This document shows positions 1-64,000 of a stretch of DNA of 64,000 bases, piece by piece. Both the position numbers and the translations under genes were made by a program. How positions within the stretch are numbered: the stretch's first letter is position 1; every line of letters begins with the position of its first letter. Location of the stretch: contig JAYWCB010000011.1 of assembly GCA_043780835.1 (NCBI GenBank), positions 26,767 to 90,766 of the forward strand, written 5' to 3'. Below the pieces are notes generated by a model. The model was not told the DNA's origin. It saw nothing but the letters and a program-made list of their open reading frames with translations, and did no database searches. Source of the DNA: Minisyncoccota bacterium (GTDB lineage: Bacteria; Patescibacteriota; Minisyncoccia; Phycocordibacterales; UBA2100).

Positions 1-2120
<2,120 letters not shown>

Positions 2121-2121
2121 T

Positions 2122-3546
2122 ATGGATCTTACTACGCTCACCATCGCCGAAGCGCGACGCGCGCTCGACGAAAAAGAATATTCAGCGCTCGACCTCACCA
2201 ATGCGTACCTCAAAGCCATTGATGAGAAAGATGGCGATATCCATGCGTACTTGGAAGTCTGGGTTGATAGTGCTCGCGCAGAAGCCCGTGCTGCCGACGA
2301 GCGAATTGCTCGGGGAGAAAGTGCGGCGCTCACCGGTATACCGATTGCAATCAAAGACAATATGCTTATCGAAGGGCGACGCGTAAGCGCTGCTTCAAAG
2401 ATTTTGGAGCACTATGTAGCAACCTACGACGCCACCGTCATACAAAAACTGAAGGCACAGGGTGCCGTGTTTCTTGGCCGCACAAATATGGACGAATTCG
2501 CGATGGGAAGCTCGACGGAAACATCTGCGTTCGGTACGACAAAAAATCCTCGCGACCTTACTCGAGTTCCCGGCGGATCCTCGGGTGGTTCTGCCGCTGC
2601 AGTAGCAGGGAATCTTGCGCTCGTGTCGCTCGGCTCCGATACCGGCGGTTCTATTCGCCAACCGGCATCACTGACCGGAATCGTCGGCATGAAACCCACA
2701 TACGGAGAGGTCTCACGATTCGGTCTGATGGCGCTTTCTTCATCACTTGATCAAATCGGACCATTCGGTAAAACCGTAGACGATGTTCGTATAGTGTTTG
2801 ATGCAATCCGTGGCCACGACTCAAACGACAGCACCTCGCTGCCGGCAGGCTATTCGCAAATCCCCGTGGAAAATCAAAAAGTGCTCGGCGTGCCACGCGC
2901 ATTCCTCGAAACGGGATCAGATTCGGACGTGCTACTTCGCTTTGAAGAAACGCTCGAGAAGCTGCGCTCAAAAGGATATGAGATTCGCGACATCGAAATG
3001 CCGAACTTGCCCTATTCACTTGCGGTTTACTACATTATTCAACCGGCAGAAGCCTCGACCAATCTTGCGCGCTATGACGGCATCCGCTATGGGATGTCGG
3101 TGCCGGCGGAGACGATCGGAGATGTGTATGAAAAAACACGGGGCGCGGGATTTGGTCGGGAGGTTCGGCGTCGCATTCTGATCGGTACATTTGTACTCTC
3201 ATCCGGTTACGCGGACGCATACTATCGAAAAGCGAGGGACGTGCGCGCTAGCATCCGTAAGGAATTTGAAGATGTGTTTGCAAGCGGCATTGATGCGGTG
3301 GTCACACCTACCACACCGTCTCCTGCATTTAAATTCGGCGCCAAAACCGATCCTGTCTCTATGTATGCAGAAGACGTGTTTGCGGTACCGCTTAATCTTG
3401 CGGGTGTTCCCGGTGTGTCAGTACCATGCGGGAGTGTTACGCGCGACGATGTGCAGCTGCCTGTGGGATTTCAAATTGTTGCAGCGCACGGCAATGATGA
3501 CTTGTTGTTCAAAATCGGCAGCGATGTAGAAAACAGCGCGCTATAA
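2122..3546 (+). CDS. gatA: Glutamyl-tRNA(Gln) amidotransferase subunit A (amidase family)
   Basis: Amidase signature GGSSGGSAAAVA and a GSDTGGSIRQPA motif over about 475 aa. The true start is the ATG at 2122 (MDLTTLTIAEARRAL); the ORF-track extension from 1825 overlaps gatC in another frame and is rejected. Confidence 0.9.
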   Translation: MDLTTLTIAEARRALDEKEYSALDLTNAYLKAIDEKDGDIHAYLEVWVDSARAEARAADERIARGESAALTGIPIAIKDNMLIEGRRVSAASKILEHYVATYDATVIQKLKAQGAVFLGRTNMDEFAMGSSTETSAFGTTKNPRDLTRVPGGSSGGSAAAVAGNLALVSLGSDTGGSIRQPASLTGIVGMKPTYGEVSRFGLMALSSSLDQIGPFGKTVDDVRIVFDAIRGHDSNDSTSLPAGYSQIPVENQKVLGVPRAFLETGSDSDVLLRFEETLEKLRSKGYEIRDIEMPNLPYSLAVYYIIQPAEASTNLARYDGIRYGMSVPAETIGDVYEKTRGAGFGREVRRRILIGTFVLSSGYADAYYRKARDVRASIRKEFEDVFASGIDAVVTPTTPSPAFKFGAKTDPVSMYAEDVFAVPLNLAGVPGVSVPCGSVTRDDVQLPVGFQIVAAHGNDDLLFKIGSDVENSAL

Positions 3547-3554
3547 TCTGAAGG

Positions 3555-4256
3555 ATGGAACCACACTCCACCGCGCACGGCGTCGGATGGCTCGTCGGCT
3601 ATATTGGCGACGTGGTCTTTCGTTATGTTCCGGCAACGCTTGCGGTGCTATCCGGTAATGTGCCCGATGTAGGCATCGTAAATCCGATCACTCAGCCGAT
3701 TACACAACCGGTTACCACTGATCAACTGATCAATTTTCTAAGCCTGACTTCGCAGCCGGGCTACATAGACGAACTCTATCGATGGTGGGGAACGTGGGTG
3801 GTAATTTCAGTATTGTTTTCGCTGTTCCTCACCGCGGGGACCATTTATTCTGTCATCCGCATTCTTCAAATTCGAAAACATGAAGAAAACAGATTTGCAG
3901 CCGCGGCGCACCCGGTAGCAGCGCATGACATACCCAAAGCGCAGTTACGATGGAACAGAATCAAAGAAGAGATTTCTTCCGAGAGCGAACAAAGCTGGCG
4001 TCTCGCTATACTCGAAGGCGACATCATGTTGAACGAATTGCTGGACCTACTCGCGTATCGTGGCGAGACCATGGCAGATAAAATGAAACAGGTAGAGCGC
4101 GCGGATTGGAAAACCATCGATCTCGCATGGGAAGCGCATCGGATGCGAAATGCGATCGCACACCAGGGTTCCATGCAGCGGTTGAGCGATCGTGAAGCCC
4201 GTCGGGTGATCGGTCTCTACGAGCAGGTGTTTAAGGAATTTAAATTCATAGAATAA
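3555..4256 (+). CDS. Hypothetical membrane-anchored protein with HEPN-like C-terminal region
   Basis: One predicted TM helix (WWGTWVVISVLFSLFLTAGTIYSVIRIL) is followed by an alpha-helical C-terminal region carrying an Rx4-6H motif (RMRNAIAH), as in HEPN/DUF4145-type domains. No confident family match by eye. Confidence 0.5.
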   Translation: MEPHSTAHGVGWLVGYIGDVVFRYVPATLAVLSGNVPDVGIVNPITQPITQPVTTDQLINFLSLTSQPGYIDELYRWWGTWVVISVLFSLFLTAGTIYSVIRILQIRKHEENRFAAAAHPVAAHDIPKAQLRWNRIKEEISSESEQSWRLAILEGDIMLNELLDLLAYRGETMADKMKQVERADWKTIDLAWEAHRMRNAIAHQGSMQRLSDREARRVIGLYEQVFKEFKFIE

Positions 4257-4264
4257 CAAAATGG

Positions 4265-4303
4265 ACCACACAAAAAGCCGCTTCATAAGCGGCTTTTTGT
4301 GTG
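4265..4303. terminator. Bidirectional rho-independent terminator between convergent genes
   Basis: The perfect hairpin CCACACAAAAAGCCGCTTCATAAGCGGCTTTTTGTGTGG has T-runs on both strands and sits between the 3' ends of 3555..4256 (+) and 4317..4754 (-). Confidence 0.65.
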
Positions 4304-4316
4304 GTGCGCTAATTCG

Positions 4317-4754
4317 TTAGAGATCGGAATTCGAGTTTTCGCTATCACTTGTTCCCGACGGTGCTTTGCAGGCGGCGGCTGCTGTGCGGAACTTTGCCCA
4401 GGCAGAACTTCGTGCGCTCTGCCACGTCTTGCGTGCTGATTTCTCGGATGCGTTAAATGTTGACCACGCCGTTTTTACAGCAGTTCGAACGCTCTGAACA
4501 GTCGTCCCGGTATACGCCTGTTGAAGTGCGGTTGCGCGTGCGCTGTACGCAGCGTTTGATGCTGCGGAAGACGCTGTCATTGCTGTATCAATTGCAGTTT
4601 CCCGAGCGTTTACCGCTGCGCCCACGCACGCAATTTTTGCAGTTGCGTTTGGTTTCATAGACGTGCTTGAGGACGCGGTTTCAGCGAATGCAGGGCTCAC
4701 GAGTAATGCGGAGAGAGCGAATGTTGCAACGGCGGTACGAATTATTTTTTTCAT
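4317..4754 (-). CDS. Small secreted Ala/Ser/Thr-rich protein (signal peptide)
   Basis: It starts at MKKIIRTAVATFALSALLVSPAFA, a classical signal peptide. The upstream in-frame ATG at 4799 is an unlikely start. Low-complexity Ala-rich mature part; no family assignable. Confidence 0.5.
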   Translation of the reverse strand: MKKIIRTAVATFALSALLVSPAFAETASSSTSMKPNATAKIACVGAAVNARETAIDTAMTASSAASNAAYSARATALQQAYTGTTVQSVRTAVKTAWSTFNASEKSARKTWQSARSSAWAKFRTAAAACKAPSGTSDSENSNSDL

Positions 4755-4795
4755 GATTTCAGTTTTAGATTTTATTAGGTGTCGATCGATACTGT

Positions 4796-5110
4796 TCATG
4801 CGGGCGGTCCTCGAACGGTGCTCGTATTAGGAGATATGGTGTGTGAAGCAATAGCGGCATCTGCGATAGTGCTTGAACGTGAGGAAAACGCGCCGATATG
4901 GAGGGTATTGTGTGAGACGTACACAAGCTTTTCAGGAGTATCAACCCCGCGCTTGCCCAGATGCGTATTGTCGAAGAGCGATACATTCGCGCCGTCCCTG
5001 TCATCAGGTGCGAGGAGGGTTGAGAGACCTGCTGATGGCACGAGAAAGACTACAGTGAGGGCTGAGAGCGAAATGGCAATCCGAACATATACCTGCTGTA
5101 GGGATTTCAT
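4796..5110 (-). CDS. Hypothetical small secreted protein (uncertain)
   Basis: The ORF was trimmed to the internal Met (MKSLQQVYVRIAISLSALTVVFLVPSAG, signal-peptide-like) so it does not overlap tRNA-Met. An opposite-strand ORF of similar size also exists, so coding status is uncertain. Confidence 0.25.
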   Translation of the reverse strand: MKSLQQVYVRIAISLSALTVVFLVPSAGLSTLLAPDDRDGANVSLFDNTHLGKRGVDTPEKLVYVSHNTLHIGAFSSRSSTIADAAIASHTISPNTSTVRGPPA

Positions 5111-5195
5111 TCCTCGAGTATACCAAGCGACTACGCGCGTCTGCGATGCAAATTCATTGCGGGTAAAATTGCAATGTAGTACAATCCGCCCCGAT

Positions 5196-5270
5196 AGCGG
5201 GGTGGAGCAGTAGTAGCTCGCCAGGCTCATAACCTGGAGGTCGGGGGTGCAAGTCCCTCCCCCGCAACAA
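5196..5270 (+). tRNA. tRNA-Met (CAT), initiator-like
   Basis: The sequence AGCGGGGTGGAGCAG...GGCTCATAACCTGG...GGGGGTGCAAGTCCCTCCCCCGCAAC aligns closely with E. coli tRNA-fMet, including an unpaired 1:72 (A1/A72). The anticodon loop is CTCATAA and CCA is not fully encoded. Confidence 0.8.
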
Positions 5271-5272
5271 GA

Positions 5273-5308
5273 AACAAAAAACTCCCCATGTGGGGAGTTT
5301 TTTGTTTC
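5273..5308 (+). terminator. Rho-independent terminator after tRNA-Met
   Basis: AAAAAACTCCCCATGTGGGGAGTTTTTTG is a 7-bp GC-rich stem followed by a T-run. Confidence 0.7.
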
Positions 5309-5477
5309 TTAGCGGGAGCAACAGCGGAGGTGCTGCGAGAGGGACTTGCAAGGTTTTGCGTGGGAATCCGCCAGTAGGCGGGATCGCAAAACCAGGGCCG
5401 AGCGGAGATTTTCGCGACGGCGAAAATCGAGCGCTTGGCCAAGCCGTGTCGCAATACGCCGTAAAAGCCAACGCTAT

Positions 5478-5642
5478 TTACTCCGACAGCACTCCAATCA
5501 CCATCTGCGCCGTAGTCGAAATCGCAAACAGCAGAATCGCGATGATAAAAAGTTTCCACTCAAAAAAAAGCGCGAGACGGCCGATCGAATAGACAAGAAA
5601 AATGAATGTGATGGGCCAGACGAAGAACGAATTCACTGCCAT
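5478..5642 (-). CDS. Small hydrophobic membrane protein (54 aa), co-transcribed downstream of a response regulator
   Basis: Not in the ORF track (under 60 aa). It translates to MAVNSFFVWPITFIFLVYSIGRLALFFEWKLFIIAILLFAISTTAQMVIGVLSE. A perfect AGGAGG lies 9 nt upstream of the ATG, in the 20-nt gap after the response-regulator stop. Confidence 0.45.
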   Translation of the reverse strand: MAVNSFFVWPITFIFLVYSIGRLALFFEWKLFIIAILLFAISTTAQMVIGVLSE

Positions 5643-5662
5643 GATCGAACTCCACATACCTC

Positions 5663-6028
5663 CTATGCAAGGATTGAGCGGACTTTTGCGACGATTTGTT
5701 TCGGTTCAAACTCAACTTTCACCATGTAGTCAATGGCGCCAAGTTCGCGCCCTCGTTGAATGTCTTCCGGCTGTCCGAGATTTGAGAGAATAACGACGGG
5801 TATGAGTGCTAATGCAGCGTCCTCTTTCAGGGTTTGTAAGACTTCAAAGCCGTTCTTGCGAGGCAAAAGTATATCGAGCAGCACGAGATCGGGATGGACC
5901 TCCCGCGTTACCGCGACAGCTTGCTCACCGTCAAAAGCATTTGCCACCTCAAAGCCGGCATCGGATAGTTCGCGCGAAAGTATAGAAAAGATCAGTTGGT
6001 CATCCTCGACAATCAGTACTTTTTTCAT
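5663..6028 (-). CDS. Stand-alone response regulator receiver domain (CheY-like)
   Basis: MKKVLIVEDD...D (phospho-acceptor in LLDILLP)...K matches REC-domain residues. At 121 aa it has no output domain. The start was trimmed to the Met preceded by AAGG. Confidence 0.8.
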   Translation of the reverse strand: MKKVLIVEDDQLIFSILSRELSDAGFEVANAFDGEQAVAVTREVHPDLVLLDILLPRKNGFEVLQTLKEDAALALIPVVILSNLGQPEDIQRGRELGAIDYMVKVEFEPKQIVAKVRSILA

Positions 6029-6094
6029 AGGTACCTTACAGTATAGCCCCTCCGGAGGGGGATTCCACAAGCACACAATTTGTAGAATCCTGGC

Positions 6095-6322
6095 CTATCT
6101 CTGAGTTGTGCTTGACGTCGACGTGCCAACAGTTCGCAATGGCACACCCATACCGGTATACACCTGCAGTCGAGGAAAATCATAGGTGCGCATTATATTT
6201 TTTGTATCCTGCATATCCTGATATTGCATTCCCAGATAGAAAAATAATACCGGTATCAGACCGACGAACACGATAATTGCCAGCATGCGCGAAACAGGAG
6301 TTACTTCGTGCCAGTTGACCAT
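6095..6322 (-). CDS. Hypothetical small membrane protein
   Basis: A 75-aa ORF with one clear TM helix (LAIIVFVGLIPVLFFYLGM). It has no homology signal I can recognise. Confidence 0.3.
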   Translation of the reverse strand: MVNWHEVTPVSRMLAIIVFVGLIPVLFFYLGMQYQDMQDTKNIMRTYDFPRLQVYTGMGVPLRTVGTSTSSTTQR

Positions 6323-6353
6323 GAAGAAAGTATAGCGCCTTTCTGCTTTTCGT

Positions 6354-7205
6354 TTATTGCGCCCAGATGACGAAGGTCATGACTTTGGTGTCATTACCGA
6401 GATCGCGAATATACAGCGATTCCTTGCCGTCTCGGGATGTGCGAATGACCTTGCCCCATTCTGCTGCGTTCTCGAAATCATCACTCTGAGCTACAGCTGA
6501 TGCTCGTGACGCTTTCGACAGTGAAACGGTAGTGTTTGTATCGAGGTGTGCATAGATCAAACCGAGCTCCTCGTAATCATGCGTGTTGGGATGCTCGTTG
6601 CTCAGTCCATAATCAAATCCATTGTAGATACCGCCCGCCGGCGCATTTGTGTAATCCATGCATGTACCAAGGTTCGTGTTGGCAAAAGCCTCGTCTTGAT
6701 GATCAAGGCCAAAGGTGTGCGCAATTTCCTGACACATCACCATATTGCGCCACGCGGATGTATTGTATTTCGCTGTATTGAAGTACGTGTCATTCAACTT
6801 TGCCGTGCCCTGAGTAATGTGCGTACCGCTTATCGAAATTTGCGCGATTCCAAGCCATCCGGTATTTCCGTAGGAGTTGTTGCACACTTGTACGGTGCCC
6901 GAAATCGCTCTGCAATTTCTCGCAGTGGTACCGCCTGGTACAACGGTCGTGTGGAGTGCTTGTGCGATACCTGCGCCAGGATAGAGAACGCTTGGATCCG
7001 CATTCCAGTCATTCGCTGCACTGCGAAGGTATGCGTCCCATACTCCGCCTACATTGTCGCCGAGTTTGAGCGTGAACGGCGTTGCCGTACGAGCCCAATG
7101 ATAACCGCCCCACGAATGGCTCGCCTCCGCTGTGAGAGCGACACCGCATACTGCCATTATAAGTAACGCTACCGAGCTACCCGCAACAATTCGAGATGTA
7201 TTCAT
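6354..7205 (-). CDS. Secreted zinc metalloprotease, metzincin-type (HExxHxxGxxH)
   Basis: The HEIAHTFGLDH motif is an extended zinc-binding consensus. The start was trimmed to MNTSRIVAGSSVALLIMAVCGVALTAEA (signal peptide); the ORF-track start at 7439 adds an implausible 78-aa leader. Confidence 0.7.
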   Translation of the reverse strand: MNTSRIVAGSSVALLIMAVCGVALTAEASHSWGGYHWARTATPFTLKLGDNVGGVWDAYLRSAANDWNADPSVLYPGAGIAQALHTTVVPGGTTARNCRAISGTVQVCNNSYGNTGWLGIAQISISGTHITQGTAKLNDTYFNTAKYNTSAWRNMVMCQEIAHTFGLDHQDEAFANTNLGTCMDYTNAPAGGIYNGFDYGLSNEHPNTHDYEELGLIYAHLDTNTTVSLSKASRASAVAQSDDFENAAEWGKVIRTSRDGKESLYIRDLGNDTKVMTFVIWAQ

Positions 7206-7296
7206 ATGCGCATCATTGTATGCCTCGAATTCTCTGTTGTCATTATCAAAACAAATCAGGCCTTCATCTAGTCCCGACGCAGAGTGACTCATGCTC

Positions 7297-7847
7297 GCAA
7301 GTGAGGGGACTCGGTCACGAATCACTAAGTATTTTCTTCGCAAACTCGAAAATACTAAGTGTTCTCGACCCCGACTCAGCCCTTCTTCGGCCCCCGGCCG
7401 CGGGCTTCTGTCTTTCGAGTCCGCGTTTACAAGAAGCAAACCAAAAGGTCACCCTTTAAGGTGACCTTTTGACTTGCTAGCGCGGGCTGGTGGACGATGT
7501 TAGAACCGAAATAATGAAATCCGAAAGGAGTGTGGCTGAGAAGGGTATACTTCATATATGGGCATATCTTCTGAAATTGGACCGCTGATCGTTGGCTCAC
7601 TAGTATTCATGCTCTTCATCGCACCTTTCGTTTTAGCTCTTGCACTACTCTCGCACGGTGTAAAGCGAAAATCATATGTGCACTTCGGCGCGGGCATTGG
7701 GCTGCTCCTTCTTTCATGGTTTTTCTTATTGCCATTCTTTTTTGGTAAGAATTGAGGTGATTTTTTCAAGGAGTTGCCAGCTTAAAGTGACGCGACTCGG
7801 TCAAGCGCTCAAAATGTTGCCGTCGCAAGTGATGGGACTCGGTCAGG
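7297..7847. repeat. Three dispersed copies of a ~23-bp repeat resembling the 3' end of tRNA-Asp
   Basis: The three copies share the core AAGTGAnGGGACTCGGTCA; the third reads GCAAGTGATGGGACTCGGTCAGG. All have the same orientation as the tRNA-Asp 3' end (TGCGCAAGTGACGGGACTCGAACC at 8002..8025). Confidence 0.45.
7443..7470. terminator. Hairpin terminator downstream of the metalloprotease gene
   Basis: AAAAGGTCACCCTTTAAGGTGACCTTTT is a perfect 7-bp stem flanked by A/T runs and is usable on either strand. Confidence 0.5.
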
Positions 7848-7966
7848 AATAATTCAGTTGCCGTCGCAACTGAATTTTCACGACCCTGGCTCGCGATTCG
7901 CCGTGCTCGGCTCATATCGCTCCGCCTTTCGAGTCCCGTCGCCGCTTACGCGGCTTCAGTCATATG

Positions 7967-7995
7967 AAAATAGCCGGCAGGAAGCCGGCCATTTT
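7967..7995 (-). terminator. Putative terminator hairpin just 3' of tRNA-Asp
   Basis: AAAATAGCCGGCAGGAAGCCGGCCATTTT has palindromic GCCGGC arms. On the minus strand it is followed by a T-rich run. Confidence 0.35.
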
Positions 7996-8001
7996 CAATG
8001 A

Positions 8002-8077
8002 TGCGCAAGTGACGGGACTCGAACCCGCAGCCTCTCCCGTGACAGGGGAGTGCTCTAACCAATTGAGCTACACCTGC
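8002..8077 (-). tRNA. tRNA-Asp (GTC)
   Basis: The minus-strand sequence GCAGGTGTAGCTCAATTGGTTAGAGCACTCCCCTGTCACGGGAGAGGCTGCGGGTTCGAGTCCCGTCACTTGCGCA has a 7-bp acceptor stem, anticodon loop CTGTCAC and a T-loop GTTCGAGTC. Confidence 0.85.
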
Positions 8078-8134
8078 ATTTTGGCGAATCATATGACCCG
8101 CAACGGGCACAGAATACAACGAATCTGACTGATC

Positions 8135-8383
8135 TCAAACCTTTTGAACGCCCCAGAAGTACTTCACGACATCGAATCCCGACACCAGCGCCCATACCGC
8201 ATTGATCGCCATAAACGGAAGCGATCCGAGGTGTGACGCATATATCAACAAACCCATGGATGCGACAAAGTTCAACGCATCGTACAGGATGCTATCCGCG
8301 GTGAGTTTGCCGTATTCATTGCCGACGAACGCAATCAGTGTAAGTAGTGCGGAAACGGCTCCCACAATTTCGATCATTTCCAT
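8135..8383 (-). CDS. Hypothetical small membrane protein (2 TM)
   Basis: Trimmed to MEMIEIVGAVSALLTLIAFVG... so it does not overlap tRNA-Met at 8407..8478. Two hydrophobic helices. Confidence 0.4.
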   Translation of the reverse strand: MEMIEIVGAVSALLTLIAFVGNEYGKLTADSILYDALNFVASMGLLIYASHLGSLPFMAINAVWALVSGFDVVKYFWGVQKV

Positions 8384-8406
8384 GGGTACATTGTACCTGT
8401 TTTTTG

Positions 8407-8478
8407 TGCCGGAGGACGGGAACGATCCGTCGACCTGACGCTTATGAAACGTCCGCTCTACCACTGAGCTACCCCGGC
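8407..8478 (-). tRNA. tRNA-Met (CAT) elongator, or tRNA-Ile(CAT, lysidine) - not distinguishable by eye
   Basis: The minus-strand sequence GCCGGGGTAGCTCAGTGGTAGAGCGGACGTTTCATAAGCGTCAGGTCGACGGATCGTTCCCGTCCTCCGGCA has fully paired 1:72 and anticodon CAT. Confidence 0.8.
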
Positions 8479-8731
8479 GTTCATCGAAAAGTACTACACT
8501 TCAGACCCGCTATCAACCCGAGAATTTTGTATTTTAAATGAGTGCTAGGTAAAATGAGAAATCAGTATGTCCTTTTTGGTATACTGTCGGTATGAACCTC
8601 ATCTATACATTTCTTAAAACAATACTCGATTTTTTTGTGCAAATAATCATGCTGTTTATCAGTATGTTCGTTTACATTCTGCACTTCATCGGTGCTCTCA
8701 TTCAAAGCCTTGCGCATTCCGTCTAAGCGAT

Positions 8732-9322
8732 ATGTCACTTTTCTCGCGCGGTGTGCCGTCGCCGGAGCATCCGGAGCGGAAAAGTAGTCTCATTTTTGAG
8801 GTGTTTAAATACACGATCATTTCCTTGATCATCGTCGCACCATTCCGCCTTTACATAGCTCAACCGTTCATAGTGTCGGGTCTGTCGATGAGCAGCACCC
8901 TCATGCCCAAAGAGTATCTGATTGTCGACCAATTGACCTATCGCAGCGAAACACCTGCGCGCGGAGATGTGGTGATTTTTAAATATCCGTTGGATCCGAG
9001 CGTGTATTTTGTAAAGCGTATTATCGGCTTGCCGGGTGAGACAATTCGTATTGATCACGCGGTAGTCACGGTGCAGGGTGCTTCTTCGAGCGCACCGATT
9101 CGACTTGATGAGCCGTATGTCTCTTCAGTTGCAAACCAAACTGCGCCGAGCGAGATCAAACTCGCTGCTGATGAATATTTTGTTCTCGGCGATAATAGAA
9201 AGGAAAGTTCAGATTCTCGCATATGGGGACCTCTGCAGCGTAAATTTATTGTCGGACGCGCATTCGCGCGCATATTTCCGCTCACACGCGCAGTATTATT
9301 TCCCGGCGAACATCGTTTTTAA
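8732..9322 (+). CDS. lepB: Signal peptidase I (S26 family)
   Basis: An N-terminal TM anchor is followed by catalytic-Ser box GLSMSSTL, Lys box YFVKRIIGLPGE, and GDNRKESSDSRIWGP (boxes D/E). Confidence 0.85.
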   Translation: MSLFSRGVPSPEHPERKSSLIFEVFKYTIISLIIVAPFRLYIAQPFIVSGLSMSSTLMPKEYLIVDQLTYRSETPARGDVVIFKYPLDPSVYFVKRIIGLPGETIRIDHAVVTVQGASSSAPIRLDEPYVSSVANQTAPSEIKLAADEYFVLGDNRKESSDSRIWGPLQRKFIVGRAFARIFPLTRAVLFPGEHRF

Positions 9323-9423
9323 CACACATCGTTCGACGTGAAGACGCTATCCACATGGAAGCAGTCTGAAACAACGTACGCAACTACAGAGACGCGTTAT
9401 ACTGAACGTTACGATCTTTCTAT

Positions 9424-9900
9424 ATGTCGTCTTTTTTACAACGCCTCAAATCAAAAGATGTAATCCCTGGTGCACCGGAAGATAAAAAGCAGGAAAAAGT
9501 CGCGCTGCAAGTCGAGAAATCGCCCGGGAGTCCCTCGACCGACGAGCAGCTTGCGGTCGACATCTACAAAATTCCGGGAGCAATCATCATTTACGCACAA
9601 CTCGCCGGGTCGAACATCGAAGACTATGGCGTCACCATCGAAGGGGACGGCGACATCGTCACGATAAAGGGTGAGCGCAAGCGGCCGCAAGGCGAGCACT
9701 TTCAACTTCCGACTGCTGAGGGTCGTGAGAAAATTCTTGAAGAATGCTCGTGGGGCGGATTTTACCGTCAAATCATTCTTCCGTCCGAGGTCGACTCGGA
9801 AAAGACTGAGGCAATCATGAAAGAAGGAGTGCTCATGCTGCTCCTTCCGCTCAAAAGCGGACAGGGTAACGGTATCCGTATTCGGGTCAATAAAGCTTGA
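9424..9900 (+). CDS. Hsp20/alpha-crystallin family small heat-shock protein
   Basis: The alpha-crystallin domain pattern AVDIYKIPGAIIIYAQLAGSNIEDYGVTIEGD.VTIKGERK...ECSWGGFYRQIILPSEVD...MKEGVLMLLLPL is present. Confidence 0.8.
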   Translation: MSSFLQRLKSKDVIPGAPEDKKQEKVALQVEKSPGSPSTDEQLAVDIYKIPGAIIIYAQLAGSNIEDYGVTIEGDGDIVTIKGERKRPQGEHFQLPTAEGREKILEECSWGGFYRQIILPSEVDSEKTEAIMKEGVLMLLLPLKSGQGNGIRIRVNKA

Positions 9901-9949
9901 TCACAATCGAGTCTGTTTTCGCGTTACGCGAAACGCTTCACACATTTGC

Positions 9950-11443
9950 ATGATGACCCGTCGCATATTGCAGGCATTATTTCTCGGGCTCGCTCTTATC
10001 GCGGTGCCTTCGCTCGCAAGTGCAGCGGAACTCTCATTTTCACCTGCGAGCGGGAGTTTTCCCAGCGGAAAAGAATTTGCGGTCAAAGTGCTGGTAAATC
10101 CCGGAGTTGATAGCATAAATGCCGCCGATGGAGTCATTGCATTCGATAAAGACGTTTTGTCAGTTTCAAGCGTTTCAAAAGACGGTTCGGCATTCTCCCT
10201 TTGGACTGCGGATCCTGCATTTTCTAATACGGACGGAACCATTGAATTTAGCGGCGGCACACCGACTGCATTTTCAAAATCGGGTACCGTTATTACGATC
10301 AAGTTCAAGGGCAAAAAAGTCGGTTCAGGCAAAGTGAGCTTCACGAAAGGTTCAGTACTCGCTGCCGACGGTAAGGGCACCAACGTGTATTCCAAAGGTG
10401 GCGAAGCGACATTTACCATCGAAGAAGCCGCGGCACCACCACCACCGCCGAAAGCCGTCGTTGCACCTCCTGCTGAAGTACCGCCTTCGGGTGAAGCGTT
10501 CGGCGGTTCTCCGCCTATCGCGCCGACGATGACCTCACCCACGCATCCCAAGCCTGAGAATTATTACGGTACGAGCACCGTAACTGTCGAGTGGAAAATC
10601 CCGCCCGACGTTATTGGGATCAAGATGCTTTTTTCAGATAAGGATACTGCGACGCCGAATGTTCTACTGAAAGCGGATGCGTCGTCTTCAACTCAGCGCA
10701 ACGTAGGTGATGGTGTGTGGTATTTTTACCTCCAATTTAAAAACGAGGCAGGGTGGGGAGAAGTCGGTAAACGAAAAATAATGATCGACACGGTGCCGCC
10801 TGCCGAATTTCAGATCGCACTCCTTGATCAGGGAGACGATGCAACGACTCCAAAAATAAGCATGAAAACAACTGACGACCTGGCCGGGATGGATCGGTAC
10901 GAAATATATTTTAATGACGCATCCGTTGGTACCGTAAAAGAGGCGGATCTCGGAACGGGTTTTTTGATACCACCGCAAGCGGGCGGTCCGACGAAAGTAA
11001 AAGTGAAGGCGTACGACAAAGCGGGAAACATACGTGAATCATCAAAAGAACTCACGCTTCCGCTCGTTGCGAAGCCGGTAAAAGGTGCCAAACCCGGTGA
11101 GGTGGTCGCGGTTCCCGGATTCTTTACGACCGAGCGAATACTGCTGCTTATATTCGCATTTGTAATCGGTGTACTTTCAACACTCAATCTCCGAAACCGA
11201 AAATCGAGCGAACGAGATCGTCTCCATATACTCACCGAAGTGGCGGCGGTGCGGGATAAAAACGATAAAATTTTCTCCGCCATGCGTGAAGAATTCGAAC
11301 AAATGGTTCAAGATTTGGATGAAAAACCTCAACTCACGCCGACTGAGCGCGACTTACTTGAGCGCATAAAAGAAGTGCTCGAGGTCTCTGAAGAAATCGT
11401 CGATACGGGAATGGACGCGCTCAAAAAGACGATACGGGGATAA
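9950..11443 (+). CDS. Secreted cohesin-domain protein with Pro-rich linker, C-terminal TM helix and coiled-coil tail
   Basis: Signal peptide MMTRRILQALFLGLALIAVPSLASA, then a cohesin-like beta-sandwich (ELSFSPASGSFPSGKEFAVKVLVNPGVDSINAADGVIAFDKDVLSV...DGTIEFSGG) and an APPPPPKAVVAPPAEVPP linker. It ends with a C-terminal TM (ILLLIFAFVIGVLSTL) and a charged helical tail. Confidence 0.7.
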   Translation: MMTRRILQALFLGLALIAVPSLASAAELSFSPASGSFPSGKEFAVKVLVNPGVDSINAADGVIAFDKDVLSVSSVSKDGSAFSLWTADPAFSNTDGTIEFSGGTPTAFSKSGTVITIKFKGKKVGSGKVSFTKGSVLAADGKGTNVYSKGGEATFTIEEAAAPPPPPKAVVAPPAEVPPSGEAFGGSPPIAPTMTSPTHPKPENYYGTSTVTVEWKIPPDVIGIKMLFSDKDTATPNVLLKADASSSTQRNVGDGVWYFYLQFKNEAGWGEVGKRKIMIDTVPPAEFQIALLDQGDDATTPKISMKTTDDLAGMDRYEIYFNDASVGTVKEADLGTGFLIPPQAGGPTKVKVKAYDKAGNIRESSKELTLPLVAKPVKGAKPGEVVAVPGFFTTERILLLIFAFVIGVLSTLNLRNRKSSERDRLHILTEVAAVRDKNDKIFSAMREEFEQMVQDLDEKPQLTPTERDLLERIKEVLEVSEEIVDTGMDALKKTIRG

Positions 11444-11522
11444 CTTTTATAGAAGTGAGGTTTTTACCCCTCAAAATTGTCCAGTCTTGGCTTGAAATCA
11501 GGACGAAATAACGAATTGCGGG

Positions 11523-11531
11523 TGATAAAAT
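11523..11531 (+). promoter_or_regulatory. Candidate extended -10 element (TGaTAAAAT) for the giant gene
   Basis: GTGATAAAAT lies 57 nt upstream of the ATG at 11588, with no convincing -35. Weak, sequence-only call. Confidence 0.25.
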
Positions 11532-11587
11532 GAGGGGACGGATTTATACCGCATGCGGTGTGTTTTCCGTACACAAAAAAATACCCT

Positions 11588-14500
11588 ATGTTCCCGAGTG
11601 GAATTCTCAAAAAAAGACGCGCGCAACGAGTGCTCGCGGCACTTTTGGTTTTGGGAATTCTTGCATACCTCGCATATTCTTCGAGCGATCTTGTTGGGGC
11701 ATTTGGTGGCACGCGCGAAGCACACATATTTTCTACATCGGTTTCCGCTCAGGGGTGGGATCATTCTGAACGTGCCATATCCCAAGACCTTCCGGCGAAT
11801 GCACCGCTTGAATCGTTCAATGACACAAATTCCGCAGTCGCGGTCATGGTTGCGGTACCGAATGCAAATTCTGGAGGCAGCGGAAACGACACGGGAACTA
11901 CCACGCCTCAAGAAATACACTCCGATGCGTCTTCGACGCCTACGATCGCAACTTCTTCTCCTTCCGAAACGACAGCGCCCCAACAGAGTGCACCCAATCC
12001 CGCGCAACCCGCTCAGATCGTCGCGCCAGCTACGCCGCCGGTTGTAACGCCACCCACAGATACGCCTGCGATCCATGAATCGATTCCGTCGCAAACGCCT
12101 CCGGCAACTGATCCGGGACCCACTTCGTTGATCAGACAATTTATTCATACAACTGAGGAGATTGTGTTTGCACCGTTCGTACCAACGGTCTTTGCAACGA
12201 CGAGCGATGCCTCATCTTCGCCGGACGCGCCGTCGCTTCCGCAAGATTCGACGTCGAAGGATGAATACGTAGCGAGCTGCTTCTTGCAGCAGACCGAGTG
12301 TCATACGCTCGCGTTTTCCGGATTCGGTGTTACGGGTGACATTACGAAAAAGCATTTCAAACACGCACTGGTCAATTTTTCGTTTGCCGATTCCGCGGGA
12401 CGTGAGAACGGAACGCTCGATGACAAGCTCGAGGTTCGCTATTACCACGCCGGTAAATGGAAACAGGCCGGCGAAATGTATCTCAATAAGGACCTTTCGA
12501 ATGAATCGAACGGTGGCTATTTCTCCGCACCGCTCGACGATATAACCGATTGGCAATCGCTCGACGATTTGAAAGTGGTCATAGAGTACGTGCGCGCCGA
12601 CACCGGTAAATCCACCCGTTTGTATCTGGACAGTCTGTGGATCAACGCGCAGTACACGGATACGGTATTGAATATTTTGAATGGTTCGGCAGATCAAGCG
12701 ACGGACTCATCCGATAATGTCTCCCTTTCATTACGGGGACAGGATGACGCGCATCGTACGCTTGTGCTCCCCGACGGAAACAATATTTCATTCAATTTCA
12801 CAGACGATCTCGATGACGGGCTGCCGATGCGTTCAGATCGAAAAGTGTATACGTCTGATGCCTCATCAAGCGACGGGTTATTCCGATCGACCGTATACGT
12901 GAGCGTCTCGAATCCGGGAGATAGCCCCGACTCGTTTACGTGGTCCGGAGCGTTTTTCGAGGGGAAGGGCAGTGTGACCGGCATTTCGCAGTTTTTACGC
13001 AATGTTGCGAGTTCCACAGAAGCATCGGTTCAGAACGACGTCACATATCTCTGCGATTCGCAGTGGCAGAGTGCAACGACTACTGGCAGTTACAGTTGCT
13101 CAGCGACAGGGGAAGTACATCAATGTTCATGGTTGAACGCGACGAAACAAAATTGTCTCGAGTCCGACGTGACGGTGGCGACAAGCAGCAGTGTCGCGTA
13201 TCTCAATGATTGGGTACCACAGGATATCGAGGTCGTGCAAAGTGCCGATGACACGAAACTACCCAACGGCTACAAAACGAAGAACCGCACTCGTAAATCA
13301 TTTGATATTCTACCGGGCCAAACATTGTATTTCCGTGTGCAGCTCGAAACCACACAGCCTGATCCGCAAAAGTTTTATCTGTATGTAAACGGCGGTACTA
13401 AATCCGGCGATCTTGAATCGGCACGTCTTAAAAAAGAAAGCGATCTCGTCGCACAAAAAAACCGGAAAGGCACCGTGCACAAAGGGGTGCCGCATGTGAA
13501 GCGTGCGCAACTCAATGACCAGCTGTCAGAAAAGACAGAATTCAATGCCGACGACCGGCCCTCGTTTGAATTTAAGTTCAAGACGCAGCGCGGATTATTT
13601 ACACGAATCAAAGACCGATTGCTCGGAACGAAGGTTGCGTTTGAAATCAAAGATACGAAAATCGAAGATGCCAACGGCGATGAGACACGGTTACCGGTCG
13701 ACATCAATTACGGAAGCGACGAGACCTGGAATCTGACGCTCGGCTCGCCGACGAGGGAAATTAAACCGGGAAAATACACGATCGATATGACAATCATCGA
13801 GGCGGGTCATACATACACCGATACGGTCGACTTCTTTTGGGGAGTGCTTGCAGAGAACACGGACAAAGCGACGTATGAACCTGGGGAAAACGCGCATTTT
13901 GAAATGGCTGCACTGACCGACAGCGGTAACACGATGTGCGATGCATCATTAGTGCTTTCCATCACCGCGCCCTCGGGCGAGATCACCGACGTGCCGGTGC
14001 AAAACGGACTCGGCTGCGGTATGAACAATGTGACTGATCAGCCTGACTATTTTGCAGACTACACAGTCGATGAAATCGGCACGTCGACGGTTACTCTTTC
14101 CCGTCTTGATCAGAATGGCTCCGTCATTAATTCCGTCACGGATGTGTTTTATGTGGAAGTGGCCCCCGCCCTTTCGGTATCTCGTACCGGTCCGACGCGT
14201 ATCTACCCAATCGCAACATATCCGATGTCGATTGAAGTCACGGCGAACGAGGCATTTACCGGAACCGTTACAGAAAGCCTGCCCGAAGGATTCACTGTCC
14301 CTGATGCCGGGGGTGCCACACTCACGCGAGACAAAGGCGTTGTGTATCTTACCTGGAACGTGTCGCTCGCGGTGGGCGAAACTGCGGATTTCTCCTATGT
14401 GTTTGACGCGCCCGATGCGAGCCCGTATCTCTACTTGCTCGGACCGCTCAAATTTACGCGCTCAGATGGGTCTGGTTTTGAAGAAGGCCGCACGTGGAAA

Positions 14501-17500
14501 GTTGCGTCCGACGCAGTGCCTGTTGCAACCGGTGTCGCATGGCTCACCGGCACCTCAACCACAAACGGAAATGATCTTAACAACAACACGCCATTCGCGC
14601 TGCAATTTGATAAATCAGAAGATTACGACGATGCGTATTATTCACACTCCACATCTACGAGTCCGTCGCGGCTCACGGTCAATATTGCCGGTGATTATTT
14701 GGTTGCGGTCAACGTACCGTGGGAGCGAGCAGACACGAGTAGAAATCCGACAACACTCGAAGTCGATATCCGTGTAAACGGCGCAAAACAAACCGTAGGC
14801 GTCGGTCGCAGTTACACGCTTACCCGAAGCGGCGTCGGTGAATCATCGAGTCACGTGTACGCACTCGTCAGAAATTTGAGCGTCGGTGACTACATTGAGG
14901 CATATTCGCACACAATCACAACAGTTACCGCGGGAGATGTCATGCTTGTAGGAACGCGCGCATCAATGTATGTGGAATATATTCCCTCGACTGAAACTGT
15001 GTACACCGCAACCGCAACGACAACCGTCGCGGATACAAATCTGAACACAACCGGTGCAACAAAAGTGGTGTGGTACGACGGACGCAAGGATACCGGATAT
15101 ACGCACGCAAATGCAACCACATCCTCACCGGAGAATGTCACGATTGCCGCGACGGGAGATTACATGACATTTATTAATATTCCGCTCAACGGCGCTGTTG
15201 CCGGAGAAAACGTGCGGGCACGCGTGGTACTCAACGGAGTCGTCGTGACCGGAGGAAATTTCAAGCAGGGCTATATTTCAAATTCGGCGGGAGCAACACA
15301 ATCATCGCTGCAATGGAGCGGTGTGGTACACGCAACATCTTCGAATTCGGTATTCACCGTCGATGTGCAGCAGGAAGGCGCCGCGGGGACCATGACCGTG
15401 GGAAGTGACGTCGGATCGTTGTTTATGCAAAAACTGCCGTCAACTGATGTATATTTCGGCAGCGGTCAAACGCTTTCAGGCGGTGGAACCAACTTCAACA
15501 TTACGCCGGCACAATCGATCCGGTATGCCACGGATACCGTTGCCGACCTTAATGCGTACACACACTCAACGACAACAAATTCCCACCAAGTTACGGTAAA
15601 AAAAGCAGGGGATTACCTCCTCGCGATTAATGATTCGCTCTCGGGCGCAGTCACACGCGGCAACATCATTATTCAAGTGCAGAAGAACGGTGTCGATGTA
15701 AGCGGAGCTGCGACAAAAAATCATTACATGTCAGGTGTGAGCACGCATTCGGAATATTCCGGATCGCTTGTCTTTATGCTGCGCGATCTGGCGGTGAACG
15801 ACGTCATTTCGGTAACAACGGTTCTCACAGGAACTGCAGGTACGGTAACCGCAGATGAGGGCGCATCGATTATGTTGTGGCGGAAAAATCCACAAAGCTT
15901 GTATCAGCAAAACACCTATCGTTGGTACGCAAACGTGAACGGGGAACCGCCCACGGATCCGTGGCCATCCGGCGCAGTCGATGTGCTTCAGGGTGATCCG
16001 ATCACCAACGGTATTCCCATAAAGTCGTCCGATGTAGTGCGTTTGCGGATGAACCTCCTTGCGGTTTCAACCACAACCGCATTTGCCGACTCATTTAAAC
16101 TGCAATACGCGGCCGGATCAACGTGCTCGGCGGCACTTTCTTGGACGGATGTAGGAGCAATCGGAAGCGGTGCAATCTGGCGGGGATATGATAACGCCGG
16201 CGTGACGAATAACACGACACTCTCTTCAACCACACTCACAAATTCAAATGTAAAAGAATCGTATGTCGAACAGAACCCCTCGACGACCACGCCCAACGGC
16301 GTGGGCACCGGACAAAATGCCGAGTACGACTGGACGCTGCAAGACAACGGCGCGACTGTCGGCGGAGATTATTGTTTCCGTATGGTGGACGCAACGACCG
16401 GTCAAGGACTCAAAAGTTATCTTGATTATCCGGCGCTCACCACAAACTCGACGCCGGACATACCGGTACTGGCGGCCCCGTTCGATAACGAGAAATCGAC
16501 CAGTACCACGCCATGGTTCGATTTTGCCGCTGCAGAAATAAACGGAGAGAATGTGCATTACGAAGTACAGGTTTCGACCGATCCCAATTTCGGTACAACG
16601 CTTTTGGATCGCGATTCGTTTACAAATTATGTCGAGTTCCAAAACACGACGTCTCCCGCGAATAAATCCCCGTTCAATCAATCCGATAAAATACGATTTA
16701 TTCCGACAACCGCGCTTTCAAACGGGACAACCTACTGGTGGCGAGTCCGGGCAAAAGACCCGACAGGCACCAACACCTACGGAAGTTGGTCGATATCGCG
16801 CAGTGTCACGGTGGATACCTCGGTGACTGTCTCCACATGGCATCAAACAACGCAGGCGCAGTTCCTCGAAGATCAATTGCTGAGTGCGACAACGACCATT
16901 GCCAATGACGTGCAAATCAGCGGCGTACTTGCAACCAGTACCGTCATTTCGCCACAGATTAATTTCAGTGGTATGACCTACGGTAATACGTGGGGATCAT
17001 TGACGTGGAACGATGCACACGTGCTCGGCACGATCATGTACCAGGTGCAATATTTTACATCGACCTCATCGTGGGCACTGATTCCTGATACGGATTTACC
17101 GGGCAATTCGCTCGGCACATCCACACAACCTATTTCACTTGCCAATCTCGATGTGACAACGTATGGCGCACTGCGCGTTGTTGCAAATATGACGAGAACA
17201 ACGGGAACTCCAACACTCTTTGACTGGACCGTAAACACCGCGCTCTCCGTCACGAAACCGGTGTTATCAAAACCCTTCGATAATGAAAAGACCGCAACAA
17301 CGACGCCAACATTCCAATTTATATCAACAGATCCACAGAGCGATCGTCTTCGGTATCAAGTCGAATGGTCGACCGATTCGGCGTTTGGTACCGGAACATT
17401 CCGCATATCCGGCACAAATGCGGGCTTTAGTAATACCGCCTCGTCAACCGACACCGATCCATTTACACAGAACAATACGATACAGTTTCAACTACAGAGT

Positions 17501-20500
17501 GCAGACGTGCTCACCAACGGAACGACGTATTGGTGGCGTGTTCGGGCAATTGACCCGACGGGAGGTAACGCGTTTTCACAGTGGTCTGCGGGGAACAGCT
17601 TTACGGTCGACACATCGCTTGCGGTTTCGACGTGGTTCCAGACAACACAGGCACAATTTGCGAAAGACACGTTCATTCGTACGATAGCGTCGACTTCGAA
17701 TTCGGTGATTTCATCCGTCGATACGGGAAAAATCGCAATCTTCCGTACTGCGACGGCAGGTGAGGCACTGACGACATCGGTATTCACACATGGATTCGAT
17801 ACGACTGTACGGCGCGATGATGTGTATGCGCTTTCAGGCACAACGACTGTCGGATTGAAGAAAGGTCACTATGCAGTGCTCTATAGTACGCGATTTGATT
17901 CCACCGGCGGCACAAACAGAACGGATGCACAAACGAATTTGAATATTGCTGGCGTGAACAGTCCAATCGGATGGTCGTCGTCATATCTGCGCCGCTTAAA
18001 CGGTGCGCAAGAAGGATTCAATGCGGGCGGTGGCATTATTTATGCACCTGCAGACTCGACGCAAGTGCTGTTGCAATCATTCCGAACTGATGCCAACGTC
18101 GCAGCGACAGAGACGCGTGTCGCAAGTACTACGCTGCAATTTGTAAAACTGGACGATGCATGGGATTACGTGCGACTGGGAAAGAAAGTTAAACAAACCG
18201 GACCGACGTCCGCCTCGTGGTTGACGATTTCGTATGATCGTCAGGATGAACTCGACACAGGATCGTTTGATCATACTGTCGGATCAGGCAACATCACACT
18301 CAAGAGTGTTGGTCACTATCTTATATTTGCAAACACGTACGGATCACTCGCAACCGGATCCACCATTCCATCTCAAGTGAAACAAAAAATCATCTTGAAC
18401 GGTGCAGATGTGGAAGGCAGCTTCACGACGGTCTATATGAACGGCAACGCCAACGGAAATGCCGTCTATCAAGGTGCGGCCGCAATCGGTATGATTATTG
18501 AATCAACAACCACAAACACCGTGTTGAACGTGCAGCTTGCTCGATCGATCGGCACCTCAGCGTGGTCAATCGATGCAGATAATACGGGTGCGTATGTAGA
18601 TCGCACCGGTGTGACGATTGTAAAAATTCCGGACGGGAGCTTCGTTCGTTTGCAGAATTCAAGCGCGATCAATATCAATACCGCCACCACGAGTGCATAT
18701 GTATGGGATACCGAGAACGAAAAAGACGCCTCATTTACGCACAGTAATTCGACAAACAACTCCCGCATTACGGCGACGGTTGCCGGTGACTACCTCTTGT
18801 TCGGTAACCTTTTTGCCCAAGGAGCGAACTTGACCGACGGTGAACCGGGATTCTCGTGGGCGAAAAATGCAGCGCTCATTCCGTATGGCGTCTCGGGAAC
18901 ATACAGTGCAAATATAACAACCAGCGATGCCGGAAATTGGTCGGGTATGATCATGCCGAGCGTTGTGAACGGTGATTTCTTCGAGTTTATGTCGGAAGCA
19001 TACGGGCTTGCCGGGTCCATGCCGGGCGATCGTAAGGCGCTCGAAGGTATGCGAATCGCATCACTCACCGAAGCCGACACCAACCCGGTCACTGTCGAAT
19101 CTCAAAGTATCAATTTCTCCGATGGCACCGGTCCGAAATGGGCAACGTTTTCGTGGAGCGCAACACAGCCCGCGTCGACTTCGCTCAAAATGCAATTGGA
19201 ATACTTGAACGCCTCGGGAACATACGCACTCGTTCCGGATAATGCCGGCTTTATCGCGGGGTATCTCAACTCTGTGGGTACTACATCGACCTCTACTATT
19301 AACATTTCAGGCCTCTCGCGTATTACATACGCCACCATTCGCGGTCTTGCGACCTTTACGTGCGGTAACAACAATTGTCCGACACTCGATGATTGGACCG
19401 CAAGTTGGGCGCAAGGAATTCAGATTTCAGGTACGGCCAAGAAATTCGATGAAACCACGAATGTAACGAGCGGTACCGTAGCGGTTGCGGTGAACGGCGT
19501 GCTGCAAGCGGGAAAAACAGGTACGATTTCTGCCGGTGTGTGGACGATCGCAAACGTGACGGCTTTTACCGGTGATGTGATCACGGTCTATATTTCCGGC
19601 GCTGCTGATCCCAATGAGGCGGTTGCCGTTAGTAAATATCTTACGACCGGAGATGTAACCGGCATGGAGCTCTACGAAGATCATTTGTCACTCGGTTCAA
19701 ATGACAACCCGACACTGACGAATGCCGATATTGACCTCTATGATAATTCAACATCCGGCAACGAAGATATTTTCGACAATGTAACCGCAGGGCCCGATTT
19801 GCTCGTGTGTGCAATTACCGGCTGTTCCGGTAACAAATTATATATTCGCGTAGGAACCACCTTTGAGCCAAATGTCTCACTCAGTCGCAGTGTCACCACA
19901 AAGGATATTTCCATCAAAGGTATCCTCATCGCCGACGGCAACTCGATAAACGTAAGCGGCTCGTGGGCCGATAGCGGACAATTTGCGAAGGGCAATTCAA
20001 CCGTGAATTTCACCGCAACATCTACCACGGAAAGCGTTGACTTCACCGGTGCAACGTCAACGTCATTCAATAACGCGACGTTCGGTTCATCGGGTACTGC
20101 AACGTGGAACCTCTTGAGCGCACTCGACGTTACGGGCACGCTCACCATCAACAACGGTACGCTCTCACAAAACGGTAATCACCTCATTACGCTCTCCGGC
20201 GATCTCACGATCGGTTCGAGCGGTGCATTCACAAAAGGGACGGCATCCACCACGTTCAACGGTACGACATCAAAGATTTGGACCGATAGTAGTGCATCAA
20301 AACAAGATCTGGGCGATGTATTTATAGACGGCGCTGCAAAAACAGTGACGCTCGGTTCCAGCGTAAAGGCGACGAACATCACGATCGGAGCGGACGATAC
20401 GTTCAATTTGGGCGGTGCAAATACTGTCACCGTAAATGGTAATTGGACAAACAATAATGCGTTCGTGCCGCAAACCGGCACCGTGCTTTTCGCCGCAATG

Positions 20501-23500
20501 ACAACCGGAAACACAATTACCCCGGGAACATCCGGTTTCTATAACCTCACGTTCAACGGCTCGGGCGGTAACTGGGCATTCTCCGGCGCGACCGCTTCAA
20601 TTACAAATGACTTCACCGTCACCAACGGTACGATTACACTCCCGACCGGCACCACCACCATTGCCGGCAATTTTTCAAACAGCGCCACCTTCCAACATAA
20701 CAACGGCACCGTACTGCTTACCGCCGCTTCTGCAAAAACAATCACGACGGGGGCATCTACTTTTTACGACCTCACGTTTAACGGATCAGGTTCATGGTCG
20801 TTCACCGCAGCGAATGCCACATCATCACGCAATGTCACGATAACGACAGGCACCGTTACCATGCCGTCGGGTACCTTTGCAATCGGCGGATTCTTTGCAA
20901 AGAACGGCGGATCATTTACGCACAATAGCGGTACGCTCAAATTCACCGCAACAACCGCGCAAACACTGAAGCTCGGCGGATCAGATGCAAATAACCTCAC
21001 ATTCTCCGGAGTCGGTGGGTCGTGGAGTTTTGCCGATACAAATGCCACATCGACCGGCACGTTCAGGATAGAAAACGGCACGACGACGCTTCCATCGGGA
21101 CTCTTTACGGTTGCCGGCTCGTGGACAATCGCGGGTGGTGCATTCGTGCACAACAGCGGTACCGTGAAATTCAATGCTGGCTCGTCCGGTCAAACGATCC
21201 AGCCGAACGGCTCAAACTTCTTCAATATTGATTTCAATGGTGCGTCAGGCGGCTGGACCATTGCACAAAGCGCAACCTCGACCAATAATTTCACCCTCAC
21301 CAACGCCGCCACATTTACGCTCGGGAGCGGATTCTCGCTTGGTGTTGGCGGGACGTTTACGAATGCGGTTGCACCAGCAACAACAACATGGAGCGGTAGC
21401 ACTCTCACGCTGTATTCCGGCGGTACGTATTCGATCAACACAAAATCAAACGCGGGAGATACGTACGCGACGCTTGTCATCTCTTCAACGACGAAAATTT
21501 CAATGTGGAATTCTTCGGCTTCCACGTCCACTGTCTCAAGCGGAAGCTATCTATACTCACAAAACAATGCCGCCGTTTCCGGCGATCTCTACATTGCGGG
21601 TGTTTACACACGATCGTCCGGTACCGAATATTGGAGTTATGCGACAGACTTCGATGGTACTGCACTCGGCGGCTCATCGAGAAGAGTCAACGTGCGCGTC
21701 GCGACCTCGTCCACGCTCACGTTCTCCGGTGGGACGCTTCAGATTTTGGGTTCAGCAAGTGCGTCTACCACCATTGATAATCAGGGAAGCGGCGCATACG
21801 CGTTTGCGGTTTCAGGAGGCACGCTGAACGCGCAGTACTACCAGGTGCGCAACACTGATTTGAATGGACTCAATATTTCCGGCGCGACGTCTATTTCGTC
21901 GCTTTCTGATGGTGATTTCCAACTCGGCGTGAACGGCGGGACCATGATCAAAGTTGCGAGTACGGTCATTGATGCGAACGTTGCATTCCAAATTTTACGC
22001 AACCGCTTCGCCACGTCGTCGGGTGTGAGCGTTGGTTCAAACGTGACGGAAACCGGCGTGCCCGGTTCGTATTGGTGGTTCAGAAGCCACTACGGCAATT
22101 ATGCGGGAGAAAGCTTCGACAACGATCCCAAAGTAAGCGATGGCGGTAATCCCGGATACATTCGGTGGGATGACTCAAATCTCTCGATCAATATTTCCGG
22201 CCGCGTATATTCTGATCACGGTTCGACAGTGATCGGCAATCCGCCGTGCGATGGCGTAACACCGGTCGTGAAGCTCGTTGTAAATAGCGGCACCTCATAT
22301 ACCGCTGCGTGTAATGCAGGTACCGGTTTGTATACGATCTCCGGTGTGACCGTTGTGGGCGACGTTGTGCTCACTGCATTTTTGGATACCAACGGCGGCA
22401 CGCGCGCGGTAACCATTTCGCGTACGCCGAGCGCCGACATCGCGAATTTCGATCTCTATCAGGACGTGGTTATTGTCCGTCACGAAGACGTAACGCCGAT
22501 CACCATCGCACAACTCGCGTTTTACGACAGCACAAAAGATACGGACATTCCGTTTACGGCATCGACGAGTACACCGCCATCCACGCTCGCTGTGAAGCCG
22601 GGCACAGAATTGTATGTGTGGGCAGGCAAAACATTTACACCGGGCGGCAACGTGACATTGCAGAGCGGAGGAAACGGCAACATACGAGACGGGCGACTCA
22701 TGCTTGCAACGAGCTCTGCGTACCTTGCAACCGGATCCGAAACACACGCAATCGGAGGCGGCCTGTCACTTGCAAGCGGAGACACGTTCGGGACGGCAAG
22801 CTCAACATTTACATTCACCGCAACCACCACGAATAAATCATTCAATTCTTCAATCGCGCTCTCGTTTTACAATCTCGTGTTCAACGGAACCGGCGGCGGA
22901 TGGTCGCTCGATAGTGCAGCTACCACGAGCGTGACAAATTCGTTTGCAATGACTGCGGGCACACTTTCGGGGACGGGGGACATGAATATTACTTCGGGAA
23001 GCGCGACTGGCGGGGGCACCATCGCGATGACAGGCGGCACACTCCAACTGACGGGAAGCGGATCAATTGGCAGCGCCTCATCATGGACGTTCAACAACCT
23101 TATTCTTGGAAGTGGCGCGGTTGATTCAACATCAAAAACGGGTGTGGGCACCACGACCGTCAGCGGCATGCTGCGAATAACGTCCGGCCAAACGCTGAAC
23201 GCGAGCTCAACAAATTGGGTATTTACCGGCGGCGGGTCTCCGTTTGTGGTAAACGGTACATTCAATGTGCAATCCGCGCCGTTCTTCTTCACTTCGAATG
23301 CTTCAACCACCATTGCCGACGTCACGTATGCCATGCTCACGCTCGCACCGGCGAGCGCGGGAACACCGGTGTACACACTGAAAGGTGGAGCGCTCTCAGC
23401 AAGCGTGCTTACGCTCGGTGGTGTGAATCCCGTCCTTGTCGATGCAGACTTCAATGACCCGTCGATTGGAATAACCGGAACCGTGACGATTGGCGCGGGC

Positions 23501-26500
23501 AGCACCTTTAAAGCATCAAACACAGGCGCGTTTGATGTGGGAGGAAGTTGGCAAAACAATGGATCATTCCTGCATCAGAACGGTTCACTTAATTTCAATT
23601 CTTCTGCGACTGGAAACACAGTGAACCCGGGATCGAGTTCCTTCTACGATCTTTCATTCAATAATGTAGCTGGTGGATGGACTATCGCACAGAACGCAAC
23701 GACGTCTCGACATTTTACTCTCACCCGTGCGACGAATTTCACTCTCGCGAGCGGCAAGTCGCTCTCAGTCGGCGGCACGTTTACCAACGGTGTCGGCGGT
23801 GCTGCTACTACGTGGGCAACAACCACTCTTTCTCTCACATCGGGTACCGCGTACGCGATGAATACAAAATCTGTTTCAGGAGATGTATACGGCACGCTCT
23901 CGGTAAGCTCCAACACCAATGTGAATATGTGGAATTCGAGCGCGGCAACAACGACTGTCGCATCCGGCAGTTCACTGTATTCGCAAAACAATGCAAGCGT
24001 GTCCGGTGATCTCTACATATGGGGCGATTACTCGCGCTCGTCGGGCACTGAGTATTGGGATTACGCCACCGACTTCGACGGCACGTCGCTTGCAACGTCT
24101 ACGCCTCGGGCGGTCACCGTGCGCATCGCAACCTCCTCAACACTCACGTTCACAGGGGGAACGCTCGAAATACTCGGAACCACAACTGCGACCACGTCGA
24201 TTGCAGTACAAGGAAGCGGGCGCTACGCGTTCTCAGTTTCCGGCGGCACGTTGAATGCGCAGTATTACAAAATCCGCGACACCGATATAAACGGACTCAA
24301 TATTACCGGCACGACGGTAGTTACTTCGCTCTCCGACGGTGATTTCCTCCTTGCATCCAACGGAGGTACCACCATGACCGTTGCCGCATCGGTCATCGAT
24401 GCGAATCCGCTCAAGATTATTATGAGAAACAATTTCGCAACGACGTCTGTCATTACCGGCGGATCAAACGTAAAAGAATCGGGCGCTCCTGCAAGTTCGT
24501 GGAAGTTCAATCTTCATTACGGAAATTTCGCGGGCGAGGCATACGATAATGATCCCGCCGGCGATCCGGGATATCTGCGATGGGACGATAGTTCGTCGCA
24601 AATCACCATATCCGGAAAGGTGTATTCCGACGAAGGCACAACCACGAGCGCGGTGTGTAACGGCGTCACGCAAGTCGTTCGTTTGAAAATTCAGGGTGCA
24701 GGAATACTCACCTCATCGTGCAGTGGCACGGGTCTCTATTCGATTCCGGGAGTGGCGTATAATCCCGGCGACGTTATTACGGTGTATCTCGACACCAACG
24801 GCGGCGTACGTGCCGCTACCGTATCACTTGATCCGATCAGTAGTATCGCGAATTTTGATCTCTACGAAAACCGCGTCATTGTTCGGCACGAAGACGTCAA
24901 TCCGATCACGATTGCAAAACTGGCGACCTACGATTCCGACAACGATACCGACATTCCATACAATGCGACTGTGGGGGCACCAAATACGCTCGTGCTTTTG
25001 CCCAATACGAAGCTCATTGTGTGGGACGGCAAAATATTTACACCCGGCGGCAATGTGACGCTGCAAAGCGGCGGATCCGGGAGCGCCTGGGACGGCACGC
25101 TCGAGCTGCGCACCAATGCAACGTGGATCGGTGCGAATAATCAATCGCATTCTATCGGCGGCAGCCTCAGCGTGGATAACGGAGCGTTGCTCACGAGTGC
25201 ATCCTCCACGTTTACCTTTACCGCCACAACATCCGGTAAAACGATTGCGCTGCAGAATTCATCGCTCTTCACTGCTGTCTTCAACGGCGGCGGGGGCAAC
25301 TGGTCGTTCCCGAGCGGTTCTGCGATTGTGCAAAATGATTTCTCGATTGCAACGGGGACTGTTACATTCGGCGTCGGCACCACCACCATCGGCGGATCGT
25401 TGTTCAATAGCGGCGGTATATTCCAGCACAATAACGGTACGATCGTGTTGAACGCGTCCTCAACCGGAAAATCGATAAAGGCAAACGGCAATTCGTTCTA
25501 TAATCTCACGCTCAATGGCAGCGGCGGCGCGTGGACCTTTAGCGATACAAATGCCACCTCGTCGAACAACTTTATTGTTACCAACGGTTCCACCACGCTT
25601 CCGGTGGGTATCTTTGCGGTCGGAGCAGTATTCGACAATTCAGGAACGTTCACTGCCGGCGTCGGTACCGTGAAGCTCATTGCAACCGCGAGTGGAAAAA
25701 ATCTGAAAGCCGGAGGTTCATCGTTCTACAACCTTACACTCGACGGCATTGGTGGTGTCTGGAGCTTCCTTGATGCGAACGCCACGACCACCCGCGACTT
25801 CACAATTACCAACGGATCAACGACGCTTCCGAGTAGCACGTTCAACGTCGGGGGCTCATTTGTGAATGCGGGTGCATTCAGTGCAGGCACCGGTCTCGTT
25901 ACGTTGAGCGCAACGACGACGGGTAAATTAATAACCGCAAGCTCATCCACGTTCTACGATCTCACACTCAATAGCGCAGCCGGCGGTTGGACGATAACGG
26001 GCAACGCCACATCCTCAAATAATTTCTCATTGACGAATGCCGCAAGCTTTACGCTCACCAGCGGTAAAACCCTCGCAGTCGGCGGCGCCTTTACCAACGG
26101 TGTCGGAGGTGCGCCAACAACATGGGCAACCACCACGCTCTCTTTGTATTCGGGTACCGGATATAGCATGAACACAAAAACGACCGGCGGTGATACATAT
26201 GGCACACTGCTCGTCGCATCGAGCACAAACATTCGATTGTGGAATTCCAGTGCAGCAACCACAACCGTTCTTGGCTCCGGCTCCGTATATTCGCAAAACA
26301 ACGCCAATGTTCCCGGCGATCTCTATATATGGGGCACCTATGCGCATTCCTCCGGTACAGAGTATTGGGATTACGCGACCGACTTCGACGGCACCGCACT
26401 CGGCGGATCGTCACGCGCGGTCAATGTGCGTATTGCCACGTCATCCTCGCTCAGCTTTAGCGGCGGAACACTCGAGGTGTTGGGTACCGCGTCGGCTACG

Positions 26501-29212
26501 ACGACCATACAAAATCAAGGCCTCGGCCGTTACGCGTTTGCGATTTCCGGCGGCACCGTAAATGCGCAGTACTATCAAGTACGTAACACCGATCCGAGCG
26601 GTATTAATTTCACAGGATCACCGACGCTCACGTCGCTCGATGCGGGAGATCTCGAGCTCGGTGTTTCCGGCGGCGCTCTCATAACAGTCGCCGGCTCAGT
26701 GATCGATGCCAACGCGAGCAAAGTGATTACCAATGTACGCTTTGCGACGTCGACGGGCATACTTGCCGGAAACAACATCGTGCGAACCGGATCTCCGATC
26801 TCGGCGTGGACCTTTACGAGTCACTACGGAAACATTGCCGGCGAAGCCTACGACACTGACGGTGTTGACGCCTGCGGCGCATTACGATGGAGCGATTCCG
26901 TCTGTCTGTTTGTAAGTCAGGAACATTACCGATGGCGCAATGACGACGGCGGCGACGGTGCACCGAACACGGAATGGTACAGCCTCTCATGGGCAAAGCG
27001 CGAAAAAATCGCAATCTCGAATCCGAATGGTTCCGTACTCACCAGTCAGCCGGTTAAGATAATCATTCCGTACACGTCGTCGATGCAGAGTAACTTCAGT
27101 GATCTGCGTTTCACCGATTCATCCGGTACGACAACCATCCCGTATTGGATAGAAAAATACACCGCATCTGCCTCATCAACAGTGTGGGTAAAAGTACCGT
27201 CGCTGCCTGCATCGGGTTCGGCAAATGTGTATATGTATTATGGCAACAATGCCGTTACCGACGGATCAAGCGGCACGACGACGTTTAAGACCTTCGAAGA
27301 TTTTGAATCAAACAGCATCTCGGGATACTCAGGAAATACAACAATGTTCCAGACCGCGGTTACGTTCAATCACAACCACTCCTACGGGCTCGATGCCGGC
27401 TCAAGTGCTGCGCTGAAAACTACGACGGGACTCTATAAAACAGGTTCACTGATTGCGCAGGGCGACACCCTTCGCTTCTATCAGTATGTCGATTCCACAC
27501 AAACGGATGAACCGTGTACGCTCTTTGCGGTGGGAGGATCCGGATCGAACTACGCGGTGTGTCTCGATCAGTACCCGACAGCAAAAGTCGTAATCTCAAA
27601 GGATGTGACGGCCAACGATCAAAGTGGAACCGTACTCGCGTCTACCACCGTTACGTATACGACCGGGTGGTACGAGGTGGTCGTTGATTGGTTGGCGACA
27701 AATGTAATTAACGTAAACGTGTATACAGACACCGGCACACTCTTCGCCACGACAAGCGTTACCGATTCTTCCCATACTGCCGCGGGAGGCTACGGATTTT
27801 CATACTGGTTCATGCATGGCGGATGGGATTTCCTGAGCGTGCGTCCGTACATTGCGAGTCAGCCCACGTATGTGATCGGCACCGAGCAGGTGAGTGGCGG
27901 TGCTTCGTGGAAGGTTGCCGAAGACACACTCGTGCCGAATCTTTCTGCCGGGCAAAACGTGCGCTTACGTTTCTCGATTCAAGACTCGGGTGCATCGGTC
28001 TTTGGTCAACTGTACCGATTGCAGTACGCACCGAAGGGCGTCTCTTTGAATTGTGAATCAGTCGCGCACAGTAATTACAGCGACGTTCCCACAACCTCAG
28101 GCGCCGGTTGTGGTTCCGCTGCCGCGTGTATGACAACCACGGCCCAATACTCCGACGGTGCGAGCACCGCCGGATTGCTTTCGTATCCTGCGGCGATGAG
28201 TTTTATAAATGGTCACGTGGTATCAGATCCATCGCAACAAACGGCGAGCTCAACAATTGCCGCATCGGCAGCTAGCGAAGTCGAATATAATCTCCAGATA
28301 AAAGCGGCGGCAACGGCAAATGCGTACTGCTTCCGCGTTGCAAACGATGGTCCCAATAGCAATTCGAATTTCGATCTCGACAACTACGCGCACGTGGCCG
28401 AAGCAACGATGGCGTACGCGCCGACAATCTCAAATTTTAACTGGCCGCTCAGCTACATTCTCTCGGGCATCGCGCTCACCGAAGGCACGACGACCACTGT
28501 CTCTGCGACGGGTACCGTCACGGACTATAACGGCTACGCTGATATCGTGAGTGCGACATCATCTATCTATCGCTCGGGCGTCGGTTCGTCGTGCACATCG
28601 AATAGCAACAACTGCTATCCGATTCCTGCGTGCACGCTCTCGAATTGCGCGGGTACTTCGTGCACGATTACATGCTCGGCGAATGTACAGTATCTTGCGG
28701 ATCCGACGGACGTGGGCAGTGCAAATAGTGCAGAAAATTGGCTCGCATCGTTGCGCATCCAGGATTCAATCGGATTATCTGCCACAAGCAGTACCTCGGG
28801 TGCAGAAATAAATACACTCTTCGGACTCACCGTGAATACCGGCGCGATCGACTTCGGAGCGCTCTCCGTCGGTACCGATACCGGCACATTCAATGCAACG
28901 TCCACGGTCGTGAATACCGGCAATGCAATCATCGATATTCAACTTTCAGGCACCGATCTTGCGGGATCAAATGGTTCTCTTGCAGTCGGACAGCAGCGGT
29001 ATGCGACGAGCACATTTACCTATGGGTCGTGCTCCGTGTGTCAGTTCTTGACCGGTAGTTCGACTCCGGTCGATGTGAATATTCCCAAAGCAACCACAAC
29101 GGCTACGTCCACTCAAACCCAGACGAGCCTCTTCTGGGGCATCAACGTGCCCATTGGAACGACTGCTGAATTGCACCAGGGAACCAATACCTTCATCGCG
29201 GTACACAATTAA
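11588..29212 (+). CDS. Giant cell-surface protein (5,874 aa from ATG 11588): signal anchor, FN3-like and beta-helix-like repeats, 2.4-kb tandem repeats, C-terminal DUF2341/LamG-like region
   Basis: A single uninterrupted 17.6-kb ORF, trimmed to MFPSGILKKRRAQRVLAALLVLGILAYLAY (TM anchor), with a Pro/Thr-rich linker. Two FN3-like modules end in TYWWRVRAxDPTG. Dozens of roughly 100-aa Gly/Thr/Asn-rich modules (..NNGT..L.A.S.GKTI....S.FYNLT.NGSGG.W.F..) suggest a parallel beta-helix. The C-terminal HYRWRNDDGGDG...SDLRFTDSSGTTTIPYWIEKY...VWVKVPSLPASGSANVYMYYGN matches the DUF2341 pattern, followed by a concanavalin/LamG-like region. Confidence 0.85.
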   Translation: MFPSGILKKRRAQRVLAALLVLGILAYLAYSSSDLVGAFGGTREAHIFSTSVSAQGWDHSERAISQDLPANAPLESFNDTNSAVAVMVAVPNANSGGSGNDTGTTTPQEIHSDASSTPTIATSSPSETTAPQQSAPNPAQPAQIVAPATPPVVTPPTDTPAIHESIPSQTPPATDPGPTSLIRQFIHTTEEIVFAPFVPTVFATTSDASSSPDAPSLPQDSTSKDEYVASCFLQQTECHTLAFSGFGVTGDITKKHFKHALVNFSFADSAGRENGTLDDKLEVRYYHAGKWKQAGEMYLNKDLSNESNGGYFSAPLDDITDWQSLDDLKVVIEYVRADTGKSTRLYLDSLWINAQYTDTVLNILNGSADQATDSSDNVSLSLRGQDDAHRTLVLPDGNNISFNFTDDLDDGLPMRSDRKVYTSDASSSDGLFRSTVYVSVSNPGDSPDSFTWSGAFFEGKGSVTGISQFLRNVASSTEASVQNDVTYLCDSQWQSATTTGSYSCSATGEVHQCSWLNATKQNCLESDVTVATSSSVAYLNDWVPQDIEVVQSADDTKLPNGYKTKNRTRKSFDILPGQTLYFRVQLETTQPDPQKFYLYVNGGTKSGDLESARLKKESDLVAQKNRKGTVHKGVPHVKRAQLNDQLSEKTEFNADDRPSFEFKFKTQRGLFTRIKDRLLGTKVAFEIKDTKIEDANGDETRLPVDINYGSDETWNLTLGSPTREIKPGKYTIDMTIIEAGHTYTDTVDFFWGVLAENTDKATYEPGENAHFEMAALTDSGNTMCDASLVLSITAPSGEITDVPVQNGLGCGMNNVTDQPDYFADYTVDEIGTSTVTLSRLDQNGSVINSVTDVFYVEVAPALSVSRTGPTRIYPIATYPMSIEVTANEAFTGTVTESLPEGFTVPDAGGATLTRDKGVVYLTWNVSLAVGETADFSYVFDAPDASPYLYLLGPLKFTRSDGSGFEEGRTWKVASDAVPVATGVAWLTGTSTTNGNDLNNNTPFALQFDKSEDYDDAYYSHSTSTSPSRLTVNIAGDYLVAVNVPWERADTSRNPTTLEVDIRVNGAKQTVGVGRSYTLTRSGVGESSSHVYALVRNLSVGDYIEAYSHTITTVTAGDVMLVGTRASMYVEYIPSTETVYTATATTTVADTNLNTTGATKVVWYDGRKDTGYTHANATTSSPENVTIAATGDYMTFINIPLNGAVAGENVRARVVLNGVVVTGGNFKQGYISNSAGATQSSLQWSGVVHATSSNSVFTVDVQQEGAAGTMTVGSDVGSLFMQKLPSTDVYFGSGQTLSGGGTNFNITPAQSIRYATDTVADLNAYTHSTTTNSHQVTVKKAGDYLLAINDSLSGAVTRGNIIIQVQKNGVDVSGAATKNHYMSGVSTHSEYSGSLVFMLRDLAVNDVISVTTVLTGTAGTVTADEGASIMLWRKNPQSLYQQNTYRWYANVNGEPPTDPWPSGAVDVLQGDPITNGIPIKSSDVVRLRMNLLAVSTTTAFADSFKLQYAAGSTCSAALSWTDVGAIGSGAIWRGYDNAGVTNNTTLSSTTLTNSNVKESYVEQNPSTTTPNGVGTGQNAEYDWTLQDNGATVGGDYCFRMVDATTGQGLKSYLDYPALTTNSTPDIPVLAAPFDNEKSTSTTPWFDFAAAEINGENVHYEVQVSTDPNFGTTLLDRDSFTNYVEFQNTTSPANKSPFNQSDKIRFIPTTALSNGTTYWWRVRAKDPTGTNTYGSWSISRSVTVDTSVTVSTWHQTTQAQFLEDQLLSATTTIANDVQISGVLATSTVISPQINFSGMTYGNTWGSLTWNDAHVLGTIMYQVQYFTSTSSWALIPDTDLPGNSLGTSTQPISLANLDVTTYGALRVVANMTRTTGTPTLFDWTVNTALSVTKPVLSKPFDNEKTATTTPTFQFISTDPQSDRLRYQVEWSTDSAFGTGTFRISGTNAGFSNTASSTDTDPFTQNNTIQFQLQSADVLTNGTTYWWRVRAIDPTGGNAFSQWSAGNSFTVDTSLAVSTWFQTTQAQFAKDTFIRTIASTSNSVISSVDTGKIAIFRTATAGEALTTSVFTHGFDTTVRRDDVYALSGTTTVGLKKGHYAVLYSTRFDSTGGTNRTDAQTNLNIAGVNSPIGWSSSYLRRLNGAQEGFNAGGGIIYAPADSTQVLLQSFRTDANVAATETRVASTTLQFVKLDDAWDYVRLGKKVKQTGPTSASWLTISYDRQDELDTGSFDHTVGSGNITLKSVGHYLIFANTYGSLATGSTIPSQVKQKIILNGADVEGSFTTVYMNGNANGNAVYQGAAAIGMIIESTTTNTVLNVQLARSIGTSAWSIDADNTGAYVDRTGVTIVKIPDGSFVRLQNSSAININTATTSAYVWDTENEKDASFTHSNSTNNSRITATVAGDYLLFGNLFAQGANLTDGEPGFSWAKNAALIPYGVSGTYSANITTSDAGNWSGMIMPSVVNGDFFEFMSEAYGLAGSMPGDRKALEGMRIASLTEADTNPVTVESQSINFSDGTGPKWATFSWSATQPASTSLKMQLEYLNASGTYALVPDNAGFIAGYLNSVGTTSTSTINISGLSRITYATIRGLATFTCGNNNCPTLDDWTASWAQGIQISGTAKKFDETTNVTSGTVAVAVNGVLQAGKTGTISAGVWTIANVTAFTGDVITVYISGAADPNEAVAVSKYLTTGDVTGMELYEDHLSLGSNDNPTLTNADIDLYDNSTSGNEDIFDNVTAGPDLLVCAITGCSGNKLYIRVGTTFEPNVSLSRSVTTKDISIKGILIADGNSINVSGSWADSGQFAKGNSTVNFTATSTTESVDFTGATSTSFNNATFGSSGTATWNLLSALDVTGTLTINNGTLSQNGNHLITLSGDLTIGSSGAFTKGTASTTFNGTTSKIWTDSSASKQDLGDVFIDGAAKTVTLGSSVKATNITIGADDTFNLGGANTVTVNGNWTNNNAFVPQTGTVLFAAMTTGNTITPGTSGFYNLTFNGSGGNWAFSGATASITNDFTVTNGTITLPTGTTTIAGNFSNSATFQHNNGTVLLTAASAKTITTGASTFYDLTFNGSGSWSFTAANATSSRNVTITTGTVTMPSGTFAIGGFFAKNGGSFTHNSGTLKFTATTAQTLKLGGSDANNLTFSGVGGSWSFADTNATSTGTFRIENGTTTLPSGLFTVAGSWTIAGGAFVHNSGTVKFNAGSSGQTIQPNGSNFFNIDFNGASGGWTIAQSATSTNNFTLTNAATFTLGSGFSLGVGGTFTNAVAPATTTWSGSTLTLYSGGTYSINTKSNAGDTYATLVISSTTKISMWNSSASTSTVSSGSYLYSQNNAAVSGDLYIAGVYTRSSGTEYWSYATDFDGTALGGSSRRVNVRVATSSTLTFSGGTLQILGSASASTTIDNQGSGAYAFAVSGGTLNAQYYQVRNTDLNGLNISGATSISSLSDGDFQLGVNGGTMIKVASTVIDANVAFQILRNRFATSSGVSVGSNVTETGVPGSYWWFRSHYGNYAGESFDNDPKVSDGGNPGYIRWDDSNLSINISGRVYSDHGSTVIGNPPCDGVTPVVKLVVNSGTSYTAACNAGTGLYTISGVTVVGDVVLTAFLDTNGGTRAVTISRTPSADIANFDLYQDVVIVRHEDVTPITIAQLAFYDSTKDTDIPFTASTSTPPSTLAVKPGTELYVWAGKTFTPGGNVTLQSGGNGNIRDGRLMLATSSAYLATGSETHAIGGGLSLASGDTFGTASSTFTFTATTTNKSFNSSIALSFYNLVFNGTGGGWSLDSAATTSVTNSFAMTAGTLSGTGDMNITSGSATGGGTIAMTGGTLQLTGSGSIGSASSWTFNNLILGSGAVDSTSKTGVGTTTVSGMLRITSGQTLNASSTNWVFTGGGSPFVVNGTFNVQSAPFFFTSNASTTIADVTYAMLTLAPASAGTPVYTLKGGALSASVLTLGGVNPVLVDADFNDPSIGITGTVTIGAGSTFKASNTGAFDVGGSWQNNGSFLHQNGSLNFNSSATGNTVNPGSSSFYDLSFNNVAGGWTIAQNATTSRHFTLTRATNFTLASGKSLSVGGTFTNGVGGAATTWATTTLSLTSGTAYAMNTKSVSGDVYGTLSVSSNTNVNMWNSSAATTTVASGSSLYSQNNASVSGDLYIWGDYSRSSGTEYWDYATDFDGTSLATSTPRAVTVRIATSSTLTFTGGTLEILGTTTATTSIAVQGSGRYAFSVSGGTLNAQYYKIRDTDINGLNITGTTVVTSLSDGDFLLASNGGTTMTVAASVIDANPLKIIMRNNFATTSVITGGSNVKESGAPASSWKFNLHYGNFAGEAYDNDPAGDPGYLRWDDSSSQITISGKVYSDEGTTTSAVCNGVTQVVRLKIQGAGILTSSCSGTGLYSIPGVAYNPGDVITVYLDTNGGVRAATVSLDPISSIANFDLYENRVIVRHEDVNPITIAKLATYDSDNDTDIPYNATVGAPNTLVLLPNTKLIVWDGKIFTPGGNVTLQSGGSGSAWDGTLELRTNATWIGANNQSHSIGGSLSVDNGALLTSASSTFTFTATTSGKTIALQNSSLFTAVFNGGGGNWSFPSGSAIVQNDFSIATGTVTFGVGTTTIGGSLFNSGGIFQHNNGTIVLNASSTGKSIKANGNSFYNLTLNGSGGAWTFSDTNATSSNNFIVTNGSTTLPVGIFAVGAVFDNSGTFTAGVGTVKLIATASGKNLKAGGSSFYNLTLDGIGGVWSFLDANATTTRDFTITNGSTTLPSSTFNVGGSFVNAGAFSAGTGLVTLSATTTGKLITASSSTFYDLTLNSAAGGWTITGNATSSNNFSLTNAASFTLTSGKTLAVGGAFTNGVGGAPTTWATTTLSLYSGTGYSMNTKTTGGDTYGTLLVASSTNIRLWNSSAATTTVLGSGSVYSQNNANVPGDLYIWGTYAHSSGTEYWDYATDFDGTALGGSSRAVNVRIATSSSLSFSGGTLEVLGTASATTTIQNQGLGRYAFAISGGTVNAQYYQVRNTDPSGINFTGSPTLTSLDAGDLELGVSGGALITVAGSVIDANASKVITNVRFATSTGILAGNNIVRTGSPISAWTFTSHYGNIAGEAYDTDGVDACGALRWSDSVCLFVSQEHYRWRNDDGGDGAPNTEWYSLSWAKREKIAISNPNGSVLTSQPVKIIIPYTSSMQSNFSDLRFTDSSGTTTIPYWIEKYTASASSTVWVKVPSLPASGSANVYMYYGNNAVTDGSSGTTTFKTFEDFESNSISGYSGNTTMFQTAVTFNHNHSYGLDAGSSAALKTTTGLYKTGSLIAQGDTLRFYQYVDSTQTDEPCTLFAVGGSGSNYAVCLDQYPTAKVVISKDVTANDQSGTVLASTTVTYTTGWYEVVVDWLATNVINVNVYTDTGTLFATTSVTDSSHTAAGGYGFSYWFMHGGWDFLSVRPYIASQPTYVIGTEQVSGGASWKVAEDTLVPNLSAGQNVRLRFSIQDSGASVFGQLYRLQYAPKGVSLNCESVAHSNYSDVPTTSGAGCGSAAACMTTTAQYSDGASTAGLLSYPAAMSFINGHVVSDPSQQTASSTIAASAASEVEYNLQIKAAATANAYCFRVANDGPNSNSNFDLDNYAHVAEATMAYAPTISNFNWPLSYILSGIALTEGTTTTVSATGTVTDYNGYADIVSATSSIYRSGVGSSCTSNSNNCYPIPACTLSNCAGTSCTITCSANVQYLADPTDVGSANSAENWLASLRIQDSIGLSATSSTSGAEINTLFGLTVNTGAIDFGALSVGTDTGTFNATSTVVNTGNAIIDIQLSGTDLAGSNGSLAVGQQRYATSTFTYGSCSVCQFLTGSSTPVDVNIPKATTTATSTQTQTSLFWGINVPIGTTAELHQGTNTFIAVHN
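21160..26900 (+). repeat. Intragenic tandem repeat of about 2.3-2.4 kb, ~2.4 copies, inside the giant gene
   Basis: Three collinear blocks begin near 21160, 23580 and 25890. Each encodes ...WTIAQ/TGNAT.S..F.LT.A..FTL.SG..L.VGG.FTNGVGGA.TTW...TL.L.SG..Y.MNTK...GD.YGTL.V.S.T......WNSSA.T.TV... ...YWDYATDFDGT.L...........GGTLE.LG.......GSG.YAF..SGGT.NAQYY..R.TD..G.N..G. The third copy is truncated where the DUF2341 region begins. Confidence 0.7.
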
Positions 29213-29215
29213 TAT

Positions 29216-29908
29216 ATGCACAAGGCTCCAACTCATTCGATAGGCAGACGGCGGCGAGTGACTGCGCTTGTCATCATTATTCTTTTGGTGGTTATTGCGT
29301 TTGCGCTCACCGTATATATCACCGGACATCGATTAAAATCAGAGTACGATACATTCATCGCAGCGGAAGCAGATTTTGAGACTGCCGCAAACAAACCGGC
29401 TTCCGGATCGAATCCGGTCCGCCAACAAGTCGGATACCTGCTTTCGCAAGTGGTGCAAGTAACCATGTCACCTGAAGAGCGACTCAAACTGTCTCGCGAA
29501 GGCATTGCTCATTTAAACGATCTTGAGGGACAGATTGATGCAATTCAAACAGCGGGTGAGCGGGTTTCTCCGCTGTTGGATACGTTGGCAAAAACCGCAT
29601 CATCACCCGTTCATATCCAAAAACGCGCAGGTTTGAATGAGATTATTGCGCTCAGTCGTAAAAACGCACTCATCATTGCCGATATTCGTGGCTTGTCGTA
29701 TCGCGCCGATTACTACACCGACGAAGTATTTGAGCGCATTATTGATGATCAGGGGAACATGACTGACGAGCACAAGACCCACCTCAACGACCTCATCCCG
29801 GATCTCGAAACGCAATTTAATCGCCGGACCAATCTCTATACCGACCTCAAGAAAAACAGTGATCGAATACATGCGATTGCAAAAGATCTCGGCTATGCAG
29901 TTCAGTAA
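29216..29908 (+). CDS. Hypothetical membrane-anchored helical protein
   Basis: The start is 4 nt after the giant gene stop, suggesting co-transcription. N-terminal TM (VTALVIIILLVVIAFALTVYI) followed by a roughly 190-aa alpha-helical domain. No recognisable family. Confidence 0.5.
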   Translation: MHKAPTHSIGRRRRVTALVIIILLVVIAFALTVYITGHRLKSEYDTFIAAEADFETAANKPASGSNPVRQQVGYLLSQVVQVTMSPEERLKLSREGIAHLNDLEGQIDAIQTAGERVSPLLDTLAKTASSPVHIQKRAGLNEIIALSRKNALIIADIRGLSYRADYYTDEVFERIIDDQGNMTDEHKTHLNDLIPDLETQFNRRTNLYTDLKKNSDRIHAIAKDLGYAVQ

Positions 29909-29944
29909 TACGTGGGGATGGCAGGAGCGCGGGCATAGAGTACA

Positions 29945-30289
29945 ATGGTTTCGACTATGGAGGATACATATATAGAACATTCACACGAGAATTCGCGACG
30001 TCGTTCGGGAGCCGTGATGAGAAGCATCGAGTCGTTGTTTGAATTTGTAACAAGCAGTCTCAGGATCATTGCGCACGAAAAAGCATTGTTTATGGGTGTT
30101 GCACTCACTCTGGTAGGACTCTTAAGCTTTGAAAGCGGAAAGTTCTGCGACGGAAATACCGCTGATTATCTTTCGTGCACACGACCGTCAACGTATTACT
30201 TTTTTAGCCCGCTCGAGATTACGATTATCGTCATCGGGGTATTTTTCATTTTGATCTGGTTGCTCGGACGACCAAAGCATCGTTCCTGA
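29945..30289 (+). CDS. Hypothetical small membrane protein (2 TM)
   Basis: A 114-aa ORF with two hydrophobic segments (LFMGVALTLVGLLSF and ITIIVIGVFFILIWLL). Weak call. Confidence 0.3.
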   Translation: MVSTMEDTYIEHSHENSRRRSGAVMRSIESLFEFVTSSLRIIAHEKALFMGVALTLVGLLSFESGKFCDGNTADYLSCTRPSTYYFFSPLEITIIVIGVFFILIWLLGRPKHRS

Positions 30290-30292
30290 TTT

Positions 30293-30336
30293 TTTTCCAC
30301 GCGATAAAAATAGTGTGCGTACTCGGGTGATACAAT
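30293..30336 (+). promoter_or_regulatory. Candidate promoter for the FN3-repeat gene: DnaA-box-like TTTTCCACG plus extended -10 TGaTACAAT
   Basis: TTTTCCACG (30293..30301) lies 29 nt upstream of TACAAT (30331..30336), which is preceded by TG. The ATG at 30367 follows. Confidence 0.3.
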
Positions 30337-30366
30337 TTAACGGTGCGGAGTGCACTGTTTTTCGAT

Positions 30367-31806
30367 ATGCAATTCATTTTTCAATCTCGCGCACGTATTG
30401 GTATCGGCGGAATCGCCCTTATTGTGCTGCTTATCGCGCTCCACGCGTATGCGGCGGAAATTTCGAGTGTCAAAATTAGCGACGTAAAGCCCGACGCTGC
30501 GACCGTTTCCTGGACGACAGATAAAAACACCGATGCAACGATTAATTTCGGTTTGGACGAACGGTTCGGCACCGTTCGTGACAGCGCATTCGATAAAAAA
30601 GACCATACCCTCACCATTGATAGTCTCGAGCCGGCAACGACGTATCACTTCCGTGTGGTTTCCACAGATGCTGATGGCAACAAAAGTACCACCGCAGGCT
30701 TCGTGTTCACTACTAAAGATGATCAGAAGAAAATCAAGGAGCGGATCATCAAAGACATCAAAAAGATTACCGATCCGAAGGCTATTATTGAGATCAATGA
30801 TCAGGTCAAAGAGACAGCGGGTGATATTTTGAAACCACCGACGATTCTGGGACTGCCCCGTGTAAACGTAGACCAAACGAAGGCGGAAATTATCTGGACC
30901 ACCGATCGCGATTCGAGCTCGATGGTGTATCTGTCACCCGATAAAGACTACAACGGGGGATCGAGCGATTACACGATTGCGCAGGGCGATCCGAACGATG
31001 CTGTGTCCAAACACACGGTAGAGGTTATCGGACTCGATCCGTCAACCACGTACCACTTCAAAGTGGTCTCGAACGATTCAACGGGACTGACCGGAGAGTC
31101 TGGCGATGACACCTTTAAGACCAAATCCATCCTTCCTTCTGTACGAAATGTAAAAGTGTCTCGTATTCAGCAAACCACGGCCGTGATTTCTTGGGATACA
31201 AGTGGGGTACTCGCACGTGGCATCGTTGAATACACGAATACCCGCACCAAAGTTACGAAAGTTGCGGGAAGCTCTGTGTTTGCGGCACAGCAAAACGTGC
31301 AACTTGCAGATTTGGAGTTTGGCACGCGCTACAGTGCCCTTGTGCGCACGACCAACCAGGATGGCGACAACGCAGAGAGTACGCCGTTCCAGTTCATTAC
31401 GATACGCGACGTGATTGCTCCTGCGATCACCAAGGTGAAGAATGAATCGACACTCTTTCCGGGCGAAGACGTGAAGATCCAAACCATCATTGCGTGGGAG
31501 ACCGATGAGCCTGCCACGTGCCAGGTGTTCTACTCGCAAGGTCTTTCAACAGGCGGTTCCAATGCAGGTGCTGAGTCCACGCCGAAAGAGACAAATCCGC
31601 TCACATCGCACACGCAGGTGATCGTCGGGTTTACCCCGGCAACGGTGTATCAGTTTTGGGTCGTGTGCAACGACGAAGCGCTGAATGAGTCGCGCTCAGA
31701 AGATTTCGTATTAATCACACCGATCAAAGAGAAGAGTATTATCGACATCATTCTTCAAAACTTCCAAGGCACATTCGGGTGGGTCAACAACATCGGCAAG
31801 AAGTAG
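30367..31806 (+). CDS. Secreted protein with four fibronectin type III-like repeats
   Basis: Signal peptide MQFIFQSRARIGIGGIALIVLLIALHAYAA. Repeats match V.WTTD...s.v.yg.....Y......t.Y.fkVvs.D..GN: VSWTTDKNTDATINFG...TTYHFRVVSTDADGN, IIWTTDRDSSSMVYLSP...TTYHFKVVSNDSTG, VISWDTSG...TRYSALVRTTNQDGD, and IIAWETDEPATCQVFYS...VYQFWVVCNDEALN. Confidence 0.75.
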   Translation: MQFIFQSRARIGIGGIALIVLLIALHAYAAEISSVKISDVKPDAATVSWTTDKNTDATINFGLDERFGTVRDSAFDKKDHTLTIDSLEPATTYHFRVVSTDADGNKSTTAGFVFTTKDDQKKIKERIIKDIKKITDPKAIIEINDQVKETAGDILKPPTILGLPRVNVDQTKAEIIWTTDRDSSSMVYLSPDKDYNGGSSDYTIAQGDPNDAVSKHTVEVIGLDPSTTYHFKVVSNDSTGLTGESGDDTFKTKSILPSVRNVKVSRIQQTTAVISWDTSGVLARGIVEYTNTRTKVTKVAGSSVFAAQQNVQLADLEFGTRYSALVRTTNQDGDNAESTPFQFITIRDVIAPAITKVKNESTLFPGEDVKIQTIIAWETDEPATCQVFYSQGLSTGGSNAGAESTPKETNPLTSHTQVIVGFTPATVYQFWVVCNDEALNESRSEDFVLITPIKEKSIIDIILQNFQGTFGWVNNIGKK

Positions 31807-31810
31807 CGAT

Positions 31811-33157
31811 ATGGCAAAAACATCTATACGCACGGAAGGCATGCATATTACCTACAACAAAGGCCAGGTGAATGAATTCAAAGCGCTACAAGACGTCAAT
31901 ATAGAGATCTATCCGCGCGAATACATCATTCTCTTCGGTCCGTCCGGCTGCGGGAAGTCAACACTGTTGTACACAATGCTCGGCGGCGTACCTCCATCGG
32001 ATGGGAAAATGCTTGTGCAGAACGAAGACATTTATGCGTACACTCCGGCGGAGCTCAATCGCTATCAACAAACCACCATCGGCATCGTGTACCAGCAATT
32101 CAATCTTATTGCTTCGTTGAATGTGCTCGATAATGTGGCGCTTCCCATGCTCTTTCTGGGAATCGAGCAGAAAGAACGATGGGCGCGGGCCGCGACACTC
32201 CTGCGCCGCTTTGGCGTGCCTGAGCGTGTGGAAAATAAGTTGCCCGCCCTCATGTCCGGCGGACAGCAGCAACGCGTGGCCGTTGCGCGTGCACTCATCA
32301 ACGACCCGGAAATTCTGCTCGCAGACGAGCCAGTGGGCAACCTCGACTCTATTTCTGCAGAACACGTGATGGACTCCTTTAAGGAAATTAATGAGAAAGA
32401 CCGTAAAACAGTGATACTCGTTACGCACGACGCGAAATATCTTCCGTATGCGCATCGTGTGTTCTATATGCGCGACGGACGATTGCGTCGAATCGTCGCG
32501 AATCCGGGAAAGCAGCAGATTATGCATGTGAAGCCGGGCGAAAACATCGTGACCGAAATCGAACAGCTCGCACGCATGTATCCGTATGCGGAGCCGGTGG
32601 AGCTCAAAGTGAAGAGCGTGGTGAACTTTGTGACGCAATCCATCGGCTTCTCACAGCTTGAGCGTCTTGAGCAAGGAATTCTGTATGTATTGAAGGGAAC
32701 CATGAACGAGCAGATGTTTTCCGAGTTTCTCACGAAGCCGTTCCATCTGGGCGGGGTTGGCATTCACCCCGAAGAAGTTCCTGAAATGTCGCGGCGAGTA
32801 TTTAGTTTGATTCGATACTCAATTGATGTGCAGCGATTCCGACAAGAGGTAAAAAGCGATAACGCGTTTATGCACCAACAGAAATTTGTGGAACGGCTGC
32901 TCACATACTTGAACGAAGAAGTCGGATTTCACATCTCACAAGCCGAATTTCAAATTCTGCGCGAAGCGGTGGCGGATCGCGTGGGGGGAATTACAGATGC
33001 GGATCAGTTTGCGGAGCGATTGATTCTCGCCAAAAATCTTAACGGTGCAGAACTTGAAGAGCGGATCGCGTATCTCATTAGCGTGCATATGGAAAAGCTG
33101 ATTGCGCAGGGCGGCTACATTATTCTTCCAAACGAACTCGAAGGAGGTCACACGTGA
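31811..33157 (+). CDS. ABC transporter ATP-binding protein (MacB/LolD-like) with ~220-aa C-terminal extension of unknown function
   Basis: Walker A GPSGCGKST, Q-loop, ABC signature LSGGQQQRVAVARAL, Walker B ILLADEPVGNLD and H-loop VTHD occupy the first ~225 aa. Residues ~230-448 form a helical extension not typical of MacB/FtsE ATPases. Confidence 0.85.
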   Translation: MAKTSIRTEGMHITYNKGQVNEFKALQDVNIEIYPREYIILFGPSGCGKSTLLYTMLGGVPPSDGKMLVQNEDIYAYTPAELNRYQQTTIGIVYQQFNLIASLNVLDNVALPMLFLGIEQKERWARAATLLRRFGVPERVENKLPALMSGGQQQRVAVARALINDPEILLADEPVGNLDSISAEHVMDSFKEINEKDRKTVILVTHDAKYLPYAHRVFYMRDGRLRRIVANPGKQQIMHVKPGENIVTEIEQLARMYPYAEPVELKVKSVVNFVTQSIGFSQLERLEQGILYVLKGTMNEQMFSEFLTKPFHLGGVGIHPEEVPEMSRRVFSLIRYSIDVQRFRQEVKSDNAFMHQQKFVERLLTYLNEEVGFHISQAEFQILREAVADRVGGITDADQFAERLILAKNLNGAELEERIAYLISVHMEKLIAQGGYIILPNELEGGHT

Positions 33158-33290
33158 TATGCCTGTCACACGAAACGGCATGAATATCAGAGATATTGCC
33201 CTGTATACTTTCCTTATCTCGTATGAATTTAGACTCGATAACTACTTCGAAACGCGCTTCATAGCGCAATGTCGTTTCGTGTGAACAGGT

Positions 33291-34499
33291 ATGCAGATAC
33301 GCGACGTTGCAATGCTTTCCACTCGTATGTTCAAGACGAACCCGTCGCGTACGTGGCTCACAATTTTGGGCATGGGCGTGGGTACCGGCGCCGTGGTTGC
33401 GCTTGTCGGCCTCGGGTTCGGATTACAAAGCATTATTCTCGACAAAATCGTGCTCGGTGATTCACTTCTCTCACTCAACGTGACAAATCCCGCATCGAAA
33501 ATCGTGGTGCTTGATCCGGCAACCATAGAATTATTTTCGGCGATGGACGCGGTGAAAGACGTGTCAGGCGTTGTCACGTTTCCAACACTTGTCACCTATG
33601 AGGGTCTTACCGGCAACGCCAACATCCAAGGCCTTGCACCGTCGTACCTCCTCTACACCGGTGCACAAGCAGTCGCCGGTGATTTGTTTACCAATGACAG
33701 TGCCGTCGAAGATCGCAATGCCGTCGTTATCTCGAGCGCGATGCTCAAGCTCTTCGGTGTCGAAAAGCCGGAGGATGTCATTGGCAAGACGATCACGTTC
33801 CGGGTGTTCGTGCCCAATGAAGGGAGCGATCAATCAACTGAAGTCCAGCTCTCAAAGCAATACAAGATCAAAGGTGTCACGAGTGATTCGGGGAATCTTT
33901 CGGCAGCGATCACACTCGAGGAATTTCAGTCGAACTTCAAAATCCCGTATTTCGATCGGGTGCAGGTGCGCGTGATCGATAGTAAATCCTTGACGGAGGT
34001 GCAGGACGCGATCATTGCGAAAGGATTTACGGTGACTGCGCTCTCAAAAACCGTCGCCCAGGCTAACAAGATTTTCCAAGGCATTCAGGCGGTACTGGCT
34101 ATATTCGGCGGTATCGCGCTCACGGTCTCTGCAATCGGCATGTTCAATACCATGACGGTTACGCTGCTGGAGCGTACGGCCGAAATCGGAGTTATGCGTA
34201 CGATCGGTGCGTCATCTGCGGATATCGTCATCCTTTTCGTTGCGGAAGCGATCATCGTGGGGCTGCTCGGTGGGGTGGTGGGGATTCTCATTGGAGGCGG
34301 CATCGGTGTGTTTTTCAATGGGCTGCTCTCGGTTGCGGCGAGTAAATTTGGCGGAGAATCGGTGAGTCTTTTTAAATATCCGATTTGGTTCTTAATATTC
34401 ATTTGTTCGTTCTCTGGCGGCGTCGGCTTTTTAACGGGACTCTTTCCGGCGCGACGCGCAGCAAAGATTAACCCTCTCGACGCGATTCGCTATAAATAG
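33291..34499 (+). CDS. ABC transporter permease, FtsX/MacB family (N-terminal TM, large extracytoplasmic domain, C-terminal FtsX 3-TM bundle)
   Basis: The topology TM1 (WLTILGMGVGTGAVVALVGLGFGL), then a roughly 230-aa periplasmic-type domain, then three C-terminal TM helices is characteristic of MacB-type permeases. It sits directly after the ATPase. Confidence 0.8.
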   Translation: MQIRDVAMLSTRMFKTNPSRTWLTILGMGVGTGAVVALVGLGFGLQSIILDKIVLGDSLLSLNVTNPASKIVVLDPATIELFSAMDAVKDVSGVVTFPTLVTYEGLTGNANIQGLAPSYLLYTGAQAVAGDLFTNDSAVEDRNAVVISSAMLKLFGVEKPEDVIGKTITFRVFVPNEGSDQSTEVQLSKQYKIKGVTSDSGNLSAAITLEEFQSNFKIPYFDRVQVRVIDSKSLTEVQDAIIAKGFTVTALSKTVAQANKIFQGIQAVLAIFGGIALTVSAIGMFNTMTVTLLERTAEIGVMRTIGASSADIVILFVAEAIIVGLLGGVVGILIGGGIGVFFNGLLSVAASKFGGESVSLFKYPIWFLIFICSFSGGVGFLTGLFPARRAAKINPLDAIRYK

Positions 34500-34541
34500 C
34501 GGTGCTTCATAAACGCCTCATTCAAGCCACAAAAACACCAG

Positions 34542-34586
34542 TTATCCACACGGGGCTAACGTATTGAAAGGCGACAGTGGTACGAT
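34542..34586 (+). promoter_or_regulatory. Candidate promoter: perfect DnaA-box 9-mer TTATCCACA plus extended -10 TGgTACGAT
   Basis: TTATCCACA (34542..34550) is followed 30 nt later by TACGAT (34581..34586), which is preceded by TG. The ATG at 34599 has an AAGG SD. Confidence 0.3.
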
Positions 34587-34598
34587 TTCTTCTAAGGT

Positions 34599-36506
34599 AT
34601 GTCCGAGCAATTTCACCGGAAACTCAGCATGTTCTTGAAAGGGGCGCGAAGCATGGAAGGTAAAATCACGATTTTCACATCGGTGATCGGCTGTTTGGTG
34701 CTTGTGGGCTTCGTTACCATCTTTAATGTGAACGTGCCGCTCGCGACCGCGAGCAACGTTGTGACGTCTGTCACTGTTTTGAACACACCGCCTACATGGA
34801 CGGTCGACGCTCAAGAATCTGCGCAATCGTCAACCTCTACACCGACAAATGCGGGACAGAGTATTACGTTTGTCGCCACCGGCACTGACTCAAGTAACGA
34901 CAACTACTATCTATTGATTTGCAAGAACAGCACCTCACCGACAGCGAATAACGGTACCGCTCCATCGTGCAACGGTGGTGTGACCAACCAGTGGGCGGTC
35001 TCAACTTCTACTACAAGCGGTCTGCAGGCGAGTGCTGCGACGACCACAACGGAGCTTTTTGCAGAGAAAAACGACTGGTGGGCCTGGATTTGCGATAACA
35101 ACGCAACGCTTTCGCGCTGCAATCTTGTTTCAAAAACAGGAAGCGGTTTGACGGCGTCTCCATTCGTAGTCAACCATCCGCCGGTTTTTATATCGGTCGC
35201 CAATAACAGTCCGCAAAATCCCGGCAGCAACGTTACCTGGACGACGGTCGCGTCTGACAGTGACACCATACGAGGCAGTGACACAGTGATTGTTGTTTTA
35301 TGTAAAACGTCGGGATCATTTAATGGTACTACGTGTACCACAGGAGGCGAATATGCTACGTCCACTTTTGCAGCATCCAACCCCTCAACATCTTCTCCAA
35401 TTGTCATACCGACGCAGGATCGTCTCTATAACGCGTTCGCGTACGTAGCGGATAACCTCGGACTCGCTGCCACCTCTACTGCGCAGGGAACGAATTCGTT
35501 CTATCAAGTATCAAATGTAGCCCCGACGATCGTAGCGTCGTCGATCGCTTTTATAGATTACAACGCAACGACGAGCACCGGTAGCCTGACGCTCACGGTA
35601 GCTTCTGCGACGTCGGGTCCGTTTAAGGTTGTATTCACTGCTGTGGATAACAATGGCTGTCAGAATGCATCGTCCACAAATGAAATTGTTTCGAATATAA
35701 TCAATGTCTATCGCTCTGGCATTTCGTCCACCTCGTGCCAGACTTCGGGTCAATATAATTCCAATAATTGCTATTCCGCGGCATCGGGTAATTTCTCGCC
35801 ATTTTTCAATTGTACGCAAGATGGCGGGAGTTGTAGCGGAGCAACAGACTCGGATGCAACGTTTACCTGCACATTCTCCCTGTGGTTTAACGCCGATCCG
35901 ACAGACGCGGCGACACAATTCACTGCCGAATCATGGCTTGCAACGGTCCGAGCGACTGACGACAACGCGACTACGAGTGCACTCACTGAAAAGACGGTCG
36001 GCACCACAGATGTCATCAGTTTCCTTGCGTTTAATGTTTCTACTTCCACGGTCGCGTATGGAGCATTGCAGCCTGGTGATACAACTACGCCACTCGTTGC
36101 AAATACAGACATGCAGGCTATTGGTAACATCGGACTTGATGAAGATCTTTATGGATCGACGATGTGCACAACATGGGTAGCAGGTGGTGGTGGTACTGCA
36201 CCGGACAACTGCGACATAGGAGGCGCGAACGCTGCTACGAAGATTCCAGTGACGCAACAGGTGGTTGCTACGGGTACCATCACCTACACGTTGGCATCAG
36301 CATCAACCACGCTTACGGGAGCACTGCCTGCATCTACGTCACCACGAGCCATACTCCTCAACGTGCCTAAGACTACATCAACGAGTACCATCCAAACTCG
36401 AAATACGTTCTGGGGTATTGCTATTCCGTCCACGATCACGCAATCAGGCAGCTATCAGGGACAAAACACCATTACCGCAAAAAAGAGTTCTTCTGCAAAC
36501 TGGTAA
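34599..36506 (+). CDS. Secreted Thr/Ser-rich surface protein sharing a C-terminal domain with the giant protein
   Basis: Signal anchor (ITIFTSVIGCLVLVGFVTIF). The C-terminal ~200 aa (ESWLATVRATDDN...FLAFNVSTSTVAYGALQPGDTT...TFWGIAIPSTITQSGSYQGQNTITA) is collinear with the giant protein C-terminus (ENWLASLRIQDS...FGLTVNTGAIDFGALSVGTDTG...LFWGINVPIGTTAELHQGTNTFIAV). Confidence 0.6.
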   Translation: MSEQFHRKLSMFLKGARSMEGKITIFTSVIGCLVLVGFVTIFNVNVPLATASNVVTSVTVLNTPPTWTVDAQESAQSSTSTPTNAGQSITFVATGTDSSNDNYYLLICKNSTSPTANNGTAPSCNGGVTNQWAVSTSTTSGLQASAATTTTELFAEKNDWWAWICDNNATLSRCNLVSKTGSGLTASPFVVNHPPVFISVANNSPQNPGSNVTWTTVASDSDTIRGSDTVIVVLCKTSGSFNGTTCTTGGEYATSTFAASNPSTSSPIVIPTQDRLYNAFAYVADNLGLAATSTAQGTNSFYQVSNVAPTIVASSIAFIDYNATTSTGSLTLTVASATSGPFKVVFTAVDNNGCQNASSTNEIVSNIINVYRSGISSTSCQTSGQYNSNNCYSAASGNFSPFFNCTQDGGSCSGATDSDATFTCTFSLWFNADPTDAATQFTAESWLATVRATDDNATTSALTEKTVGTTDVISFLAFNVSTSTVAYGALQPGDTTTPLVANTDMQAIGNIGLDEDLYGSTMCTTWVAGGGGTAPDNCDIGGANAATKIPVTQQVVATGTITYTLASASTTLTGALPASTSPRAILLNVPKTTSTSTIQTRNTFWGIAIPSTITQSGSYQGQNTITAKKSSSANW

Positions 36507-36583
36507 TTTGTCCTCTCGTATAGCCACATAATAACCACTCTCCGCTGGACATTCGAGGAGGGGACCGTGATACTATTGAGACC

Positions 36584-37579
36584 ATGATGTCACTGCCGTG
36601 GCGGCTCTTAGGAATGCGCACATTTGCAGTGCTCCTCCTTGTTCTGGTGTTTTTCGGCGGATTCCGGTTTGCCTCTGCCGGTTTTGGAATCACGCCTCCA
36701 TACGTGCGAAACGAACGTCTCACTCGCGGAACCGTATATGAGCAGCGCATCACACTTGTTCGTTCCGATCCGATTGACGATCAAAAGGCGGAAATTAGCA
36801 TGAATATACCGGGAGTAGAATCCTGGTTTAGTGTCGACAAAGGTACGTCATTTATCCTACCCGCGGGACAAACGCAGGTATCGATAGTGATATCTGTGCA
36901 TGTGCCGGCGGATGCAGAGTACACGCGCCACCAAGGTACTATTCGCATTCGAACATCGTCTGCCACAAATCAACCGGAAGGAGGGGGCGTATCTATCGCA
37001 CTCGGAGCGCAGATCGATGTGGATGTACTTGTCGTCGACAAAATTTATGACTTCGAGGTGCGTCGCATTCGTACATCGGATCTGGAAGAACCGCGTCATA
37101 AGTGGGGATTGTTGTTTCCTGCAAAAATTCGATTCTTTATGACGATCTCAAATACAGGGAACGCGGTCTATGGCCCGACCAAGGTAAAGCTCGATATTTA
37201 CGACAGTGAAGTTGAACGGTTGCAAGAGACGACGTATAACACAAACAAGATTGAACAAATTGCGCCGTTCGCGACCAAAGAGATTCTCGCGGAACTACCA
37301 ACGAGGCTTTCCGCGGGGCGCTATACGGCGAAATACACTATTTATAAAGGCGAGGACATCGCGCAGCAGGAGCAAATCAATCTCAGTGTGGCGGCAATTG
37401 GTGCAGTGCAAGGCTACAGCGGATACGGATTCGAGGGGCTTTCAACACCGGATAAATTAAAGGTGGCAGGGGTGCTCGCCATACCCGTCGTGGTTCTGCT
37501 CACACTGTTTACAATATTTGGCGTTCGTCGTCGTCGGAATCGGGCACGCAGATCTCAAGTGCCGCCGCGCATGCGGTAA
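36584..37579 (+). CDS. Secreted protein with C-terminal TM anchor and Arg-rich tail (paralog of 50859/52211/55094 family; DUF916-like architecture)
   Basis: Signal peptide, a beta-rich roughly 270-aa domain (GITPPYVRNERLTRGTVYEQRITL...SWFSV...ILPAGQTQVSIVISVHVPADA..HQGTIRI), then TM (VLAIPVVVLLTLFTIF) and a GVRRRRNRARRS tail. Confidence 0.55.
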   Translation: MMSLPWRLLGMRTFAVLLLVLVFFGGFRFASAGFGITPPYVRNERLTRGTVYEQRITLVRSDPIDDQKAEISMNIPGVESWFSVDKGTSFILPAGQTQVSIVISVHVPADAEYTRHQGTIRIRTSSATNQPEGGGVSIALGAQIDVDVLVVDKIYDFEVRRIRTSDLEEPRHKWGLLFPAKIRFFMTISNTGNAVYGPTKVKLDIYDSEVERLQETTYNTNKIEQIAPFATKEILAELPTRLSAGRYTAKYTIYKGEDIAQQEQINLSVAAIGAVQGYSGYGFEGLSTPDKLKVAGVLAIPVVVLLTLFTIFGVRRRRNRARRSQVPPRMR

Positions 37580-37587
37580 TCGCGCAT

Positions 37588-38727
37588 ATGCGTATGGCAC
37601 GTAAACCGCTCGTTGTTTCGGGAATTATTGTTGCATCGGCAATACTGTTCGGAGGCATGATACACATTGTTACTGCAGCGGATGTCCGCACATCGGTGAC
37701 CATGATTGTGTGTGGTGATGCGGTCGTGAGCCCATCCGGCGAGGCCTGTGACGACGGGACCAATCTGGGTGGATACGGTTCGACGACCGCGCAGCGTCGG
37801 TGCAATCCCGGGTGCCAATCTTTTGCGGAATACTGCGGCGACGGTGTGTTACAGGTGCGATTCAGTGAGCAATGCGACGACGGCAACACGATTGCAACTG
37901 ACCTCTGTTCGCTCACCTGTCGCACGCTTGCTCCTGCGGGTTCGACGCAGGTTTCCGGGTCGCCGACCGTCGGTTCGACGCCGTTTATTCCCGGAGCTTC
38001 TCCGGGCAACATTTCGTCTGAAACTAAAACGCGTGTGGTTTTGCGCGGAAAAGCATACCCCAATAGCACGGTGAGTATTTTGCTCGATGGCAAAGTAAAG
38101 GGTACAACCCTGGCCGATTCAAACGCTGATTTTCAATTCTCTTCGACCGATATTACCCCGGGTACCGCAACGTTCGGCTTTTCAGCCAAGGACGCAAAAG
38201 GTGTTGAATCGATCACGACGTCCGTGGTGTTTGATGTGGCTCAGAGCGCGGTATCGACGGTGGCAAACGTGTTCTTCCCGCCCACGATCTCAGTGAGTGA
38301 GCGACAAGTACCAAAAGGTGACCCATTGACCGTTTCAGGATATTCCGTGCCCAAAGCGTCGGTTTCAACCGAAATCGGGGGAGGTACGAAATCGGTACTG
38401 AGCGCGAATGCCGATGCGACGGGTGCGTGGGCGCTGCAAGTTGATACGAAGTCTCTCACTGACGGAATGCATACGGTGAAAGCGTTTTTCAAGCAGGATG
38501 GCGGCATACAGTCAGGGTTCGGTAAATCAATATCGTTTAGCGTCGGAGCCGGTGCGTTTGCTGATACGGGTTCGGCCGATCTCAACGGCGACCACAAAGT
38601 GAATCTGGTAGACTTTTCAATCTTCTTGCTCAAGTGGAACACGGATGATATTCAGGCCGATTTTAATGGCGACGGAACGGTAAACTTGGGAGACTTCTCA
38701 ATTATGTTGTTCAATTGGACCGGCTAG
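37588..38727 (+). CDS. Secreted protein: myxo-type Cys-rich repeats, Ig-like (Big) domains, C-terminal dockerin
   Basis: The signal anchor is followed by Cys-rich repeats (CGDAVVSPSGEACDDGTN...CNPGCQSFAEYCGDGVLQVRFSEQCDDGNTIATDLC), the pattern of Myxococcales-type disulfide repeats. Two Ig-like beta domains follow. The C-terminus ADLNGDHKVNLVDFSIFLLKWN...DFNGDGTVNLGDFSIMLFNW is a duplicated Ca-binding dockerin repeat. Confidence 0.65.
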   Translation: MRMARKPLVVSGIIVASAILFGGMIHIVTAADVRTSVTMIVCGDAVVSPSGEACDDGTNLGGYGSTTAQRRCNPGCQSFAEYCGDGVLQVRFSEQCDDGNTIATDLCSLTCRTLAPAGSTQVSGSPTVGSTPFIPGASPGNISSETKTRVVLRGKAYPNSTVSILLDGKVKGTTLADSNADFQFSSTDITPGTATFGFSAKDAKGVESITTSVVFDVAQSAVSTVANVFFPPTISVSERQVPKGDPLTVSGYSVPKASVSTEIGGGTKSVLSANADATGAWALQVDTKSLTDGMHTVKAFFKQDGGIQSGFGKSISFSVGAGAFADTGSADLNGDHKVNLVDFSIFLLKWNTDDIQADFNGDGTVNLGDFSIMLFNWTG

Positions 38728-38765
38728 ATCGATATATGCATACAAAAAACCGCTATACTACTCTT

Positions 38766-39695
38766 ATGTCACGTGCAATTACGATGTTTGTTGCGGTGGT
38801 AAGCATTTTTGCGCCGCTCACGGCCTCCGCTGCAATTTTGTATGTAAATCCCACGCAAGGTACGTACGGCGTGTCTGACACCTTTATTGCAGATGTTCGC
38901 CTCGATAATCAAAACGAATGCGTCAATGCTGCGCACGTAGAAATTCGCTATCCGACTGATGTGTTACGGGCGGTTGATTTCAGTAAGGGGAATTCGATCC
39001 TCAGTTTGTGGATTGAAGAGCCAAAAATCGATACCGAGAAGGGAATTATTACATTCTCCGGCGGAATTCCAGGAGGGTACTGCGGGCGTATTCCGGGGGA
39101 TCCCGTTCTTTCAAACGTATTGGGCAAAATCGTGTTCAGTGTCATTGCGACCGATAAAAGAAGTGCCACGGTTTCTATTGCTGACACCTCCGTGATGTAT
39201 CTCAACGACGGACAAGCAACGCCGGCAAAATTAGCGCTCCAGAGCGCGACGTATTTGATTTCGCAGACACCGCTTTCAGCAGCGAATCCATGGCTCTCCC
39301 AGGTCGGCGAAGACAAAACACCGCCCGATGCGTTCGTCATTTCGGTTGAATCAACACGCGGCGTTTTTGGCGGGAATTTTTATGCGGTTTTTGCCACCCA
39401 AGATAAGCAAAGCGGCGTTGATCACTACGAAATATTCGAACGAGGTACATGGCTACCCGTTACGAGTCCGCATGAACTCAAAGATCAAAAACTGATTGCG
39501 GAGGTGCAGATCAAAGCAATCGATAAAGCGGGCAATGAGCGCCTTGGCACGTACGTCACAGGTTCCGCGCCGCCTCGTGTTCCAAAAGAAGTGAACTACC
39601 CGATTTTGGTCGCAGTACTCATCGTGCTGCTCGCCCTCGGATTGTATATGTGGCATCGTGATCATACGCCCAGAATCATTCCGCCGAGTGCATGA
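38766..39695 (+). CDS. Secreted cohesin-domain protein with C-terminal TM anchor
   Basis: Trimmed to MSRAITMFVAVVSIFAPLTASAA. The cohesin-like domain is ILYVNPTQGTYGVSDTFIADVRLDNQNECVNAAHVEIRYPTDVLRAVDFSKGNSILSLWIEEPKIDTEKGIITFSGGIPGG, with a C-terminal TM (ILVAVLIVLLALGLYMW). Confidence 0.6.
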   Translation: MSRAITMFVAVVSIFAPLTASAAILYVNPTQGTYGVSDTFIADVRLDNQNECVNAAHVEIRYPTDVLRAVDFSKGNSILSLWIEEPKIDTEKGIITFSGGIPGGYCGRIPGDPVLSNVLGKIVFSVIATDKRSATVSIADTSVMYLNDGQATPAKLALQSATYLISQTPLSAANPWLSQVGEDKTPPDAFVISVESTRGVFGGNFYAVFATQDKQSGVDHYEIFERGTWLPVTSPHELKDQKLIAEVQIKAIDKAGNERLGTYVTGSAPPRVPKEVNYPILVAVLIVLLALGLYMWHRDHTPRIIPPSA

Positions 39696-40678
39696 TGAAA
39701 CAATTTCTCTTTGTTGCGCTGGTACTCATCCTTACTCCGTCGATTTCGTACGCTGCTGATGGATCACTGTACCTCTGGCCGGCACGCGACATCCATGCAA
39801 TCGGAGACATCTTCGAAGTAGCGGTGCGTGCAAATACAGACGGTGTCTCCGCCAACGCCGCGGAAGCCGACATCGCGTTTAACACCAACGCGCTCGCTGT
39901 CGAGAGTATTTCGACTACCGGTTCGGTGTTATCGTTCTGGCCGACGGCAGCCACATTTTCTAACGACAAAGGCACAATCCGATTTTCCGGAACCGCAGCG
40001 GGAAGTTTTAATTCCGATGCTGCGACACTCGTCTCGATAAAATTCCGCGCTAAAAGTAATGTTCCTGGGGATGTGCATATCGATTCAGGTGCACTGCTTT
40101 TAAATGATGCGCGCGCGACAAACATAATTGCGAGTATGCATTCCGGCCTGTACACCGTGACCGCGCGAGCGCTTCCTCCTGCAGCAGAATCGATACCGCT
40201 TGCGGCTACGACCACTGAGGCGACTGCGCCTGTGCCCGAAGTAAAAGGCGTCGCAATTCAAGTGCCAACAATAAAAGCGTACGACGATCACATCTTGAGT
40301 GGTGAGCGTATTGCGCTGCAAGGTACGGCTGCCCCCAGTTCGAAGCTTTCGGTTTTTCTGCAGTACGGGGACGATGCGCCGCGGGAAAGTGCAGTGCTTT
40401 CCACGAGCGATGGCACATTTATATATGTTTCCGCCGAACCCGCCCATCGCGGTGTCTATCACGCGTGGGCTGTGGTTCAGACGGCTCGCAATCAACTTTC
40501 GTCAGATAAAATTGTGATCAGTGCACAGTCGCGCGGGCTTTCCGCTGCGGGCGAATCGATTGGGCCGATCCTCACGCGTGCGTTACCGTACGTGGTGCTT
40601 CTTATAGGAGCGGTTCTATTGCTCGGCTATTTTTATAATCGTAAATCGCGCGCTGGCGTTACTGGCGCATCCGTGTAA
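39692..40678 (+). CDS. Secreted cohesin-domain protein with C-terminal TM anchor
   Basis: Signal peptide MMKQFLFVALVLILTPSISYA. Cohesin-like pattern: LYLWPARDIHAIGDIFEVAVRANTDGVSANAAEADIAFNTNALAVESISTTGSVLSFWPTAATFSNDKGTIRFSGTAAG. C-terminal TM LPYVVLLIGAVLLLGYFY. Its start overlaps the stop of the preceding gene. Confidence 0.6.
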   Translation: MMKQFLFVALVLILTPSISYAADGSLYLWPARDIHAIGDIFEVAVRANTDGVSANAAEADIAFNTNALAVESISTTGSVLSFWPTAATFSNDKGTIRFSGTAAGSFNSDAATLVSIKFRAKSNVPGDVHIDSGALLLNDARATNIIASMHSGLYTVTARALPPAAESIPLAATTTEATAPVPEVKGVAIQVPTIKAYDDHILSGERIALQGTAAPSSKLSVFLQYGDDAPRESAVLSTSDGTFIYVSAEPAHRGVYHAWAVVQTARNQLSSDKIVISAQSRGLSAAGESIGPILTRALPYVVLLIGAVLLLGYFYNRKSRAGVTGASV

Positions 40679-41441
40679 AGAAAATGGAAAGGTCGGCAAG
40701 CGTAACAGCGCCATCGCGATCGAGATCAAATTTTGAGTTATACGGTGCAATCATTTGAAACGCCATGATGGAAAGATCGACAACGTTGATTTTGCCGTCG
40801 CCATTAAAATCGATTGTCGGGGGCGCCAGGGTTTCATCATTCATATGACCTCCAGACGAGGCAACCGCGCGTGTTGTTTCGGGAATATCAAAGCTCAGCA
40901 CCCGCTTACTGCTCGGCACCTCTGACCCTCGTCCGTCTGCCGCAAAAATTTGAGCGTCTTTAAAAAACAATTCCGCGGTCCCGGATTTTTTTGCTTTGAC
41001 GGTGAGTGTAACGACCGTACCCACACCGCTCAAACCGCCGGGTGCGAGCGTGCCGCCGCTGAAATGCACTTCTCCGATACCTTCCTTAATAGTTGTCTCT
41101 TCGGTCCATAAATCCAGAAATGATTGTTCTTTGCTGATACCAACAACCTCGAGCGTGTCTTCCGGAAATTTTATAGTTGCACCGACCGTATTGACAGGAG
41201 TTTTCGTGTTGATACGCACATCGATGTCTGTTGTTTCTCCAACTTTGAGAGTGGACGAACTATGCGGAGAAAAGTAGAGCACGGTATCGGTACTGACAGA
41301 CGCGGCGCTACCGGCAATGAGTGTCACAATCGAGCCGCCACGATTGATGAGTACGGTAGTCGATGCGATGAGGAGCACGAGAACCGCGACTGCGTGAAAG
41401 AGGCCTATGGTATGTACAAAATCAACGACCCGCCGAAACAT
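40659..41441 (-). CDS. Membrane-anchored protein with one cohesin domain and a C-terminal type-I-like dockerin
   Basis: N-terminal TM. Cohesin-like domain: VLYFSPHSSSTLKVGETTDIDVRINTKTPVNTVGATIKFPEDTLEVVGISKEQSFLDLW...GEVHFSGGTLAPGG. Dockerin repeats: DFNGDGKINVVDLSIMAF and DLDRDGAVTLADLSIFF. It is convergent with 39692..40678, with a 20-nt 3' overlap. Confidence 0.7.
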   Translation of the reverse strand: MFRRVVDFVHTIGLFHAVAVLVLLIASTTVLINRGGSIVTLIAGSAASVSTDTVLYFSPHSSSTLKVGETTDIDVRINTKTPVNTVGATIKFPEDTLEVVGISKEQSFLDLWTEETTIKEGIGEVHFSGGTLAPGGLSGVGTVVTLTVKAKKSGTAELFFKDAQIFAADGRGSEVPSSKRVLSFDIPETTRAVASSGGHMNDETLAPPTIDFNGDGKINVVDLSIMAFQMIAPYNSKFDLDRDGAVTLADLSIFFTRMRQ

Positions 41442-41456
41442 ACAAAAAGTCTAACA

Positions 41457-42233
41457 TTATTCCGTATTGGTCGGGGTAGCAAATACTTCAGGTGTGTTTA
41501 CACGCAAAATTGTGCTCGTTGCAACATAGCCGTCACTTAAAAAATGGATCATGCGAATGTGGGCGCCCTCATCCACCCACACATCCACAGTCCCTGTAGA
41601 GATAATGCCGATCAGTGCCTTTAAAGGGCCGGTCGCTTTCGTGGTCGACTTTTTCGAAATCGTGAACGTATATACCGAGTACGTGGTGCTTGCGATTGTA
41701 TGAAGTGTCGATTTTCCGATAAGCGACAGATACGATCCGTTTTGGCCTAAAAGCGCGAGGTTGTCGAGAATTGGACCGGGAACCGCAATATCAACAAATC
41801 GCTCAGGTATTGCCTCTGCTTTGAAATGTCTCCATTTCGCACCGTAGGGGATCGTTTTACGTAAGAGAGCGCTCGTTGTTTGGATTTTCACGTATACGTC
41901 GTCATTGAGTGAGAGGTGTTCGAGCGTAAAGACATGCGTGTTCTTTGGCGGTCGCATATCGAGCAGGGTGAGCGTTGTGGTGGCGATCGATCCGTAGCGA
42001 TGCGCATCAAAATCGAGTCTATAGAGCCCAGAAATGTCGATTGTACGTTGCTCCATCTCGGCATGCGTATCATCCTGCATTTCGTACGAATGAAGTCCTT
42101 GCACCTCATTGAGAGCCGTTTGGAGGCGTTCATCATAGGCGGGTGCGATCGCGTGGCGATACAGCAGAAATGCGCCCGCAACGATCGTAAGCGCGGTAAT
42201 CGGTATCAATACCGTGAGGAGTCGATTTTTCAT
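41457..42233 (-). CDS. Hypothetical membrane-anchored protein
   Basis: Trimmed to MKNRLLTVLIPITALTIVAGAFLLY (signal anchor). A roughly 230-aa extracytoplasmic domain of unknown family. Confidence 0.5.
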   Translation of the reverse strand: MKNRLLTVLIPITALTIVAGAFLLYRHAIAPAYDERLQTALNEVQGLHSYEMQDDTHAEMEQRTIDISGLYRLDFDAHRYGSIATTTLTLLDMRPPKNTHVFTLEHLSLNDDVYVKIQTTSALLRKTIPYGAKWRHFKAEAIPERFVDIAVPGPILDNLALLGQNGSYLSLIGKSTLHTIASTTYSVYTFTISKKSTTKATGPLKALIGIISTGTVDVWVDEGAHIRMIHFLSDGYVATSTILRVNTPEVFATPTNTE

Positions 42234-42400
42234 GAGCAATGCATATTCAGTGTATAGGTGATCTGCGCCCCCACAAGTAAAAAATGTGCTCAAGAGTGCA
42301 AAGGGATTCGTGCACTCATTTGATTGATACCCAAAAACTCACGAAAGTTGTCCACACCGAAAAATAGGCTAAAAACCTAGGGATTATACAATTGCTCTAT

Positions 42401-42458
42401 GAGATCTCGACCCCCGAGATTGCATAAATAAGCCAAACTCGACCCTCGAGATTTGCAT
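42401..42458 (+). promoter_or_regulatory. Two ~21-bp direct repeats, each containing a palindrome, immediately upstream of the HTH gene (candidate operators)
   Basis: ATCTCGACCCCCGAGATTGCATA (42404..) and ACTCGACCCTCGAGATTTGCATA (42438..). Inner palindromes are ATCTCG-N5-CGAGAT and CTCGA-N3-TCGAG. The second copy abuts the start codon region at 42453..42461. Confidence 0.45.
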
Positions 42459-42845
42459 ATGATGAACAAAAAAGACGAATACATATCTCTTCGCGAAGCG
42501 GCAGCGATTGCTGGGTATACACCGGACTATGTCGGGCAACTCATTCGCAGCGGCAAAATTCCAGGAAAGCAGGTGTTTGCGAACGTTGCATGGATGACTA
42601 CCGAGGAAGCCGTGCGGAGCTACGCGGGGCAAAAGAAAGGAAAAAACTCCGGAAAAGATGTGATTGCCCCCACAATATTCGAAACCCTCCAGCGTGAGAT
42701 CGACTCGCCTCGAATCGTAAAGCGTCTTTCGATTGCGCTCATCGTGATGAGTGTCGCATTTATGCTCTTGCTCTTCTATATCTTTTCAACGTCGCTCGAC
42801 CAGCGACTCAATCAGCGCGCGATACAGCGGCTCGAGCAAACATAA
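42459..42845 (+). CDS. HTH_17 (excisionase/MerR-like) DNA-binding domain protein with C-terminal TM helix
   Basis: The N-terminal ISLREAAAIAGYTPDYVGQLIRSGKIPGKQV matches the HTH_17/excisionase-type helix-turn-helix. C-terminal TM IALIVMSVAFMLLLFYIF. The ORF track begins at TTG 42453; ATG 42459 was chosen. The stop lies 4 nt before the next giant gene. Confidence 0.6.
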   Translation: MMNKKDEYISLREAAAIAGYTPDYVGQLIRSGKIPGKQVFANVAWMTTEEAVRSYAGQKKGKNSGKDVIAPTIFETLQREIDSPRIVKRLSIALIVMSVAFMLLLFYIFSTSLDQRLNQRAIQRLEQT

Positions 42846-42849
42846 AATC

Positions 42850-45800
42850 ATGAACACACACAGTCAATCATGGGTACGCATGATTCGGGAGACAACGCGA
42901 CTGGCCGCGATTCTTTCATGTACGGTATTTGTGCTCGGATCGTTTGCTCCGGTGGCGCTCGCTGCAACCGGTGTACCACGAATCATGAACTACCAGGGAC
43001 GTCTCATGAATGCGGGTGGATCATTGCTTGGTGGTGCAGGAACTGATTACTGCGTACGTTTTTCACTGTATGACAATGCGTCGGTTGGATCAGGGGCAAA
43101 ATTGTGGCCGTCAACCGCACCGTCAACCATGACTGTTGTTGTAAAAAACGGCGTGTTCAACGCGGGCGTCGGTGATACCAATGCCGGCGGCGACACGCTC
43201 AACTTTAATTTTGAAGACACCGATACCGCATATCTCAATGTGGAGGTTGCAACAAAAGTTGGTCCGACCTGTGCTCCGGGCGATGGTGTAGAAGTTTTTG
43301 AAAACCTTTCGCCGCGACAGCGCGTAACCGCCTCGGGATATGCAATTAATTCCGCCACCCTCAACGGAAAGAGCGGGAGTTACTATCTCGCAAATTCCTA
43401 TGCAACCACGAGCGCCGCATACAACCTCAACACGTACGACAAAGGATATTTCTTTTCCACCACGTCGGTTACCTATTGGGACACCACACAGTTTCGTTGG
43501 GCAACAACGAGTTCTGATGCATGGTTTGCAACGAAAACAACAGACGGCCTAACCCAAGGTTCAACAAATCTTTATTACTCGAACAATCTCGTCAACGGTT
43601 TCATTGCAGGATCTTCTACTATCCCAAAGTCTTATACAAACAATGCATATACCGGTACGAACTCGTTTACCGGTGATGTAACACTCGCAAATGCGACGAC
43701 TTCTAATTTCAATATCACGAACACGATCTCCGGAGCCGGACTCATATCGTGCTCGAGTTCGACAGATAAAGTGATATGGAATGCAAGCACTCGTCAGTTT
43801 GGCTGCGGGGCAGACGCAGGTGCGGGCGGCGGAATTACCGCACTCGGTGCGCAGTATTCGGTATTCCAAACGGGCGCATCGCAAACATTTGCAACCTCAT
43901 CTGACACCAATATCGGAATCACCATAACCTCATCGGGAGACACGCACACGTTTGCGCCAAAGTGGTTCGGATCACTTGCTGCCGGTCGCGGCGGTACCGG
44001 TATTACATCGATTTCTCAAAACGGGATATTGATCGGCGGAGCAGGTAACACGTGGGGACAAGTCGCAACATCATCGCTTGGGCTACCCACCTATGGTGAT
44101 CTCGGGGCATACCTAGGTCTCGCTGCGTGGTATGCAACGACGACTGACGCACTTGCCGAAGGCTCAAACAATAAATACTTTACGACCAACCGTGTTGCCG
44201 GCGTGCTCGCAGGAACCACCACTGATGCAATTGCTGAAGGTGCAACAAACAAGTACTATACGGACCCACGCGTGCAAACCTACCTCAATGGTGTGTCAAA
44301 AGGGTTTTTCTTCTCCACCACATCGACCGATTTCTGGAAAACCCAAAACAATTTCTTCTCGACCACGTCCGCGTCGCACTTTTCTTCGCTTGGCCTCGCG
44401 TTTTCGACAACCTCAAGTGCATTCTTCCTGTCGCAAAATCAGGGCGCTGCGTTTTCTACCACATCTACCGACTACTATGTGGGAGCGACAACATCGATTC
44501 CTAAAACATACACAAACAATACCTATAGCGGCACCAATTCATTCCAAAATGTTTCCGCAACGGGTGCAACGACCACATCGTCGTACACGGCAACTGCAAG
44601 TTCTACGAATCTCTTCTCGAATCTCGCAACGATCGGATCGCTGATTTCCGGCGCAATTACCGGCAACACACTGACTGCAACCAACGCGACCACCACGGTA
44701 CTCTCTGCAGGCACCGCATCGACTTCGAATCTCACGATCTCGAACATTCAGAACTCGATGCTATACACCGGCCCGGGTGGCGTTGTAACTGCGGCTAGTA
44801 TTTCAGGCCCGCTTTCATTTAGCGCAGGTGCGCTTTCAATTTCGCAGGCAAACGCGTCAACAAATGGATACCTTTCATCCGGTGATTGGAATGCGTTCAA
44901 TAGCCGACTCTCCACGTCTTCGTTGGGGACGATCGACAAGGGTTATTTCTTCTCCACAACCTCAACCGACTTCTGGAAAACGCAGAATAATTTCTTCTCC
45001 ACCACGTCCGCGTCGCATTTTTCTTCGCTTGGCCTCGCGTTCTCCACAACCTCTAGCGCATTCTTCCTGTCGCAAAATCAGGGCGCCGCGTTTTCTACGA
45101 CATCCGCGTCGCACTTTGCGTCTGTCGGTCTCGCACACTCAACGACATCAGATGCGTATTTCCTTTCACAAAATCAGGGGAGCGCGTACTCGACCACATC
45201 AGAGAACTACTATCAGCACTCGTCATCAACTGTTGCAACAACCTATAAAAGTAATACGTTCACCGGTACGAACGGTTTCCAGAATATTTCGGCAACGGGT
45301 GCAACAACCACATCGCTTTCAACCGGAATCGCTTCCACGACAAACCTCACGATCTCCGCGTTGCAAAATTCGATGCTCTACACGGGACCGGGCGGCATCG
45401 TGTCGGCTGCGAGTATCACAGGGCCGCTTTTGTTTAGCGCCGGCACGCTTTCGATGCAGCAATCAGGCGGCACGCTGAGCGGGTATCTGTCTTCGTCGGA
45501 TTGGAACTCGTTCAACAGTCGACTCTCTACCTCGACACTCGGGCTTATTGATAAAGGATTCTTTTATTCAACGACATCTGAAGATGCATACATTGGTGCA
45601 ACCACATCAATACCGAAAACATATACCGCAAACACATTTATTGCACTGAACAGCTTTGCAAACATAACCGCAACCGGTGCTACAACCACGTCGCTCTTTT
45701 CCACGACCGCATCGTCCACAAATATATTCGCAAACGCGGCTCGCTTCGGTTCGCTCGGCGCGTTCTCGCTCGTCGGATCAGTCGCAGCTGCAGCGAACAG

Positions 45801-47694
45801 TATTACGGGGATCAGCATCGCATCGACGACTGACTTATGGATTTCAAATATTCGTGACGGATTACTTGCGACAAACGCACAGGGGAATGTGGTCGCCTCA
45901 TCCACACCGACCGCAGCGAGCTTCAATGCAACAAGCAATACGGTCGCATCACAACTCCCATATGCATCCACCACCGCAGTCTCCGTATTGCAGCAACTTT
46001 CAATCGGTGCCGCCAACGGAACGATCTTTCAGGGTGCTGTTGCCGGCACGTCGACCGTTGCAGGAGTCATCAACGTAACGGGCACGAACTCCACTTCAAC
46101 ATTTTCGGGTGGAGTAGCGGCAACCCGTTTGAATCTCACGTCGGGTACGTCAACCGCTGCGAACGGATTTAGTATCGCAAACGGCTGCTATTCTATTAAC
46201 GGTGTATGCGAACTGTCTTCAGTAACTGCGGCAAACTCGACGATCACGGTCACTCCGGGTAATGGCACAGCTGCTATTTCGCTGAATCTTGCAAACCCGA
46301 ATGTGTGGTCTGGTCTACAGCAATTTGGTAATGCAACAACAAGCCTACTCGAAGCCACGCAGTTCTATGCACGAACCATCCAATCCACATCTACGAATGC
46401 ACTCATCCTTAAATCAAACTTTTCTTCAACGGCGGGCCTCACCTTCGGTAGTACATCAACTCCGCAGGTGCTCGGTATCGATACGATCAATAATCGCGTA
46501 ACACTCGGCACAGGTGGTGCGAATCCGAGCCTCCTTGTGTTCGATACAAAAAACACGTTGGGTGATCCCGTTGGGGTCGCGGGTGCGGAATACTACAATA
46601 GTAATAGTGGTGCTTTTCGCTGCTTTGCATCAAGTTGGGTGACCTGTGGGGGACAGGCCGCCAGCTCAACCGGCGATGTACAGTTCAGAAATGTTGACGG
46701 CTCATTCACAGCCACGTCCAACTTCAACTGGTCGCTCGCAAGTAATAGCCTTTCAATTAAAGGTGTTGCCGGGCAAACGGCCGGTATTTTCACTATTGCC
46801 TCGTCGACCGGCGTTGCGTTATTCGGTGTAAGTGCAAACGGAGTTCTGGAATTCGCGACGACCACGGATCCTGCAACGCCGTCCCTTGGTTTGGATGTCT
46901 ACGCAAAAACAATTGCGACCCGTGCCTTCATTGCCACAAAGGATCAAAACGGTCTTGTCGGATCGCTGCAACCGCTCATGGCCCGTAACAAAGTCGGTTT
47001 CTGGAATCCGGCGGGCAATAGCGTAAGCGCTCCGGGCGTCTTTGGATTTCCGGCATTTACGACAACGGGCACGGTAACGGCGCGCAGCGTTGCTACTACG
47101 AACCTCGCGAACCGGCTTCGGCGTATCGGTTATGTGAGCACTGCCGTTGCGGGTAACTTTGCAGAAACGCGCGTAGCTGTCGCGCAATATTCAATCGGCA
47201 CGGGCACCGGAGTCGGCGGCTTTACAATGATTGCGCGATTCGTCCCGTCAGATGCTGCCGCGGTGGCGGGTGAACGATTTTTTCTCGGTCTCACGTCTAC
47301 AACGATCGCTGCGACCAACGTTGAACCCACGACGCTCACGAATTCTATCGGCATTGCGCAAATCAGTACGTCTACGAACTTGTTCCTGGTGTACGGAGGA
47401 AGTGTTCCTCAAACACCGATTGATCTTGGTGCGAACTTTCCGGCCGCAGGTCTATCGACTGACGCGTACGAGCTCAGTCTGTTTTCAAGTCCCAATGCCT
47501 CCACGACAATCGGATACGAAGTGACGCGTATCAATACCGGTGACACGGTTTCCGGAACGCTCACGGGTGCAGGCGGGACGGCGATTCCACTTTCGACAAC
47601 ACTCCTTACCTTTAAAGCGTGGAAAACCAACAATGCGACGGCTGCAGCAGCGGCGTTCGACCTCTCATCTATTTACTTAGAAACCGATAATTAA
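42850..47694 (+). CDS. Giant fibrous Ser/Thr/Gly-rich surface protein (1,614 aa) with signal peptide and internal tandem repeats
   Basis: Trimmed to MNTHSQSW...AAILSCTVFVLGSFAPVALAATG (signal peptide). The conserved-looking N-terminal domain (IMNYQGRLMNAGG...CVRFSLYDNASVGSGAKLWPS...VVVKNGVFNAGVGD...YLNVEVA...LSPRQRVTASGYAINSATLNG) is followed by very long S/T/G/A/N-rich fibrous sequence. Confidence 0.8.
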   Translation: MNTHSQSWVRMIRETTRLAAILSCTVFVLGSFAPVALAATGVPRIMNYQGRLMNAGGSLLGGAGTDYCVRFSLYDNASVGSGAKLWPSTAPSTMTVVVKNGVFNAGVGDTNAGGDTLNFNFEDTDTAYLNVEVATKVGPTCAPGDGVEVFENLSPRQRVTASGYAINSATLNGKSGSYYLANSYATTSAAYNLNTYDKGYFFSTTSVTYWDTTQFRWATTSSDAWFATKTTDGLTQGSTNLYYSNNLVNGFIAGSSTIPKSYTNNAYTGTNSFTGDVTLANATTSNFNITNTISGAGLISCSSSTDKVIWNASTRQFGCGADAGAGGGITALGAQYSVFQTGASQTFATSSDTNIGITITSSGDTHTFAPKWFGSLAAGRGGTGITSISQNGILIGGAGNTWGQVATSSLGLPTYGDLGAYLGLAAWYATTTDALAEGSNNKYFTTNRVAGVLAGTTTDAIAEGATNKYYTDPRVQTYLNGVSKGFFFSTTSTDFWKTQNNFFSTTSASHFSSLGLAFSTTSSAFFLSQNQGAAFSTTSTDYYVGATTSIPKTYTNNTYSGTNSFQNVSATGATTTSSYTATASSTNLFSNLATIGSLISGAITGNTLTATNATTTVLSAGTASTSNLTISNIQNSMLYTGPGGVVTAASISGPLSFSAGALSISQANASTNGYLSSGDWNAFNSRLSTSSLGTIDKGYFFSTTSTDFWKTQNNFFSTTSASHFSSLGLAFSTTSSAFFLSQNQGAAFSTTSASHFASVGLAHSTTSDAYFLSQNQGSAYSTTSENYYQHSSSTVATTYKSNTFTGTNGFQNISATGATTTSLSTGIASTTNLTISALQNSMLYTGPGGIVSAASITGPLLFSAGTLSMQQSGGTLSGYLSSSDWNSFNSRLSTSTLGLIDKGFFYSTTSEDAYIGATTSIPKTYTANTFIALNSFANITATGATTTSLFSTTASSTNIFANAARFGSLGAFSLVGSVAAAANSITGISIASTTDLWISNIRDGLLATNAQGNVVASSTPTAASFNATSNTVASQLPYASTTAVSVLQQLSIGAANGTIFQGAVAGTSTVAGVINVTGTNSTSTFSGGVAATRLNLTSGTSTAANGFSIANGCYSINGVCELSSVTAANSTITVTPGNGTAAISLNLANPNVWSGLQQFGNATTSLLEATQFYARTIQSTSTNALILKSNFSSTAGLTFGSTSTPQVLGIDTINNRVTLGTGGANPSLLVFDTKNTLGDPVGVAGAEYYNSNSGAFRCFASSWVTCGGQAASSTGDVQFRNVDGSFTATSNFNWSLASNSLSIKGVAGQTAGIFTIASSTGVALFGVSANGVLEFATTTDPATPSLGLDVYAKTIATRAFIATKDQNGLVGSLQPLMARNKVGFWNPAGNSVSAPGVFGFPAFTTTGTVTARSVATTNLANRLRRIGYVSTAVAGNFAETRVAVAQYSIGTGTGVGGFTMIARFVPSDAAAVAGERFFLGLTSTTIAATNVEPTTLTNSIGIAQISTSTNLFLVYGGSVPQTPIDLGANFPAAGLSTDAYELSLFSSPNASTTIGYEVTRINTGDTVSGTLTGAGGTAIPLSTTLLTFKAWKTNNATAAAAAFDLSSIYLETDN
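44290..45700 (+). repeat. 645-bp intragenic tandem duplication (2 full copies plus a partial) in the 42850..47694 gene
   Basis: Blocks at 44306..44460 and 44950..45105 are about 93% identical at nucleotide level. They encode (K/I)GFFFSTTSTDFWKTQNNFFSTTSASHFSSLGLAFSTTSSAFFLSQNQGAAFSTTS twice; a third, more diverged copy starts near 45545. Confidence 0.7.
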
Positions 47695-47701
47695 TCGTCG
47701 T

Positions 47702-48601
47702 ATGAAAAAAATATATAACACACCGGTCTTTCTCCTCCTCGTATCGATGGTTTTTGCACCGATTGCGTCGGCCCAAACAATGCAGGAAACATCTGACAAT
47801 GCGTCGCGCATTACACAAAGCAGCACATCGTCACCGACTACCGATGAAATGAAAGTCGTGGCACTGACGAGTGGGACCGACTCGTCTCAGGAGGGTACAA
47901 CAACCGTGTCAGTCTCGATTGCCGGCGTACAAGACGCAACAACATCGCAGCAGACCGCAGCAGCATCTGCCTTAGAGACAACCGCAGACCCTCAGGCAAC
48001 ATCTACCCAGGAAAGTCAGACGATCGTAGACGTACATATTGCGACGACTGACGCGTCAACGAGTATCATCGTAATTGAGCGTGAACCGAGTGCGCAGTCC
48101 GAGGTCGTCGCGAGCATTGACCCACCGACGCTCAATCTTGTAGCAGCGGCCCTTCCAAGGGAAGATGTGCATGATACAGCGTCGTCTACCGAATTCGCAG
48201 TCGACATTGATCCGTCGTACGTGTTTGAACTTTCGGGTAAAAAAATTGCGACGAAACGAACTGATCCGAAACATGGTAATGCTGTAGAAGTGCTCACGGC
48301 TCAGACTGAGGCAATGGTTGATAGCGTCTCAGGCTTAGTGAAAATTTCCGGGGTATGCACGGGCACATATTACGTGGTGCTCTTATTCAAGAATCAGACC
48401 GACTACGAAACTGACCCGCGATCGTTCATAGTCAATCGGGCCTATCCGTGTGAACACGGTGCATACTCCTATTCAATCGACAGGCTTCCGGCTACGCTAC
48501 CGAACGGTACGTACTACCTAATGGTTGGGGATCAGAGCGAAAACGGACCGTGGACGCCGGCAACCGGCCTCACGGAAGTCTCTATTAATAGAAGCAATTA
48601 G
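47702..48601 (+). CDS. Secreted Thr/Ser-rich protein (signal peptide), unknown function
   Basis: Signal peptide MKKIYNTPVFLLLVSMVFAPIASA. A T/S/Q-rich low-complexity N-terminal half and a folded C-terminal roughly 130 aa (Cys pair, YYVVLLFKNQ). Confidence 0.55.
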   Translation: MKKIYNTPVFLLLVSMVFAPIASAQTMQETSDNASRITQSSTSSPTTDEMKVVALTSGTDSSQEGTTTVSVSIAGVQDATTSQQTAAASALETTADPQATSTQESQTIVDVHIATTDASTSIIVIEREPSAQSEVVASIDPPTLNLVAAALPREDVHDTASSTEFAVDIDPSYVFELSGKKIATKRTDPKHGNAVEVLTAQTEAMVDSVSGLVKISGVCTGTYYVVLLFKNQTDYETDPRSFIVNRAYPCEHGAYSYSIDRLPATLPNGTYYLMVGDQSENGPWTPATGLTEVSINRSN

Positions 48602-48608
48602 GACCGCT

Positions 48609-49013
48609 ATGACGCACACCATCATCAAAAGTCTTGTGAAAGGAATCATATACGCGCTAATCGCCGTATGTGCCGTATGGTTCGTGACGACGCATACGAG
48701 CATCGCCGGCGGCGCGACCGATTCGTTTCCGACAGTCCCATCCGCAAAATGGCAGGCTGTATTTCTAACAGGCGGACAAGTGTATTTCGGAAAACTCTCC
48801 GACGTGGGGCATGGCTACGTGTCACTGAGTGATGTCTACTACCTCAAATCGGTGAGCGAGCTTGAGCAGAAAAATTTGAATCTCGTAAAACTCGGCGGCG
48901 AACTGCATGGTCCGGAGGACACGATCTTTATCCGTAAGGAAAGCATTTCGTTTTGGGAAAACATGAAAGACACCTCGCGCGTCGTGCAATCGATCGCGGG
49001 CTCCAAACAATAA
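48609..49013 (+). CDS. Hypothetical membrane-anchored small protein
   Basis: Trimmed to MTHTIIKSLVKGIIYALIAVCAVWFV (TM), then a roughly 100-aa domain. Confidence 0.45.
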   Translation: MTHTIIKSLVKGIIYALIAVCAVWFVTTHTSIAGGATDSFPTVPSAKWQAVFLTGGQVYFGKLSDVGHGYVSLSDVYYLKSVSELEQKNLNLVKLGGELHGPEDTIFIRKESISFWENMKDTSRVVQSIAGSKQ

Positions 49014-49015
49014 AC

Positions 49016-49486
49016 ATGACCATTGACCTGCGCAAAGCGAATCATCAAGCAGCGCAGCACGCAGTACGTGTGCCTGATGCACCGCGCGCGCAGGTGGAGG
49101 CGCATATTCCACGCACGCGCGTTGCACCCAGGCGCGCGCAAGAGCGTGCGGTAATGGCAATTGCTGCAGGAGCGGCACTCATCATCGTACTAATTCTATT
49201 GGTTTTCGGCGTCACAAAGGTGTGGGATCGTTTTTTTGGCGGCACTGATGCAGAAGTCCGCTCGCTCGTCTCGAGCGTTGGTCATCACATGCTTTTGCCC
49301 ACAGACGAAACACCCACGCTCGCAACTGTAAGCGACATGCACGCCCTCGAGGGTCAGGAATTCTTCAAAAACGCAAAAGAAGGCGACAAGGTGCTTATGT
49401 ATCTGCGCACACATCGCGCGATCATTTACCGCCCGTCTATTGATCGCATCATCGAAGTCGGCCCCATAACGGGCAAGGCACAATAA
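49016..49486 (+). CDS. Hypothetical membrane-anchored small protein
   Basis: Trimmed to MTIDLRKANHQ. A basic N-terminus, then TM (MAIAAGAALIIVLILLVFGV), then a roughly 80-aa domain. Confidence 0.45.
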   Translation: MTIDLRKANHQAAQHAVRVPDAPRAQVEAHIPRTRVAPRRAQERAVMAIAAGAALIIVLILLVFGVTKVWDRFFGGTDAEVRSLVSSVGHHMLLPTDETPTLATVSDMHALEGQEFFKNAKEGDKVLMYLRTHRAIIYRPSIDRIIEVGPITGKAQ

Positions 49487-49488
49487 CT

Positions 49489-50826
49489 ATGCACATCTCG
49501 CAGAACATAAAACGAATCGTGCTTGGCGCATGTAGTGCGCTCATGATCGTTTCTATTTCCGCATCGTATGTATTTGCGCAGGAGCTCACGAGTTCGAGTT
49601 TTAGCCTCAACAACAACGGTTTTACCGCATGGGGCGGGTATTCTACAACGAGCAATTTTTCTTCGTTTGGCAGCGAGGCGCAGCCGGGCAGCGGGGAATC
49701 ATCGAGTGCGAGTTTCTCGCTTGCGAGCGGGTATCTCTATCCAGTCGATACCAGCCCGCTCGCGACGCAGAATTGGAAATGGTTTGATGATTCAACGAAT
49801 TTCACACCGACGATTGCGCTCGCCGGCGAAAACGTGTCACCGTCAAATGTTGGATTCGATGATCCCTTGAAGCTTCGCATTACGGTGAAGGATATTGGCG
49901 GGTCCGGTGTAACAGGACTCAAGCTTCGCTTGCAATACGCAACGTCGTCCGACTTTTCCGCCGGCGCAATCTTTGTTGCTGAGCAGGGGCAGTGTAATTT
50001 GACAATCTGGTGCTACGCGGATGGCGCTGGAGTTGATAATACTGTCATTAGCGATACTGTTTTGTCTGATCCCGATGCGTGTTCCGGAGGATTGGGTACC
50101 GGATGCGGCACCTACAATGAATCCGGCACCACCACATCAACTTTTTATCACTCCCCGGGAAAAAAGACCGAATACGAGTTCACGTTGAAACAAATTCTGG
50201 GCGTTCAGAGTACGGTGTATTTCTTTCGTCTGGTAGACGCGAGCACCGGTATTCCCGTGCCGCTCAACACGGGGGCCACGTATCCGAGTCTGATGATTAA
50301 CGGTGCGTCGTTAACATTTTCTATTGGCGGACTGACTTCCGGCACCTCAACCGAAGGCGTGACGACTGACATTGCAACGTCGCCCACGACTATTAGTTTT
50401 GGAACGTTGCTTCTCAACACACCAAGAATCGCCGCGCATCGATTGACGGTGACGACAAACGCAACGTCGGGGTACAAAATTTATACCTATCAGCGACAAG
50501 GGCTTTTGAACCAAAGCGCGCGAGAGCTTCCACCCGTAAATACCACTAATAGCGCGCCGTCCGGCTGGGCGTCTGCGTGCACGTCGACCTCGACCGGATG
50601 CTACGGTTATCACTCCGGTCAGGACGTGCTAGAAGGAGGCTCAACGCGCTTTGCAGCGGATGACAGCTATGCGCAATTTACGTCGTCGCCCGACGAAGTC
50701 GCGTTTAGTGCAGGTCCCGCAACAAATGCAATGACCGACATGGTCTATAAAATTGAAGCGAAAGATTTACAAGACTCTGGCGTGTACGAAAGCACGATTG
50801 TCTATATCGCAACCCCCGTTTTCTAA
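49489..50826 (+). CDS. Secreted protein, family A (paralog of 53804..54955); WxL-like C-terminal region (tentative)
   Basis: Signal peptide MHISQNIKRIVLGACSALMIVSISASYVFA. The C-terminal part has APSGWASACT and the terminal YKIEAKDLQDSGVYESTIVYIATPVF, which parallels YKVEIGSLQEAGSDYTNILTYVATPIF in the paralog. Confidence 0.6.
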   Translation: MHISQNIKRIVLGACSALMIVSISASYVFAQELTSSSFSLNNNGFTAWGGYSTTSNFSSFGSEAQPGSGESSSASFSLASGYLYPVDTSPLATQNWKWFDDSTNFTPTIALAGENVSPSNVGFDDPLKLRITVKDIGGSGVTGLKLRLQYATSSDFSAGAIFVAEQGQCNLTIWCYADGAGVDNTVISDTVLSDPDACSGGLGTGCGTYNESGTTTSTFYHSPGKKTEYEFTLKQILGVQSTVYFFRLVDASTGIPVPLNTGATYPSLMINGASLTFSIGGLTSGTSTEGVTTDIATSPTTISFGTLLLNTPRIAAHRLTVTTNATSGYKIYTYQRQGLLNQSARELPPVNTTNSAPSGWASACTSTSTGCYGYHSGQDVLEGGSTRFAADDSYAQFTSSPDEVAFSAGPATNAMTDMVYKIEAKDLQDSGVYESTIVYIATPVF

Positions 50827-50858
50827 ACTGTGCATAAAAATACAATACTTTTCTTGCT

Positions 50859-52214
50859 ATGCTTGCGATATTCGTCTCTATGACATTGAAGAAAACGATA
50901 CTCCCGTTTTTTGTGTTGTGTATTCTTGCTGCGGGGCTTCTTCCATTCGTCGTGCGGGCGGACTCTGATCTCACCGTTTTGCCCATTGTTGTTGATGAAA
51001 AAGCAAAAGCACGCGATATCTTGAAAGAATCGGTCACGATCACAAATAATAGTGCGCGCGTGCTCCAAATATATCCGTCGGTCAACGACGTAAAACCGCA
51101 GGAAGGCCAAAGGGCATTTATTGAGGCACAAAGCGGCACCGAACGCTCTGACTCATTGGCCAATTGGATAGAAATCTCTCGCGGAGTCATTGAATTGAAG
51201 CCGAAAGAGTCAAAAGAGATTCCGTTTGTCATTCGTGTGAATCTCAATGCGGTCGCAGGCACCTATCACGCTGACGTTTCTTTCTATGAAGGCGGTAACC
51301 GTGAGGACGCCGAGAAAACGCACCCGCTCTCAGTCGTGACCGTAAACACCGAGGTGCAGGCGAATATAAAAGAGTCAATGCAGTTGAATAAATTTGTTAC
51401 GGATAGTTTTTTCTTCTCCGGAGATGACGTGTTGTTCAACTATCAGCTAGAGAATATCGGTAACCAGGAATTGAAACCGAAAGGGGAGATTCGTATTTAT
51501 GATCGCAAGGGCCACGAGGTTGCGACGGTGCCGGTGAACCCGGACGGCAAAAGCTTTACACCCGATCAGGCTGCACAGCTTGCAAGTGCATGGAGCGCAG
51601 CCAGAGGGTTCGGTAAATTCAAGGCGTTTCTCAATATAGATTACGGCAACGGTAACGGCTCGCTGCAGGATACTGTCTTTTTCTGGATTATTCCATGGCA
51701 GCAGTTGCTCGCAATTGTGGTGGTGAGCATCATTGGGATCATTGTGTCTGCGTTGTATTTCCACCGATGGCTTGAACAGCGTCACATGCAGCGCTTTGCG
51801 CTCGCAACCGGAATGCCAATGGCCGGAGCGGGTGTTGCAGCCATGCAAGCACCTCCTGGGATGCTCACACAGAAAAGACCCCCGCACATGACGACCGTCA
51901 TGCCGGTAATTCCAAAACAGGAGAAAAAGAGCTTCTTTTCACGATTTCGTCGCGCGAATAAGGCGCCCATCGTTGCAAGTGTGCAAAACACTTCGCCAAT
52001 TCCCACCGTGGTGCCGGCAGCTGCGCTGCTCACACCACCTGTGCATAATGCCGATCAATCACAAATTATTGTCCACGGGGAGGAGTCGGCATCTGCTCCG
52101 GTGCAGACGCTCGCGCCACAATCCAATCGCACCATCAATCTGTCGTCGACCAACATGGGCACGTCGCCGCAAAAAAACCCGGGGCGCGTGATAAATCTAA
52201 AAAACGGCTCATGA
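50859..52214 (+). CDS. Secreted protein, family B (DUF916-like architecture): signal peptide, beta-rich domain, C-terminal TM and long cytoplasmic tail
   Basis: Signal peptide (ILPFFVLCILAAGLLPFVVRA). The domain (LTVLPIVVDEKAKARDILKESVTITNNSARVLQIYPSVNDV...SLANWIEISRGVIELKPKESKEIPFVIRVNLNAVAGTYHADVSF) is followed by TM (LLAIVVVSIIGIIVSALYF) and a roughly 140-aa tail. Confidence 0.6.
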   Translation: MLAIFVSMTLKKTILPFFVLCILAAGLLPFVVRADSDLTVLPIVVDEKAKARDILKESVTITNNSARVLQIYPSVNDVKPQEGQRAFIEAQSGTERSDSLANWIEISRGVIELKPKESKEIPFVIRVNLNAVAGTYHADVSFYEGGNREDAEKTHPLSVVTVNTEVQANIKESMQLNKFVTDSFFFSGDDVLFNYQLENIGNQELKPKGEIRIYDRKGHEVATVPVNPDGKSFTPDQAAQLASAWSAARGFGKFKAFLNIDYGNGNGSLQDTVFFWIIPWQQLLAIVVVSIIGIIVSALYFHRWLEQRHMQRFALATGMPMAGAGVAAMQAPPGMLTQKRPPHMTTVMPVIPKQEKKSFFSRFRRANKAPIVASVQNTSPIPTVVPAAALLTPPVHNADQSQIIVHGEESASAPVQTLAPQSNRTINLSSTNMGTSPQKNPGRVINLKNGS

Positions 52215-53536
52215 TGCACAGTTTTCGCACGGTCTTTTTTACTGCACTCATCCTGTGCACATGGCTTTTCGGCATCACGAGTGTGTCCGCCCAGGAATCA
52301 CTCTCTGTTACGGTCACGCCGCCACTGTTTCAGCTCAGTATCGGTCCCGGTGAATCATGGACGAGCACGATCAAAGTTATCAACAATAATTCGTATGACG
52401 TACAGTATGCGCCGCAGGTCGTCGATTTTGAAGCGCAAGGGGAGACCGGCCAGGGAAAGTTTGTGCCGCTCATTAATGCGTTCGGAGGTGGCGAACAAAG
52501 CAGTAATTCACTCGGGAGCTGGATAGAAATTTCCAAAGATCCGGTGCTTATACGTTCTGGACAGAGCGCGCAACTCAATTTTACGGTCCATGTACCGCAA
52601 AACGCCGAACCGGGCGGGCATTACGCTGCGATCATGGTCGGACCCCACGAAGCAGATACCGCACAAGGATCGCACATGAAAATATCGAGCTATGTTACGT
52701 CGCTTATCATGGTGCGAATCAAGGGGGATATTGTGGAAAGCGGGCGTATTCGTGAATTCACGACTGATAGATCGCTCTATCAGAAGCCGGAAGCGCAGTT
52801 TGTTCTGCGATTCGAAAACACCGGCAATACGCACTTGCGCCCACAGGGTCTTATTACGCTTCACAACATGTGGGGAAAAGAGCGCGGTCAAGTGCTCATT
52901 AATGAGAAGAGTAATTTCGGCAACGTGTTACCGCACTCAATTCGCAAGTTCGAATTCACGTGGAATGGTGAAGACAGCCTATTTGATATCGGTTTATATA
53001 GTGCGGTCGTTACGCTCAACTATGGCGACGATGCGAAGCAAAATGCTTCCGCAACAAGTTATTTTTGGGTGGTCCCGGTGGTGCCGGTGACTATCACGCT
53101 CATCATAGTGCTTAGTATTGTGCTTATTCTAATGTGGTTTATACGACGGTATGTACGCCGCGCGCTCTCACTCGAGCATCTTCATGTCGCGGCTGGCGCA
53201 CACCCGAATGTGCCGGATCGCCAGGAACCGCCTATGATTGAACACGTCTCTACGCTTCGCGCGCTCGTGCAGCCCATAAAAGACGGTGTTGTTGACCTTC
53301 GAAGCGTCGGCACTGTTATTGAACAGAATGGGGTAGTCGCGACACCTACATATATTCGTCCGCTTACATTTGGCGGTTTTGTTCGCAAATACCGACTTTT
53401 CTTTGCTTTTTTACTGGTGCTCGCGGTACTTCTCGTTGGTATATCGCTCTATTTCAAGGCAGTGCTCGTGTCGCACCGTGATTTCCAAATCAAAGCAATC
53501 GCACCCGCGAGCAGCTCATCTGCCTCAGTTCGCTAG
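52211..53536 (+). CDS. Secreted protein, family B paralog (DUF916-like architecture)
   Basis: Signal peptide. The domain (LSVTVTPPLFQLSIGPGESWTSTIKVINNNSYDVQYAPQVVDF...GSWIEISKDPVLIRSGQSAQLNFTVHVPQNAEPGGHYAAIMVGP) is collinear with 50859 and 55094. TM VVPVTITLIIVLSIVLILMWF. Its start overlaps the preceding stop. Confidence 0.6.
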   Translation: MMHSFRTVFFTALILCTWLFGITSVSAQESLSVTVTPPLFQLSIGPGESWTSTIKVINNNSYDVQYAPQVVDFEAQGETGQGKFVPLINAFGGGEQSSNSLGSWIEISKDPVLIRSGQSAQLNFTVHVPQNAEPGGHYAAIMVGPHEADTAQGSHMKISSYVTSLIMVRIKGDIVESGRIREFTTDRSLYQKPEAQFVLRFENTGNTHLRPQGLITLHNMWGKERGQVLINEKSNFGNVLPHSIRKFEFTWNGEDSLFDIGLYSAVVTLNYGDDAKQNASATSYFWVVPVVPVTITLIIVLSIVLILMWFIRRYVRRALSLEHLHVAAGAHPNVPDRQEPPMIEHVSTLRALVQPIKDGVVDLRSVGTVIEQNGVVATPTYIRPLTFGGFVRKYRLFFAFLLVLAVLLVGISLYFKAVLVSHRDFQIKAIAPASSSSASVR

Positions 53537-53602
53537 TTTTCCACAGGATATCAACCGGGTTTTCCACCGACATATCCTCTGATCGAGACCGTTATCCACA
53601 TG
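53537..53602 (+). promoter_or_regulatory. Cluster of three DnaA-box-like 9-mers (TTTTCCACA, TTTTCCACC, perfect TTATCCACA) with an embedded inverted repeat
   Basis: TTTTCCACA at 53537..53545, TTTTCCACC at 53560..53568 and TTATCCACA at 53592..53600. AGGATAT and ATATCCT (53547..53553 and 53572..53578) form a 7-bp inverted repeat around the second box. A TATACT -10-like hexamer lies at 53643..53648 upstream of the gene at 53804. Confidence 0.35.
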
Positions 53603-53803
53603 GTTGTGCTTGATATCAACTGATTTGTCAACAGTATGCCGTATACTTTACCCATGCGAGTTTATTCGGCGCCGTACGTTTCTAGCTGCTTTGGTCGAGC
53701 AATAGCAGGTGGATGCGTATTTTCTCTCTAGGCGCAGAACAGATCGCTCATTAGAAGAAACTATTAGTACGCTTAAAAACAAACGACAGTTCAATTTATT
53801 TAT

Positions 53804-54955
53804 ATGAACGTATTCGAACAAGCAAAGAAAAATCCGATCGCATCGTTCTTGTCGTCGCCGATCGCGTTGGTTCTCATTATATCGACCCTCTTGTGGGCGA
53901 CAGGACTCCCGCTCTTGGTTTCGCGAGCCGACGCTGCGCAGCTCACGTTAGTGAGTGACACACTGACCGACTCTAATCCGAGTACCGCGAATCGCAACGT
54001 TATCAAATTCACATCAGCCACATCATCAATCGCAGGTCAGACTATAGCGATAGTGTGGGATCCAGTAGGAAGCGCGTTCTCACAAGTTGCACTTACCGCA
54101 ACGACGACGCAGATAACAGTCACCGGCATGACGCTCGTGACTACATGCGGTGGTGCTGCCGATGAAGTCACGGTACAGCAGGTATACACAGCGGGTAGTG
54201 AAGGTGTCGTATTTACGGTGTGTGCTACTGACACGGTGACCCCTGGAGCAAAGATCATTACCCTGGGAACATCCACGCCCTTCATTTCGAATCCTGCTGC
54301 CGCAGGTTCGTATCGGATTACTGTCACCGGCACAAATGGTGATACGGGAGAAGCGCGGGTCGCAATACTTCCACATGTAACCGTAACCGCTGCAGTGGAC
54401 ACCACGTTCACCTTTACTGTTGCAGGTCTCGCGACCTCAACGACGGTGAACGGTGATACGTTGACGGGTTCTACAACGGCCACGGTGATTGCATTCGGAA
54501 CGCTTGCTCCGACGGTTGCAAAGATAATGGGTCAACAGTTAAGCGTAACCACAAACGCATCAAACGGATTCTCCGTTACCGTTGTTGAGAATCAAAACCT
54601 CTTATCGGCAACGGGAGCAGACATTGACCTCTTCCAGGATGGCGCTGCTACCGCAGTTCCGATCGCCTGGGCGTCTCCCACAAACACACTTGCGGCAGGT
54701 GAAGCGAGTTATGGTCACATAGGTGTGACAAGCGAAGACACTACATTGTCCGCTGGCGCTGAATTCTCGGGCACAAAATATGCTGGTAACTTCAATACCG
54801 CGCGACAAGTGTTCTACAGCACAACGCCGGCCGATGGTACAACTGCCGGTGTAGGCACAACGAAAGTTGCGTACAAGGTAGAAATCGGTTCACTGCAGGA
54901 AGCAGGTTCTGATTACACCAACATCCTCACGTACGTTGCAACGCCGATCTTCTAA
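53804..54955 (+). CDS. Secreted protein, family A paralog; WxL-like C-terminal region (tentative)
   Basis: A signal anchor (IASFLSSPIALVLIISTLLWA), a Thr-rich beta domain, a C-terminal roughly 180 aa with PIAWASPTNTL, and the terminal YTNILTYVATPIF. Confidence 0.6.
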   Translation: MNVFEQAKKNPIASFLSSPIALVLIISTLLWATGLPLLVSRADAAQLTLVSDTLTDSNPSTANRNVIKFTSATSSIAGQTIAIVWDPVGSAFSQVALTATTTQITVTGMTLVTTCGGAADEVTVQQVYTAGSEGVVFTVCATDTVTPGAKIITLGTSTPFISNPAAAGSYRITVTGTNGDTGEARVAILPHVTVTAAVDTTFTFTVAGLATSTTVNGDTLTGSTTATVIAFGTLAPTVAKIMGQQLSVTTNASNGFSVTVVENQNLLSATGADIDLFQDGAATAVPIAWASPTNTLAAGEASYGHIGVTSEDTTLSAGAEFSGTKYAGNFNTARQVFYSTTPADGTTAGVGTTKVAYKVEIGSLQEAGSDYTNILTYVATPIF

Positions 54956-54975
54956 GCTCGAAAAACAGTCAAACA

Positions 54976-55003
54976 AAAACCCGCGAACTACGCGGGTTTT
55001 TGT
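54976..55003 (+). terminator. Rho-independent terminator
   Basis: AAAAACCCGCGAACTACGCGGGTTTTTG is a perfect 7-bp GC stem with a T-run. Confidence 0.65.
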
Positions 55004-55093
55004 TTGGAATTTTATCCAGAGTAGCGCTGCAAGCCGATGGCAAGCCGATGGCAAGCCGTGGTACAGTTCACGCATAATAATAGCCGCATTGAT

Positions 55094-56158
55094 ATGAGAG
55101 ATTCCCGCACCACATACGTTTTTTACGGTTTTTTGATCGCATTTTTAACATTGGTCGGTGCGCAGAGTGCAGGCGCGCAAGCGCAGGGGATCTCTATTAA
55201 ACCCGCAGTGATTGAAGATCGGGTTGCCCCGGGTGCTGTGTACAACTACTCAATCAAAGTCACCAATGTTTCTGATGCGGAAAAGACATATTTTCTCAGT
55301 GCGCAGGATATCAAAGGGCTCGATAACGGCGGGCTTCCGATATTCGCAACCGATAGCGAAAAGACGCCATACGAACTGAGTTCATGGATCTCGCTTTCAG
55401 TAACATCGGTAACGATCGCCCCGCATCAGGAAAAAGAAGTTTCTTTTTCGGTTCGTGTGCCGCAGGATGCTTCACCCGGCGCGCACTTTGGGGGAATTTT
55501 CCTCGACGACACACCGGCGAAATTACACTCAACCGGATCTTCTATCGCTATGAAAGTCGGACCGATTATCAACCTGCGCATTGCGGGGAATGCGACAGAG
55601 GACGCACAAATGCGAGAATTCTCGACTGCGCACATTGTGTACGGGTCAGCGGGAGATGTGTCATTTCAGGTGAAGGTCGCAAACCTCGGTAATGTGCTGG
55701 TGCGACCACGCGGATTTATCGAAATTACTGACATGCGCGGATCCAAAATCGATGTTATTAAACTGAATGATGCGGGCGCCGGAGTTTTTCCTGCTGCAGA
55801 CAAGATCTTTAGTGTGGCGTGGAAATACGACAGGTTTGCATTTGGTCGTTATCAAGCGGTCGCGAGCTTGGTGTACGGAGAAGATGGGCAGAAAACTATC
55901 AGTGCAGCAACGAGCTTCTGGGTATTGCCGTTGAAACCGATTCTCACGGTGCTTGGTTCCATCTTTGTGGTATTACTCATACTCTACGTACTCGTACGCA
56001 CCTATATCTCCCGCAAACTTCGCGAGATGGGCGGTAGCAGGAGTGATTTATATGCGAAGCGGAATCAGTCTCCGGTGCCGCGACTGCTCGTCGTTGCGCT
56101 TTCTTTGCTATTCCTTGCGATTGTGTTTCTCGTGCTCTTGTTCCTCATGTTTGCCTAA
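55094..56158 (+). CDS. Secreted protein, family B paralog (DUF916-like architecture)
   Basis: Trimmed to MRDSRTTYVFYGFLIAFLTLVGAQSAGAQA. The domain is GISIKPAVIEDRVAPGAVYNYSIKVTNVSDAEKTYFL...SSWISLSVTSVTIAPHQEKEVSFSVRVPQDASPGAHFGGIFL. TM (ILTVLGSIFVVLLILYVLV) and a tail containing a second hydrophobic segment. Upstream lie a TTATCCAGA motif at 55011 and a TGgTACAGT extended -10 at 55059. Confidence 0.6.
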   Translation: MRDSRTTYVFYGFLIAFLTLVGAQSAGAQAQGISIKPAVIEDRVAPGAVYNYSIKVTNVSDAEKTYFLSAQDIKGLDNGGLPIFATDSEKTPYELSSWISLSVTSVTIAPHQEKEVSFSVRVPQDASPGAHFGGIFLDDTPAKLHSTGSSIAMKVGPIINLRIAGNATEDAQMREFSTAHIVYGSAGDVSFQVKVANLGNVLVRPRGFIEITDMRGSKIDVIKLNDAGAGVFPAADKIFSVAWKYDRFAFGRYQAVASLVYGEDGQKTISAATSFWVLPLKPILTVLGSIFVVLLILYVLVRTYISRKLREMGGSRSDLYAKRNQSPVPRLLVVALSLLFLAIVFLVLLFLMFA

Positions 56159-56161
56159 ACA

Positions 56162-56557
56162 ATGCGTATGGCGAGACGCAAGCATACATACGCTGACGAA
56201 AAAGAAGTCATTCGGCGAACCGTGGTGGTTATAGCGTTGGTTTTGTTTATCTATGCCACGTCGATTGATTCACCGCGCGCGCTTGTGCAGACAGCTGGCT
56301 CAATGGTGGGGAGCGCGGTTGTGGGAATGTCGGCCGGCGTTGAGGCGAATCCGTATAACAAAGTTGCAGCAGAGCTTTCTCAAAAGCAATCTGAGCTTGA
56401 CGCGCGCGAAGCCGCGCTCAATGCGTCGCCCGGCGGATCACTTGCGGGTACGCGGGGGCTCGCCGCAGCAAGTTTTTGTATCAGCATCATCGTGCTCATA
56501 CTCGTGGCCGCGAACTACTATATGGATTTTCGGCGAGGCAGGCGATTATTCGCGTAA
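56162..56557 (+). CDS. Hypothetical small membrane protein (2 TM)
   Basis: Starts 4 nt after the preceding stop. TM helices VVVIALVLFIYA and AASFCISIIVLILVAANYY. Confidence 0.4.
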   Translation: MRMARRKHTYADEKEVIRRTVVVIALVLFIYATSIDSPRALVQTAGSMVGSAVVGMSAGVEANPYNKVAAELSQKQSELDAREAALNASPGGSLAGTRGLAAASFCISIIVLILVAANYYMDFRRGRRLFA

Positions 56558-56593
56558 GTATCTTTTTGTCACGCTATAATAGAGCGAATGAAT

Positions 56594-56703
56594 CCCGTTA
56601 GAAATCGCGGACGCGTGAAATTGAGCATTTTAAAGGTCGATTCTATGAGATCCTATAAATTTAGGACGGGACTCTTTATGGTCCGCGTCCTATTTCTAAC
56701 GGG
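56594..56703 (+). promoter_or_regulatory. Long imperfect inverted repeat (20-nt arms, ~70-nt spacer) ending exactly at the start codon of the FGE-domain gene
   Basis: CCCGTTAGAAATCGCGGACGCG (56594..) pairs with CGCGTCCTATTTCTAACGGG (..56703); the 3' arm abuts the ATG at 56704. An inner hairpin TAGGACGGGA...TCCGCGTCCTA is also present. The ribosome-binding region would be sequestered. Confidence 0.4.
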
Positions 56704-57549
56704 ATGAAAGCGCTCCTTCGATGGATCGTGGTCACACTCTGCACGGTCGTGCTCACGACTGTCGGTTTGAATGCGTTTGATAACAGAGACACGCCGCAAA
56801 ATTCAATGCTCGGCGCCGCATTCAGCGCAGTTGCGGGCCCGGCGAGTAAATGTCCGGCCGGAATGACATTTGTCGGCGCGTCAGGCGGCGGTTTTTGTAT
56901 CGACAAGTACGAAGACTCTGTTGGAGATTCATGTAACAAAAAAGATCCTGGCAGTAAAACCGATTCGAGCGATAATCTTGCAATTACTGCATGCAAACCA
57001 GCGAGCGCAGCTAAGAAATTGCCGTGGAGAAATATTTCCCGCGATCAAGCCGAGCTCGCATGCGCGCGCGCCGGAAAGCGACTGCCGAGCGCCCCGGAGT
57101 GGTATAAAGCCGCGCTCGGCACGCCCGATAGCGATACACCAAACGCTACCAGCTGCAATATCGGTCTCAAGGGCGCAGGATCGCTTGATATGACCGGTGC
57201 CCGCACTGACTGTGTATCGCCCGCAGGTGCGTACGACATGGTAGGCAACGCGTGGGAGTGGATGCAAGACACGGTGACTGACGGCGAGTTTCATGGAAAG
57301 AAATTGCCGACGGAAGGGTATATAACGGGAATCGACGGCGACGGCACACCAATTGCAACGAATCATGATATGCCCGATACATCTTTTTTTAGCGACTACT
57401 TTTGGATTGATCCCACAGATACGCGCGGAATATTGCGCGGTGGCTATTGGAACAGTCAATCGGATGCTGGGCAGTATGCGATCAATATTACCGTTCCGCC
57501 GTCGTTCTCCGGTGAAGCTGCAGGATTCCGATGCGTGAAAGATATTTAG
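56704..57549 (+). CDS. Membrane-anchored FGE-sulfatase (SUMF1/C-type-lectin fold) domain protein
   Basis: N-terminal TM (IVVTLCTVVLTTVGL), then the FGE-fold hallmarks CIDKYE, AGKRLPSAPEW, AYDMVGNAWEWMQD, RGGYWNS and C-terminal GFRCV. Confidence 0.8.
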   Translation: MKALLRWIVVTLCTVVLTTVGLNAFDNRDTPQNSMLGAAFSAVAGPASKCPAGMTFVGASGGGFCIDKYEDSVGDSCNKKDPGSKTDSSDNLAITACKPASAAKKLPWRNISRDQAELACARAGKRLPSAPEWYKAALGTPDSDTPNATSCNIGLKGAGSLDMTGARTDCVSPAGAYDMVGNAWEWMQDTVTDGEFHGKKLPTEGYITGIDGDGTPIATNHDMPDTSFFSDYFWIDPTDTRGILRGGYWNSQSDAGQYAINITVPPSFSGEAAGFRCVKDI

Positions 57550-57550
57550 T

Positions 57551-59266
57551 ATGAAAAGACTTTTCAGTTTTGGTGTTTTCTTTATTATCGTATGTACCGG
57601 TCCGCATACTGCGAACGCGGCATACATGTCTCCGATATCGGATTTATTTTCAACGTCGAATCCTGGAGCCGATGCAGCGCATATTATTACTTTTACGGTA
57701 CGCAATGCTGTTCCCGCGTCGGGCACCATACGTATTACACCGGAAGGCGCCTTCTTCATTCCCGCGAGTTTCGATTTCACCGACGTGGATGTGGCCGTTT
57801 CAAACGGGGGCCCGTATGTCGATCGAAATCTTGCGGCCTCGGCAAGCGGAAGCGCGGACGGGGTTACCGTTATAAGCGGTTCAACGGGCTCAATAATCAT
57901 TACGCTTTCTTCTGCGAGCGGCATTGCCGCCAATTCGTCGGTACGAATCATTCTCGGAACCAATGCGACGTTTCAGCAAACAGGCACGGTCTCACCGATA
58001 AATCCCATCGTACCGGCGTCATATCGCGTTCGTATTGATACGGAAAACGCAGGTGTCCACATCGATGACGCAAAAGCTATGGTTGTGGTGGTGTCGCCCG
58101 TAACACTCACAGCCATTGTGAATGACAATGCGCCGCAAATACTCAATGCGCTTCCGACCGGCATTCTTCCTGCAGGAAGCAACGTGATCGAGCTTTCTTT
58201 TCAAACGAATGTTACGGCAACGTGTCGATATGCGACATCGTCCGGTGTTGCGTACGGGTCAATGACACACACCTTTTCTTCCGTTGGGGGCCAGTTGTTT
58301 TATAGCGTCGTCTCCGGGCACGTTGATAACACCACGTACAGCTACTTTATTCGCTGTCGCGATACCGCGGGCGCGACGGCCCAAACAGATTACGAGCTCA
58401 CCTTTGCCCTGGGCGTGACTCCGACAAATACATCATCGGACGGCAATACGCCAAACATTATTACTGCAGGGCCACCGAGCGGTTCGGGAGGTTCCGGCGG
58501 AGTGGGAGAGTTTGCAGGTGGAAGCGCATCACTGTTCCAATCGTCAATTACGCTCTCCGGTCGAGCGCCCGCAAATAGTGCGGTCACCATATTGAAAGAC
58601 GGCAAACAGCAATCGTCGGTGCAGGCAACAGCAAGCGGAGCATTTGCGGCGACTATCACGAGACTTGATCGCGGCACGTACACACTTGTTACCTTTGCGC
58701 TTGATGACAAACAACGCAAAACGTCACGTTTTTCCTCTACGCTCACACTGAATGCTGGTACAAATAATACGATTTCGAATGTACTTCTTTCTCCAACTAT
58801 TGCAGCAGATGGGGAGTCAGTTCCAATCGGGGAAAACATGCATGTTGCGGGCTTTGGCGTGCCTGACACGATCGTGAATATACTGTTACGTGATGTGCCC
58901 GCTCCAGGAAAGGTGGGTCCACCAAAAGAATACACCGCCTCTACAACACAAACGGGCACATGGGAGTATTCGATTCCGGCCAAAGATCTCAAGCGCGGTA
59001 CCTATGAAATAAAGGTCAAAACGGTGACTCCGGAGGCGTCGAGTGAATACAACGCCCCCGCATATGTGGGTGTGGGCCAAAAACCATCGGCACAAGCCGA
59101 TACCGGCAATCGCTCGGACATCAATAAAGACGGCAAAGTCAATCTCGTTGATTTCTCTATTTTGCTCACGCATTGGAATGAGAGCGATCCCAACGCGGAC
59201 ATAAATCTCGACGGTACCGTCAACCTGGCTGACTTCTCGATACTGCTCTTCAACTGGACAGGGTAG
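57551..59266 (+). CDS. Secreted protein with Ig-like (Big) domains and a C-terminal dockerin
   Basis: Signal peptide MKRLFSFGVFFIIVCTGPHTANA. Ig-like beta domains are similar to those in 37588..38727. The C-terminus SDINKDGKVNLVDFSILLTHWNESDPNADINLDGTVNLADFSILLFNWTG is a duplicated dockerin Ca-binding repeat. Confidence 0.65.
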   Translation: MKRLFSFGVFFIIVCTGPHTANAAYMSPISDLFSTSNPGADAAHIITFTVRNAVPASGTIRITPEGAFFIPASFDFTDVDVAVSNGGPYVDRNLAASASGSADGVTVISGSTGSIIITLSSASGIAANSSVRIILGTNATFQQTGTVSPINPIVPASYRVRIDTENAGVHIDDAKAMVVVVSPVTLTAIVNDNAPQILNALPTGILPAGSNVIELSFQTNVTATCRYATSSGVAYGSMTHTFSSVGGQLFYSVVSGHVDNTTYSYFIRCRDTAGATAQTDYELTFALGVTPTNTSSDGNTPNIITAGPPSGSGGSGGVGEFAGGSASLFQSSITLSGRAPANSAVTILKDGKQQSSVQATASGAFAATITRLDRGTYTLVTFALDDKQRKTSRFSSTLTLNAGTNNTISNVLLSPTIAADGESVPIGENMHVAGFGVPDTIVNILLRDVPAPGKVGPPKEYTASTTQTGTWEYSIPAKDLKRGTYEIKVKTVTPEASSEYNAPAYVGVGQKPSAQADTGNRSDINKDGKVNLVDFSILLTHWNESDPNADINLDGTVNLADFSILLFNWTG

Positions 59267-59276
59267 AATAGCGCCT

Positions 59277-59810
59277 ATGCTTGGTATTCCAAAAACTCGA
59301 AACGCGCGCATTGTGCTCGCCGTACTGTTGGTGGTAGTACTACTATCGGTCGCCTTATTCTATGTTCGATACCATCCGCGTCGAGGATCGGTATCATTCT
59401 TTCCCGAATACGCACTCGTATTGAAAGACTATGCGGGACACGACGTACAGCTTGCGCAATTTAAGCGTGAGACGGTGGTTGTGCATTCATGGGCTACCTG
59501 GTGCACATATTGCGGCGAGGAACTCACGCATCTCGCGACGTTGAAGAAAAAGTACGGCGATCGCATTACAATTATCGCGCCGAATCGCGCCGAATCGGCG
59601 CAGGTGGCAAAACCGTTTACCGATGCGCTCAATACGGGAACGAGCATCGTGTTTCTCATCGATCCCAACGATATTTTTTATAAAGCGATCGGTGGCTACG
59701 CCATGCCCGAGACACTATTTATAAACGATCGGGGCGAGGTGGTGTATCGCCGGCACGGACCGATGACACTCGACGAAGTCGACGCGCAGCTCGTCGTAAT
59801 AACTAAATAG
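59277..59810 (+). CDS. Thioredoxin-fold thiol-disulfide oxidoreductase (TlpA/ResA-like), membrane anchored
   Basis: N-terminal TM (IVLAVLLVVVLLSVALFYV) and a WATWCTYCGEEL CxxC active site in a thioredoxin-like context. Confidence 0.75.
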   Translation: MLGIPKTRNARIVLAVLLVVVLLSVALFYVRYHPRRGSVSFFPEYALVLKDYAGHDVQLAQFKRETVVVHSWATWCTYCGEELTHLATLKKKYGDRITIIAPNRAESAQVAKPFTDALNTGTSIVFLIDPNDIFYKAIGGYAMPETLFINDRGEVVYRRHGPMTLDEVDAQLVVITK

Positions 59811-60228
59811 TACCCGAGGAGCGTCGCGCGGAGTCGTCTTCCTTAAATCGAACAAATTCCTTTTGCAGAGTCTCGAGTTGTTCGTCATCCAAGTCTTCCA
59901 CATCGATGAGTGTATTGCGGGCCGCTTTCTGTGATTTGATCAATTCATCGAGCTTGAGGTGGATCGCGTGCGCATCGCGATTTTGCGTGTTTTGAATGAG
60001 GAAAACCGCCAAGAAGGTGAGCACTGTCGTTGCCGTATTAATGACCAATTGCCATGTATCGGAATAATTAAAAAACGGTCCTGAAACGGCCCATAGTAAT
60101 GTGACGAAGCAGGCAAGTGCGAACGCCCATGGAGCGCCCATTGCTTTGCTCGCCGCCTGTGCAATGGTTCTGAACAAGTCGTGCATATGCCTAGTATATC
60201 CCACCTCGACTGCTATCATGGCCACCAT
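59803..60228 (-). CDS. DUF1003-like membrane protein
   Basis: Two TM helices (AFALACFVTLLWAV and TATTVLTFLAVFLIQNTQNR) are followed by a coiled/charged tail (HAIHLKLDELIKSQKA). This resembles the DUF1003 family layout. The start is uncertain and overlaps its neighbours at both ends. Confidence 0.45.
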   Translation of the reverse strand: MVAMIAVEVGYTRHMHDLFRTIAQAASKAMGAPWAFALACFVTLLWAVSGPFFNYSDTWQLVINTATTVLTFLAVFLIQNTQNRDAHAIHLKLDELIKSQKAARNTLIDVEDLDDEQLETLQKEFVRFKEDDSARRSSGTI

Positions 60229-60877
60229 GACGATTTGGGACGCATATGAAACCTACCGGATTATGCCCAACCTGCGGCTGCATCAATTACGCGTTGCAGC
60301 GCTTGCCCGCACCCTCGCAATTGCAAGACACGCTGCATTCGAGCATGTTACCGTCGCTGCACTGCTGCACGATATGGGCAATATTATGAAAAGCGACTTT
60401 ACGCAATTTCCACCGGATTTTTACGGAGATAAAGATATTTCGTACTGGCACGGCGTCCAGGATGATTGCGCAAAACGATTCGGTAGCGACGAGTACACGG
60501 CTACAGCCGCGATCGCACGCGACATCGGTGTATCGGATGACATCGTGCATCTCATGGGCGCGATGGGGTTTTCTAAGGCAGAGGCGATTTTCAACGACGG
60601 ACCGTTGGAACTGCAGATTCTCGAATATGCAGATCAGCGCGTTGCGCCGTACGGCATTGTTTCGCTGGATGAGCGATTGAAAGAAGGCCATGCACGATAT
60701 CGATCACGCGCTCGGGCTGACTACAGCGACAATGATCGTGAATTCGAAAAAAATAGCGCTCTACTCACACGGCTCGAGCAGACGTTGTTCGAGGGGCTTT
60801 TAATAACACCTCAGATGCTGAGCGAGGCATCGCTCAAAGATACGATCGAGGCGCTTCGCAGCTATGATATTGCGTGA
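60218..60877 (+). CDS. HD-domain phosphohydrolase
   Basis: The H...HD motif (RHAAFEHVTVAALLHDMGNIMK) is typical of HD superfamily metal-dependent phosphohydrolases. Trimmed to MATMTIWDAY to reduce overlap with the minus-strand gene. Confidence 0.6.
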   Translation: MATMTIWDAYETYRIMPNLRLHQLRVAALARTLAIARHAAFEHVTVAALLHDMGNIMKSDFTQFPPDFYGDKDISYWHGVQDDCAKRFGSDEYTATAAIARDIGVSDDIVHLMGAMGFSKAEAIFNDGPLELQILEYADQRVAPYGIVSLDERLKEGHARYRSRARADYSDNDREFEKNSALLTRLEQTLFEGLLITPQMLSEASLKDTIEALRSYDIA

Positions 60878-60903
60878 TATTATCCGCGACGAAACGAATA
60901 GAA

Positions 60904-60979
60904 GCCGATGTAGCTCAGTTGGTAGAGCACGTCATTGGTAATGACGAGGTCTCCGGTTCAATCCCGGACATCGGCTCCA
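60904..60979 (+). tRNA. tRNA-Thr (GGT)
   Basis: GCCGATGTAGCTCAGTTGGTAGAGCACGTCATTGGTAATGACGAGGTCTCCGGTTCAATCCCGGACATCGGCTCCA shows a cloverleaf with a 7-bp acceptor stem, anticodon loop TTGGTAA and encoded CCA. Confidence 0.9.
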
Positions 60980-61030
60980 CTTTTACAGCATCGATGCTAG
61001 TATCGGTCGTGTAAAAGGATTTGTTTTTGC

Positions 61031-61106
61031 GCCGCCTTAGCTCAGTTGGTAGAGCACCGCTTTCGTAAAGCGGGGGTCCCCGGTTCAAATCCGGGAGGCG
61101 GCTCCA
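61031..61106 (+). tRNA. tRNA-Thr (CGT)
   Basis: GCCGCCTTAGCTCAGTTGGTAGAGCACCGCTTTCGTAAAGCGGGGGTCCCCGGTTCAAATCCGGGAGGCGGCTCCA has anticodon loop TTCGTAA and encoded CCA. Confidence 0.9.
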
Positions 61107-61129
61107 ATAATCAGCCCTATACTGCGCCC

Positions 61130-62026
61130 ATGACAGACAAAGCATCAATTGAGGCGAGAATCAAAGAAATCGAAACCGCAATGGTTGCCGCGGATTTTTG
61201 GTCCAATAAAGATCTCGCGCAGGATACGCTCAAGGAGTATCAGGAGCTCAAAGCAAAACTCGAAGGCAAAGGCGCGTACGATAAAAGCGATGCGCTCGTG
61301 ACTATCGTATCGGGTGCCGGTGGCGATGACGCCGAAGATTTTTCTCGTATTTTGTACGAAATGTATTCGAAATACGTATTGTTCAAGGGATGGAAAGTAC
61401 TGCAGCTCTCGTCAAACGCGAACACGATGGGCGGGTACCGTAGTGTGTCGTTCGAAGTGATGGGAGCGAACGCATACGGCACAATGAAGCACGAAGCGGG
61501 TGTGCATCGCTTGGTACGCATGTCACCGTTCAATTCCGCGGGCAAGCGTCAAACGTCATTTTCTCTCGTCGAAGTGTTGCCAAAGCTTCCGGACGCGGGT
61601 GAATTGCAGATCCCGGACAAAGATCTTGATGTGTCGGTTGCGCGCTCCGGCGGGCCGGGCGGGCAAAATGTGAACAAGCGAGACACCGCAGTTCGCATGA
61701 CGCATATTCCGACCGGTCTCGCGGTACAGGTTACGAGCGAACGAAGCCAAGCTCAGAATCGCGACAAAGCAATCGAATTGCTCCGCGGTAAACTTTTTAA
61801 GCTTCGAGAGGCGGCTCAAACTGCGGAATCGCGCGGTCTCTCGGTTGCTGCAACCACCAAGATCGAGTGGGGAAGCCAAATTCGGTCTTACGTATTGCAT
61901 CCGTATCAACTTGTAAAAGACCATCGTACAGAACACGAACGACGCGATGTGGATAAAGTATTAGAAGGAGATATTCAATCGTTCATAGATGAAGAAAAGA
62001 AACTCAGCGAAAACGCCCGTGCGTAG
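61130..62026 (+). CDS. prfB: Peptide chain release factor 2 (shortened N-terminus, no frameshift site)
   Basis: The SPF tripeptide (RMSPFNSAGKRQTSF) is the RF2 signature, with GGQ (GGPGGQNVN). The ATG at 61130 is 24 nt after tRNA-Thr; the ORF-track extension into the tRNA is rejected. At about 298 aa it is short compared with about 365 aa in E. coli. Confidence 0.85.
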   Translation: MTDKASIEARIKEIETAMVAADFWSNKDLAQDTLKEYQELKAKLEGKGAYDKSDALVTIVSGAGGDDAEDFSRILYEMYSKYVLFKGWKVLQLSSNANTMGGYRSVSFEVMGANAYGTMKHEAGVHRLVRMSPFNSAGKRQTSFSLVEVLPKLPDAGELQIPDKDLDVSVARSGGPGGQNVNKRDTAVRMTHIPTGLAVQVTSERSQAQNRDKAIELLRGKLFKLREAAQTAESRGLSVAATTKIEWGSQIRSYVLHPYQLVKDHRTEHERRDVDKVLEGDIQSFIDEEKKLSENARA

Positions 62027-62034
62027 CCACGGTT

Positions 62035-62062
62035 TGGACACTCACCAGGCTCAGGTATAATG
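62035..62062 (+). promoter_or_regulatory. Sigma70-like promoter candidate upstream of ftsE
   Basis: TTGGAC (62035..62040), a 16-nt spacer, then TATAAT (62057..62062). Confidence 0.35.
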
Positions 62063-62183
62063 ATTCAACGTTCGGCGTTTGCGCTGATCTGAGAGTTCTC
62101 TTGAGTTTTTGTACGTTTCCGGCAGGTATACTGCATCGTCCGACATGGCCGCGCGAGTGCGCATTACGGTAATGCAATTTCCC

Positions 62184-62867
62184 ATGATCTATTTCGACAA
62201 AGTGACGAAAATATACGCGGTCGGCACTGCGCCGGCAGTGTCAGAGGTAACGCTCGGTATTGAGCCGGGCGAATTTGTATCCATTGTCGGGCATTCTGGT
62301 GCAGGGAAAACTACGCTGCTCAAAATGCTGTTCGCTGAAGTCTTTCCTACAGAAGGCGCAGTTTATTTCGGTTCAAAACCCATTACGGAGCTTTCCGATA
62401 AAGAACTCTTGCGGATGCGTCGCAACATCGGAACCATTTTTCAAGATTTCAGACTGTTACCCACGAAGAATGTGTACGAAAACATCGCCTTTGCACTCGA
62501 GGTTGCCGGCAAGAGCGACGAAGACATCCAAGCGGACGTGCCGCACGTGCTTGATCTCGTGGGATTGGCAGACAAAATCTGGAGTTTTCCACATCAGCTC
62601 TCGGGCGGTGAACAGCAGCGCATCGCCATTGCACGCGCTATTGTGAATCAGCCCGATGTGCTTATTGCAGACGAACCGACGGGAAATCTGGATCCCATCA
62701 ACGCACATGACGTGGTTGAAATTCTGAAAAAGATCAACGACCTCGGTACCACTGTTTTGCTCACCACGCACAACAAATCCATCGTCGACTCGGTAGGCAG
62801 GCGTGTGGTGACGATGGATCAGGGACGTGTGGTACGGGACGACAAGCAAGGTAAATACGTCATATAA
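62184..62867 (+). CDS. ftsE: Cell division ATP-binding protein FtsE
   Basis: MIYFDKVTKIY start (the ORF-track start at 62109 is an extension). Walker A GHSGAGKTT, signature LSGGEQQRIAIARAI, Walker B VLIADEPTGNLD. Followed by ftsX. Confidence 0.85.
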   Translation: MIYFDKVTKIYAVGTAPAVSEVTLGIEPGEFVSIVGHSGAGKTTLLKMLFAEVFPTEGAVYFGSKPITELSDKELLRMRRNIGTIFQDFRLLPTKNVYENIAFALEVAGKSDEDIQADVPHVLDLVGLADKIWSFPHQLSGGEQQRIAIARAIVNQPDVLIADEPTGNLDPINAHDVVEILKKINDLGTTVLLTTHNKSIVDSVGRRVVTMDQGRVVRDDKQGKYVI

Positions 62868-62903
62868 ATAACAAGCGCAGCGACTATATTTATATGACCC
62901 GAC

Positions 62904-62993
62904 CACATGTCCCAACAAGCGATATAATTAACCAGCAAGAGTCACTATGATACTTCCGATACACAGCATCAAGAACGAACTGCGGGACATGTG
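62904..62993 (+). promoter_or_regulatory. 10-bp perfect inverted repeat (CACATGTCCC ... GGGACATGTG) spanning the ftsE-ftsX spacer
   Basis: The arms at 62904..62913 and 62984..62993 are separated by about 70 nt. A TATAAT hexamer lies at 62922..62927 inside the spacer. Confidence 0.3.
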
Positions 62994-63040
62994 TACGGGT
63001 AAGGTTATTACTAATTCGCTTCGCTCTTAAGCAAAACCTT

Positions 63041-63970
63041 ATGGCTCTCTGGCTCAGCATGAAGCGTGTAACGAGGTACGGCATTGCCGGCTTCGTTCGT
63101 AACGGATTTATTTCTCTCGCGGCGATCCTCATCATGACGATCACGCTGTTCGTTGTTGCAGGGCTCATGATGTCGGCGGCGGCATTGAACGCAACACTCT
63201 CGCAGCTCACCAATAAAGTTGACGTGACCGTTTATTTCACGCCGAGCGCGACGCTGGATCAGATAACGACCATTCAGAATTCGCTCAAAACCTTGCCTGA
63301 AGTGGCGTCGGTCAAATACGTGAGTCGTGACGACGCAATCACCGAATTCCGCGATCGTCACAAAAATGACCAACTGACGCTCCAGGCGCTTGAAGAGCTG
63401 GGAGATAACCCGCTCGGGGCATCACTTGAAATCCGGGCAAAAGAGACGTCGCAGTACGAAGCGATCGCTAAATACCTGCAGGATCAGGCAAGCGGGCAAA
63501 CGGGTTCGTCGGCCTTTATCGACAAAGTGAACTTTTTCCAGAATAAAGGCGCAATCGACCGTTTAACCAATATCATCGAAACATCCCAGAAACTCGGTAT
63601 TGCAATCACTATTATTCTTGCGATTTCGTCGGTTCTGATCGCGTTCAATACGATTCGACTCGCCATTTACACCGCGCGCGATGAAATCGGGGTCATGAAC
63701 CTCGTTGGCGCAGGTCATTGGTATGTGCGAGGTCCGTTTATGGTGGCGGGAATCCTCTACGGCATCGTTTCGGCGATTATCGTGCTCATGGTGCTCTATC
63801 CCGTCACGCTCTGGCTTGGTCCGGGTTCCGAGAAATTCCTCGGCTCATTTAATGTGTTTACCTACTATAGCGATTCATTTCCTGTCATGTTCCTCACTCT
63901 CATGGGGGCAGGTATCGGTATCGGGGCGTTATCCAGTTATCTAGCTGTCCGCCGGTACCTCCGGGCGTGA
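63041..63970 (+). CDS. ftsX: Cell division permease FtsX
   Basis: Canonical FtsX topology: TM1 (ISLAAILIMTITLFVVAGLMM), a roughly 130-aa extracellular domain, and three C-terminal TM helices. Located downstream of ftsE. Confidence 0.85.
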   Translation: MALWLSMKRVTRYGIAGFVRNGFISLAAILIMTITLFVVAGLMMSAAALNATLSQLTNKVDVTVYFTPSATLDQITTIQNSLKTLPEVASVKYVSRDDAITEFRDRHKNDQLTLQALEELGDNPLGASLEIRAKETSQYEAIAKYLQDQASGQTGSSAFIDKVNFFQNKGAIDRLTNIIETSQKLGIAITIILAISSVLIAFNTIRLAIYTARDEIGVMNLVGAGHWYVRGPFMVAGILYGIVSAIIVLMVLYPVTLWLGPGSEKFLGSFNVFTYYSDSFPVMFLTLMGAGIGIGALSSYLAVRRYLRA

Positions 63971-64000
63971 TAGTGTAATCCTATATATGCAGCGTGCGCA

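Follow-up and report, generated by a model that had tools for sequence, protein, structure and literature searches.

The window, the whole 64,000-nucleotide stretch of DNA analysed here, carries an ABC ATPase gene and a permease gene directly downstream of a gene for an FN3-repeat protein. The features of the locus and its surroundings are as follows.

11558..29212, giant ORF, 5884 aa
29216..30289, + strand, two small membrane proteins of 230 aa (one TM) and 114 aa (two hydrophobic segments)
30343..31806, + strand, FN3-repeat protein, 487 aa (Pfam, hydropathy, colinearity)
31717..31803, + strand, extreme C-terminal amphipathic tail of the FN3 protein, TPIKEKSIIDIILQNFQGTFGWVNNIGKK (alignment, hydrophobic moment)
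31811..33157, + strand, ABC ATPase ORF, 448 aa
31811..32494, + strand, ABC nucleotide-binding domain (NBD), residues 1-228, catalytic motifs all intact (Pfam, NCBIfam, PDB, Foldseek)
32498..32557, + strand, linker between the NBD and the extension, residues 230-249 (AF2 pLDDT 56-73 in the full-length model)
32558..33154, + strand, all-helical cytoplasmic C-terminal domain, residues 250-448, ~200 aa
32633..32827, + strand, extension repeat 1, residues 275-339: helix, helix, Gly-rich loop (GGVG), long helix
32924..33118, + strand, extension repeat 2, residues 372-436
33291..34499, + strand, MacB-type (type VII) permease, 402 aa (Pfam, hydropathy)
34599..36506, ORF, 635 aa
42751..47694, ORF, 1647 aa
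62109..62867, FtsE of a second pair (TIGR02673, 268.5 bits, cut-off 264.85)
63041..63970, FtsX of the second pair (models matched full length, 192-198 bits, cut-offs 225-255)

The ATPase starts 4 nt past the stop codon of the FN3 gene and, as the initial annotation had proposed, contains a complete ABC cassette in its N-terminal ~225 aa. Residues 26-175 match Pfam ABC_tran (E=5.6e-30), and the Walker A motif GPSGCGKS (43), the Q-loop, the signature MSGGQ (148), the Walker B motif ILLADEP (168), the D-loop NLD (177) and the H-loop VTH (204) are all present. The NCBIfam and PDB sequence matches end by residue ~225-248, and in Foldseek searches with the full-length model only ~228 columns align to the NBDs of MJ0796, MacB, LolD, YbbA and FtsE (TM 0.91-0.94, relative to the target); the motifs, the Pfam match and the fold together place the NBD at residues 1-228. 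The HrtA NBD also superposes on this fold (TM 0.9 or higher), and an exact-sequence look-up of the ATPase in public assemblies returned no record.

The permease likewise has the MacB layout anticipated for it. Residues 21-242 match MacB_PCD (PF12704) over profile positions 1-205 of 207 (E=3.2e-20), residues 271-395 match FtsX (PF02687, E=1.7e-15), and hydropathy gives one N-terminal and three C-terminal TM segments (~21-51, 261-293, 304-351 and 363-387), so that TM1 is followed by an extracytoplasmic MacB_PCD domain of ~220 aa and a three-helix FtsX bundle. The pair thus combines an NBD bearing all six motifs, a 4-TM permease of this arrangement and, judged by the MacB_PCD sequence match, a Porter-containing extracytoplasmic domain between TM1 and TM2, which supports its assignment by sequence as a MacB-type (type VII) ABC pair. 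All NCBIfam matches of the pair nevertheless lie far below the equivalog cut-offs. On the MacB model NF007826 the pair reaches 168.5 and 81.6 bits where 966 are required, which speaks against a MacB equivalog, and no membrane-fusion adaptor domain (MacA/HlyD family) was found among the conserved neighbours, which speaks against a MacAB-TolC system. Against LolCDE, which belongs to the LolA/LolB pathway of diderm bacteria, the pair reaches 176 bits on TIGR02211 (cut-off 307.75) and 67 bits on TIGR02212 (362), and against FtsEX, which occurs as one pair per genome and acts in division, the ATPase reaches 172.9 bits on TIGR02673 (264.85) and the permease 25-44 bits on the FtsX models (225-255). 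A BceAB-type transporter would have a single 10-TM permease with one outside domain and coupling to a BceRS two-component system, whereas the permease here has 4 TM in 402 aa; no kinase or regulator was found in the window cluster, a receiver gene being limited to a minority of distant loci.

The FtsEX pair at 62109..63970 is distinct from the MacB-type pair. Its FtsE exceeds the cut-off and the match begins at residue 26, which fits the earlier start at 62184, and its FtsX is matched end to end. The notion that the MacB-type pair belongs to an accessory island had to be abandoned, since GC is uniform across the window (0.49-0.54), housekeeping functions flank it (LigA, a GatA-like amidase, FtsEX and signal peptidase I), and synteny extends over 27 species-level Patescibacteria genomes, which largely share one gene order between the giant gene and the 1647-aa gene wherever the contig reaches (tblastn) and in which the identity of the ATPase falls to ~59%. 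The 230-aa and 114-aa membrane proteins, neither with a Pfam match, accompany the module only in this narrow clade and at one other locus, L029 (tblastn synteny, locus context). Promoter and terminator scans of 29000..37000 gave results at chance level.

The C-terminal extension of the ATPase

The part of the ATPase that follows the NBD is a new cytoplasmic domain built of two copies of a three-helix unit of ~65 aa, each with a Gly-rich loop. The internal duplication is evident from an hhalign comparison of the two repeats, taken as column blocks of alignment A2 (probability 99.4%, E=1.4e-21, 65 columns), and repeat 2 is followed by a clade-specific terminal motif, EKLIAQGGY.I..NEL.G.H[ST]. 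The extension is modelled by AF2 with a pLDDT of 82.9 alone and 88.2 in the full-length protein, has no TM segment by hydropathy, and is acidic (pI 5.4 for residues 229-448; family median 6.2). In the narrow clade the mean pairwise identity is 78% for the linker and 57% for the extension, and E/G positions are invariant in the latter, a pattern of residue conservation which indicates that the extension is under selection. The NBD and the extension form a single ORF at every locus examined, and a set of 1.84 billion representatives contains 133 clusters (50% identity) of the family.

The extension had been described at the outset as a helical stretch of ~220 aa that fits no family, to be checked for a common known domain, and the searches bear this out. 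Residues ~229-448 have zero Pfam matches even at E<=10 and no match in NCBIfam, PDB sequences or PDB and BFVD folds (profile and Foldseek searches). A recognisable TOBE, NIL or CBS domain after the NBD is absent by Pfam (E<=10), PDB sequence and fold, and the model is all-helical. TAFH, CodY, SHOCT and ARGLU gave weak profile matches that were not significant, and word-indexed protein searches with the extension returned only close fragments on short contigs. As far as we found, this would be the first type VII NBD that carries a large extra cytoplasmic domain.

Linkage of the FN3-repeat protein to the ABC pair

The FN3 protein begins with a signal peptide or anchor (TM ~15-45, AYA|AE, Sec-type), followed by the first FN3 domain, a helical linker of ~45 aa, three further FN3 domains and the C-terminal tail; Pfam reports Pur_ac_phosph_N over four stretches and fn3 over three. 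While the protein has 487 aa here and up to ~2200-2400 aa in relatives, the C-terminal module of four FN3 domains together with the tail (the last ~450-480 aa) is colinear in all FN3 proteins seen, and the FN3/FG-GAP giants of 2200-2400 aa adjoin homologous ATPases. All of them end in an amphipathic tail of the form TP.KEKSIIDIIL.NFE.TFGW. The consensus of 40 distinct tails reads S.DF.L.TP.KEKSIID.I..NFE.TFGW, then 4-8 residues, with the P, the second F and the upstream S present in 40/40 and the N in 39/40. The helical hydrophobic moment of the tail lies at 0.39-0.55, and shuffled sequences have a 95th percentile of 0.39. Among 972 ORFs the motif, scored by a regular expression built from the same data, occurs solely on FN3 proteins adjoining the ATPase, with one occurrence in the window. 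We regard the tail as a candidate element for docking to, or recognition by, the permease. Word-indexed searches with the FN3 C-terminus again returned only close fragments on short contigs.

In the wide metagenomic family a permease homologue follows the extension-bearing ATPase in 59 of 60 evaluable loci. The loci were gathered through the ATPase, and, read from that side, an FN3 protein lies at most two genes upstream in 28/46 loci and an FN3-repeat protein at most four genes away in 36 of the 42 decidable distinct loci. The FN3 gene is absent nearby in the remaining six, which are fully evaluable, so the adjacency is strong and not obligatory. In eleven of these loci the genes overlap or are separated by short gaps (-44 to +14 nt). 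A stand-alone CheY-like receiver gene lies directly upstream of the ATPase, sometimes overlapping it, in at least 7 of 77, in keeping with the extension being a cytoplasmic module. The four-FN3 module with its tail accompanies the ABC pair across the wide family, and the remaining neighbours are unrelated housekeeping genes that vary by locus (FtsZ, MreB, a MurA-like protein, an aminoacyl-tRNA synthetase, SecY and similar). The three-part system was seen only in Patescibacteria genomes and unclassified metagenome contigs, and it is not described in the literature searched on MacB and mechanotransmission in CPR/Patescibacteria and on giant genes with ABC transporters.

The expected association of the ABC pair with large surface-protein genes thus holds in relatives. 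The initial annotation had further read a dedicated secretion or anchoring role from the placement of the pair after the FN3 protein and the giant gene; the upstream FN3 protein is indeed conserved with the pair, but the 5884-aa gene is not a specific partner. The idea that the 5884-aa protein is a detached N-terminal part of the FN3 giants was considered and not established, with only patches of 68-97 aa being similar (E~1e-14).

Possible function of the module

What is understood of type VII ABC systems comes mainly from four E. coli members, and it is the outside partner that defines each of them. Every characterised E. coli system of this type has a dedicated extracytoplasmic partner and does its work outside the membrane (PMC12646458, PMC5985334, PMC11466899). 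With somewhat better than even confidence we favour a reading in which the pair is a type VII ABC mechanotransducer, the FN3-tail protein its dedicated outside partner and the new domain a module for control or dimerisation. The transporter would then move no cargo across the membrane, like FtsEX-EnvC, LolCDE-LolA, MacAB-TolC and YbbAP-TesA. As the NBD dimer binds and hydrolyses ATP, the stalk helices would relay this activity to the outside domain, and that domain would grip or release the C-terminal tail with which the FN3 protein would hug the membrane. In this way a surface fibre would be anchored, positioned or freed at one of its ends; such a fibre would be short in this clade, and in relatives it would measure ~2200 aa and carry FG-GAP repeats. 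The C-terminal domain would sit below the NBDs on its conserved 20-residue linker, most likely joining the two ATPase subunits and/or gating the ATPase cycle in response to a signal from the cytoplasm; such a role in dimerisation and/or gating is suggested by position and by analogy with MalK, MetN and ProV, although the folds of those regulatory domains differ from that of the extension, which counts against the analogy.

Efflux or peptide resistance by a generic pump of the MacB, YknYZ or Bce kind, with the FN3 protein incidental and the extension a lineage-specific decoration, appears rather unlikely. The best NCBIfam matches of the NBD do include DarD, LolD, a bacteriocin exporter and MacB, and at one locus (L062) an ORF with a putative histidine-kinase-like C-terminus and two receiver genes precede the pair in a Bce-like manner; however, those matches fall far under the equivalog cut-offs, no membrane-fusion or adaptor protein is found among the conserved neighbours, and a decoration with an incidental neighbour is difficult to reconcile with an extension kept across 133 clusters (50% identity), an invariant FN3 tail and an FN3 linkage that stays while all other neighbours change. 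The changing neighbours likewise bear on the proposal of a second FtsEX-like wall or division regulator, acting on a hydrolase or the divisome, in which the extension would touch cytoskeletal proteins and the FN3 protein would serve as adaptor. FtsZ, MreB or a MurA-like enzyme is indeed next to the pair in some wide-family loci, and FtsEX-type systems do work via outside adaptors (PMC11627006), yet these housekeeping neighbours differ between loci, the window already holds an FtsEX pair, the permease carries a full MacB_PCD and not an FtsX-type domain, and no hydrolase domain was found in the FN3 proteins, all of which makes this explanation quite improbable.

Literal protein export, also raised initially, is unlikely since the FN3 protein brings a Sec-type signal peptide of its own and type VII systems act on the outer face of the membrane (PMC5985334). 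Its more specific form, a Sec-independent exporter whose extension recognises a signal in the giant or FN3 protein, as T1SS NBDs and the C-terminal domain of Wzt do, and whose pair translocates it, would account for an extra cytoplasmic domain on the NBD and for a tail positioned like a C-terminal secretion signal. The tail and the extension would, however, sit on opposite sides of the membrane, the FN3 proteins bear N-terminal signal peptides or TM anchors, and type VII permeases have no transmembrane channel (PMC5985334), which leaves this version very improbable. For the extension itself, a nucleic-acid-binding function has hardly any likelihood: the helix, G-h-G loop and helix of each repeat recall a helix-hairpin-helix (HhH), and the consensus Ld.P...GGvGL....A..i loosely resembles hPGhG...A..h, but the loop exceeds that of HhH motifs in length, the extension is acidic and not basic, there is no fold match to an HhH protein, and 22 members gave zero Pfam HhH matches even at E<=10.

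Returning to the mechanotransducer with an FN3-tail partner, we also entertain, as an unlikely though conceivable elaboration, that the triad is an undescribed surface-fibre machine in which the C-termini of giant FN3/FG-GAP adhesins would be clamped, tensioned or released at the expense of ATP under cytoplasmic control by the tandem-helical domain; such a machine may be governed by the CheY-like protein in some lineages and may be widespread in Patescibacteria. The genomes of this group are small and its members are presumed to live attached to host cells, and the machine, if real, would give these ultra-small bacteria a powered means of attaching and detaching in their episymbiotic lifestyle. 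If the FN3 protein is the partner, it would constitute a fifth class of type VII partner, a surface fibre recognised through its conserved C-terminal tail, which bears on how the giant surface proteins of Patescibacteria are mounted or controlled. The compact conserved module (~1340 protein residues), the sharply defined tail motif and the foldable new domain offer handles for experiments and would help to annotate thousands of 'hypothetical' genes.

Comparison with known systems

The overall plan of the module resembles that of the known type VII systems, FtsEX-EnvC/PcsB, LolCDE-LolA, MacAB-TolC and YbbAP-TesA, in having a separate NBD and a 4-TM permease of the FtsX fold with an outside domain between TM1 and TM2, in the tight linkage of a partner gene, and in the expected mechanotransmission with work done outside the membrane (PMC5985334, PMC12646458). 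It differs in the putative partner, an FN3-repeat fibre with an amphipathic tail in place of a coiled-coil hydrolase activator, chaperone, adaptor or lipase, and in the 200-aa helical domain on the NBD, which is absent from every solved type VII member. Compared with MacB of E. coli and A. actinomycetemcomitans, the NBD superposes with a TM of 0.93 at 35% identity and the permease matches 205 of the 207 MacB_PCD positions, whereas here the NBD is unfused to the permease and there is neither a MacA-like adaptor nor a TolC; the organism, as a member of the Patescibacteria, is presumably monoderm.

An extra domain attached by a linker after the NBD is also found in MalK (TOBE-like), MetN (NIL/ACT), ProV/OpuA (CBS), Wzt (carbohydrate-binding) and TagH. 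Such domains dimerise below the NBDs and gate the ATPase, or select cargo. They are, however, beta-rich or of the CBS type and belong to importers or type V exporters, in contrast to the all-helical tandem repeat on a type VII NBD described here, which matches none of them in sequence or fold. The FN3 tail, in turn, is a predicted terminal amphipathic helix with conserved aromatic residues, reminiscent of the PBP5-type DD-carboxypeptidase tail, which is a C-terminal amphipathic membrane anchor of an exported protein. Type VII permeases extract membrane-embedded groups (PMC8333309, PMC12646458), and by analogy with LolCDE and YbbAP, which extract hydrophobic moieties from the outer leaflet, the FN3 tail would be a putative ligand of the membrane or of the permease.

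The ABC pair and its helical extension

The initial annotation's ATPase and MacB-type permease are confirmed, both reading frames lying where they had been placed:

31811..33157, plus strand: ATPase, 448 aa
33291..34499, plus strand: permease, 402 aa
62109..62867: FtsE of a second pair, 268.5 bits against a cut-off of 264.85
63041..63970: FtsX of the second pair, end-to-end with FtsX models, 192-198 bits against cut-offs of 225-255

The ATPase has a complete ABC cassette (Pfam ABC_tran at residues 26-175, all catalytic motifs present), and the permease has the MacB layout ascribed to it, with MacB_PCD at residues 21-242, FtsX at 271-395 and 1+3 transmembrane segments by hydropathy. The second, bona fide FtsEX pair is likewise confirmed: FtsE exceeds its NCBIfam cut-off, and FtsX is matched over its full length, below the cut-offs. 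In the window, a 133-nt non-coding spacer (33158..33290) with a single weak terminator-like hairpin at 33254..33267 lies between the end of the ATPase gene and the first codon of the permease; it measures ~140 nt in L001 and L002, and the gap is just 4-8 nt in L003-L005 and most other relatives.

Alignments of NCBIfam models and solved ABC ATPases to the ATPase stop at about residues 225-248, and superposition of its full-length AlphaFold model (mean pLDDT 88.2) on the nucleotide-binding domains (NBDs) of MJ0796, MacB, LolD, YbbA, HrtA and FtsE covers only ~228 columns, with TM-scores of 0.91-0.94 relative to the target. The ~220 C-terminal residues, as had been noted, cannot be placed in a family, no Pfam family being matched even at E<=10. 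The extension is nevertheless a real, folded and conserved domain, modelled by AlphaFold as all-helical (pLDDT 82.9 alone, ~90 inside the full-length model) behind a 20-residue linker (230-249) of low confidence. An alignment of 37 family members reveals a two-fold internal repeat, at residues 275-339 and 372-436 in the window ATPase, and hhalign matches the repeat-1 and repeat-2 column blocks with 99.4% probability (E=1.4e-21, 65 columns). Each unit runs helix, short helix, Gly-rich loop, long helix, with the consensus Q..RLE..i..rL.G.I....F...Ld.P...GGvGL....A..ia..lE.l. The extension is acidic (pI 5.4; family median 6.2), no transmembrane segment was found in it, and it is the sole cytoplasmic feature that distinguishes these ATPases. 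Mean pairwise identity in the narrow clade is 80% for the NBD, 78% for the linker, 57% for the extension and 74% for the permease.

Searched with a profile, 1.84 billion cluster representatives yielded 133 clusters at E<=1e-3; many are ATPases of 415-450 aa that match at their C-terminus, and a few are longer. Four longer relatives (P0092, P0099, P0102, P0136) continue for 100-350 residues after the helical extension; by eye, all four tails abound in Pro, Lys, Glu and Ser. P0102 ends in a sub-threshold YqeY-like match, while in the other longer members the additional residues match no Pfam family and seem, by eye, to be of low complexity. A GTDB survey with one genome per species gave 27 loci and one spurious hit, all 27 labelled as Patescibacteria (Paceibacteria, Adlerbacteria, Kaiserbacteria, Parcubacteria, Minisyncoccia or generic 'Saccharibacteria'), and scanning metagenomes with a more permissive subfamily profile added 80 unclassified wide-family loci. 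Public annotation of these proteins is 'hypothetical' or generic ABC ATPase.

The FN3 protein and its tail

Directly upstream of the ATPase lies a 487-aa fibronectin-repeat (FN3) protein. In the wide family (L029-L114; in-house ORF calls with phmmer labels), a ~400-aa MacB-type permease follows the extension-bearing ATPase at 59 of 60 evaluable loci, and an FN3-repeat protein is encoded at most two genes upstream at 28 of 46, eleven of these 28 with a gap of -44 to +14 nt. Better FN3 queries and a four-gene window place an FN3 protein at 36 of 42 decidable distinct loci, mostly at position -1 relative to the ATPase, sometimes at +2 or +4; none was found there at six fully evaluable loci. At one locus without FN3 (L031:11387-13315, GCA_016188605.1) the 642-aa permease carries ~260 additional residues N-terminal to MacB_PCD, which have no Pfam match and might substitute for a separate partner. 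Neighbours outside the triad of FN3 protein, ATPase and permease vary (FtsZ, pyruvate kinase, a MurA-like enzyme, MreB, aminoacyl-tRNA synthetase, SecY, HrcA/GrpE, EF-P). A stand-alone CheY-like receiver gene (~121-135 aa) directly precedes the ATPase at no fewer than 7 of 77 loci (L075:4430-4834, L073:6361-6756, L061, L062, L074, L083, L090), overlapping it by 7 nt in L073 and L075; further upstream, L062 has a second receiver gene and an ORF with, by eye, a histidine-kinase-like C-terminus.

Complete wide-family FN3 proteins have ~2200-2270 aa and incomplete ones up to 2387 aa, with many Pur_ac_phosph_N/fn3 repeats and, in L038, also FG-GAP repeats. The window protein aligns colinearly to the final ~480 aa of these giants (e.g. 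L067 residues 1903-2386, E=1e-64), and the alignment takes in a ~45-aa helical insert that separates FN3-1 from FN3-2. All ATPase-adjoining FN3 proteins end in S.DF.L.TP.KEKSIID.I..NFE.TFGW plus 4-8 residues; P, the last F and the S do not vary across 40 distinct tails, 39 of which also have the N. The motif, defined from the same data, is confined to ATPase-adjoining FN3 proteins among 972 ORFs at 114 loci selected via the ATPase, and occurs once in the window (31717..31803). The helical hydrophobic moment of the tail is 0.39-0.55, against 0.39 at the 95th percentile of shuffles. The N-termini bear a Sec-type signal peptide (AYA|AE) in the narrow clade and a single transmembrane anchor in the giants; on the strength of these signals, the FN3 module together with its tail is predicted to lie outside the cell.

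The surrounding chromosomal block

The narrow-clade loci L001-L027, with ATPase identity down to ~59%, share one gene order wherever the contig reaches (tblastn, window proteins as queries): the giant protein (11558..29212), 230-aa and 114-aa proteins, FN3 protein, ATPase, permease, 635-aa and 331-aa proteins, a dockerin protein, two cohesin-like proteins, two minus-strand genes and a 1647-aa protein. GC is flat along the window, and LigA, amidase, signal peptidase I, Hsp20 and FtsEX lie at its ends. The locus is a conserved chromosomal block rather than an island. Between the giant and FN3 genes, two small membrane proteins without family match (29216..29908 and 29945..30289) are kept in the narrow clade and recur in the more distant L029, the first there on the opposite strand. 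Large repeats occur inside the 5884-aa giant, where residues ~2990-3830 and ~4000-4350 align to segments that come later in the relatives. The giant has an end domain in common with the 635-aa protein encoded immediately after the permease (34599..36506): its final ~220 residues are similar to the C-terminal part of that protein (~28-32% identity, tblastn against relatives).

The same block in L001-L027 retains a cohesin/dockerin set, which points to a surface assembly of cellulosome type encoded in a Patescibacteria genome:

9950..11443: 497-aa protein, Pfam Cohesin
38715..40678: two ~326-aa proteins (starting at 38715 and 39692), N-termini resembling the cohesin protein
37588..38727: C-terminal Dockerin_1
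40659..41441, minus strand: C-terminal Dockerin_1
57551..59266: C-terminal Dockerin_1

A 373-aa protein (55037..56158) with a WxL-interacting-protein peptidoglycan-binding domain (PF06030, E=8e-9) sits among a run of ~440-aa ORFs without family match (49489..54955).

Proposed role and relation to known systems

The pair shows every defining feature of the type VII superfamily that could be tested; membership in MacB proper, FtsEX, LolCDE or BceAB was rejected on equivalog scores, partner genes or topology. No description of the ATPase extension, the FN3 tail or the triad was found in the searchable literature. The module is well defined and testable, in poorly understood organisms, and its function we infer. 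Type VII ABC proteins lack a channel through the membrane; NBD closure is relayed to an outside domain, which acts on a dedicated partner or on outer-leaflet material (PMC5985334, PMC11466899, PMC12646458, PMC8333309). The most likely partner here is the FN3 C-terminal module, given that the triad is conserved, its genes are tightly coupled and the amphipathic tail does not vary.

For a pair so often accompanied by an FN3 gene, the role of a generic efflux pump is unlikely, and that of a second division FtsEX, in a window with its own FtsE and FtsX, slightly more so. A Sec-independent exporter, beside FN3 proteins with Sec signals or anchors, is improbable, and HhH-like nucleic-acid binding by the acidic extension very improbable. 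The extension is proposed, with the differently folded C-terminal domains of MalK, MetN and ProV as the analogy, to be a module that would dimerise beneath the NBDs and/or dock a cytoplasmic regulator; the occasional adjacent CheY-like gene is compatible with such docking.

The four characterised Escherichia coli type VII systems are FtsEX-EnvC, LolCDE-LolA, MacAB-TolC and YbbAP-TesA (PMC5985334, PMC11466899, PMC12646458, PMC8333309). Like MacB itself, the permease has a full MacB_PCD domain, unlike the FtsX-type domain, which favours a mechanism in which the ABC pair would grip and release the FN3 tail, or extract it at the membrane surface, and so could anchor one fibre end or set it free.

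Follow-up and report, generated by a model that had tools for sequence, protein, structure and literature searches.

Introduction

The closest described system is the Pam pilus, a surface filament of ultrasmall CPR bacteria reported in 2026 in Ca. Mycosynbacter amalyticus (Saccharimonadia) (Troman et al., bioRxiv 10.64898/2026.03.03.709456). It combines donor-strand-exchange pilins with membrane-anchored chaperone-like proteins and has no usher; its components are the pilins PamA and PamB, PamT, PamE, the chaperones PamC and PamD, and PamR. The pilins consist of a signal peptide, a β-sandwich N-terminal domain, a linker, and a truncated Ig-like C-terminal domain (CTD), while PamT is single-domain. 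PamC and PamD are PapD/FimC-like chaperones with a C-terminal transmembrane (TM) helix, and PamR, described as an RbmA-like anchor or terminator, likewise has a TM helix and in addition an extra strand at its N terminus. The founding members of the family form filaments in cryo-EM. PamA relatives are also reported in Microgenomatia, and the paper stresses this class and Saccharimonadia; it makes no mention of WxL, DUF916, or DUF3324 (bioRxiv 10.64898/2026.03.03.709456).

A second point of reference is the WxL cluster of Firmicutes, defined as at least two PF13731 proteins within four genes of a WxL-interacting protein (WxLIP) (Hassan, Chaudhuri and Williamson 2023). WxLIP is predicted to bind WxL by strand insertion (PMC10599100), and a structure of a WxLIP-WxL complex exists (PDB 9i25).

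Here we analyze a 64-kb stretch of DNA (the window) from a Paceibacteria-class CPR bacterium. An initial annotation likened six of its genes to a WxL-type locus and considered such a locus in a CPR genome unreported. The Pam pilus paper of 2026 had in fact already covered this kind of locus; the connection to WxLIP is absent from that paper, and the Pam-WxLIP link appears to be unreported. The block at 49.5 to 56.6 kb is probably a Pam-type pilus operon.

Results

Gene order and paralogy

All six open reading frames (ORFs) named by the initial annotation are present on the + strand where it placed them, and the order A-B-B-A-B that it gave for the block at 49.5 to 56.2 kb is borne out (Table 1). 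All-against-all BLASTP of the window's ORFs supports its division into two paralogous families. A1 and A2 align over their C-terminal ~198 aa (28 % identity, E 4.5e-16), and B2, B3, and B4 match one another (B2-B3, E 6e-22; B2-B4, E 5e-23; B3-B4, E 3.7e-37); B1 is the outlier, linked to B4 alone (E 2e-5). HMMs of the A CTD and the B ectodomain recover A2 (169.5 bits), B2 (384 bits), and B1 (214 bits), and find no extra A or B copies in the 64 kb. The start of B3 overlaps the stop of B2 by 4 nt. B1 is a distal paralog of the block's B genes, lying 12 kb upstream of the block between a 635-aa secreted protein and dockerin/cohesin genes; its orthologs are 60-83 % identical, and its neighbors are the same in GCA_040959275.1. 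Hydropathy and structural models place a hydrophobic N-terminal signal segment in all six A and B proteins.

Table 1 Features of the locus and its surroundings (positions in the window)
Feature	Coordinates	Strand	Description
B1	36584..37579	+	distal, divergent B paralog, 331 aa
1647-aa secreted repeat protein	42751..47694	+	upstream of cluster, conserved neighbor
A1	49489..50826	+	secreted Pam-type subunit, 445 aa
B2	50859..52214	+	WxLIP-like chaperone-type protein, 451 aa
B3	52211..53536	+	WxLIP-like chaperone-type protein, 441 aa
A2	53804..54955	+	proposed major (shaft) pilin, 383 aa
Intrinsic-terminator-like hairpin	54969..55007	+	between A2 and B4; 17-bp stem, 8 G-C pairs, T-rich tail
B4	55037..56158	+	paralog nearest WxLIP; 373 aa (or 354 aa, start 55094)
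131-aa small protein	56162..56557	+	two TM segments; directly 3' of B4, conserved neighbor
571-aa secreted protein	57551..59266	+	A2-like N-terminal domain, dockerin end, no Pam CTD

The Pam pilin domain of family A

A1 matches the NCBIfam model CPR_Pam_pilin_C (NF058581) over positions 3-148 of 148 (E 2.1e-7, 31.1 bits), as do 51 of 63 A orthologs (best E 3.7e-11). The window's A2 has no direct match to the NCBIfam Pam models; it is linked to them through A1 (E 4.5e-16) and through orthologs, one of which, in locus L059, matches NF058581 (E 1.3e-4). Every NCBIfam Pam match falls below its curated cut-off, at 31 versus 55 bits for A1 with NF058581 and at most 43 versus 240 bits with the PamT model (NF058579). 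Microgenomatia A homologs score 18-39 bits against NF058581, the same sub-cutoff range as A1, and the NCBIfam Pam models appear to be tuned to Saccharimonadia. The CTD of both A1 and A2 belongs to the CPR Pam pilin family, and the homology is significant.

NF058579 is matched by 8 of 63 members of family A and not by the window's A1. Small PamT-like ORFs (30-43 bits) match this model end to end, and in them the N-terminal module adjoins the CTD directly. The same module is present in A1, which differs from these ORFs in a further domain set between module and CTD and in its junction strand. Its parts are a signal peptide, the PamT-like module (residues 28-88), an inserted β-sandwich (residues ~90-272) with conserved Cys 169/175 and 198/206, and the Pam pilin CTD (residues 272-445), ending ...YIATPVF. 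The inserted domain (~185 aa) resembles residues 1492-1630 of a 5884-aa surface protein, and in some relatives the A1-type subunit reaches 1000-2400 aa. A2 consists of a signal peptide, an N-terminal β domain, the junction strand TFTFTVAGL (LTFSIGGL in A1), and a Pam-type CTD ending ...YVATPIF.

The AF2 model of A1 (pLDDT 83.4) is made up of a signal helix (4-23), a β-sandwich (~91-270), and the CTD (~275-445). Foldseek with full-length A1 returned generic tandem-Ig matches only (TM about 0.2), from a PDB set without PamA and PamB; the two-domain tip adhesins CfaE and CsuE matched weakly (E 5e-4 to 1e-3).

Residues 26-85 of A1 stay below pLDDT 50 in the AF2 monomer model despite their sequence conservation, and along the junction strand conservation alternates; the two observations are a hint of a donor strand.

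Family A and the WxL domain

The initial annotation took family A for the WxL partner of a WxL-type locus, and this part of its reading does not hold. None of 63 family members matches PF13731, even at E<=1; A1 and A2 have no match at that threshold, and the scanned neighbors have none at E<=0.01. The dual W-x-L motif is absent from family A, which has a single invariant Trp, in W-A-S, and the end Y-(I/V)-A. No match to PDB sequences was obtained for A in a set that includes the WxL chain in 9i25. WxL identity was also tried by aligning family A to a WxL alignment with hhalign and was rejected, the result (23.5, P 0.007) equaling those of unrelated control pairs (23.2 and 25.2). The two or more WxL-domain proteins near a WxLIP that define a WxL cluster are lacking at this locus.

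Two motifs reported for family A need correction in detail. The conserved C-terminal end exists and reads Y-x3-(I/L)-x-Y-(I/V)-A-T-P-(V/I)-F, with three residues after the first Y and not two; the W-A-S motif is present, 86 (A1) or 95 (A2) residues from the C terminus and not 110-120.

Family B and WxLIP

The likening of family B to the DUF916/DUF3324 partners of WxL loci fared better. B4 scores 36.0 bits with PF06030 (WxLIP_PGBD/DUF916), above the gathering score of 27.3, B2 (15.5 bits) and B3 (13.4 bits) are sub-threshold, and 13 of 59 B family members match. PF11797 (DUF3324, WxLIP_HBD) alone stays below threshold (B1, 12.4 bits). An HMM of 339 positions, derived from 120 Firmicute WxLIPs, spans both Ig domains in its alignment with B4 (positions 52-272, E 1.7e-12) and also matches B3 (E 6.8e-5). 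In a profile-profile comparison with hhalign, B and WxLIP align over 234 columns and both Ig domains with 98.4 % probability (E 5.9e-15). The best PDB sequence match of B4 is EfmWxLIP1 (E 0.03). Family B and Firmicute WxLIP (DUF916+DUF3324+TM) are homologs, with a matching architecture of signal peptide, two Ig-like domains, and C-terminal TM helix.

In all four B proteins, hydropathy confirms that an ectodomain of about 270 residues is followed by a hydrophobic helix; a second hydrophobic segment, which the initial annotation did not describe, lies at the extreme C terminus of B3 and B4. In B2, a signal peptide and two Ig-like domains precede the TM helix (271-305), and the cytoplasmic tail of ~150 aa is of low complexity. 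In B3, the two Ig-like domains are followed by the TM helix (281-316) and the second hydrophobic segment (389-422). B4, numbered from the start at 55094, has a signal peptide and Ig domains at 33-138 and 158-278; its TM helix spans 280-313 and its second hydrophobic helix 330-353. The tail of B1 is Arg-rich. The VP..A..G motif attributed to the family is complete in B3 and B4 only; in B2 the P is replaced by N, and B1 is without the G.

The AF2 model of B4 (pLDDT 85.9) contains two Ig-like domains and a TM helix. Its top three Foldseek matches in the PDB all come from E. faecium WxLIP (chains of 9i25_C and 9i1y; E 6.3e-13 to 5e-12), followed by RbmA (4e-11) and the chaperones CfaA, CupB2, Caf1M, and FimC (3e-9 to 2e-7). 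The predicted folds of B1 to B4 are similar to those of chaperone-usher chaperones and RbmA. Because B4 matches RbmA, a B paralog could take a PamR-type role; in the alignment, no B protein has an extra N-terminal strand like that of PamR. The NCBIfam Pam models have no match among the B proteins.

The WxL-type reading of the locus thus stands for family B, whose members are WxLIP homologs, and falls for family A, which has the Pam pilin domain. Under that reading, the A proteins would be monomeric adhesins held noncovalently at the surface, bound and stabilized by the B proteins as membrane-anchored WxLIP-type scaffolds in the manner proposed for Enterococcus and Lactobacillus, and no filament would form. 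The homology of B to WxLIP over both domains would fit, as would the similar alternation of Firmicute loci (WxL-WxLIP-small protein-WxL[-WxLIP]), the C-terminal conserved domain ending in an aromatic β-strand in both A and WxL, and the strand insertion predicted for WxLIP and WxL, with their complex solved. We nevertheless consider such a complex unlikely: A fails every WxL test run, it matches a pilin domain whose founding members form filaments, and the hairpin after A2 (see below) fits a bulk structural subunit. With WxLIP relatives in family B and a Pam pilin domain in family A, the locus fits the Pam pilus system, and the AF2 models of A1 and B4 fit the published Pam anatomy. Filament formation by this locus is something that we infer.

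Conservation across CPR loci

Of 81 loci drawn from Paceibacteria, Microgenomatia, and WWE3, 62 have a B gene within 600 nt after an A gene, and the exceptions are mostly truncated contigs. A Harrisonbacteria locus (L001) has the identical order A1-B-B-A2-B-small TM protein, with a pilin identity of 46 %. The surrounding genes vary between loci while the A-B adjacency is kept; A/B alternation is conserved across CPR classes.

This conservation bears on a further explanation, that the block belongs to a generic surface-protein island, where adhesin or S-layer-like A and B proteins would be independent of each other, without specific partnership, and co-located through shared regulation or secretion. 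About 50 kb of the window consists of secreted or surface genes (the 5884-aa giant, cohesin, dockerin, and FN3 proteins), and B weakly matches many generic Ig-like families (CARDB, fn3_5, FixG_C; CARDB in B1, 16.2 bits). Such an island is nonetheless a very unlikely account of tight A-B adjacency across CPR classes in differing surroundings, of overlapping or closely spaced genes such as B2/B3, and of Pam pilin domain and WxLIP matches that are specific rather than generic.

Neighboring genes

The 131-aa protein has no family match; a homolog lies at the equivalent position in L001 (tblastn E 1e-5). Residues 57-206 of the 1647-aa protein share 59 % identity with the gene just 5' of A1 in L001. 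The window's copy has no Pfam match, and a relative in another locus (L003) matches PF21722 and, faintly, Peptidase_G2. A "tail fibre-like protein" is reported beside pam operons, and the 1647-aa protein is tentatively, and possibly, its counterpart. ATP synthase genes, also reported near pam operons, are not among the scanned window genes. The 571-aa protein shares its N-terminal domain with A2 (BLASTP E 3e-7) and has a dockerin (PF00404, 31 bits); an equivalent gene also follows the cluster in L001.

The hairpin downstream of A2

The 70 nt after the A2 stop fold to -29.8 kcal/mol. In related loci, 17 of 25 A2-type genes are followed by a fold of <= -20 kcal/mol (median, -24.1); this level is reached after 2 of 50 A1-type genes (median, -8.6) and in 17.5 % of random windows. 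The position of the hairpin 3' of the A2-type gene is conserved. A strong hairpin at this place suggests that A2 is the major, abundant subunit, and we propose that it acts as an attenuator setting a high pilin-to-chaperone ratio. Attenuation in papA/fimA offers a parallel to a terminator hairpin after a presumed major-subunit gene. By analogy, we propose tip and shaft roles for A1 and A2, respectively.

Proposed mechanism

A1 and A2 would be exported by Sec. On the outer side of the cytoplasmic membrane, the incomplete Ig-like CTD of each subunit would be capped by a B protein that lends it a β-strand, with the invariant aromatic C terminus ...Y(I/V)xTP(V/I)F as the likely recognition strand. 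Subunits would then polymerize via donor-strand exchange, without an usher, the conserved, alternating junction strand of each filling the groove of the preceding subunit. A2 would be the abundant shaft subunit. A1 would be the distal, probably adhesive subunit, given its PamT-like module, an inserted domain in common with a giant surface protein, and its giant size in some relatives. One B paralog may take the part that has been proposed for PamR, as membrane anchor or terminator. The filament would serve contact with host cells, a function already put forward for Ca. Mycosynbacter amalyticus.

Comparison with known systems

In the WxL clusters of Enterococcus, Lactobacillus, and Listeria, WxLIP genes likewise alternate with secreted partners that have a conserved C-terminal domain, and a small membrane protein gene is part of the cluster. 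The partners there are PF13731 WxL proteins, whereas A is without the dual motif; WxLIP is read as a peptidoglycan- and host-binding scaffold and not as a pilus chaperone; and phylum and cell envelope context differ.

With chaperone-usher pili (Pap/Fim; class 5 CFA/I, CfaA-CfaB-CfaE; Csu; Caf1), the locus shares the chaperone-like fold of B4 and, in family A, the conserved aromatic C-terminal strand of the subunits. There is no sequence-level match. The locus differs in having neither usher nor outer membrane, Pfam scans of 26 window proteins (~10 to 64 kb) finding no usher family, and in its membrane-anchored chaperone-like protein. The donor strand is the interdomain linker in Pam pili and an N-terminal extension in chaperone-usher pili.

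Compared with the Pam pilus, the locus is set apart by its host class (Paceibacteria), by similarity limited to the CTD and below NCBIfam cut-offs, by the inserted domain of its PamT-like subunit, by its gene order, A-B-B-A-B with a fourth B gene at a distance, and by the lack of a separately recognizable PamE or PamR. In common with it are the full-length match of the pilin CTD to a curated model, the PamT-related module, subunits with signal peptide, β-sandwich, and C-terminal Ig-like domain, and helpers with two Ig-like domains and a C-terminal TM helix, B being likened to PamC/PamD by description and fold. Both also have pilin and helper genes alternating in one operon, a CPR host, and no usher. 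We read the locus as a known system in a divergent variant from Paceibacteria.

Two paralogous secreted-protein families alternate along the locus

All six open reading frames (ORFs) named in the initial annotation are present on the forward strand, and all-against-all BLASTP among the ORFs of the window recovered the two paralogous families it had described (family A, A1 and A2; family B, B1 to B4) as well as their order, A-B-B-A-B. A1 and A2 have their C-terminal ~198 residues in common (E = 4.5e-16, 28% identity), and B2, B3, and B4 match one another with E values of 6e-22 to 4e-37. B1 lies apart from the other genes, with a conserved context of its own (a 635-aa secreted protein on one side, dockerin/cohesin genes on the other); it matches B4 alone by BLASTP (E = 2e-5) and scores 214 bits against a family B ectodomain hidden Markov model (HMM). 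Searches with this profile and with one for the C-terminal domain of family A (A-CTD) found no extra copies of either domain in the window.

Hydropathy and two AlphaFold models place signal segments at the N termini of all six proteins. In all four family B proteins, a transmembrane (TM) helix follows a β-rich ectodomain of ~270 residues, as annotated; B3 and B4 carry a second hydrophobic segment at the C-terminal end, modeled as a hydrophobic helix in B4. The proposed motifs needed amendment. The W-A-S motif of family A lies 86 and 95 residues before the C terminus rather than 110 to 120, the terminal motif of this family is better written Y-x3-(I/L)-x-Y-(I/V)-ATP-(V/I)-F, and the VP..A..G motif of family B is complete in B3 and B4 and incomplete in the other B proteins.

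Genes and other features of the A/B locus and its surroundings in the window
Feature	Coordinates	Strand	Description
Cohesin-like	9950-11443		Cohesin-like domain
Giant protein	11558-29212		Secreted, 5884 aa
635-aa protein	34599-36506		Secreted
B1	36584-37579	+	Family B outlier
Dockerin	37588-38727		Dockerin
Cohesin-like	38715-39695		Cohesin-like N-domain, C-terminal TM helix
Cohesin-like	39692-40678		Cohesin-like N-domain, C-terminal TM helix
Cohesin-dockerin	40659-41441	-	Cohesin-like domain and dockerin
Repeat protein	42751-47694		1647 aa; N-terminal region 59% identical to Harrisonbacteria gene directly upstream of A1
A1	49489-50826	+	Family A, 445 aa
B2	50859-52214	+	Family B
B3	52211-53536	+	Family B
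A2	53804-54955	+	Family A, 383 aa
Hairpin	54969-55007		Directly after A2; 17-bp G+C-rich stem, T-rich tail
B4	55094-56158	+	Family B
FGE-sulfatase/SUMF1-like	56704-57549		PF03781, 51.6 bits; N-terminal hydrophobic segment; between cluster and dockerin gene
Dockerin	57551-59266		Dockerin

Family B proteins are homologs of Firmicute WxLIP

The resemblance of family B to the membrane partners encoded in WxL loci proved to be the correct half of the initial annotation. Firmicute WxL-interacting proteins (WxLIP) combine PF06030 (DUF916), PF11797 (DUF3324), and a TM helix. PF06030 matched B4 above its gathering threshold (36.0 versus 27.3 bits) and scored B2 and B3 below it, and PF11797 gave a weak match to B1. 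Among relatives, PF06030 was matched by 13 of 59 family B members. In Microgenomatia, WWE3, and related loci, 5 of the 10 B-like proteins matched it as well, always over the full model.

The AlphaFold model of B4 (pLDDT 85.9) consists of a signal helix, two Ig-like domains (residues 33 to 138 and 158 to 278), and a TM helix (280 to 313). The top three matches of this model in a Foldseek search of the PDB were Enterococcus faecium WxLIP (9i25_C, "bound to long WxL," E = 6.3e-13; 9i1y, E of ~5e-12), followed by RbmA (4e-11) and chaperones of pilus systems (CfaA, CupB2, Caf1M, and FimC; 3e-9 to 2e-7). EfmWxLIP1 was also the best, albeit weak, PDB sequence match of B4 (E = 0.03); a mixed family B profile returned nothing useful from PDB sequences.

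We compared profiles of 120 full-length Firmicute WxLIP and 152 CPR B ectodomains, which aligned over 234 columns spanning both domains (98.4% probability, E = 5.9e-15). The Firmicute WxLIP HMM aligned positions 52 to 272 with B4 (E = 1.7e-12), and all 62 of its matches at E ≤ 1e-3 among 1,728 ORFs drawn from the window and CPR loci belong to family B. The NCBIfam chaperone models for Pam, the pilus system of "Ca. Mycosynbacter amalyticus," matched none of the B proteins from the window or from Microgenomatia-type loci. That the CPR helper proteins and Firmicute WxLIP are homologous is essentially demonstrated. In the literature library searched, no work was found linking WxL, DUF916, or WxLIP with CPR, donor-strand, or chaperone-usher concepts.

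Family A resembles Pam pilins

The assignment of family A to WxL failed in all tests. None of the 63 family A members matched the WxL model PF13731, even at E ≤ 1, and the dual W-x-L motif is absent from the family. Comparison of A-CTD with WxL gave no signal with the first, thin alignments; against 11 WxL domains taken from six Firmicute loci, hhalign returned a score of 23.5 (P = 0.007, probability 5%), higher than column-shuffled controls (mean 9.2, maximum 17.5) and a reversed control (10.3) but equal to the scores of unrelated family pairs (A-CTD versus B, 23.2; WxL versus WxLIP, 25.2). We therefore rejected this homology as undemonstrated. Searches of PDB sequences with A1, A2, and the family A profile were empty at E ≤ 10 in a set that lacks PamA and PamB, and full-length A1 retrieved only generic tandem-Ig structures from the PDB with Foldseek (e.g., integrin legs, FnBPA, and Fabs).

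A1 matched the whole of NF058581 ("CPR_Pam_pilin_C, Pam pilus system pilin subunit"; E = 2.1e-7). This model was matched by 51 of the 63 A relatives (best E = 3.7e-11), and NF058579 (PamT) by 8 of them. All of these scores fall below the curated cutoffs, with Microgenomatia homologs in the same range (18 to 39 bits), so that curated models miss the Paceibacteria branch and its genes are annotated as hypothetical everywhere, as is every A and B relative found here. The A1 model (pLDDT 83.4) contains a signal helix, a β-sandwich (residues ~91 to 270), and a C-terminal β domain (~275 to 445); residues 26 to 85 are conserved in sequence yet modeled with low confidence in the monomer. Judged by sequence, family A is Pam-pilin-like and not WxL.

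The main alternative, a non-filamentous complex of the WxL type, is consistent with the homology of family B to WxLIP but fails to accommodate the evidence from family A, and we consider it unlikely. The locus is probably a divergent Paceibacteria variant of the Pam pilus system that would assemble filaments; as a variant of a recently described system, it is not categorically new.

The A/B arrangement is conserved in Paceibacteria

Named relatives come from Paceibacteria-type lineages (among them Kaiser-, Adler-, Harrison-, Azam-, Sung-, Yanofsky-, and Lloydbacteria). A Harrisonbacteria genome, whose A1 is 46% identical, carries the same string (large upstream protein-A1-B-B-A2-B-small TM protein), which continues with a protein joining the A2 N-domain to a dockerin and then with cohesin proteins. 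Of 81 loci with an A gene, 62 show a B gene within the 600 nt that follow it, and the exceptions are mostly contigs that end too early. The Paceibacteria layout is A1-B-B-A2-B, with an A1 of ~445 aa or a giant one of 1,000 to 2,400 aa; the Microgenomatia-type layout is small A (~250 aa)-B-long A (~485 aa)-B. The PamT model and the small A proteins match from end to end, the N-terminal module of the latter being contiguous with the CTD, whereas in A1 the two are split by an insert of ~185 aa. A segment related to this insert recurs in the window's 5884-aa surface protein (residues 1492 to 1630).

Giant A1-type ORFs (loci L029, L031, L035, L037, L040, and L047 to L054) end in a Pam-type CTD, so that this machinery may serve to mount, or otherwise handle, very large adhesins as well.

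The position of the hairpin after A2, though not its sequence, is kept among related loci. Within 70 nt downstream of the stop codon, 17 of 25 A2-type genes reach ≤ -20 kcal/mol (median, -24.1), compared with 2 of 50 A1-type genes (median, -8.6) and 17.5% of random windows. Attenuators occur after major pilin genes, and by this analogy the hairpin would mark A2 as the abundant shaft subunit. Promoter-like sites in the window are not enriched relative to shuffles and were therefore left out of the evidence.

Many MAG record titles among L005 to L081 look doubtful for their contigs, for example "uncultured Candidatus Saccharibacteria," "Gammaproteobacteria," and "Pseudomonadales": the A1-type proteins on these contigs are 40 to 64% identical to that of the window, beside records titled Paceibacteria or Paceibacterota. 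An A-B-A-B locus occurs in CP011212.1 (665374-681943), which bears the title "candidate division TM6 bacterium GW2011_GWF2_28_16"; its B and the B of a Microgenomatus MAG are, by eye, ~80% identical, and the GC content of the locus is 36%, versus 28% implied by the record name.

Other surface-protein genes surround the cluster

The window encodes a cohesin-dockerin set (37588-41441 and two outlying genes), and these genes are also found flanking the A/B cluster in the Harrisonbacteria genome. Residues 21 to 191 of the downstream dockerin protein are homologous to the A2 N-domain (E = 3e-7), so that one display domain appears with two anchoring devices, the Pam CTD and a dockerin. The last ~220 residues of the 5884-aa protein are homologous to the C terminus of the 635-aa protein (E = 5e-18), whose gene sits just upstream of B1. 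This common domain was not significantly related to A-CTD, WxL, or B and was therefore not taken as a third subunit class.

A relative of the 1647-aa repeat protein carries Gly_rich_2 and a faint Peptidase_G2 domain; the repeat protein may correspond to the "tail fibre-like protein" found beside pam operons by Troman et al. (bioRxiv 10.64898/2026.03.03.709456). The same study reports an unidentified modification on a serine of PamA, in view of which the FGE-sulfatase/SUMF1-like product could be an enzyme that modifies surface proteins.

Proposed assembly and relation to known systems

As a Pam variant, the locus would work as follows. A1 and A2 would leave the cell by Sec, a membrane-anchored B protein would cap the subunit CTD through strand complementation, and polymerization would proceed without an usher via a conserved junction strand (LTFSIGGL in A1, TFTFTVAGL in A2). 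A2 would form the shaft and A1 would be the distal, adhesive subunit, and one B paralog may serve as anchor. On this reading, Pam machinery is placed, and conserved, in Paceibacteria (Parcubacteria), among the largest CPR classes, and in some lineages is fused to giant adhesins, making it a concrete candidate for host contact by these uncultured episymbionts.

The homology of family B to WxLIP opens the possibility of a common origin and ties a CPR organelle to enterococcal, listerial, and lactobacillar clusters associated with virulence and adhesion. Firmicute WxL loci (L087 and L084) read WxL-WxLIP-small protein-WxL-WxLIP, alternating like the CPR loci; their small protein has an LPXTG-like or TM segment at its end, and in the window a small TM protein follows B4. 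We only tentatively propose that one ancient single-membrane chaperone-subunit system branched into Pam pili and WxL clusters, a doubtful step whose weak link is subunit homology, for which the alignment is collinear and statistically no better than controls. If so, WxLIP would be membrane-anchored pilus-type chaperones rather than peptidoglycan- or host-binding scaffolds, WxL domains and Pam pilin CTDs would be divergent forms of one strand-accepting module, and strand complementation might assemble, and possibly polymerize, WxL proteins. Usher-free donor-strand assembly would then be either older than the chaperone-usher pathway of Gram-negative bacteria or a parallel to it. The sequence relationship suggests, as a testable reinterpretation, that WxLIP is a chaperone-like, strand-donating assembly factor.

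In "Ca. Mycosynbacter amalyticus," two Pam filaments were solved by cryo-EM, with subunits that polymerize by usher-free donor-strand exchange (Troman et al., bioRxiv 10.64898/2026.03.03.709456). The operon includes genes for two PapD/FimC-like proteins with a C-terminal TM helix (PamC and PamD), the single-domain tip subunit PamT, the additional pilin-like protein PamE, and PamR, an RbmA-like protein built of two FnIII domains plus a TM helix and proposed as terminator and anchor. That study makes no mention of WxL, DUF916, or DUF3324. The A1 model, with its signal, β-sandwich, and C-terminal β domain, fits this anatomy, and B4 resembles the chaperone type and the RbmA type alike by Foldseek. 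Beyond the published system, the loci described here add its presence and conservation in Paceibacteria, PamT-like subunits that carry an insertion or are giant, and a solid homology of the CPR helpers with Firmicute WxLIP.

Follow-up and report, generated by a model that had tools for sequence, protein, structure and literature searches.

The region described here lies within a 64-kb stretch of DNA (the window), where a small gene is followed on the same strand by a gene for a giant secreted protein and shares its upstream intergenic region with a divergent gene (Table 1). The small 128-aa ORF, its single TM segment and the 4-nt gap between its stop codon and the start of the 1,614-aa ORF had all been correctly given in a preliminary description of this DNA. 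We refer to its product as the HTH-TM protein, as a helix-turn-helix (HTH) and a membrane segment are found in one polypeptide, and both are kept across the protein family. The HTH-TM and giant genes are probably co-transcribed and translationally coupled, in the absence of transcript data, and the divergent gene is possibly co-regulated with them. The window neighbours are housekeeping genes (ligA, gatA, signal peptidase, RF and ftsEX).

The C-terminal domain of the giant protein is 50-64% identical to widespread proteins of ~344 aa that carry PF18454 (Mtd_N), and its N-terminal 400 aa have homologous sequences in 41 loci. No PDB relative of the giant protein was found, tandem-repeat analysis of its gene showed nothing notable at the DNA level, the 258-aa protein had no family matches, and none of the four central proteins had a match in NCBIfam.

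Table 1. Positions of the genes, protein domains and promoter elements in the window.
Feature	Position	Strand	Remarks
Divergent 258-aa membrane-anchored protein gene	41457..42233	-	Position kept in 25 loci
DnaA-box-like nonamer TTGTCCACA	42348..42356	+	Promoter-upstream element
-10-like hexamer TACAAT	42387..42392	+
Distal palindrome O1 ATCTCGACCCCCGAGAT	42404..42420	.	12/12 arm positions; putative operator
Proximal palindrome O2 AACTCGACCCTCGAGAT	42436..42452	.	11/12 arm positions; putative operator
128-aa HTH-TM protein gene	42459..42845	+
Winged helix-turn-helix (aa 8-60)	42480-42638	+	AlphaFold2 model
Membrane helix (aa 90-108)	42726-42782	+	Kyte-Doolittle mean 2.68; sole hydrophobic segment
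1,614-aa secreted Thr/Ser-rich fibrous protein gene	42850..47694	+	Signal peptide ...VALA/ATGVPRIMNYQGRL
Giant protein C-terminal domain (aa 1337-1613)	46858..47691	+	Phage receptor-binding/tail-fibre-type relatives; phrog_13925, E=8e-25

The regulator candidate and its promoter

The AlphaFold2 model of the HTH-TM protein (pLDDT 78 overall, 77-88 in the HTH region) contains a beta-alpha-alpha-beta-beta-alpha arrangement (E8-10, H11-18, H22-31, E36-39, E44-48 and H49-60), followed by a low-confidence linker (residues 62-71) and a long helix (aa 84-127) that encloses the membrane helix. As only ~20 residues lie beyond the membrane helix, this split form (that is, with regulator and giant protein encoded separately) has no extracytoplasmic sensor domain; an effector-binding domain was not found in the protein either. 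The top Foldseek matches were the RacA-DNA complex (5i44), Pukovnik Xis, BldC and MerR proteins (probability ~1.0, rmsd 1.7-2.4 A over 47-53 columns), and the fold is consequently predicted, in the absence of a solved structure, to be a winged helix of the excisionase/MerR type. The preliminary description had proposed such an HTH from the sequence, and, regarding the fold, the proposal is supported by the model, by Foldseek and by the matches of Pfam HTH_17 (PF12728) to 71 of 76 family members at E<=0.01 (best 8e-7). By contrast, the protein's own HTH_17 match (18 bits, E=0.0035, profile positions 1-30 of 51) falls below the 27-bit gathering score. This does not refute the presence of an HTH, because the evidence for the fold does not depend on that score.

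The family includes 870 representatives at E<=1e-10 and has the invariant motif GYxxDYxGQLIRxG...W.TT, where D23, Y24, G26, Q27, L28, I29 and R30, in the region of the recognition helix, do not vary. Searching the PDB with the family profile produced only spurious membrane-helix matches and no RacA-type chain at E<=10. In the window, neither a further family member nor a gene for a soluble MerR-like protein was found, and literature searches did not reveal any description of the family, its motif or its promoter layout.

In the 5' to 3' direction, the promoter region is composed of the DnaA-box-like nonamer, 30 nt, TACAAT, 11 nt, O1, a 15-nt gap, O2, 6 nt and the ATG at 42459. Both palindromes share a 17-bp core, ATCTCG-N5-CGAGAT, which is perfect in O1 and has 1 mismatch in O2. 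Their centres are separated by 32 bp, about three helical turns, and that of O2 is located 15 nt before the ATG. The repeated letters themselves, CTCGACCCCCGAGAT at 42406-42420 and CTCGACCCTCGAGAT at 42438-42452, start 53 and 21 nt ahead of the ATG, with 32 nt from start to start. Repeats of roughly 21 bp with an internal palindrome had been described at this place, and the place stands. Their extent has to be revised, since the 17-bp core is wider and more symmetric than described and the 21 bp are a product of lineage-specific trimming; the 3' extension TTGCATA is common to the closest relatives only. Judging from the sequence, and without mapping data, transcription may start near 42399.

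A promoter-like sequence on the minus strand, TCGAGA-16-TATAAT (42410 to 42383), overlaps O1. An invertible promoter or phase-variation switch was considered and rejected, as the two sites repeat in the same orientation at a distance of 32 bp, do not flank a promoter and have no recombinase in their vicinity.

Considered on the statistics of the window alone, the pair of sites is not compelling, as at least 2 matches (allowing 2 mismatches) appeared in 14 of 100 shuffles. Its significance derives instead from its conservation. A genome-wide search for further copies had been suggested as a check on the proposed regulation. Within the 64-kb window, no palindrome with up to 2 mismatches was detected beyond O1 and O2, except for a coding-region match at 5873; matches with 3 mismatches were at chance level (41 versus 36.7 expected).

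Conservation of the palindromes in Patescibacteria

The palindromes, counted at up to 1 mismatch, were compared in 81 Patescibacteria loci that amount to 843 kb. Upstream of the HTH-TM gene homologues, within 250 nt, 123 palindromes were observed versus 0.04 expected, and the rest of the 843 kb contained only 5, 4 of them at -258 to -289. There is at least one site in 80 of the 81 loci and at least two in 69. The distance between the distal and proximal palindromes has modes at 24-25, 31-32, 34-35 and 42-44 bp, and the centre of the proximal site is mostly located -15 to -18 from the start codon. In most loci, additionally, a TAnAAT hexamer precedes the distal palindrome by 4-17 nt (modes 4 and 11). 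The position just downstream of the -10 element is the classical one for a repressor.

The arms of the palindrome (consensus ATCTCGR-N3-YCGAGAT) are more than 90% invariant at most positions. When they change, the change is usually one-sided (112 cases, versus 8 two-sided) and thus not compensatory; for instance, A3 stands opposite G15 in 24 sites. The central triplet is found in both orientations, as CCC (42) or as its reverse complement, GGG (31). Invariant arms, one-sided changes and a bidirectional centre are together what would be expected from a DNA site bound by a protein and not from an RNA stem. This bears directly on the possibility that the repeats are hairpins of the 5' leader RNA that mask the ribosome-binding region and control translation or mRNA stability. 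The sites are indeed within the inferred leader, in many loci the end of the proximal one is 6-10 nt away from the ATG, and the leader RNA of the window has a predicted fold of -19.4 kcal/mol (z = -6.1). However, this z-score carries little weight, because any palindromic repeat scores strongly; what is kept is the sequence of the arms and not merely their pairing, the two orientations of the centre would be meaningless for a loop, and, in relatives where the HTH is fused to the giant protein, the distance from the site to the ATG goes from ~4 to 106 nt. Hairpins are, consequently, a very improbable explanation for the repeats, even if a translational role of the leader is not fully excluded.

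An unbiased metagenome scan with the exact 17-mer placed it beside members of the HTH-TM gene family in 20 loci. Most of the remaining 100 matches were due to chance, inside long ORFs on high-GC contigs; L121 and L157 carry this same promoter truncated by the end of the contig, only L161 was left unexplained, and the scan gave no convincing new context that would point to a wider regulon. On this evidence, the palindromes are almost exclusive to the promoter of the HTH-TM gene and are conserved class-wide, with the qualification that whole genomes were not scanned and distant sites are possible.

The genes that follow are also conserved as a type. A large secreted or membrane protein gene is located downstream of the HTH-TM homologue in nearly all loci, and, in 61 of 76 loci, the two ORFs overlap or are separated by no more than 25 nt. 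Moreover, about one third of the family representatives have two tandem HTH copies, and many of these double-HTH members are fused, via a membrane helix, to proteins of 1,000-4,000 aa in continuous ORFs, the extracytoplasmic part being the giant protein itself. The number of palindromes follows the number of HTH copies, as there is exactly one palindrome in 11 of 11 double-HTH loci and at least two in 79 of 96 single-HTH loci (Fisher p = 2.5e-8, uncorrected for phylogeny).

The DnaA-box-like element (TTRTCCACA) is found in 5 copies in the window versus 0.86 expected. In 51 of the 81 loci, it is present no more than 300 nt upstream of the gene homologue (52 occurrences in ~24 kb, versus 20 in the other 819 kb), and in fused relatives it is located 1-3 nt upstream of a TTGACA -35. 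A replication origin at this locus was rejected, as the GC skew does not switch at 42.3 kb, the nonamer is present at other promoters too, and a tblastn search of the window and of loci L001-L080 with E. coli DnaA detected no dnaA-like sequence.

Proposed autoregulation and competing explanations

The reading that best accounts for these observations, with a probability that we estimate at about 0.6, is that the HTH-TM protein is tethered to the membrane and autoregulates the giant-protein operon. The preliminary description had favoured this interpretation, and it remains the best supported one. However, the support is only comparative, and DNA binding, the direction of the regulation and co-transcription are all inferred; promoter-specific binding, in particular, is deduced from the class-wide palindromes and from the covariation between the numbers of sites and HTH copies. 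Taken formally, two of the refuting conditions set in the preliminary description are fulfilled, namely the absence of extra sites from the window and the sub-threshold HTH_17 match. However, these conditions were ill-suited, because a dedicated autoregulator can do without extra sites and the predicted fold does not depend on the Pfam match.

In the proposed mechanism, the HTH-TM protein would most likely be a single-pass, tail-anchored regulator whose cytoplasmic winged helix binds both 17-bp palindromes. If transcription starts near 42399, O1 (~+5 to +21) and O2 (~+37 to +53) would lie over the start site and the leader. Each palindrome would be bound by one dimer (dimerisation is assumed) joined by the conserved membrane/juxtamembrane helix, and, as the centres of the half-sites are 11 bp apart, the two winged helices would enter successive major grooves. 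Occupancy of the sites would then block initiation or promoter escape, resulting in negative autoregulation of a bicistronic operon that codes for the regulator and for a giant secreted fibre or adhesin that is very costly to make. The anchor would tie the regulator to the giant protein. As relatives have the HTH and the giant protein fused, the two proteins of the split form probably associate in the membrane, and repression would report the amount of giant protein made or assembled.

Several observations do not favour the autoregulator. For instance, its own HTH_17 match is sub-threshold, no solved structure shows a detectable sequence relationship to it, and the ~20-aa tail has no evident sensing mechanism. 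In addition, the proximal site occupies the position that a ribosome-binding site would have, in a leader predicted to fold stably. It must also be considered that proteins with an HTH and a membrane helix need not bind DNA, as exemplified by RodZ, whose HTH binds MreB, and that proteins of the HTH_17/excisionase type, such as Xis and BldC, usually recognise direct repeats, either as monomers or in head-to-tail multimers, and not palindromes as symmetric dimers.

A more speculative version, which we consider possible but doubtful, is that the HTH module is the cytoplasmic end of a giant trans-envelope device, where the fused fibre would bind its own promoter and the split pair would associate in the membrane. 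Such a device might be a contact sensor, with the attachment of an ultra-small episymbiont, via the phage-receptor-binding-like tip, coupled directly to transcription. Alternatively, it might provide cis-acting co-translational feedback plus a tether, in which the nascent N-terminal HTH would capture the promoter just transcribed, pinning the gene to the membrane for export and limiting a costly gene to counted transcription rounds.

Tethering could also be the whole function of the protein. The HTH-TM protein would in this case not be a regulator but would pin its own giant-gene promoter to the membrane, in the manner of RacA, RocS or RicO, so that the very long mRNA would be translated at the membrane, where its product would also be exported (transertion), or the chromosome would be positioned. 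The best structural match is, in fact, the RacA-DNA complex, and in RacA, RocS and RicO a DNA-binding domain of this type is likewise combined with membrane binding. The amphipathic helix of RocS can even be replaced by a transmembrane domain (bioRxiv 10.64898/2026.03.06.710092). The fusion of the HTH to giant exported proteins and the DnaA-box-like element adjoining the palindromes would also fit a tether. By contrast, in the DNA searched, the sites were found at the protein's own promoter only, 4-17 nt from the -10, where they are placed for regulation instead of forming a dispersed array of the centromere type; the model does not predict a coiled-coil domain, and the family profile detects no sequence similarity to RacA-type structures. 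Neither the GC skew, without a switch at the locus, nor the lack of a dnaA-like sequence in the window or L001-L080 supports a tether. We therefore consider a pure tether unlikely, without discarding it. Tethering and repression are not mutually exclusive.

The palindromes might instead be bound by a different, unidentified factor, with the HTH used otherwise, either for protein contact, as in RodZ, or for non-specific DNA binding. Direct binding data are lacking, and a separate gene for a soluble MerR/HTH_17 protein of 70-80 aa is found near three fused loci (L201, L202 and L205), where its product could in principle bind. However, neither the window nor L001-L080 contains a convincing counterpart of this gene (the only match, in L055, is weak), the motif is tied to the HTH-TM gene family alone, the number of sites tracks the number of HTH copies of the adjacent protein, and the invariant recognition helix parallels the invariant arms. 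Such a factor has, thus, only a slim chance of being the explanation.

Finally, the alternative offered in the preliminary description was an excisionase (recombination directionality factor) left over from a decayed mobile element; the repeats would then be former att-type binding sites. This alternative agrees with the HTH_17/excisionase-like fold and with the PHROG matches of the protein to excisionase and small-terminase families, but is effectively refuted by the lack of an integrase (already noticed then) or transposase among the about 38 window ORFs scanned, the housekeeping surroundings, the synteny with surface-protein genes kept class-wide in 25-41 loci, the conserved membrane helix, the fusions to giant proteins and the size of the family.

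Comparison with known systems and implications

Single-pass proteins such as ToxR, TcpP, CadC and VtrA are the commonest form of transmembrane transcription regulators (PMC10269533). Like them, the HTH-TM protein would be a one-component regulator of nearby genes, with a cytoplasmic N-terminal DNA-binding domain and a single membrane helix. It differs in having a winged helix of the excisionase/MerR type (HTH_17) instead of the OmpR type, and in its sites, which are palindromes downstream of the -10 (a repressor-like arrangement) and not upstream direct repeats for activation. Additionally, the split form leaves ~20 aa outside the membrane, whereas the 'sensor' of the fused relatives is a surface fibre of 1,000-4,000 aa. 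Term searches in the text of the same survey (PMC10269533) found neither HTH_17 nor Patescibacteria.

RacA, RocS and RicO, like the HTH-TM protein, couple DNA binding through a MerR-type winged helix to membrane attachment, and RacA recognises a GC-rich palindrome. By contrast, the HTH-TM protein has no coiled-coil oligomerisation domain, its anchor is an integral membrane helix and not an amphipathic helix or DivIVA, its sites are known at its own promoter only and not around the origin, and there is no detectable sequence relationship. Classical MerR regulators are also similar in having a winged helix followed by a long helix and palindromic operators. Their operators lie inside an over-long -35/-10 spacer (19-20 bp) and they act by DNA distortion. 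The HTH-TM system has its sites downstream of the -10 and lacks an effector-binding domain, and its long helix forms a membrane segment.

BldC, Xis and RdfS share the small winged-helix fold of the HTH-TM protein (TM-score 0.66-0.80 relative to the target) and are also short single-module proteins. They bind direct repeats as head-to-tail multimers (PMC5859096). Unlike BldC and the excisionases, which are soluble and monomeric, the HTH-TM protein has a membrane helix, a two-fold symmetric palindrome and no recombinase partner. Lastly, HigX of Caulobacter is another membrane-embedded transcription factor without an obvious periplasmic domain, and it regulates its own operon promoter together with cell-envelope genes (PMC13384398). 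It is unrelated in sequence and fold, and has a LytTR domain, four N-terminal membrane helices and a multi-promoter regulon.

Most Patescibacteria (CPR) have not been cultured, and very few regulators can be recognised in them. To our knowledge, almost nothing is known about the control of their giant surface proteins, which are thought to mediate host attachment. The module described here supplies a class-wide protein family, a precisely defined 17-bp candidate operator and a fixed promoter layout. As each of these is defined by its sequence, binding to DNA can be assayed in vitro or in a heterologous host without growing the organism. Additionally, the co-occurring DnaA-box-like element may point to a second level of promoter control, of wider scope, in these genomes. 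If true, the fusion of a promoter-binding domain to an extracellular protein of 1,000-4,000 aa would amount to a giant transmembrane transcription factor, an unusual architecture that bears on how signal or dosage information may cross the envelope in minimal cells.

The HTH-TM protein and its giant neighbour

The preliminary description had assigned the 128-aa HTH-TM protein (a helix-turn-helix followed by a C-terminal membrane helix) to HTH_17, of the excisionase/MerR-like type. At Pfam threshold the protein itself falls outside this family (18 bits, with a cut-off of 27), but 71 of the 76 aligned family members match HTH_17. Despite the weak Pfam score, sequence comparison places it in a large, well-conserved family: a word-indexed search recovered more than 200 relatives, and an exhaustive profile search 4,702 family representatives at E≤1e-3 and 870 at E≤1e-10. 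Seventeen positions are invariant and concentrate in the motif GYxxDYxGQLIRxGKxPGxQV...W.TT.

In an AlphaFold2 model built on the 76-sequence alignment (mean pLDDT 78), residues 8-60 are predicted to form a beta-alpha-alpha-beta-beta-alpha winged helix, followed by a disordered linker and a long helix (residues 84-127). The latter contains a strongly hydrophobic segment, residues 90-108, which bears out the transmembrane helix claimed earlier; about 20 residues lie outside the membrane. No PDB relative is detectable by sequence; the top Foldseek matches in PDB were the RacA-DNA complex, mycobacteriophage Xis, BldC and MerR-family regulators, with probabilities of ~1.0 and an rmsd of ~2 Å over ~50 residues. 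The model, these matches and the hydrophobic segment indicate that the protein is, as predicted, a divergent winged helix of the excisionase/MerR type on a membrane anchor. It belongs to none of the ToxR, RacA and classical MerR families, as tests showed that it lacks defining features of these.

For most of its length, the 1,614-aa giant protein encoded downstream is without relatives in Pfam or the PDB. Its last ~280 residues (1337-1613; nt 46858-47691) match phrog_13925 (8e-25) and share 50-64% identity with ~344-aa proteins of a very widespread family, which carry PF18454 (Mtd_N), the N-terminal domain of the phage major tropism determinant. Such kinship suggests a receptor-binding tip on the Thr/Ser-rich fibre. 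A phage receptor-binding-like tip is seemingly common to the cellular giant protein and to small, possibly phage-encoded proteins. The region around the giant gene is rich in surface proteins of cohesin/dockerin, Ig-like and WxL-interacting-protein type. It also includes a 5,884-aa ORF, around which proteins with cohesin, dockerin, Big_13, fn3 and WxLIP_PGBD cluster (at 9950-11443, 30343-31806, 37588-38727, 55037-56158 and 57551-59266).

The promoter and its palindromes

The intergenic region 42294-42458 separates the HTH-TM gene from the divergent 258-aa gene. The two repeats previously noticed ahead of the HTH-TM gene are indeed present, as is the reported 4-nt interval before the giant gene. 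Taken wider, each repeat is a 17-bp palindrome, ATCTCG-N5-CGAGAT, and these putative operators are called here O1 (distal) and O2 (proximal); their centres are 32 bp apart.

Coordinates of the features discussed (L201, L202 and L205 are loci of fused relatives)
Feature	Position	Strand	Remark
5,884-aa ORF	11558-29212	+	no HTH-TM partner, no palindrome upstream
Synteny-block gene, 328 aa	39692-40678	+	
Synteny-block gene, 260 aa	40659-41441	-	dockerin-containing
258-aa gene	41457-42233	-	divergent neighbour of HTH-TM gene
DnaA-box-like TTGTCCACA	42348-42356		upstream of TACAAT
TACAAT hexamer	42387-42392		11 nt 5' of O1
O1	42404-42420		perfect ATCTCG-N5-CGAGAT
O2	42436-42452		one mismatch
Repeat pair as first noticed	42406-42420 and 42438-42452		15/15 specified positions identical
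HTH-TM gene, 128 aa	42459-42845	+	TAA stop
Giant-protein ORF, 1,614 aa	42850-47694	+	ATG 4 nt past HTH-TM TAA
Soluble 70-80-aa MerR/HTH_17 gene	L201 1822-2034	-	BldC-sized
Soluble 70-80-aa MerR/HTH_17 gene	L202 1530-1745	-	BldC-sized
Soluble 70-80-aa MerR/HTH_17 gene	L205 918-1160	-	BldC-sized

Judged from the window alone, the repeat pair does not stand out statistically, and no further copy with up to two mismatches occurs in any intergenic part of the 64 kb; its significance, as far as sequence can tell, comes from conservation. A promoter-like TCGAGA-16-TATAAT (10/12 matches) also lies on the minus strand at 42383-42410, with its -35 within O1 and its -10 overlapping the plus-strand -10, so that the 258-aa gene, conserved in 25 loci, could share the operator.

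Conservation across Patescibacteria and fused relatives

When one genome per species was scanned, 286 genomes proved to have an HTH-TM relative. The best 80 of these loci are overwhelmingly from Patescibacteria, with Paceibacteria or Parcubacteria-type labels. A large same-strand ORF almost always lies directly 3' of the homologue: the gap is negative or at most 25 nt in 61 of 76 loci, and in 66 of 76 the ORF is 500 aa or longer (many lengths being cut by the 6-kb flank). The downstream proteins have at least three unrelated N-terminal types, each with a signal peptide or membrane anchor; that of the window's giant protein ('GVPKILNYQGRL...') is present in ~40 loci. Upstream of the operon, a synteny block (37588-42233), which includes the 258-aa gene, is conserved in 25-28 loci, and downstream genes of 445, 451 and 441 aa (49489-53536) recur in 5-11.

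The same palindrome is present in nearly all regions upstream of the homologues. With at most one mismatch in the 12 arm positions, the 250 nt ahead of the gene contain 123 copies (0.04 expected) and the remaining ~843 kb only five, four of them at -258 to -289; with up to two mismatches, 80 of 81 loci have at least one site and 69 two or more. The consensus is A-T-C-T-C-G-R-n-n-n-Y-C-G-A-G-A-T, spacings have modes at 24-25, 31-32, 34-35 and 42-44 bp, and the proximal centre is usually 15-18 nt 5' of the ATG. As a TAnAAT hexamer precedes the distal palindrome by 4-17 nt (modes 4 and 11), the palindromes cover the inferred start site and leader.

An exact 17-mer scan of metagenomes gave at least 120 loci, and a family gene adjoins the site in 20 of the matches listed. 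The other 100 listed lie mostly inside long ORFs of high-GC contigs (median 64%) and are thus taken as chance occurrences; two low-GC, non-coding matches (L121, L157) are the same promoter truncated at the contig end. One further low-GC non-coding match without a nearby family gene (L161, ~895) may be chance or a rare extra site. Neither the window, the related loci nor the listed metagenome matches give any sign of a wider regulon.

The DnaA-box-like nonamer TTRTCCACA is also a conserved promoter part: 51 of 81 loci have it no more than 300 nt 5' of the gene, compared with 20 copies in the other 819 kb. Elsewhere in the window, perfect copies at 34542-34550 and 53592-53600 lie ahead of at least two more plus-strand genes. 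A replication origin at this element was ruled out, as the surroundings have no GC-skew switch and no detected dnaA-like sequence. In Paceibacteria, the nonamer may characterise promoters that depend on DnaA or another factor.

Among the best 150 representatives from the exhaustive search, about a third (51 by our count) have two tandem HTH copies. Many of these are joined through a membrane helix to very large proteins, in 17 cases of at least 1,000 aa and up to 4,161 aa, encoded by continuous ORFs on their own contigs (e.g., P0126, P0166, P0232, P0138, P0159 and P0184; loci L201-L206, L105, L136 and L188). There are, therefore, giant surface proteins with a cytoplasmic N-terminus inferred to bind DNA. 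Fused loci keep the promoter grammar, TTWTCCACA, 1-3 nt (as in L201-L206), a TTGACA-like -35, a TATAAT-like -10 and the palindrome. Each of the 11 double-HTH loci with available DNA has exactly one palindrome, while two or more are present in 79 of the 96 loci with a single HTH (Fisher p = 2.5e-8, without correction for shared ancestry). Additionally, the predicted recognition helix (D23, Y24, G26, Q27, L28, I29, R30) is invariant, as are the palindrome arms. Adjacency, exclusivity and these two correlations connect the palindrome with the HTH, without direct evidence of binding. In L205, a second perfect palindrome lies at +193 to +209 from the gene start, in the coding region between the HTH copies (~6e-4 such matches expected by chance per 10 kb).

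A proposed membrane-anchored autoregulator

We propose that the HTH-TM protein is a membrane-anchored autoregulator of the bicistronic operon. The protein is inferred to dimerise through its conserved membrane/juxtamembrane helix, and such dimers would bind O1 and O2 from the same DNA face, 32 bp being about three turns. With the sites at roughly +5 to +53, occupancy would most likely repress the operon.

The most interesting alternative, a DNA-membrane tether like RacA, RocS or RicO, is compatible with repression. However, the predicted structure lacks a coiled coil, the sites were found only at the gene's own promoter, in a regulatory position, and the surroundings offer no detected GC-skew switch or dnaA-like sequence. 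Recognition of the palindromes by a different factor is disfavoured by the covariation of palindrome and HTH number. The divergent soluble MerR/HTH_17 genes upstream of three fused double-HTH giant genes (L201, L202, L205) could be considered as its source, but they have no convincing counterpart in the window or the 80 genome loci. The palindromes might also act as RNA structure, as the leader is predicted to fold stably (z = -6.1), but any repeated palindrome would do so. The arm sequence itself is kept across proteins only ~40% identical, and one-sided arm changes outnumber two-sided ones (112 to 8); in 24 sites, for example, an A at position 3 stands opposite a G at position 15. As to the central triplet, 42 sites read CCC and 31 the reverse complement GGG, so the palindrome is used in both orientations; we consequently favour a protein-binding DNA site. 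Finally, the remnant excisionase of a degraded mobile element, offered earlier as an alternative, is rejected: the ~38 ORFs scanned yielded no integrase, as already noted then, and no transposase, housekeeping genes surround the locus, and the synteny is conserved class-wide.

Transmembrane transcription regulators are a recognised, widespread class (PMC10269533), and membrane-bound factors without a sensor domain, such as HigX (PMC13384398), are known. In contrast to these, the HTH-TM family has an HTH_17/MerR-like rather than an OmpR-, XRE- or LytTR-type fold, a palindromic putative operator downstream of the -10, a minimal external part in the split form (two separate genes), obligate pairing with or covalent fusion to giant surface proteins, and a spread over a whole class of CPR bacteria. 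In the literature searched, neither the family nor the palindrome motif nor the promoter layout is described.

Under the proposed autoregulation, the HTH/giant-protein fusions argue that regulator and giant exported protein work together in the membrane as a single unit, a coupling that remains inferred, and repression would probably report how much of the giant protein there is or its state of assembly. As the nucleoid of the ultra-small CPR cells always lies close to the membrane, tethering the regulator there would cost little.
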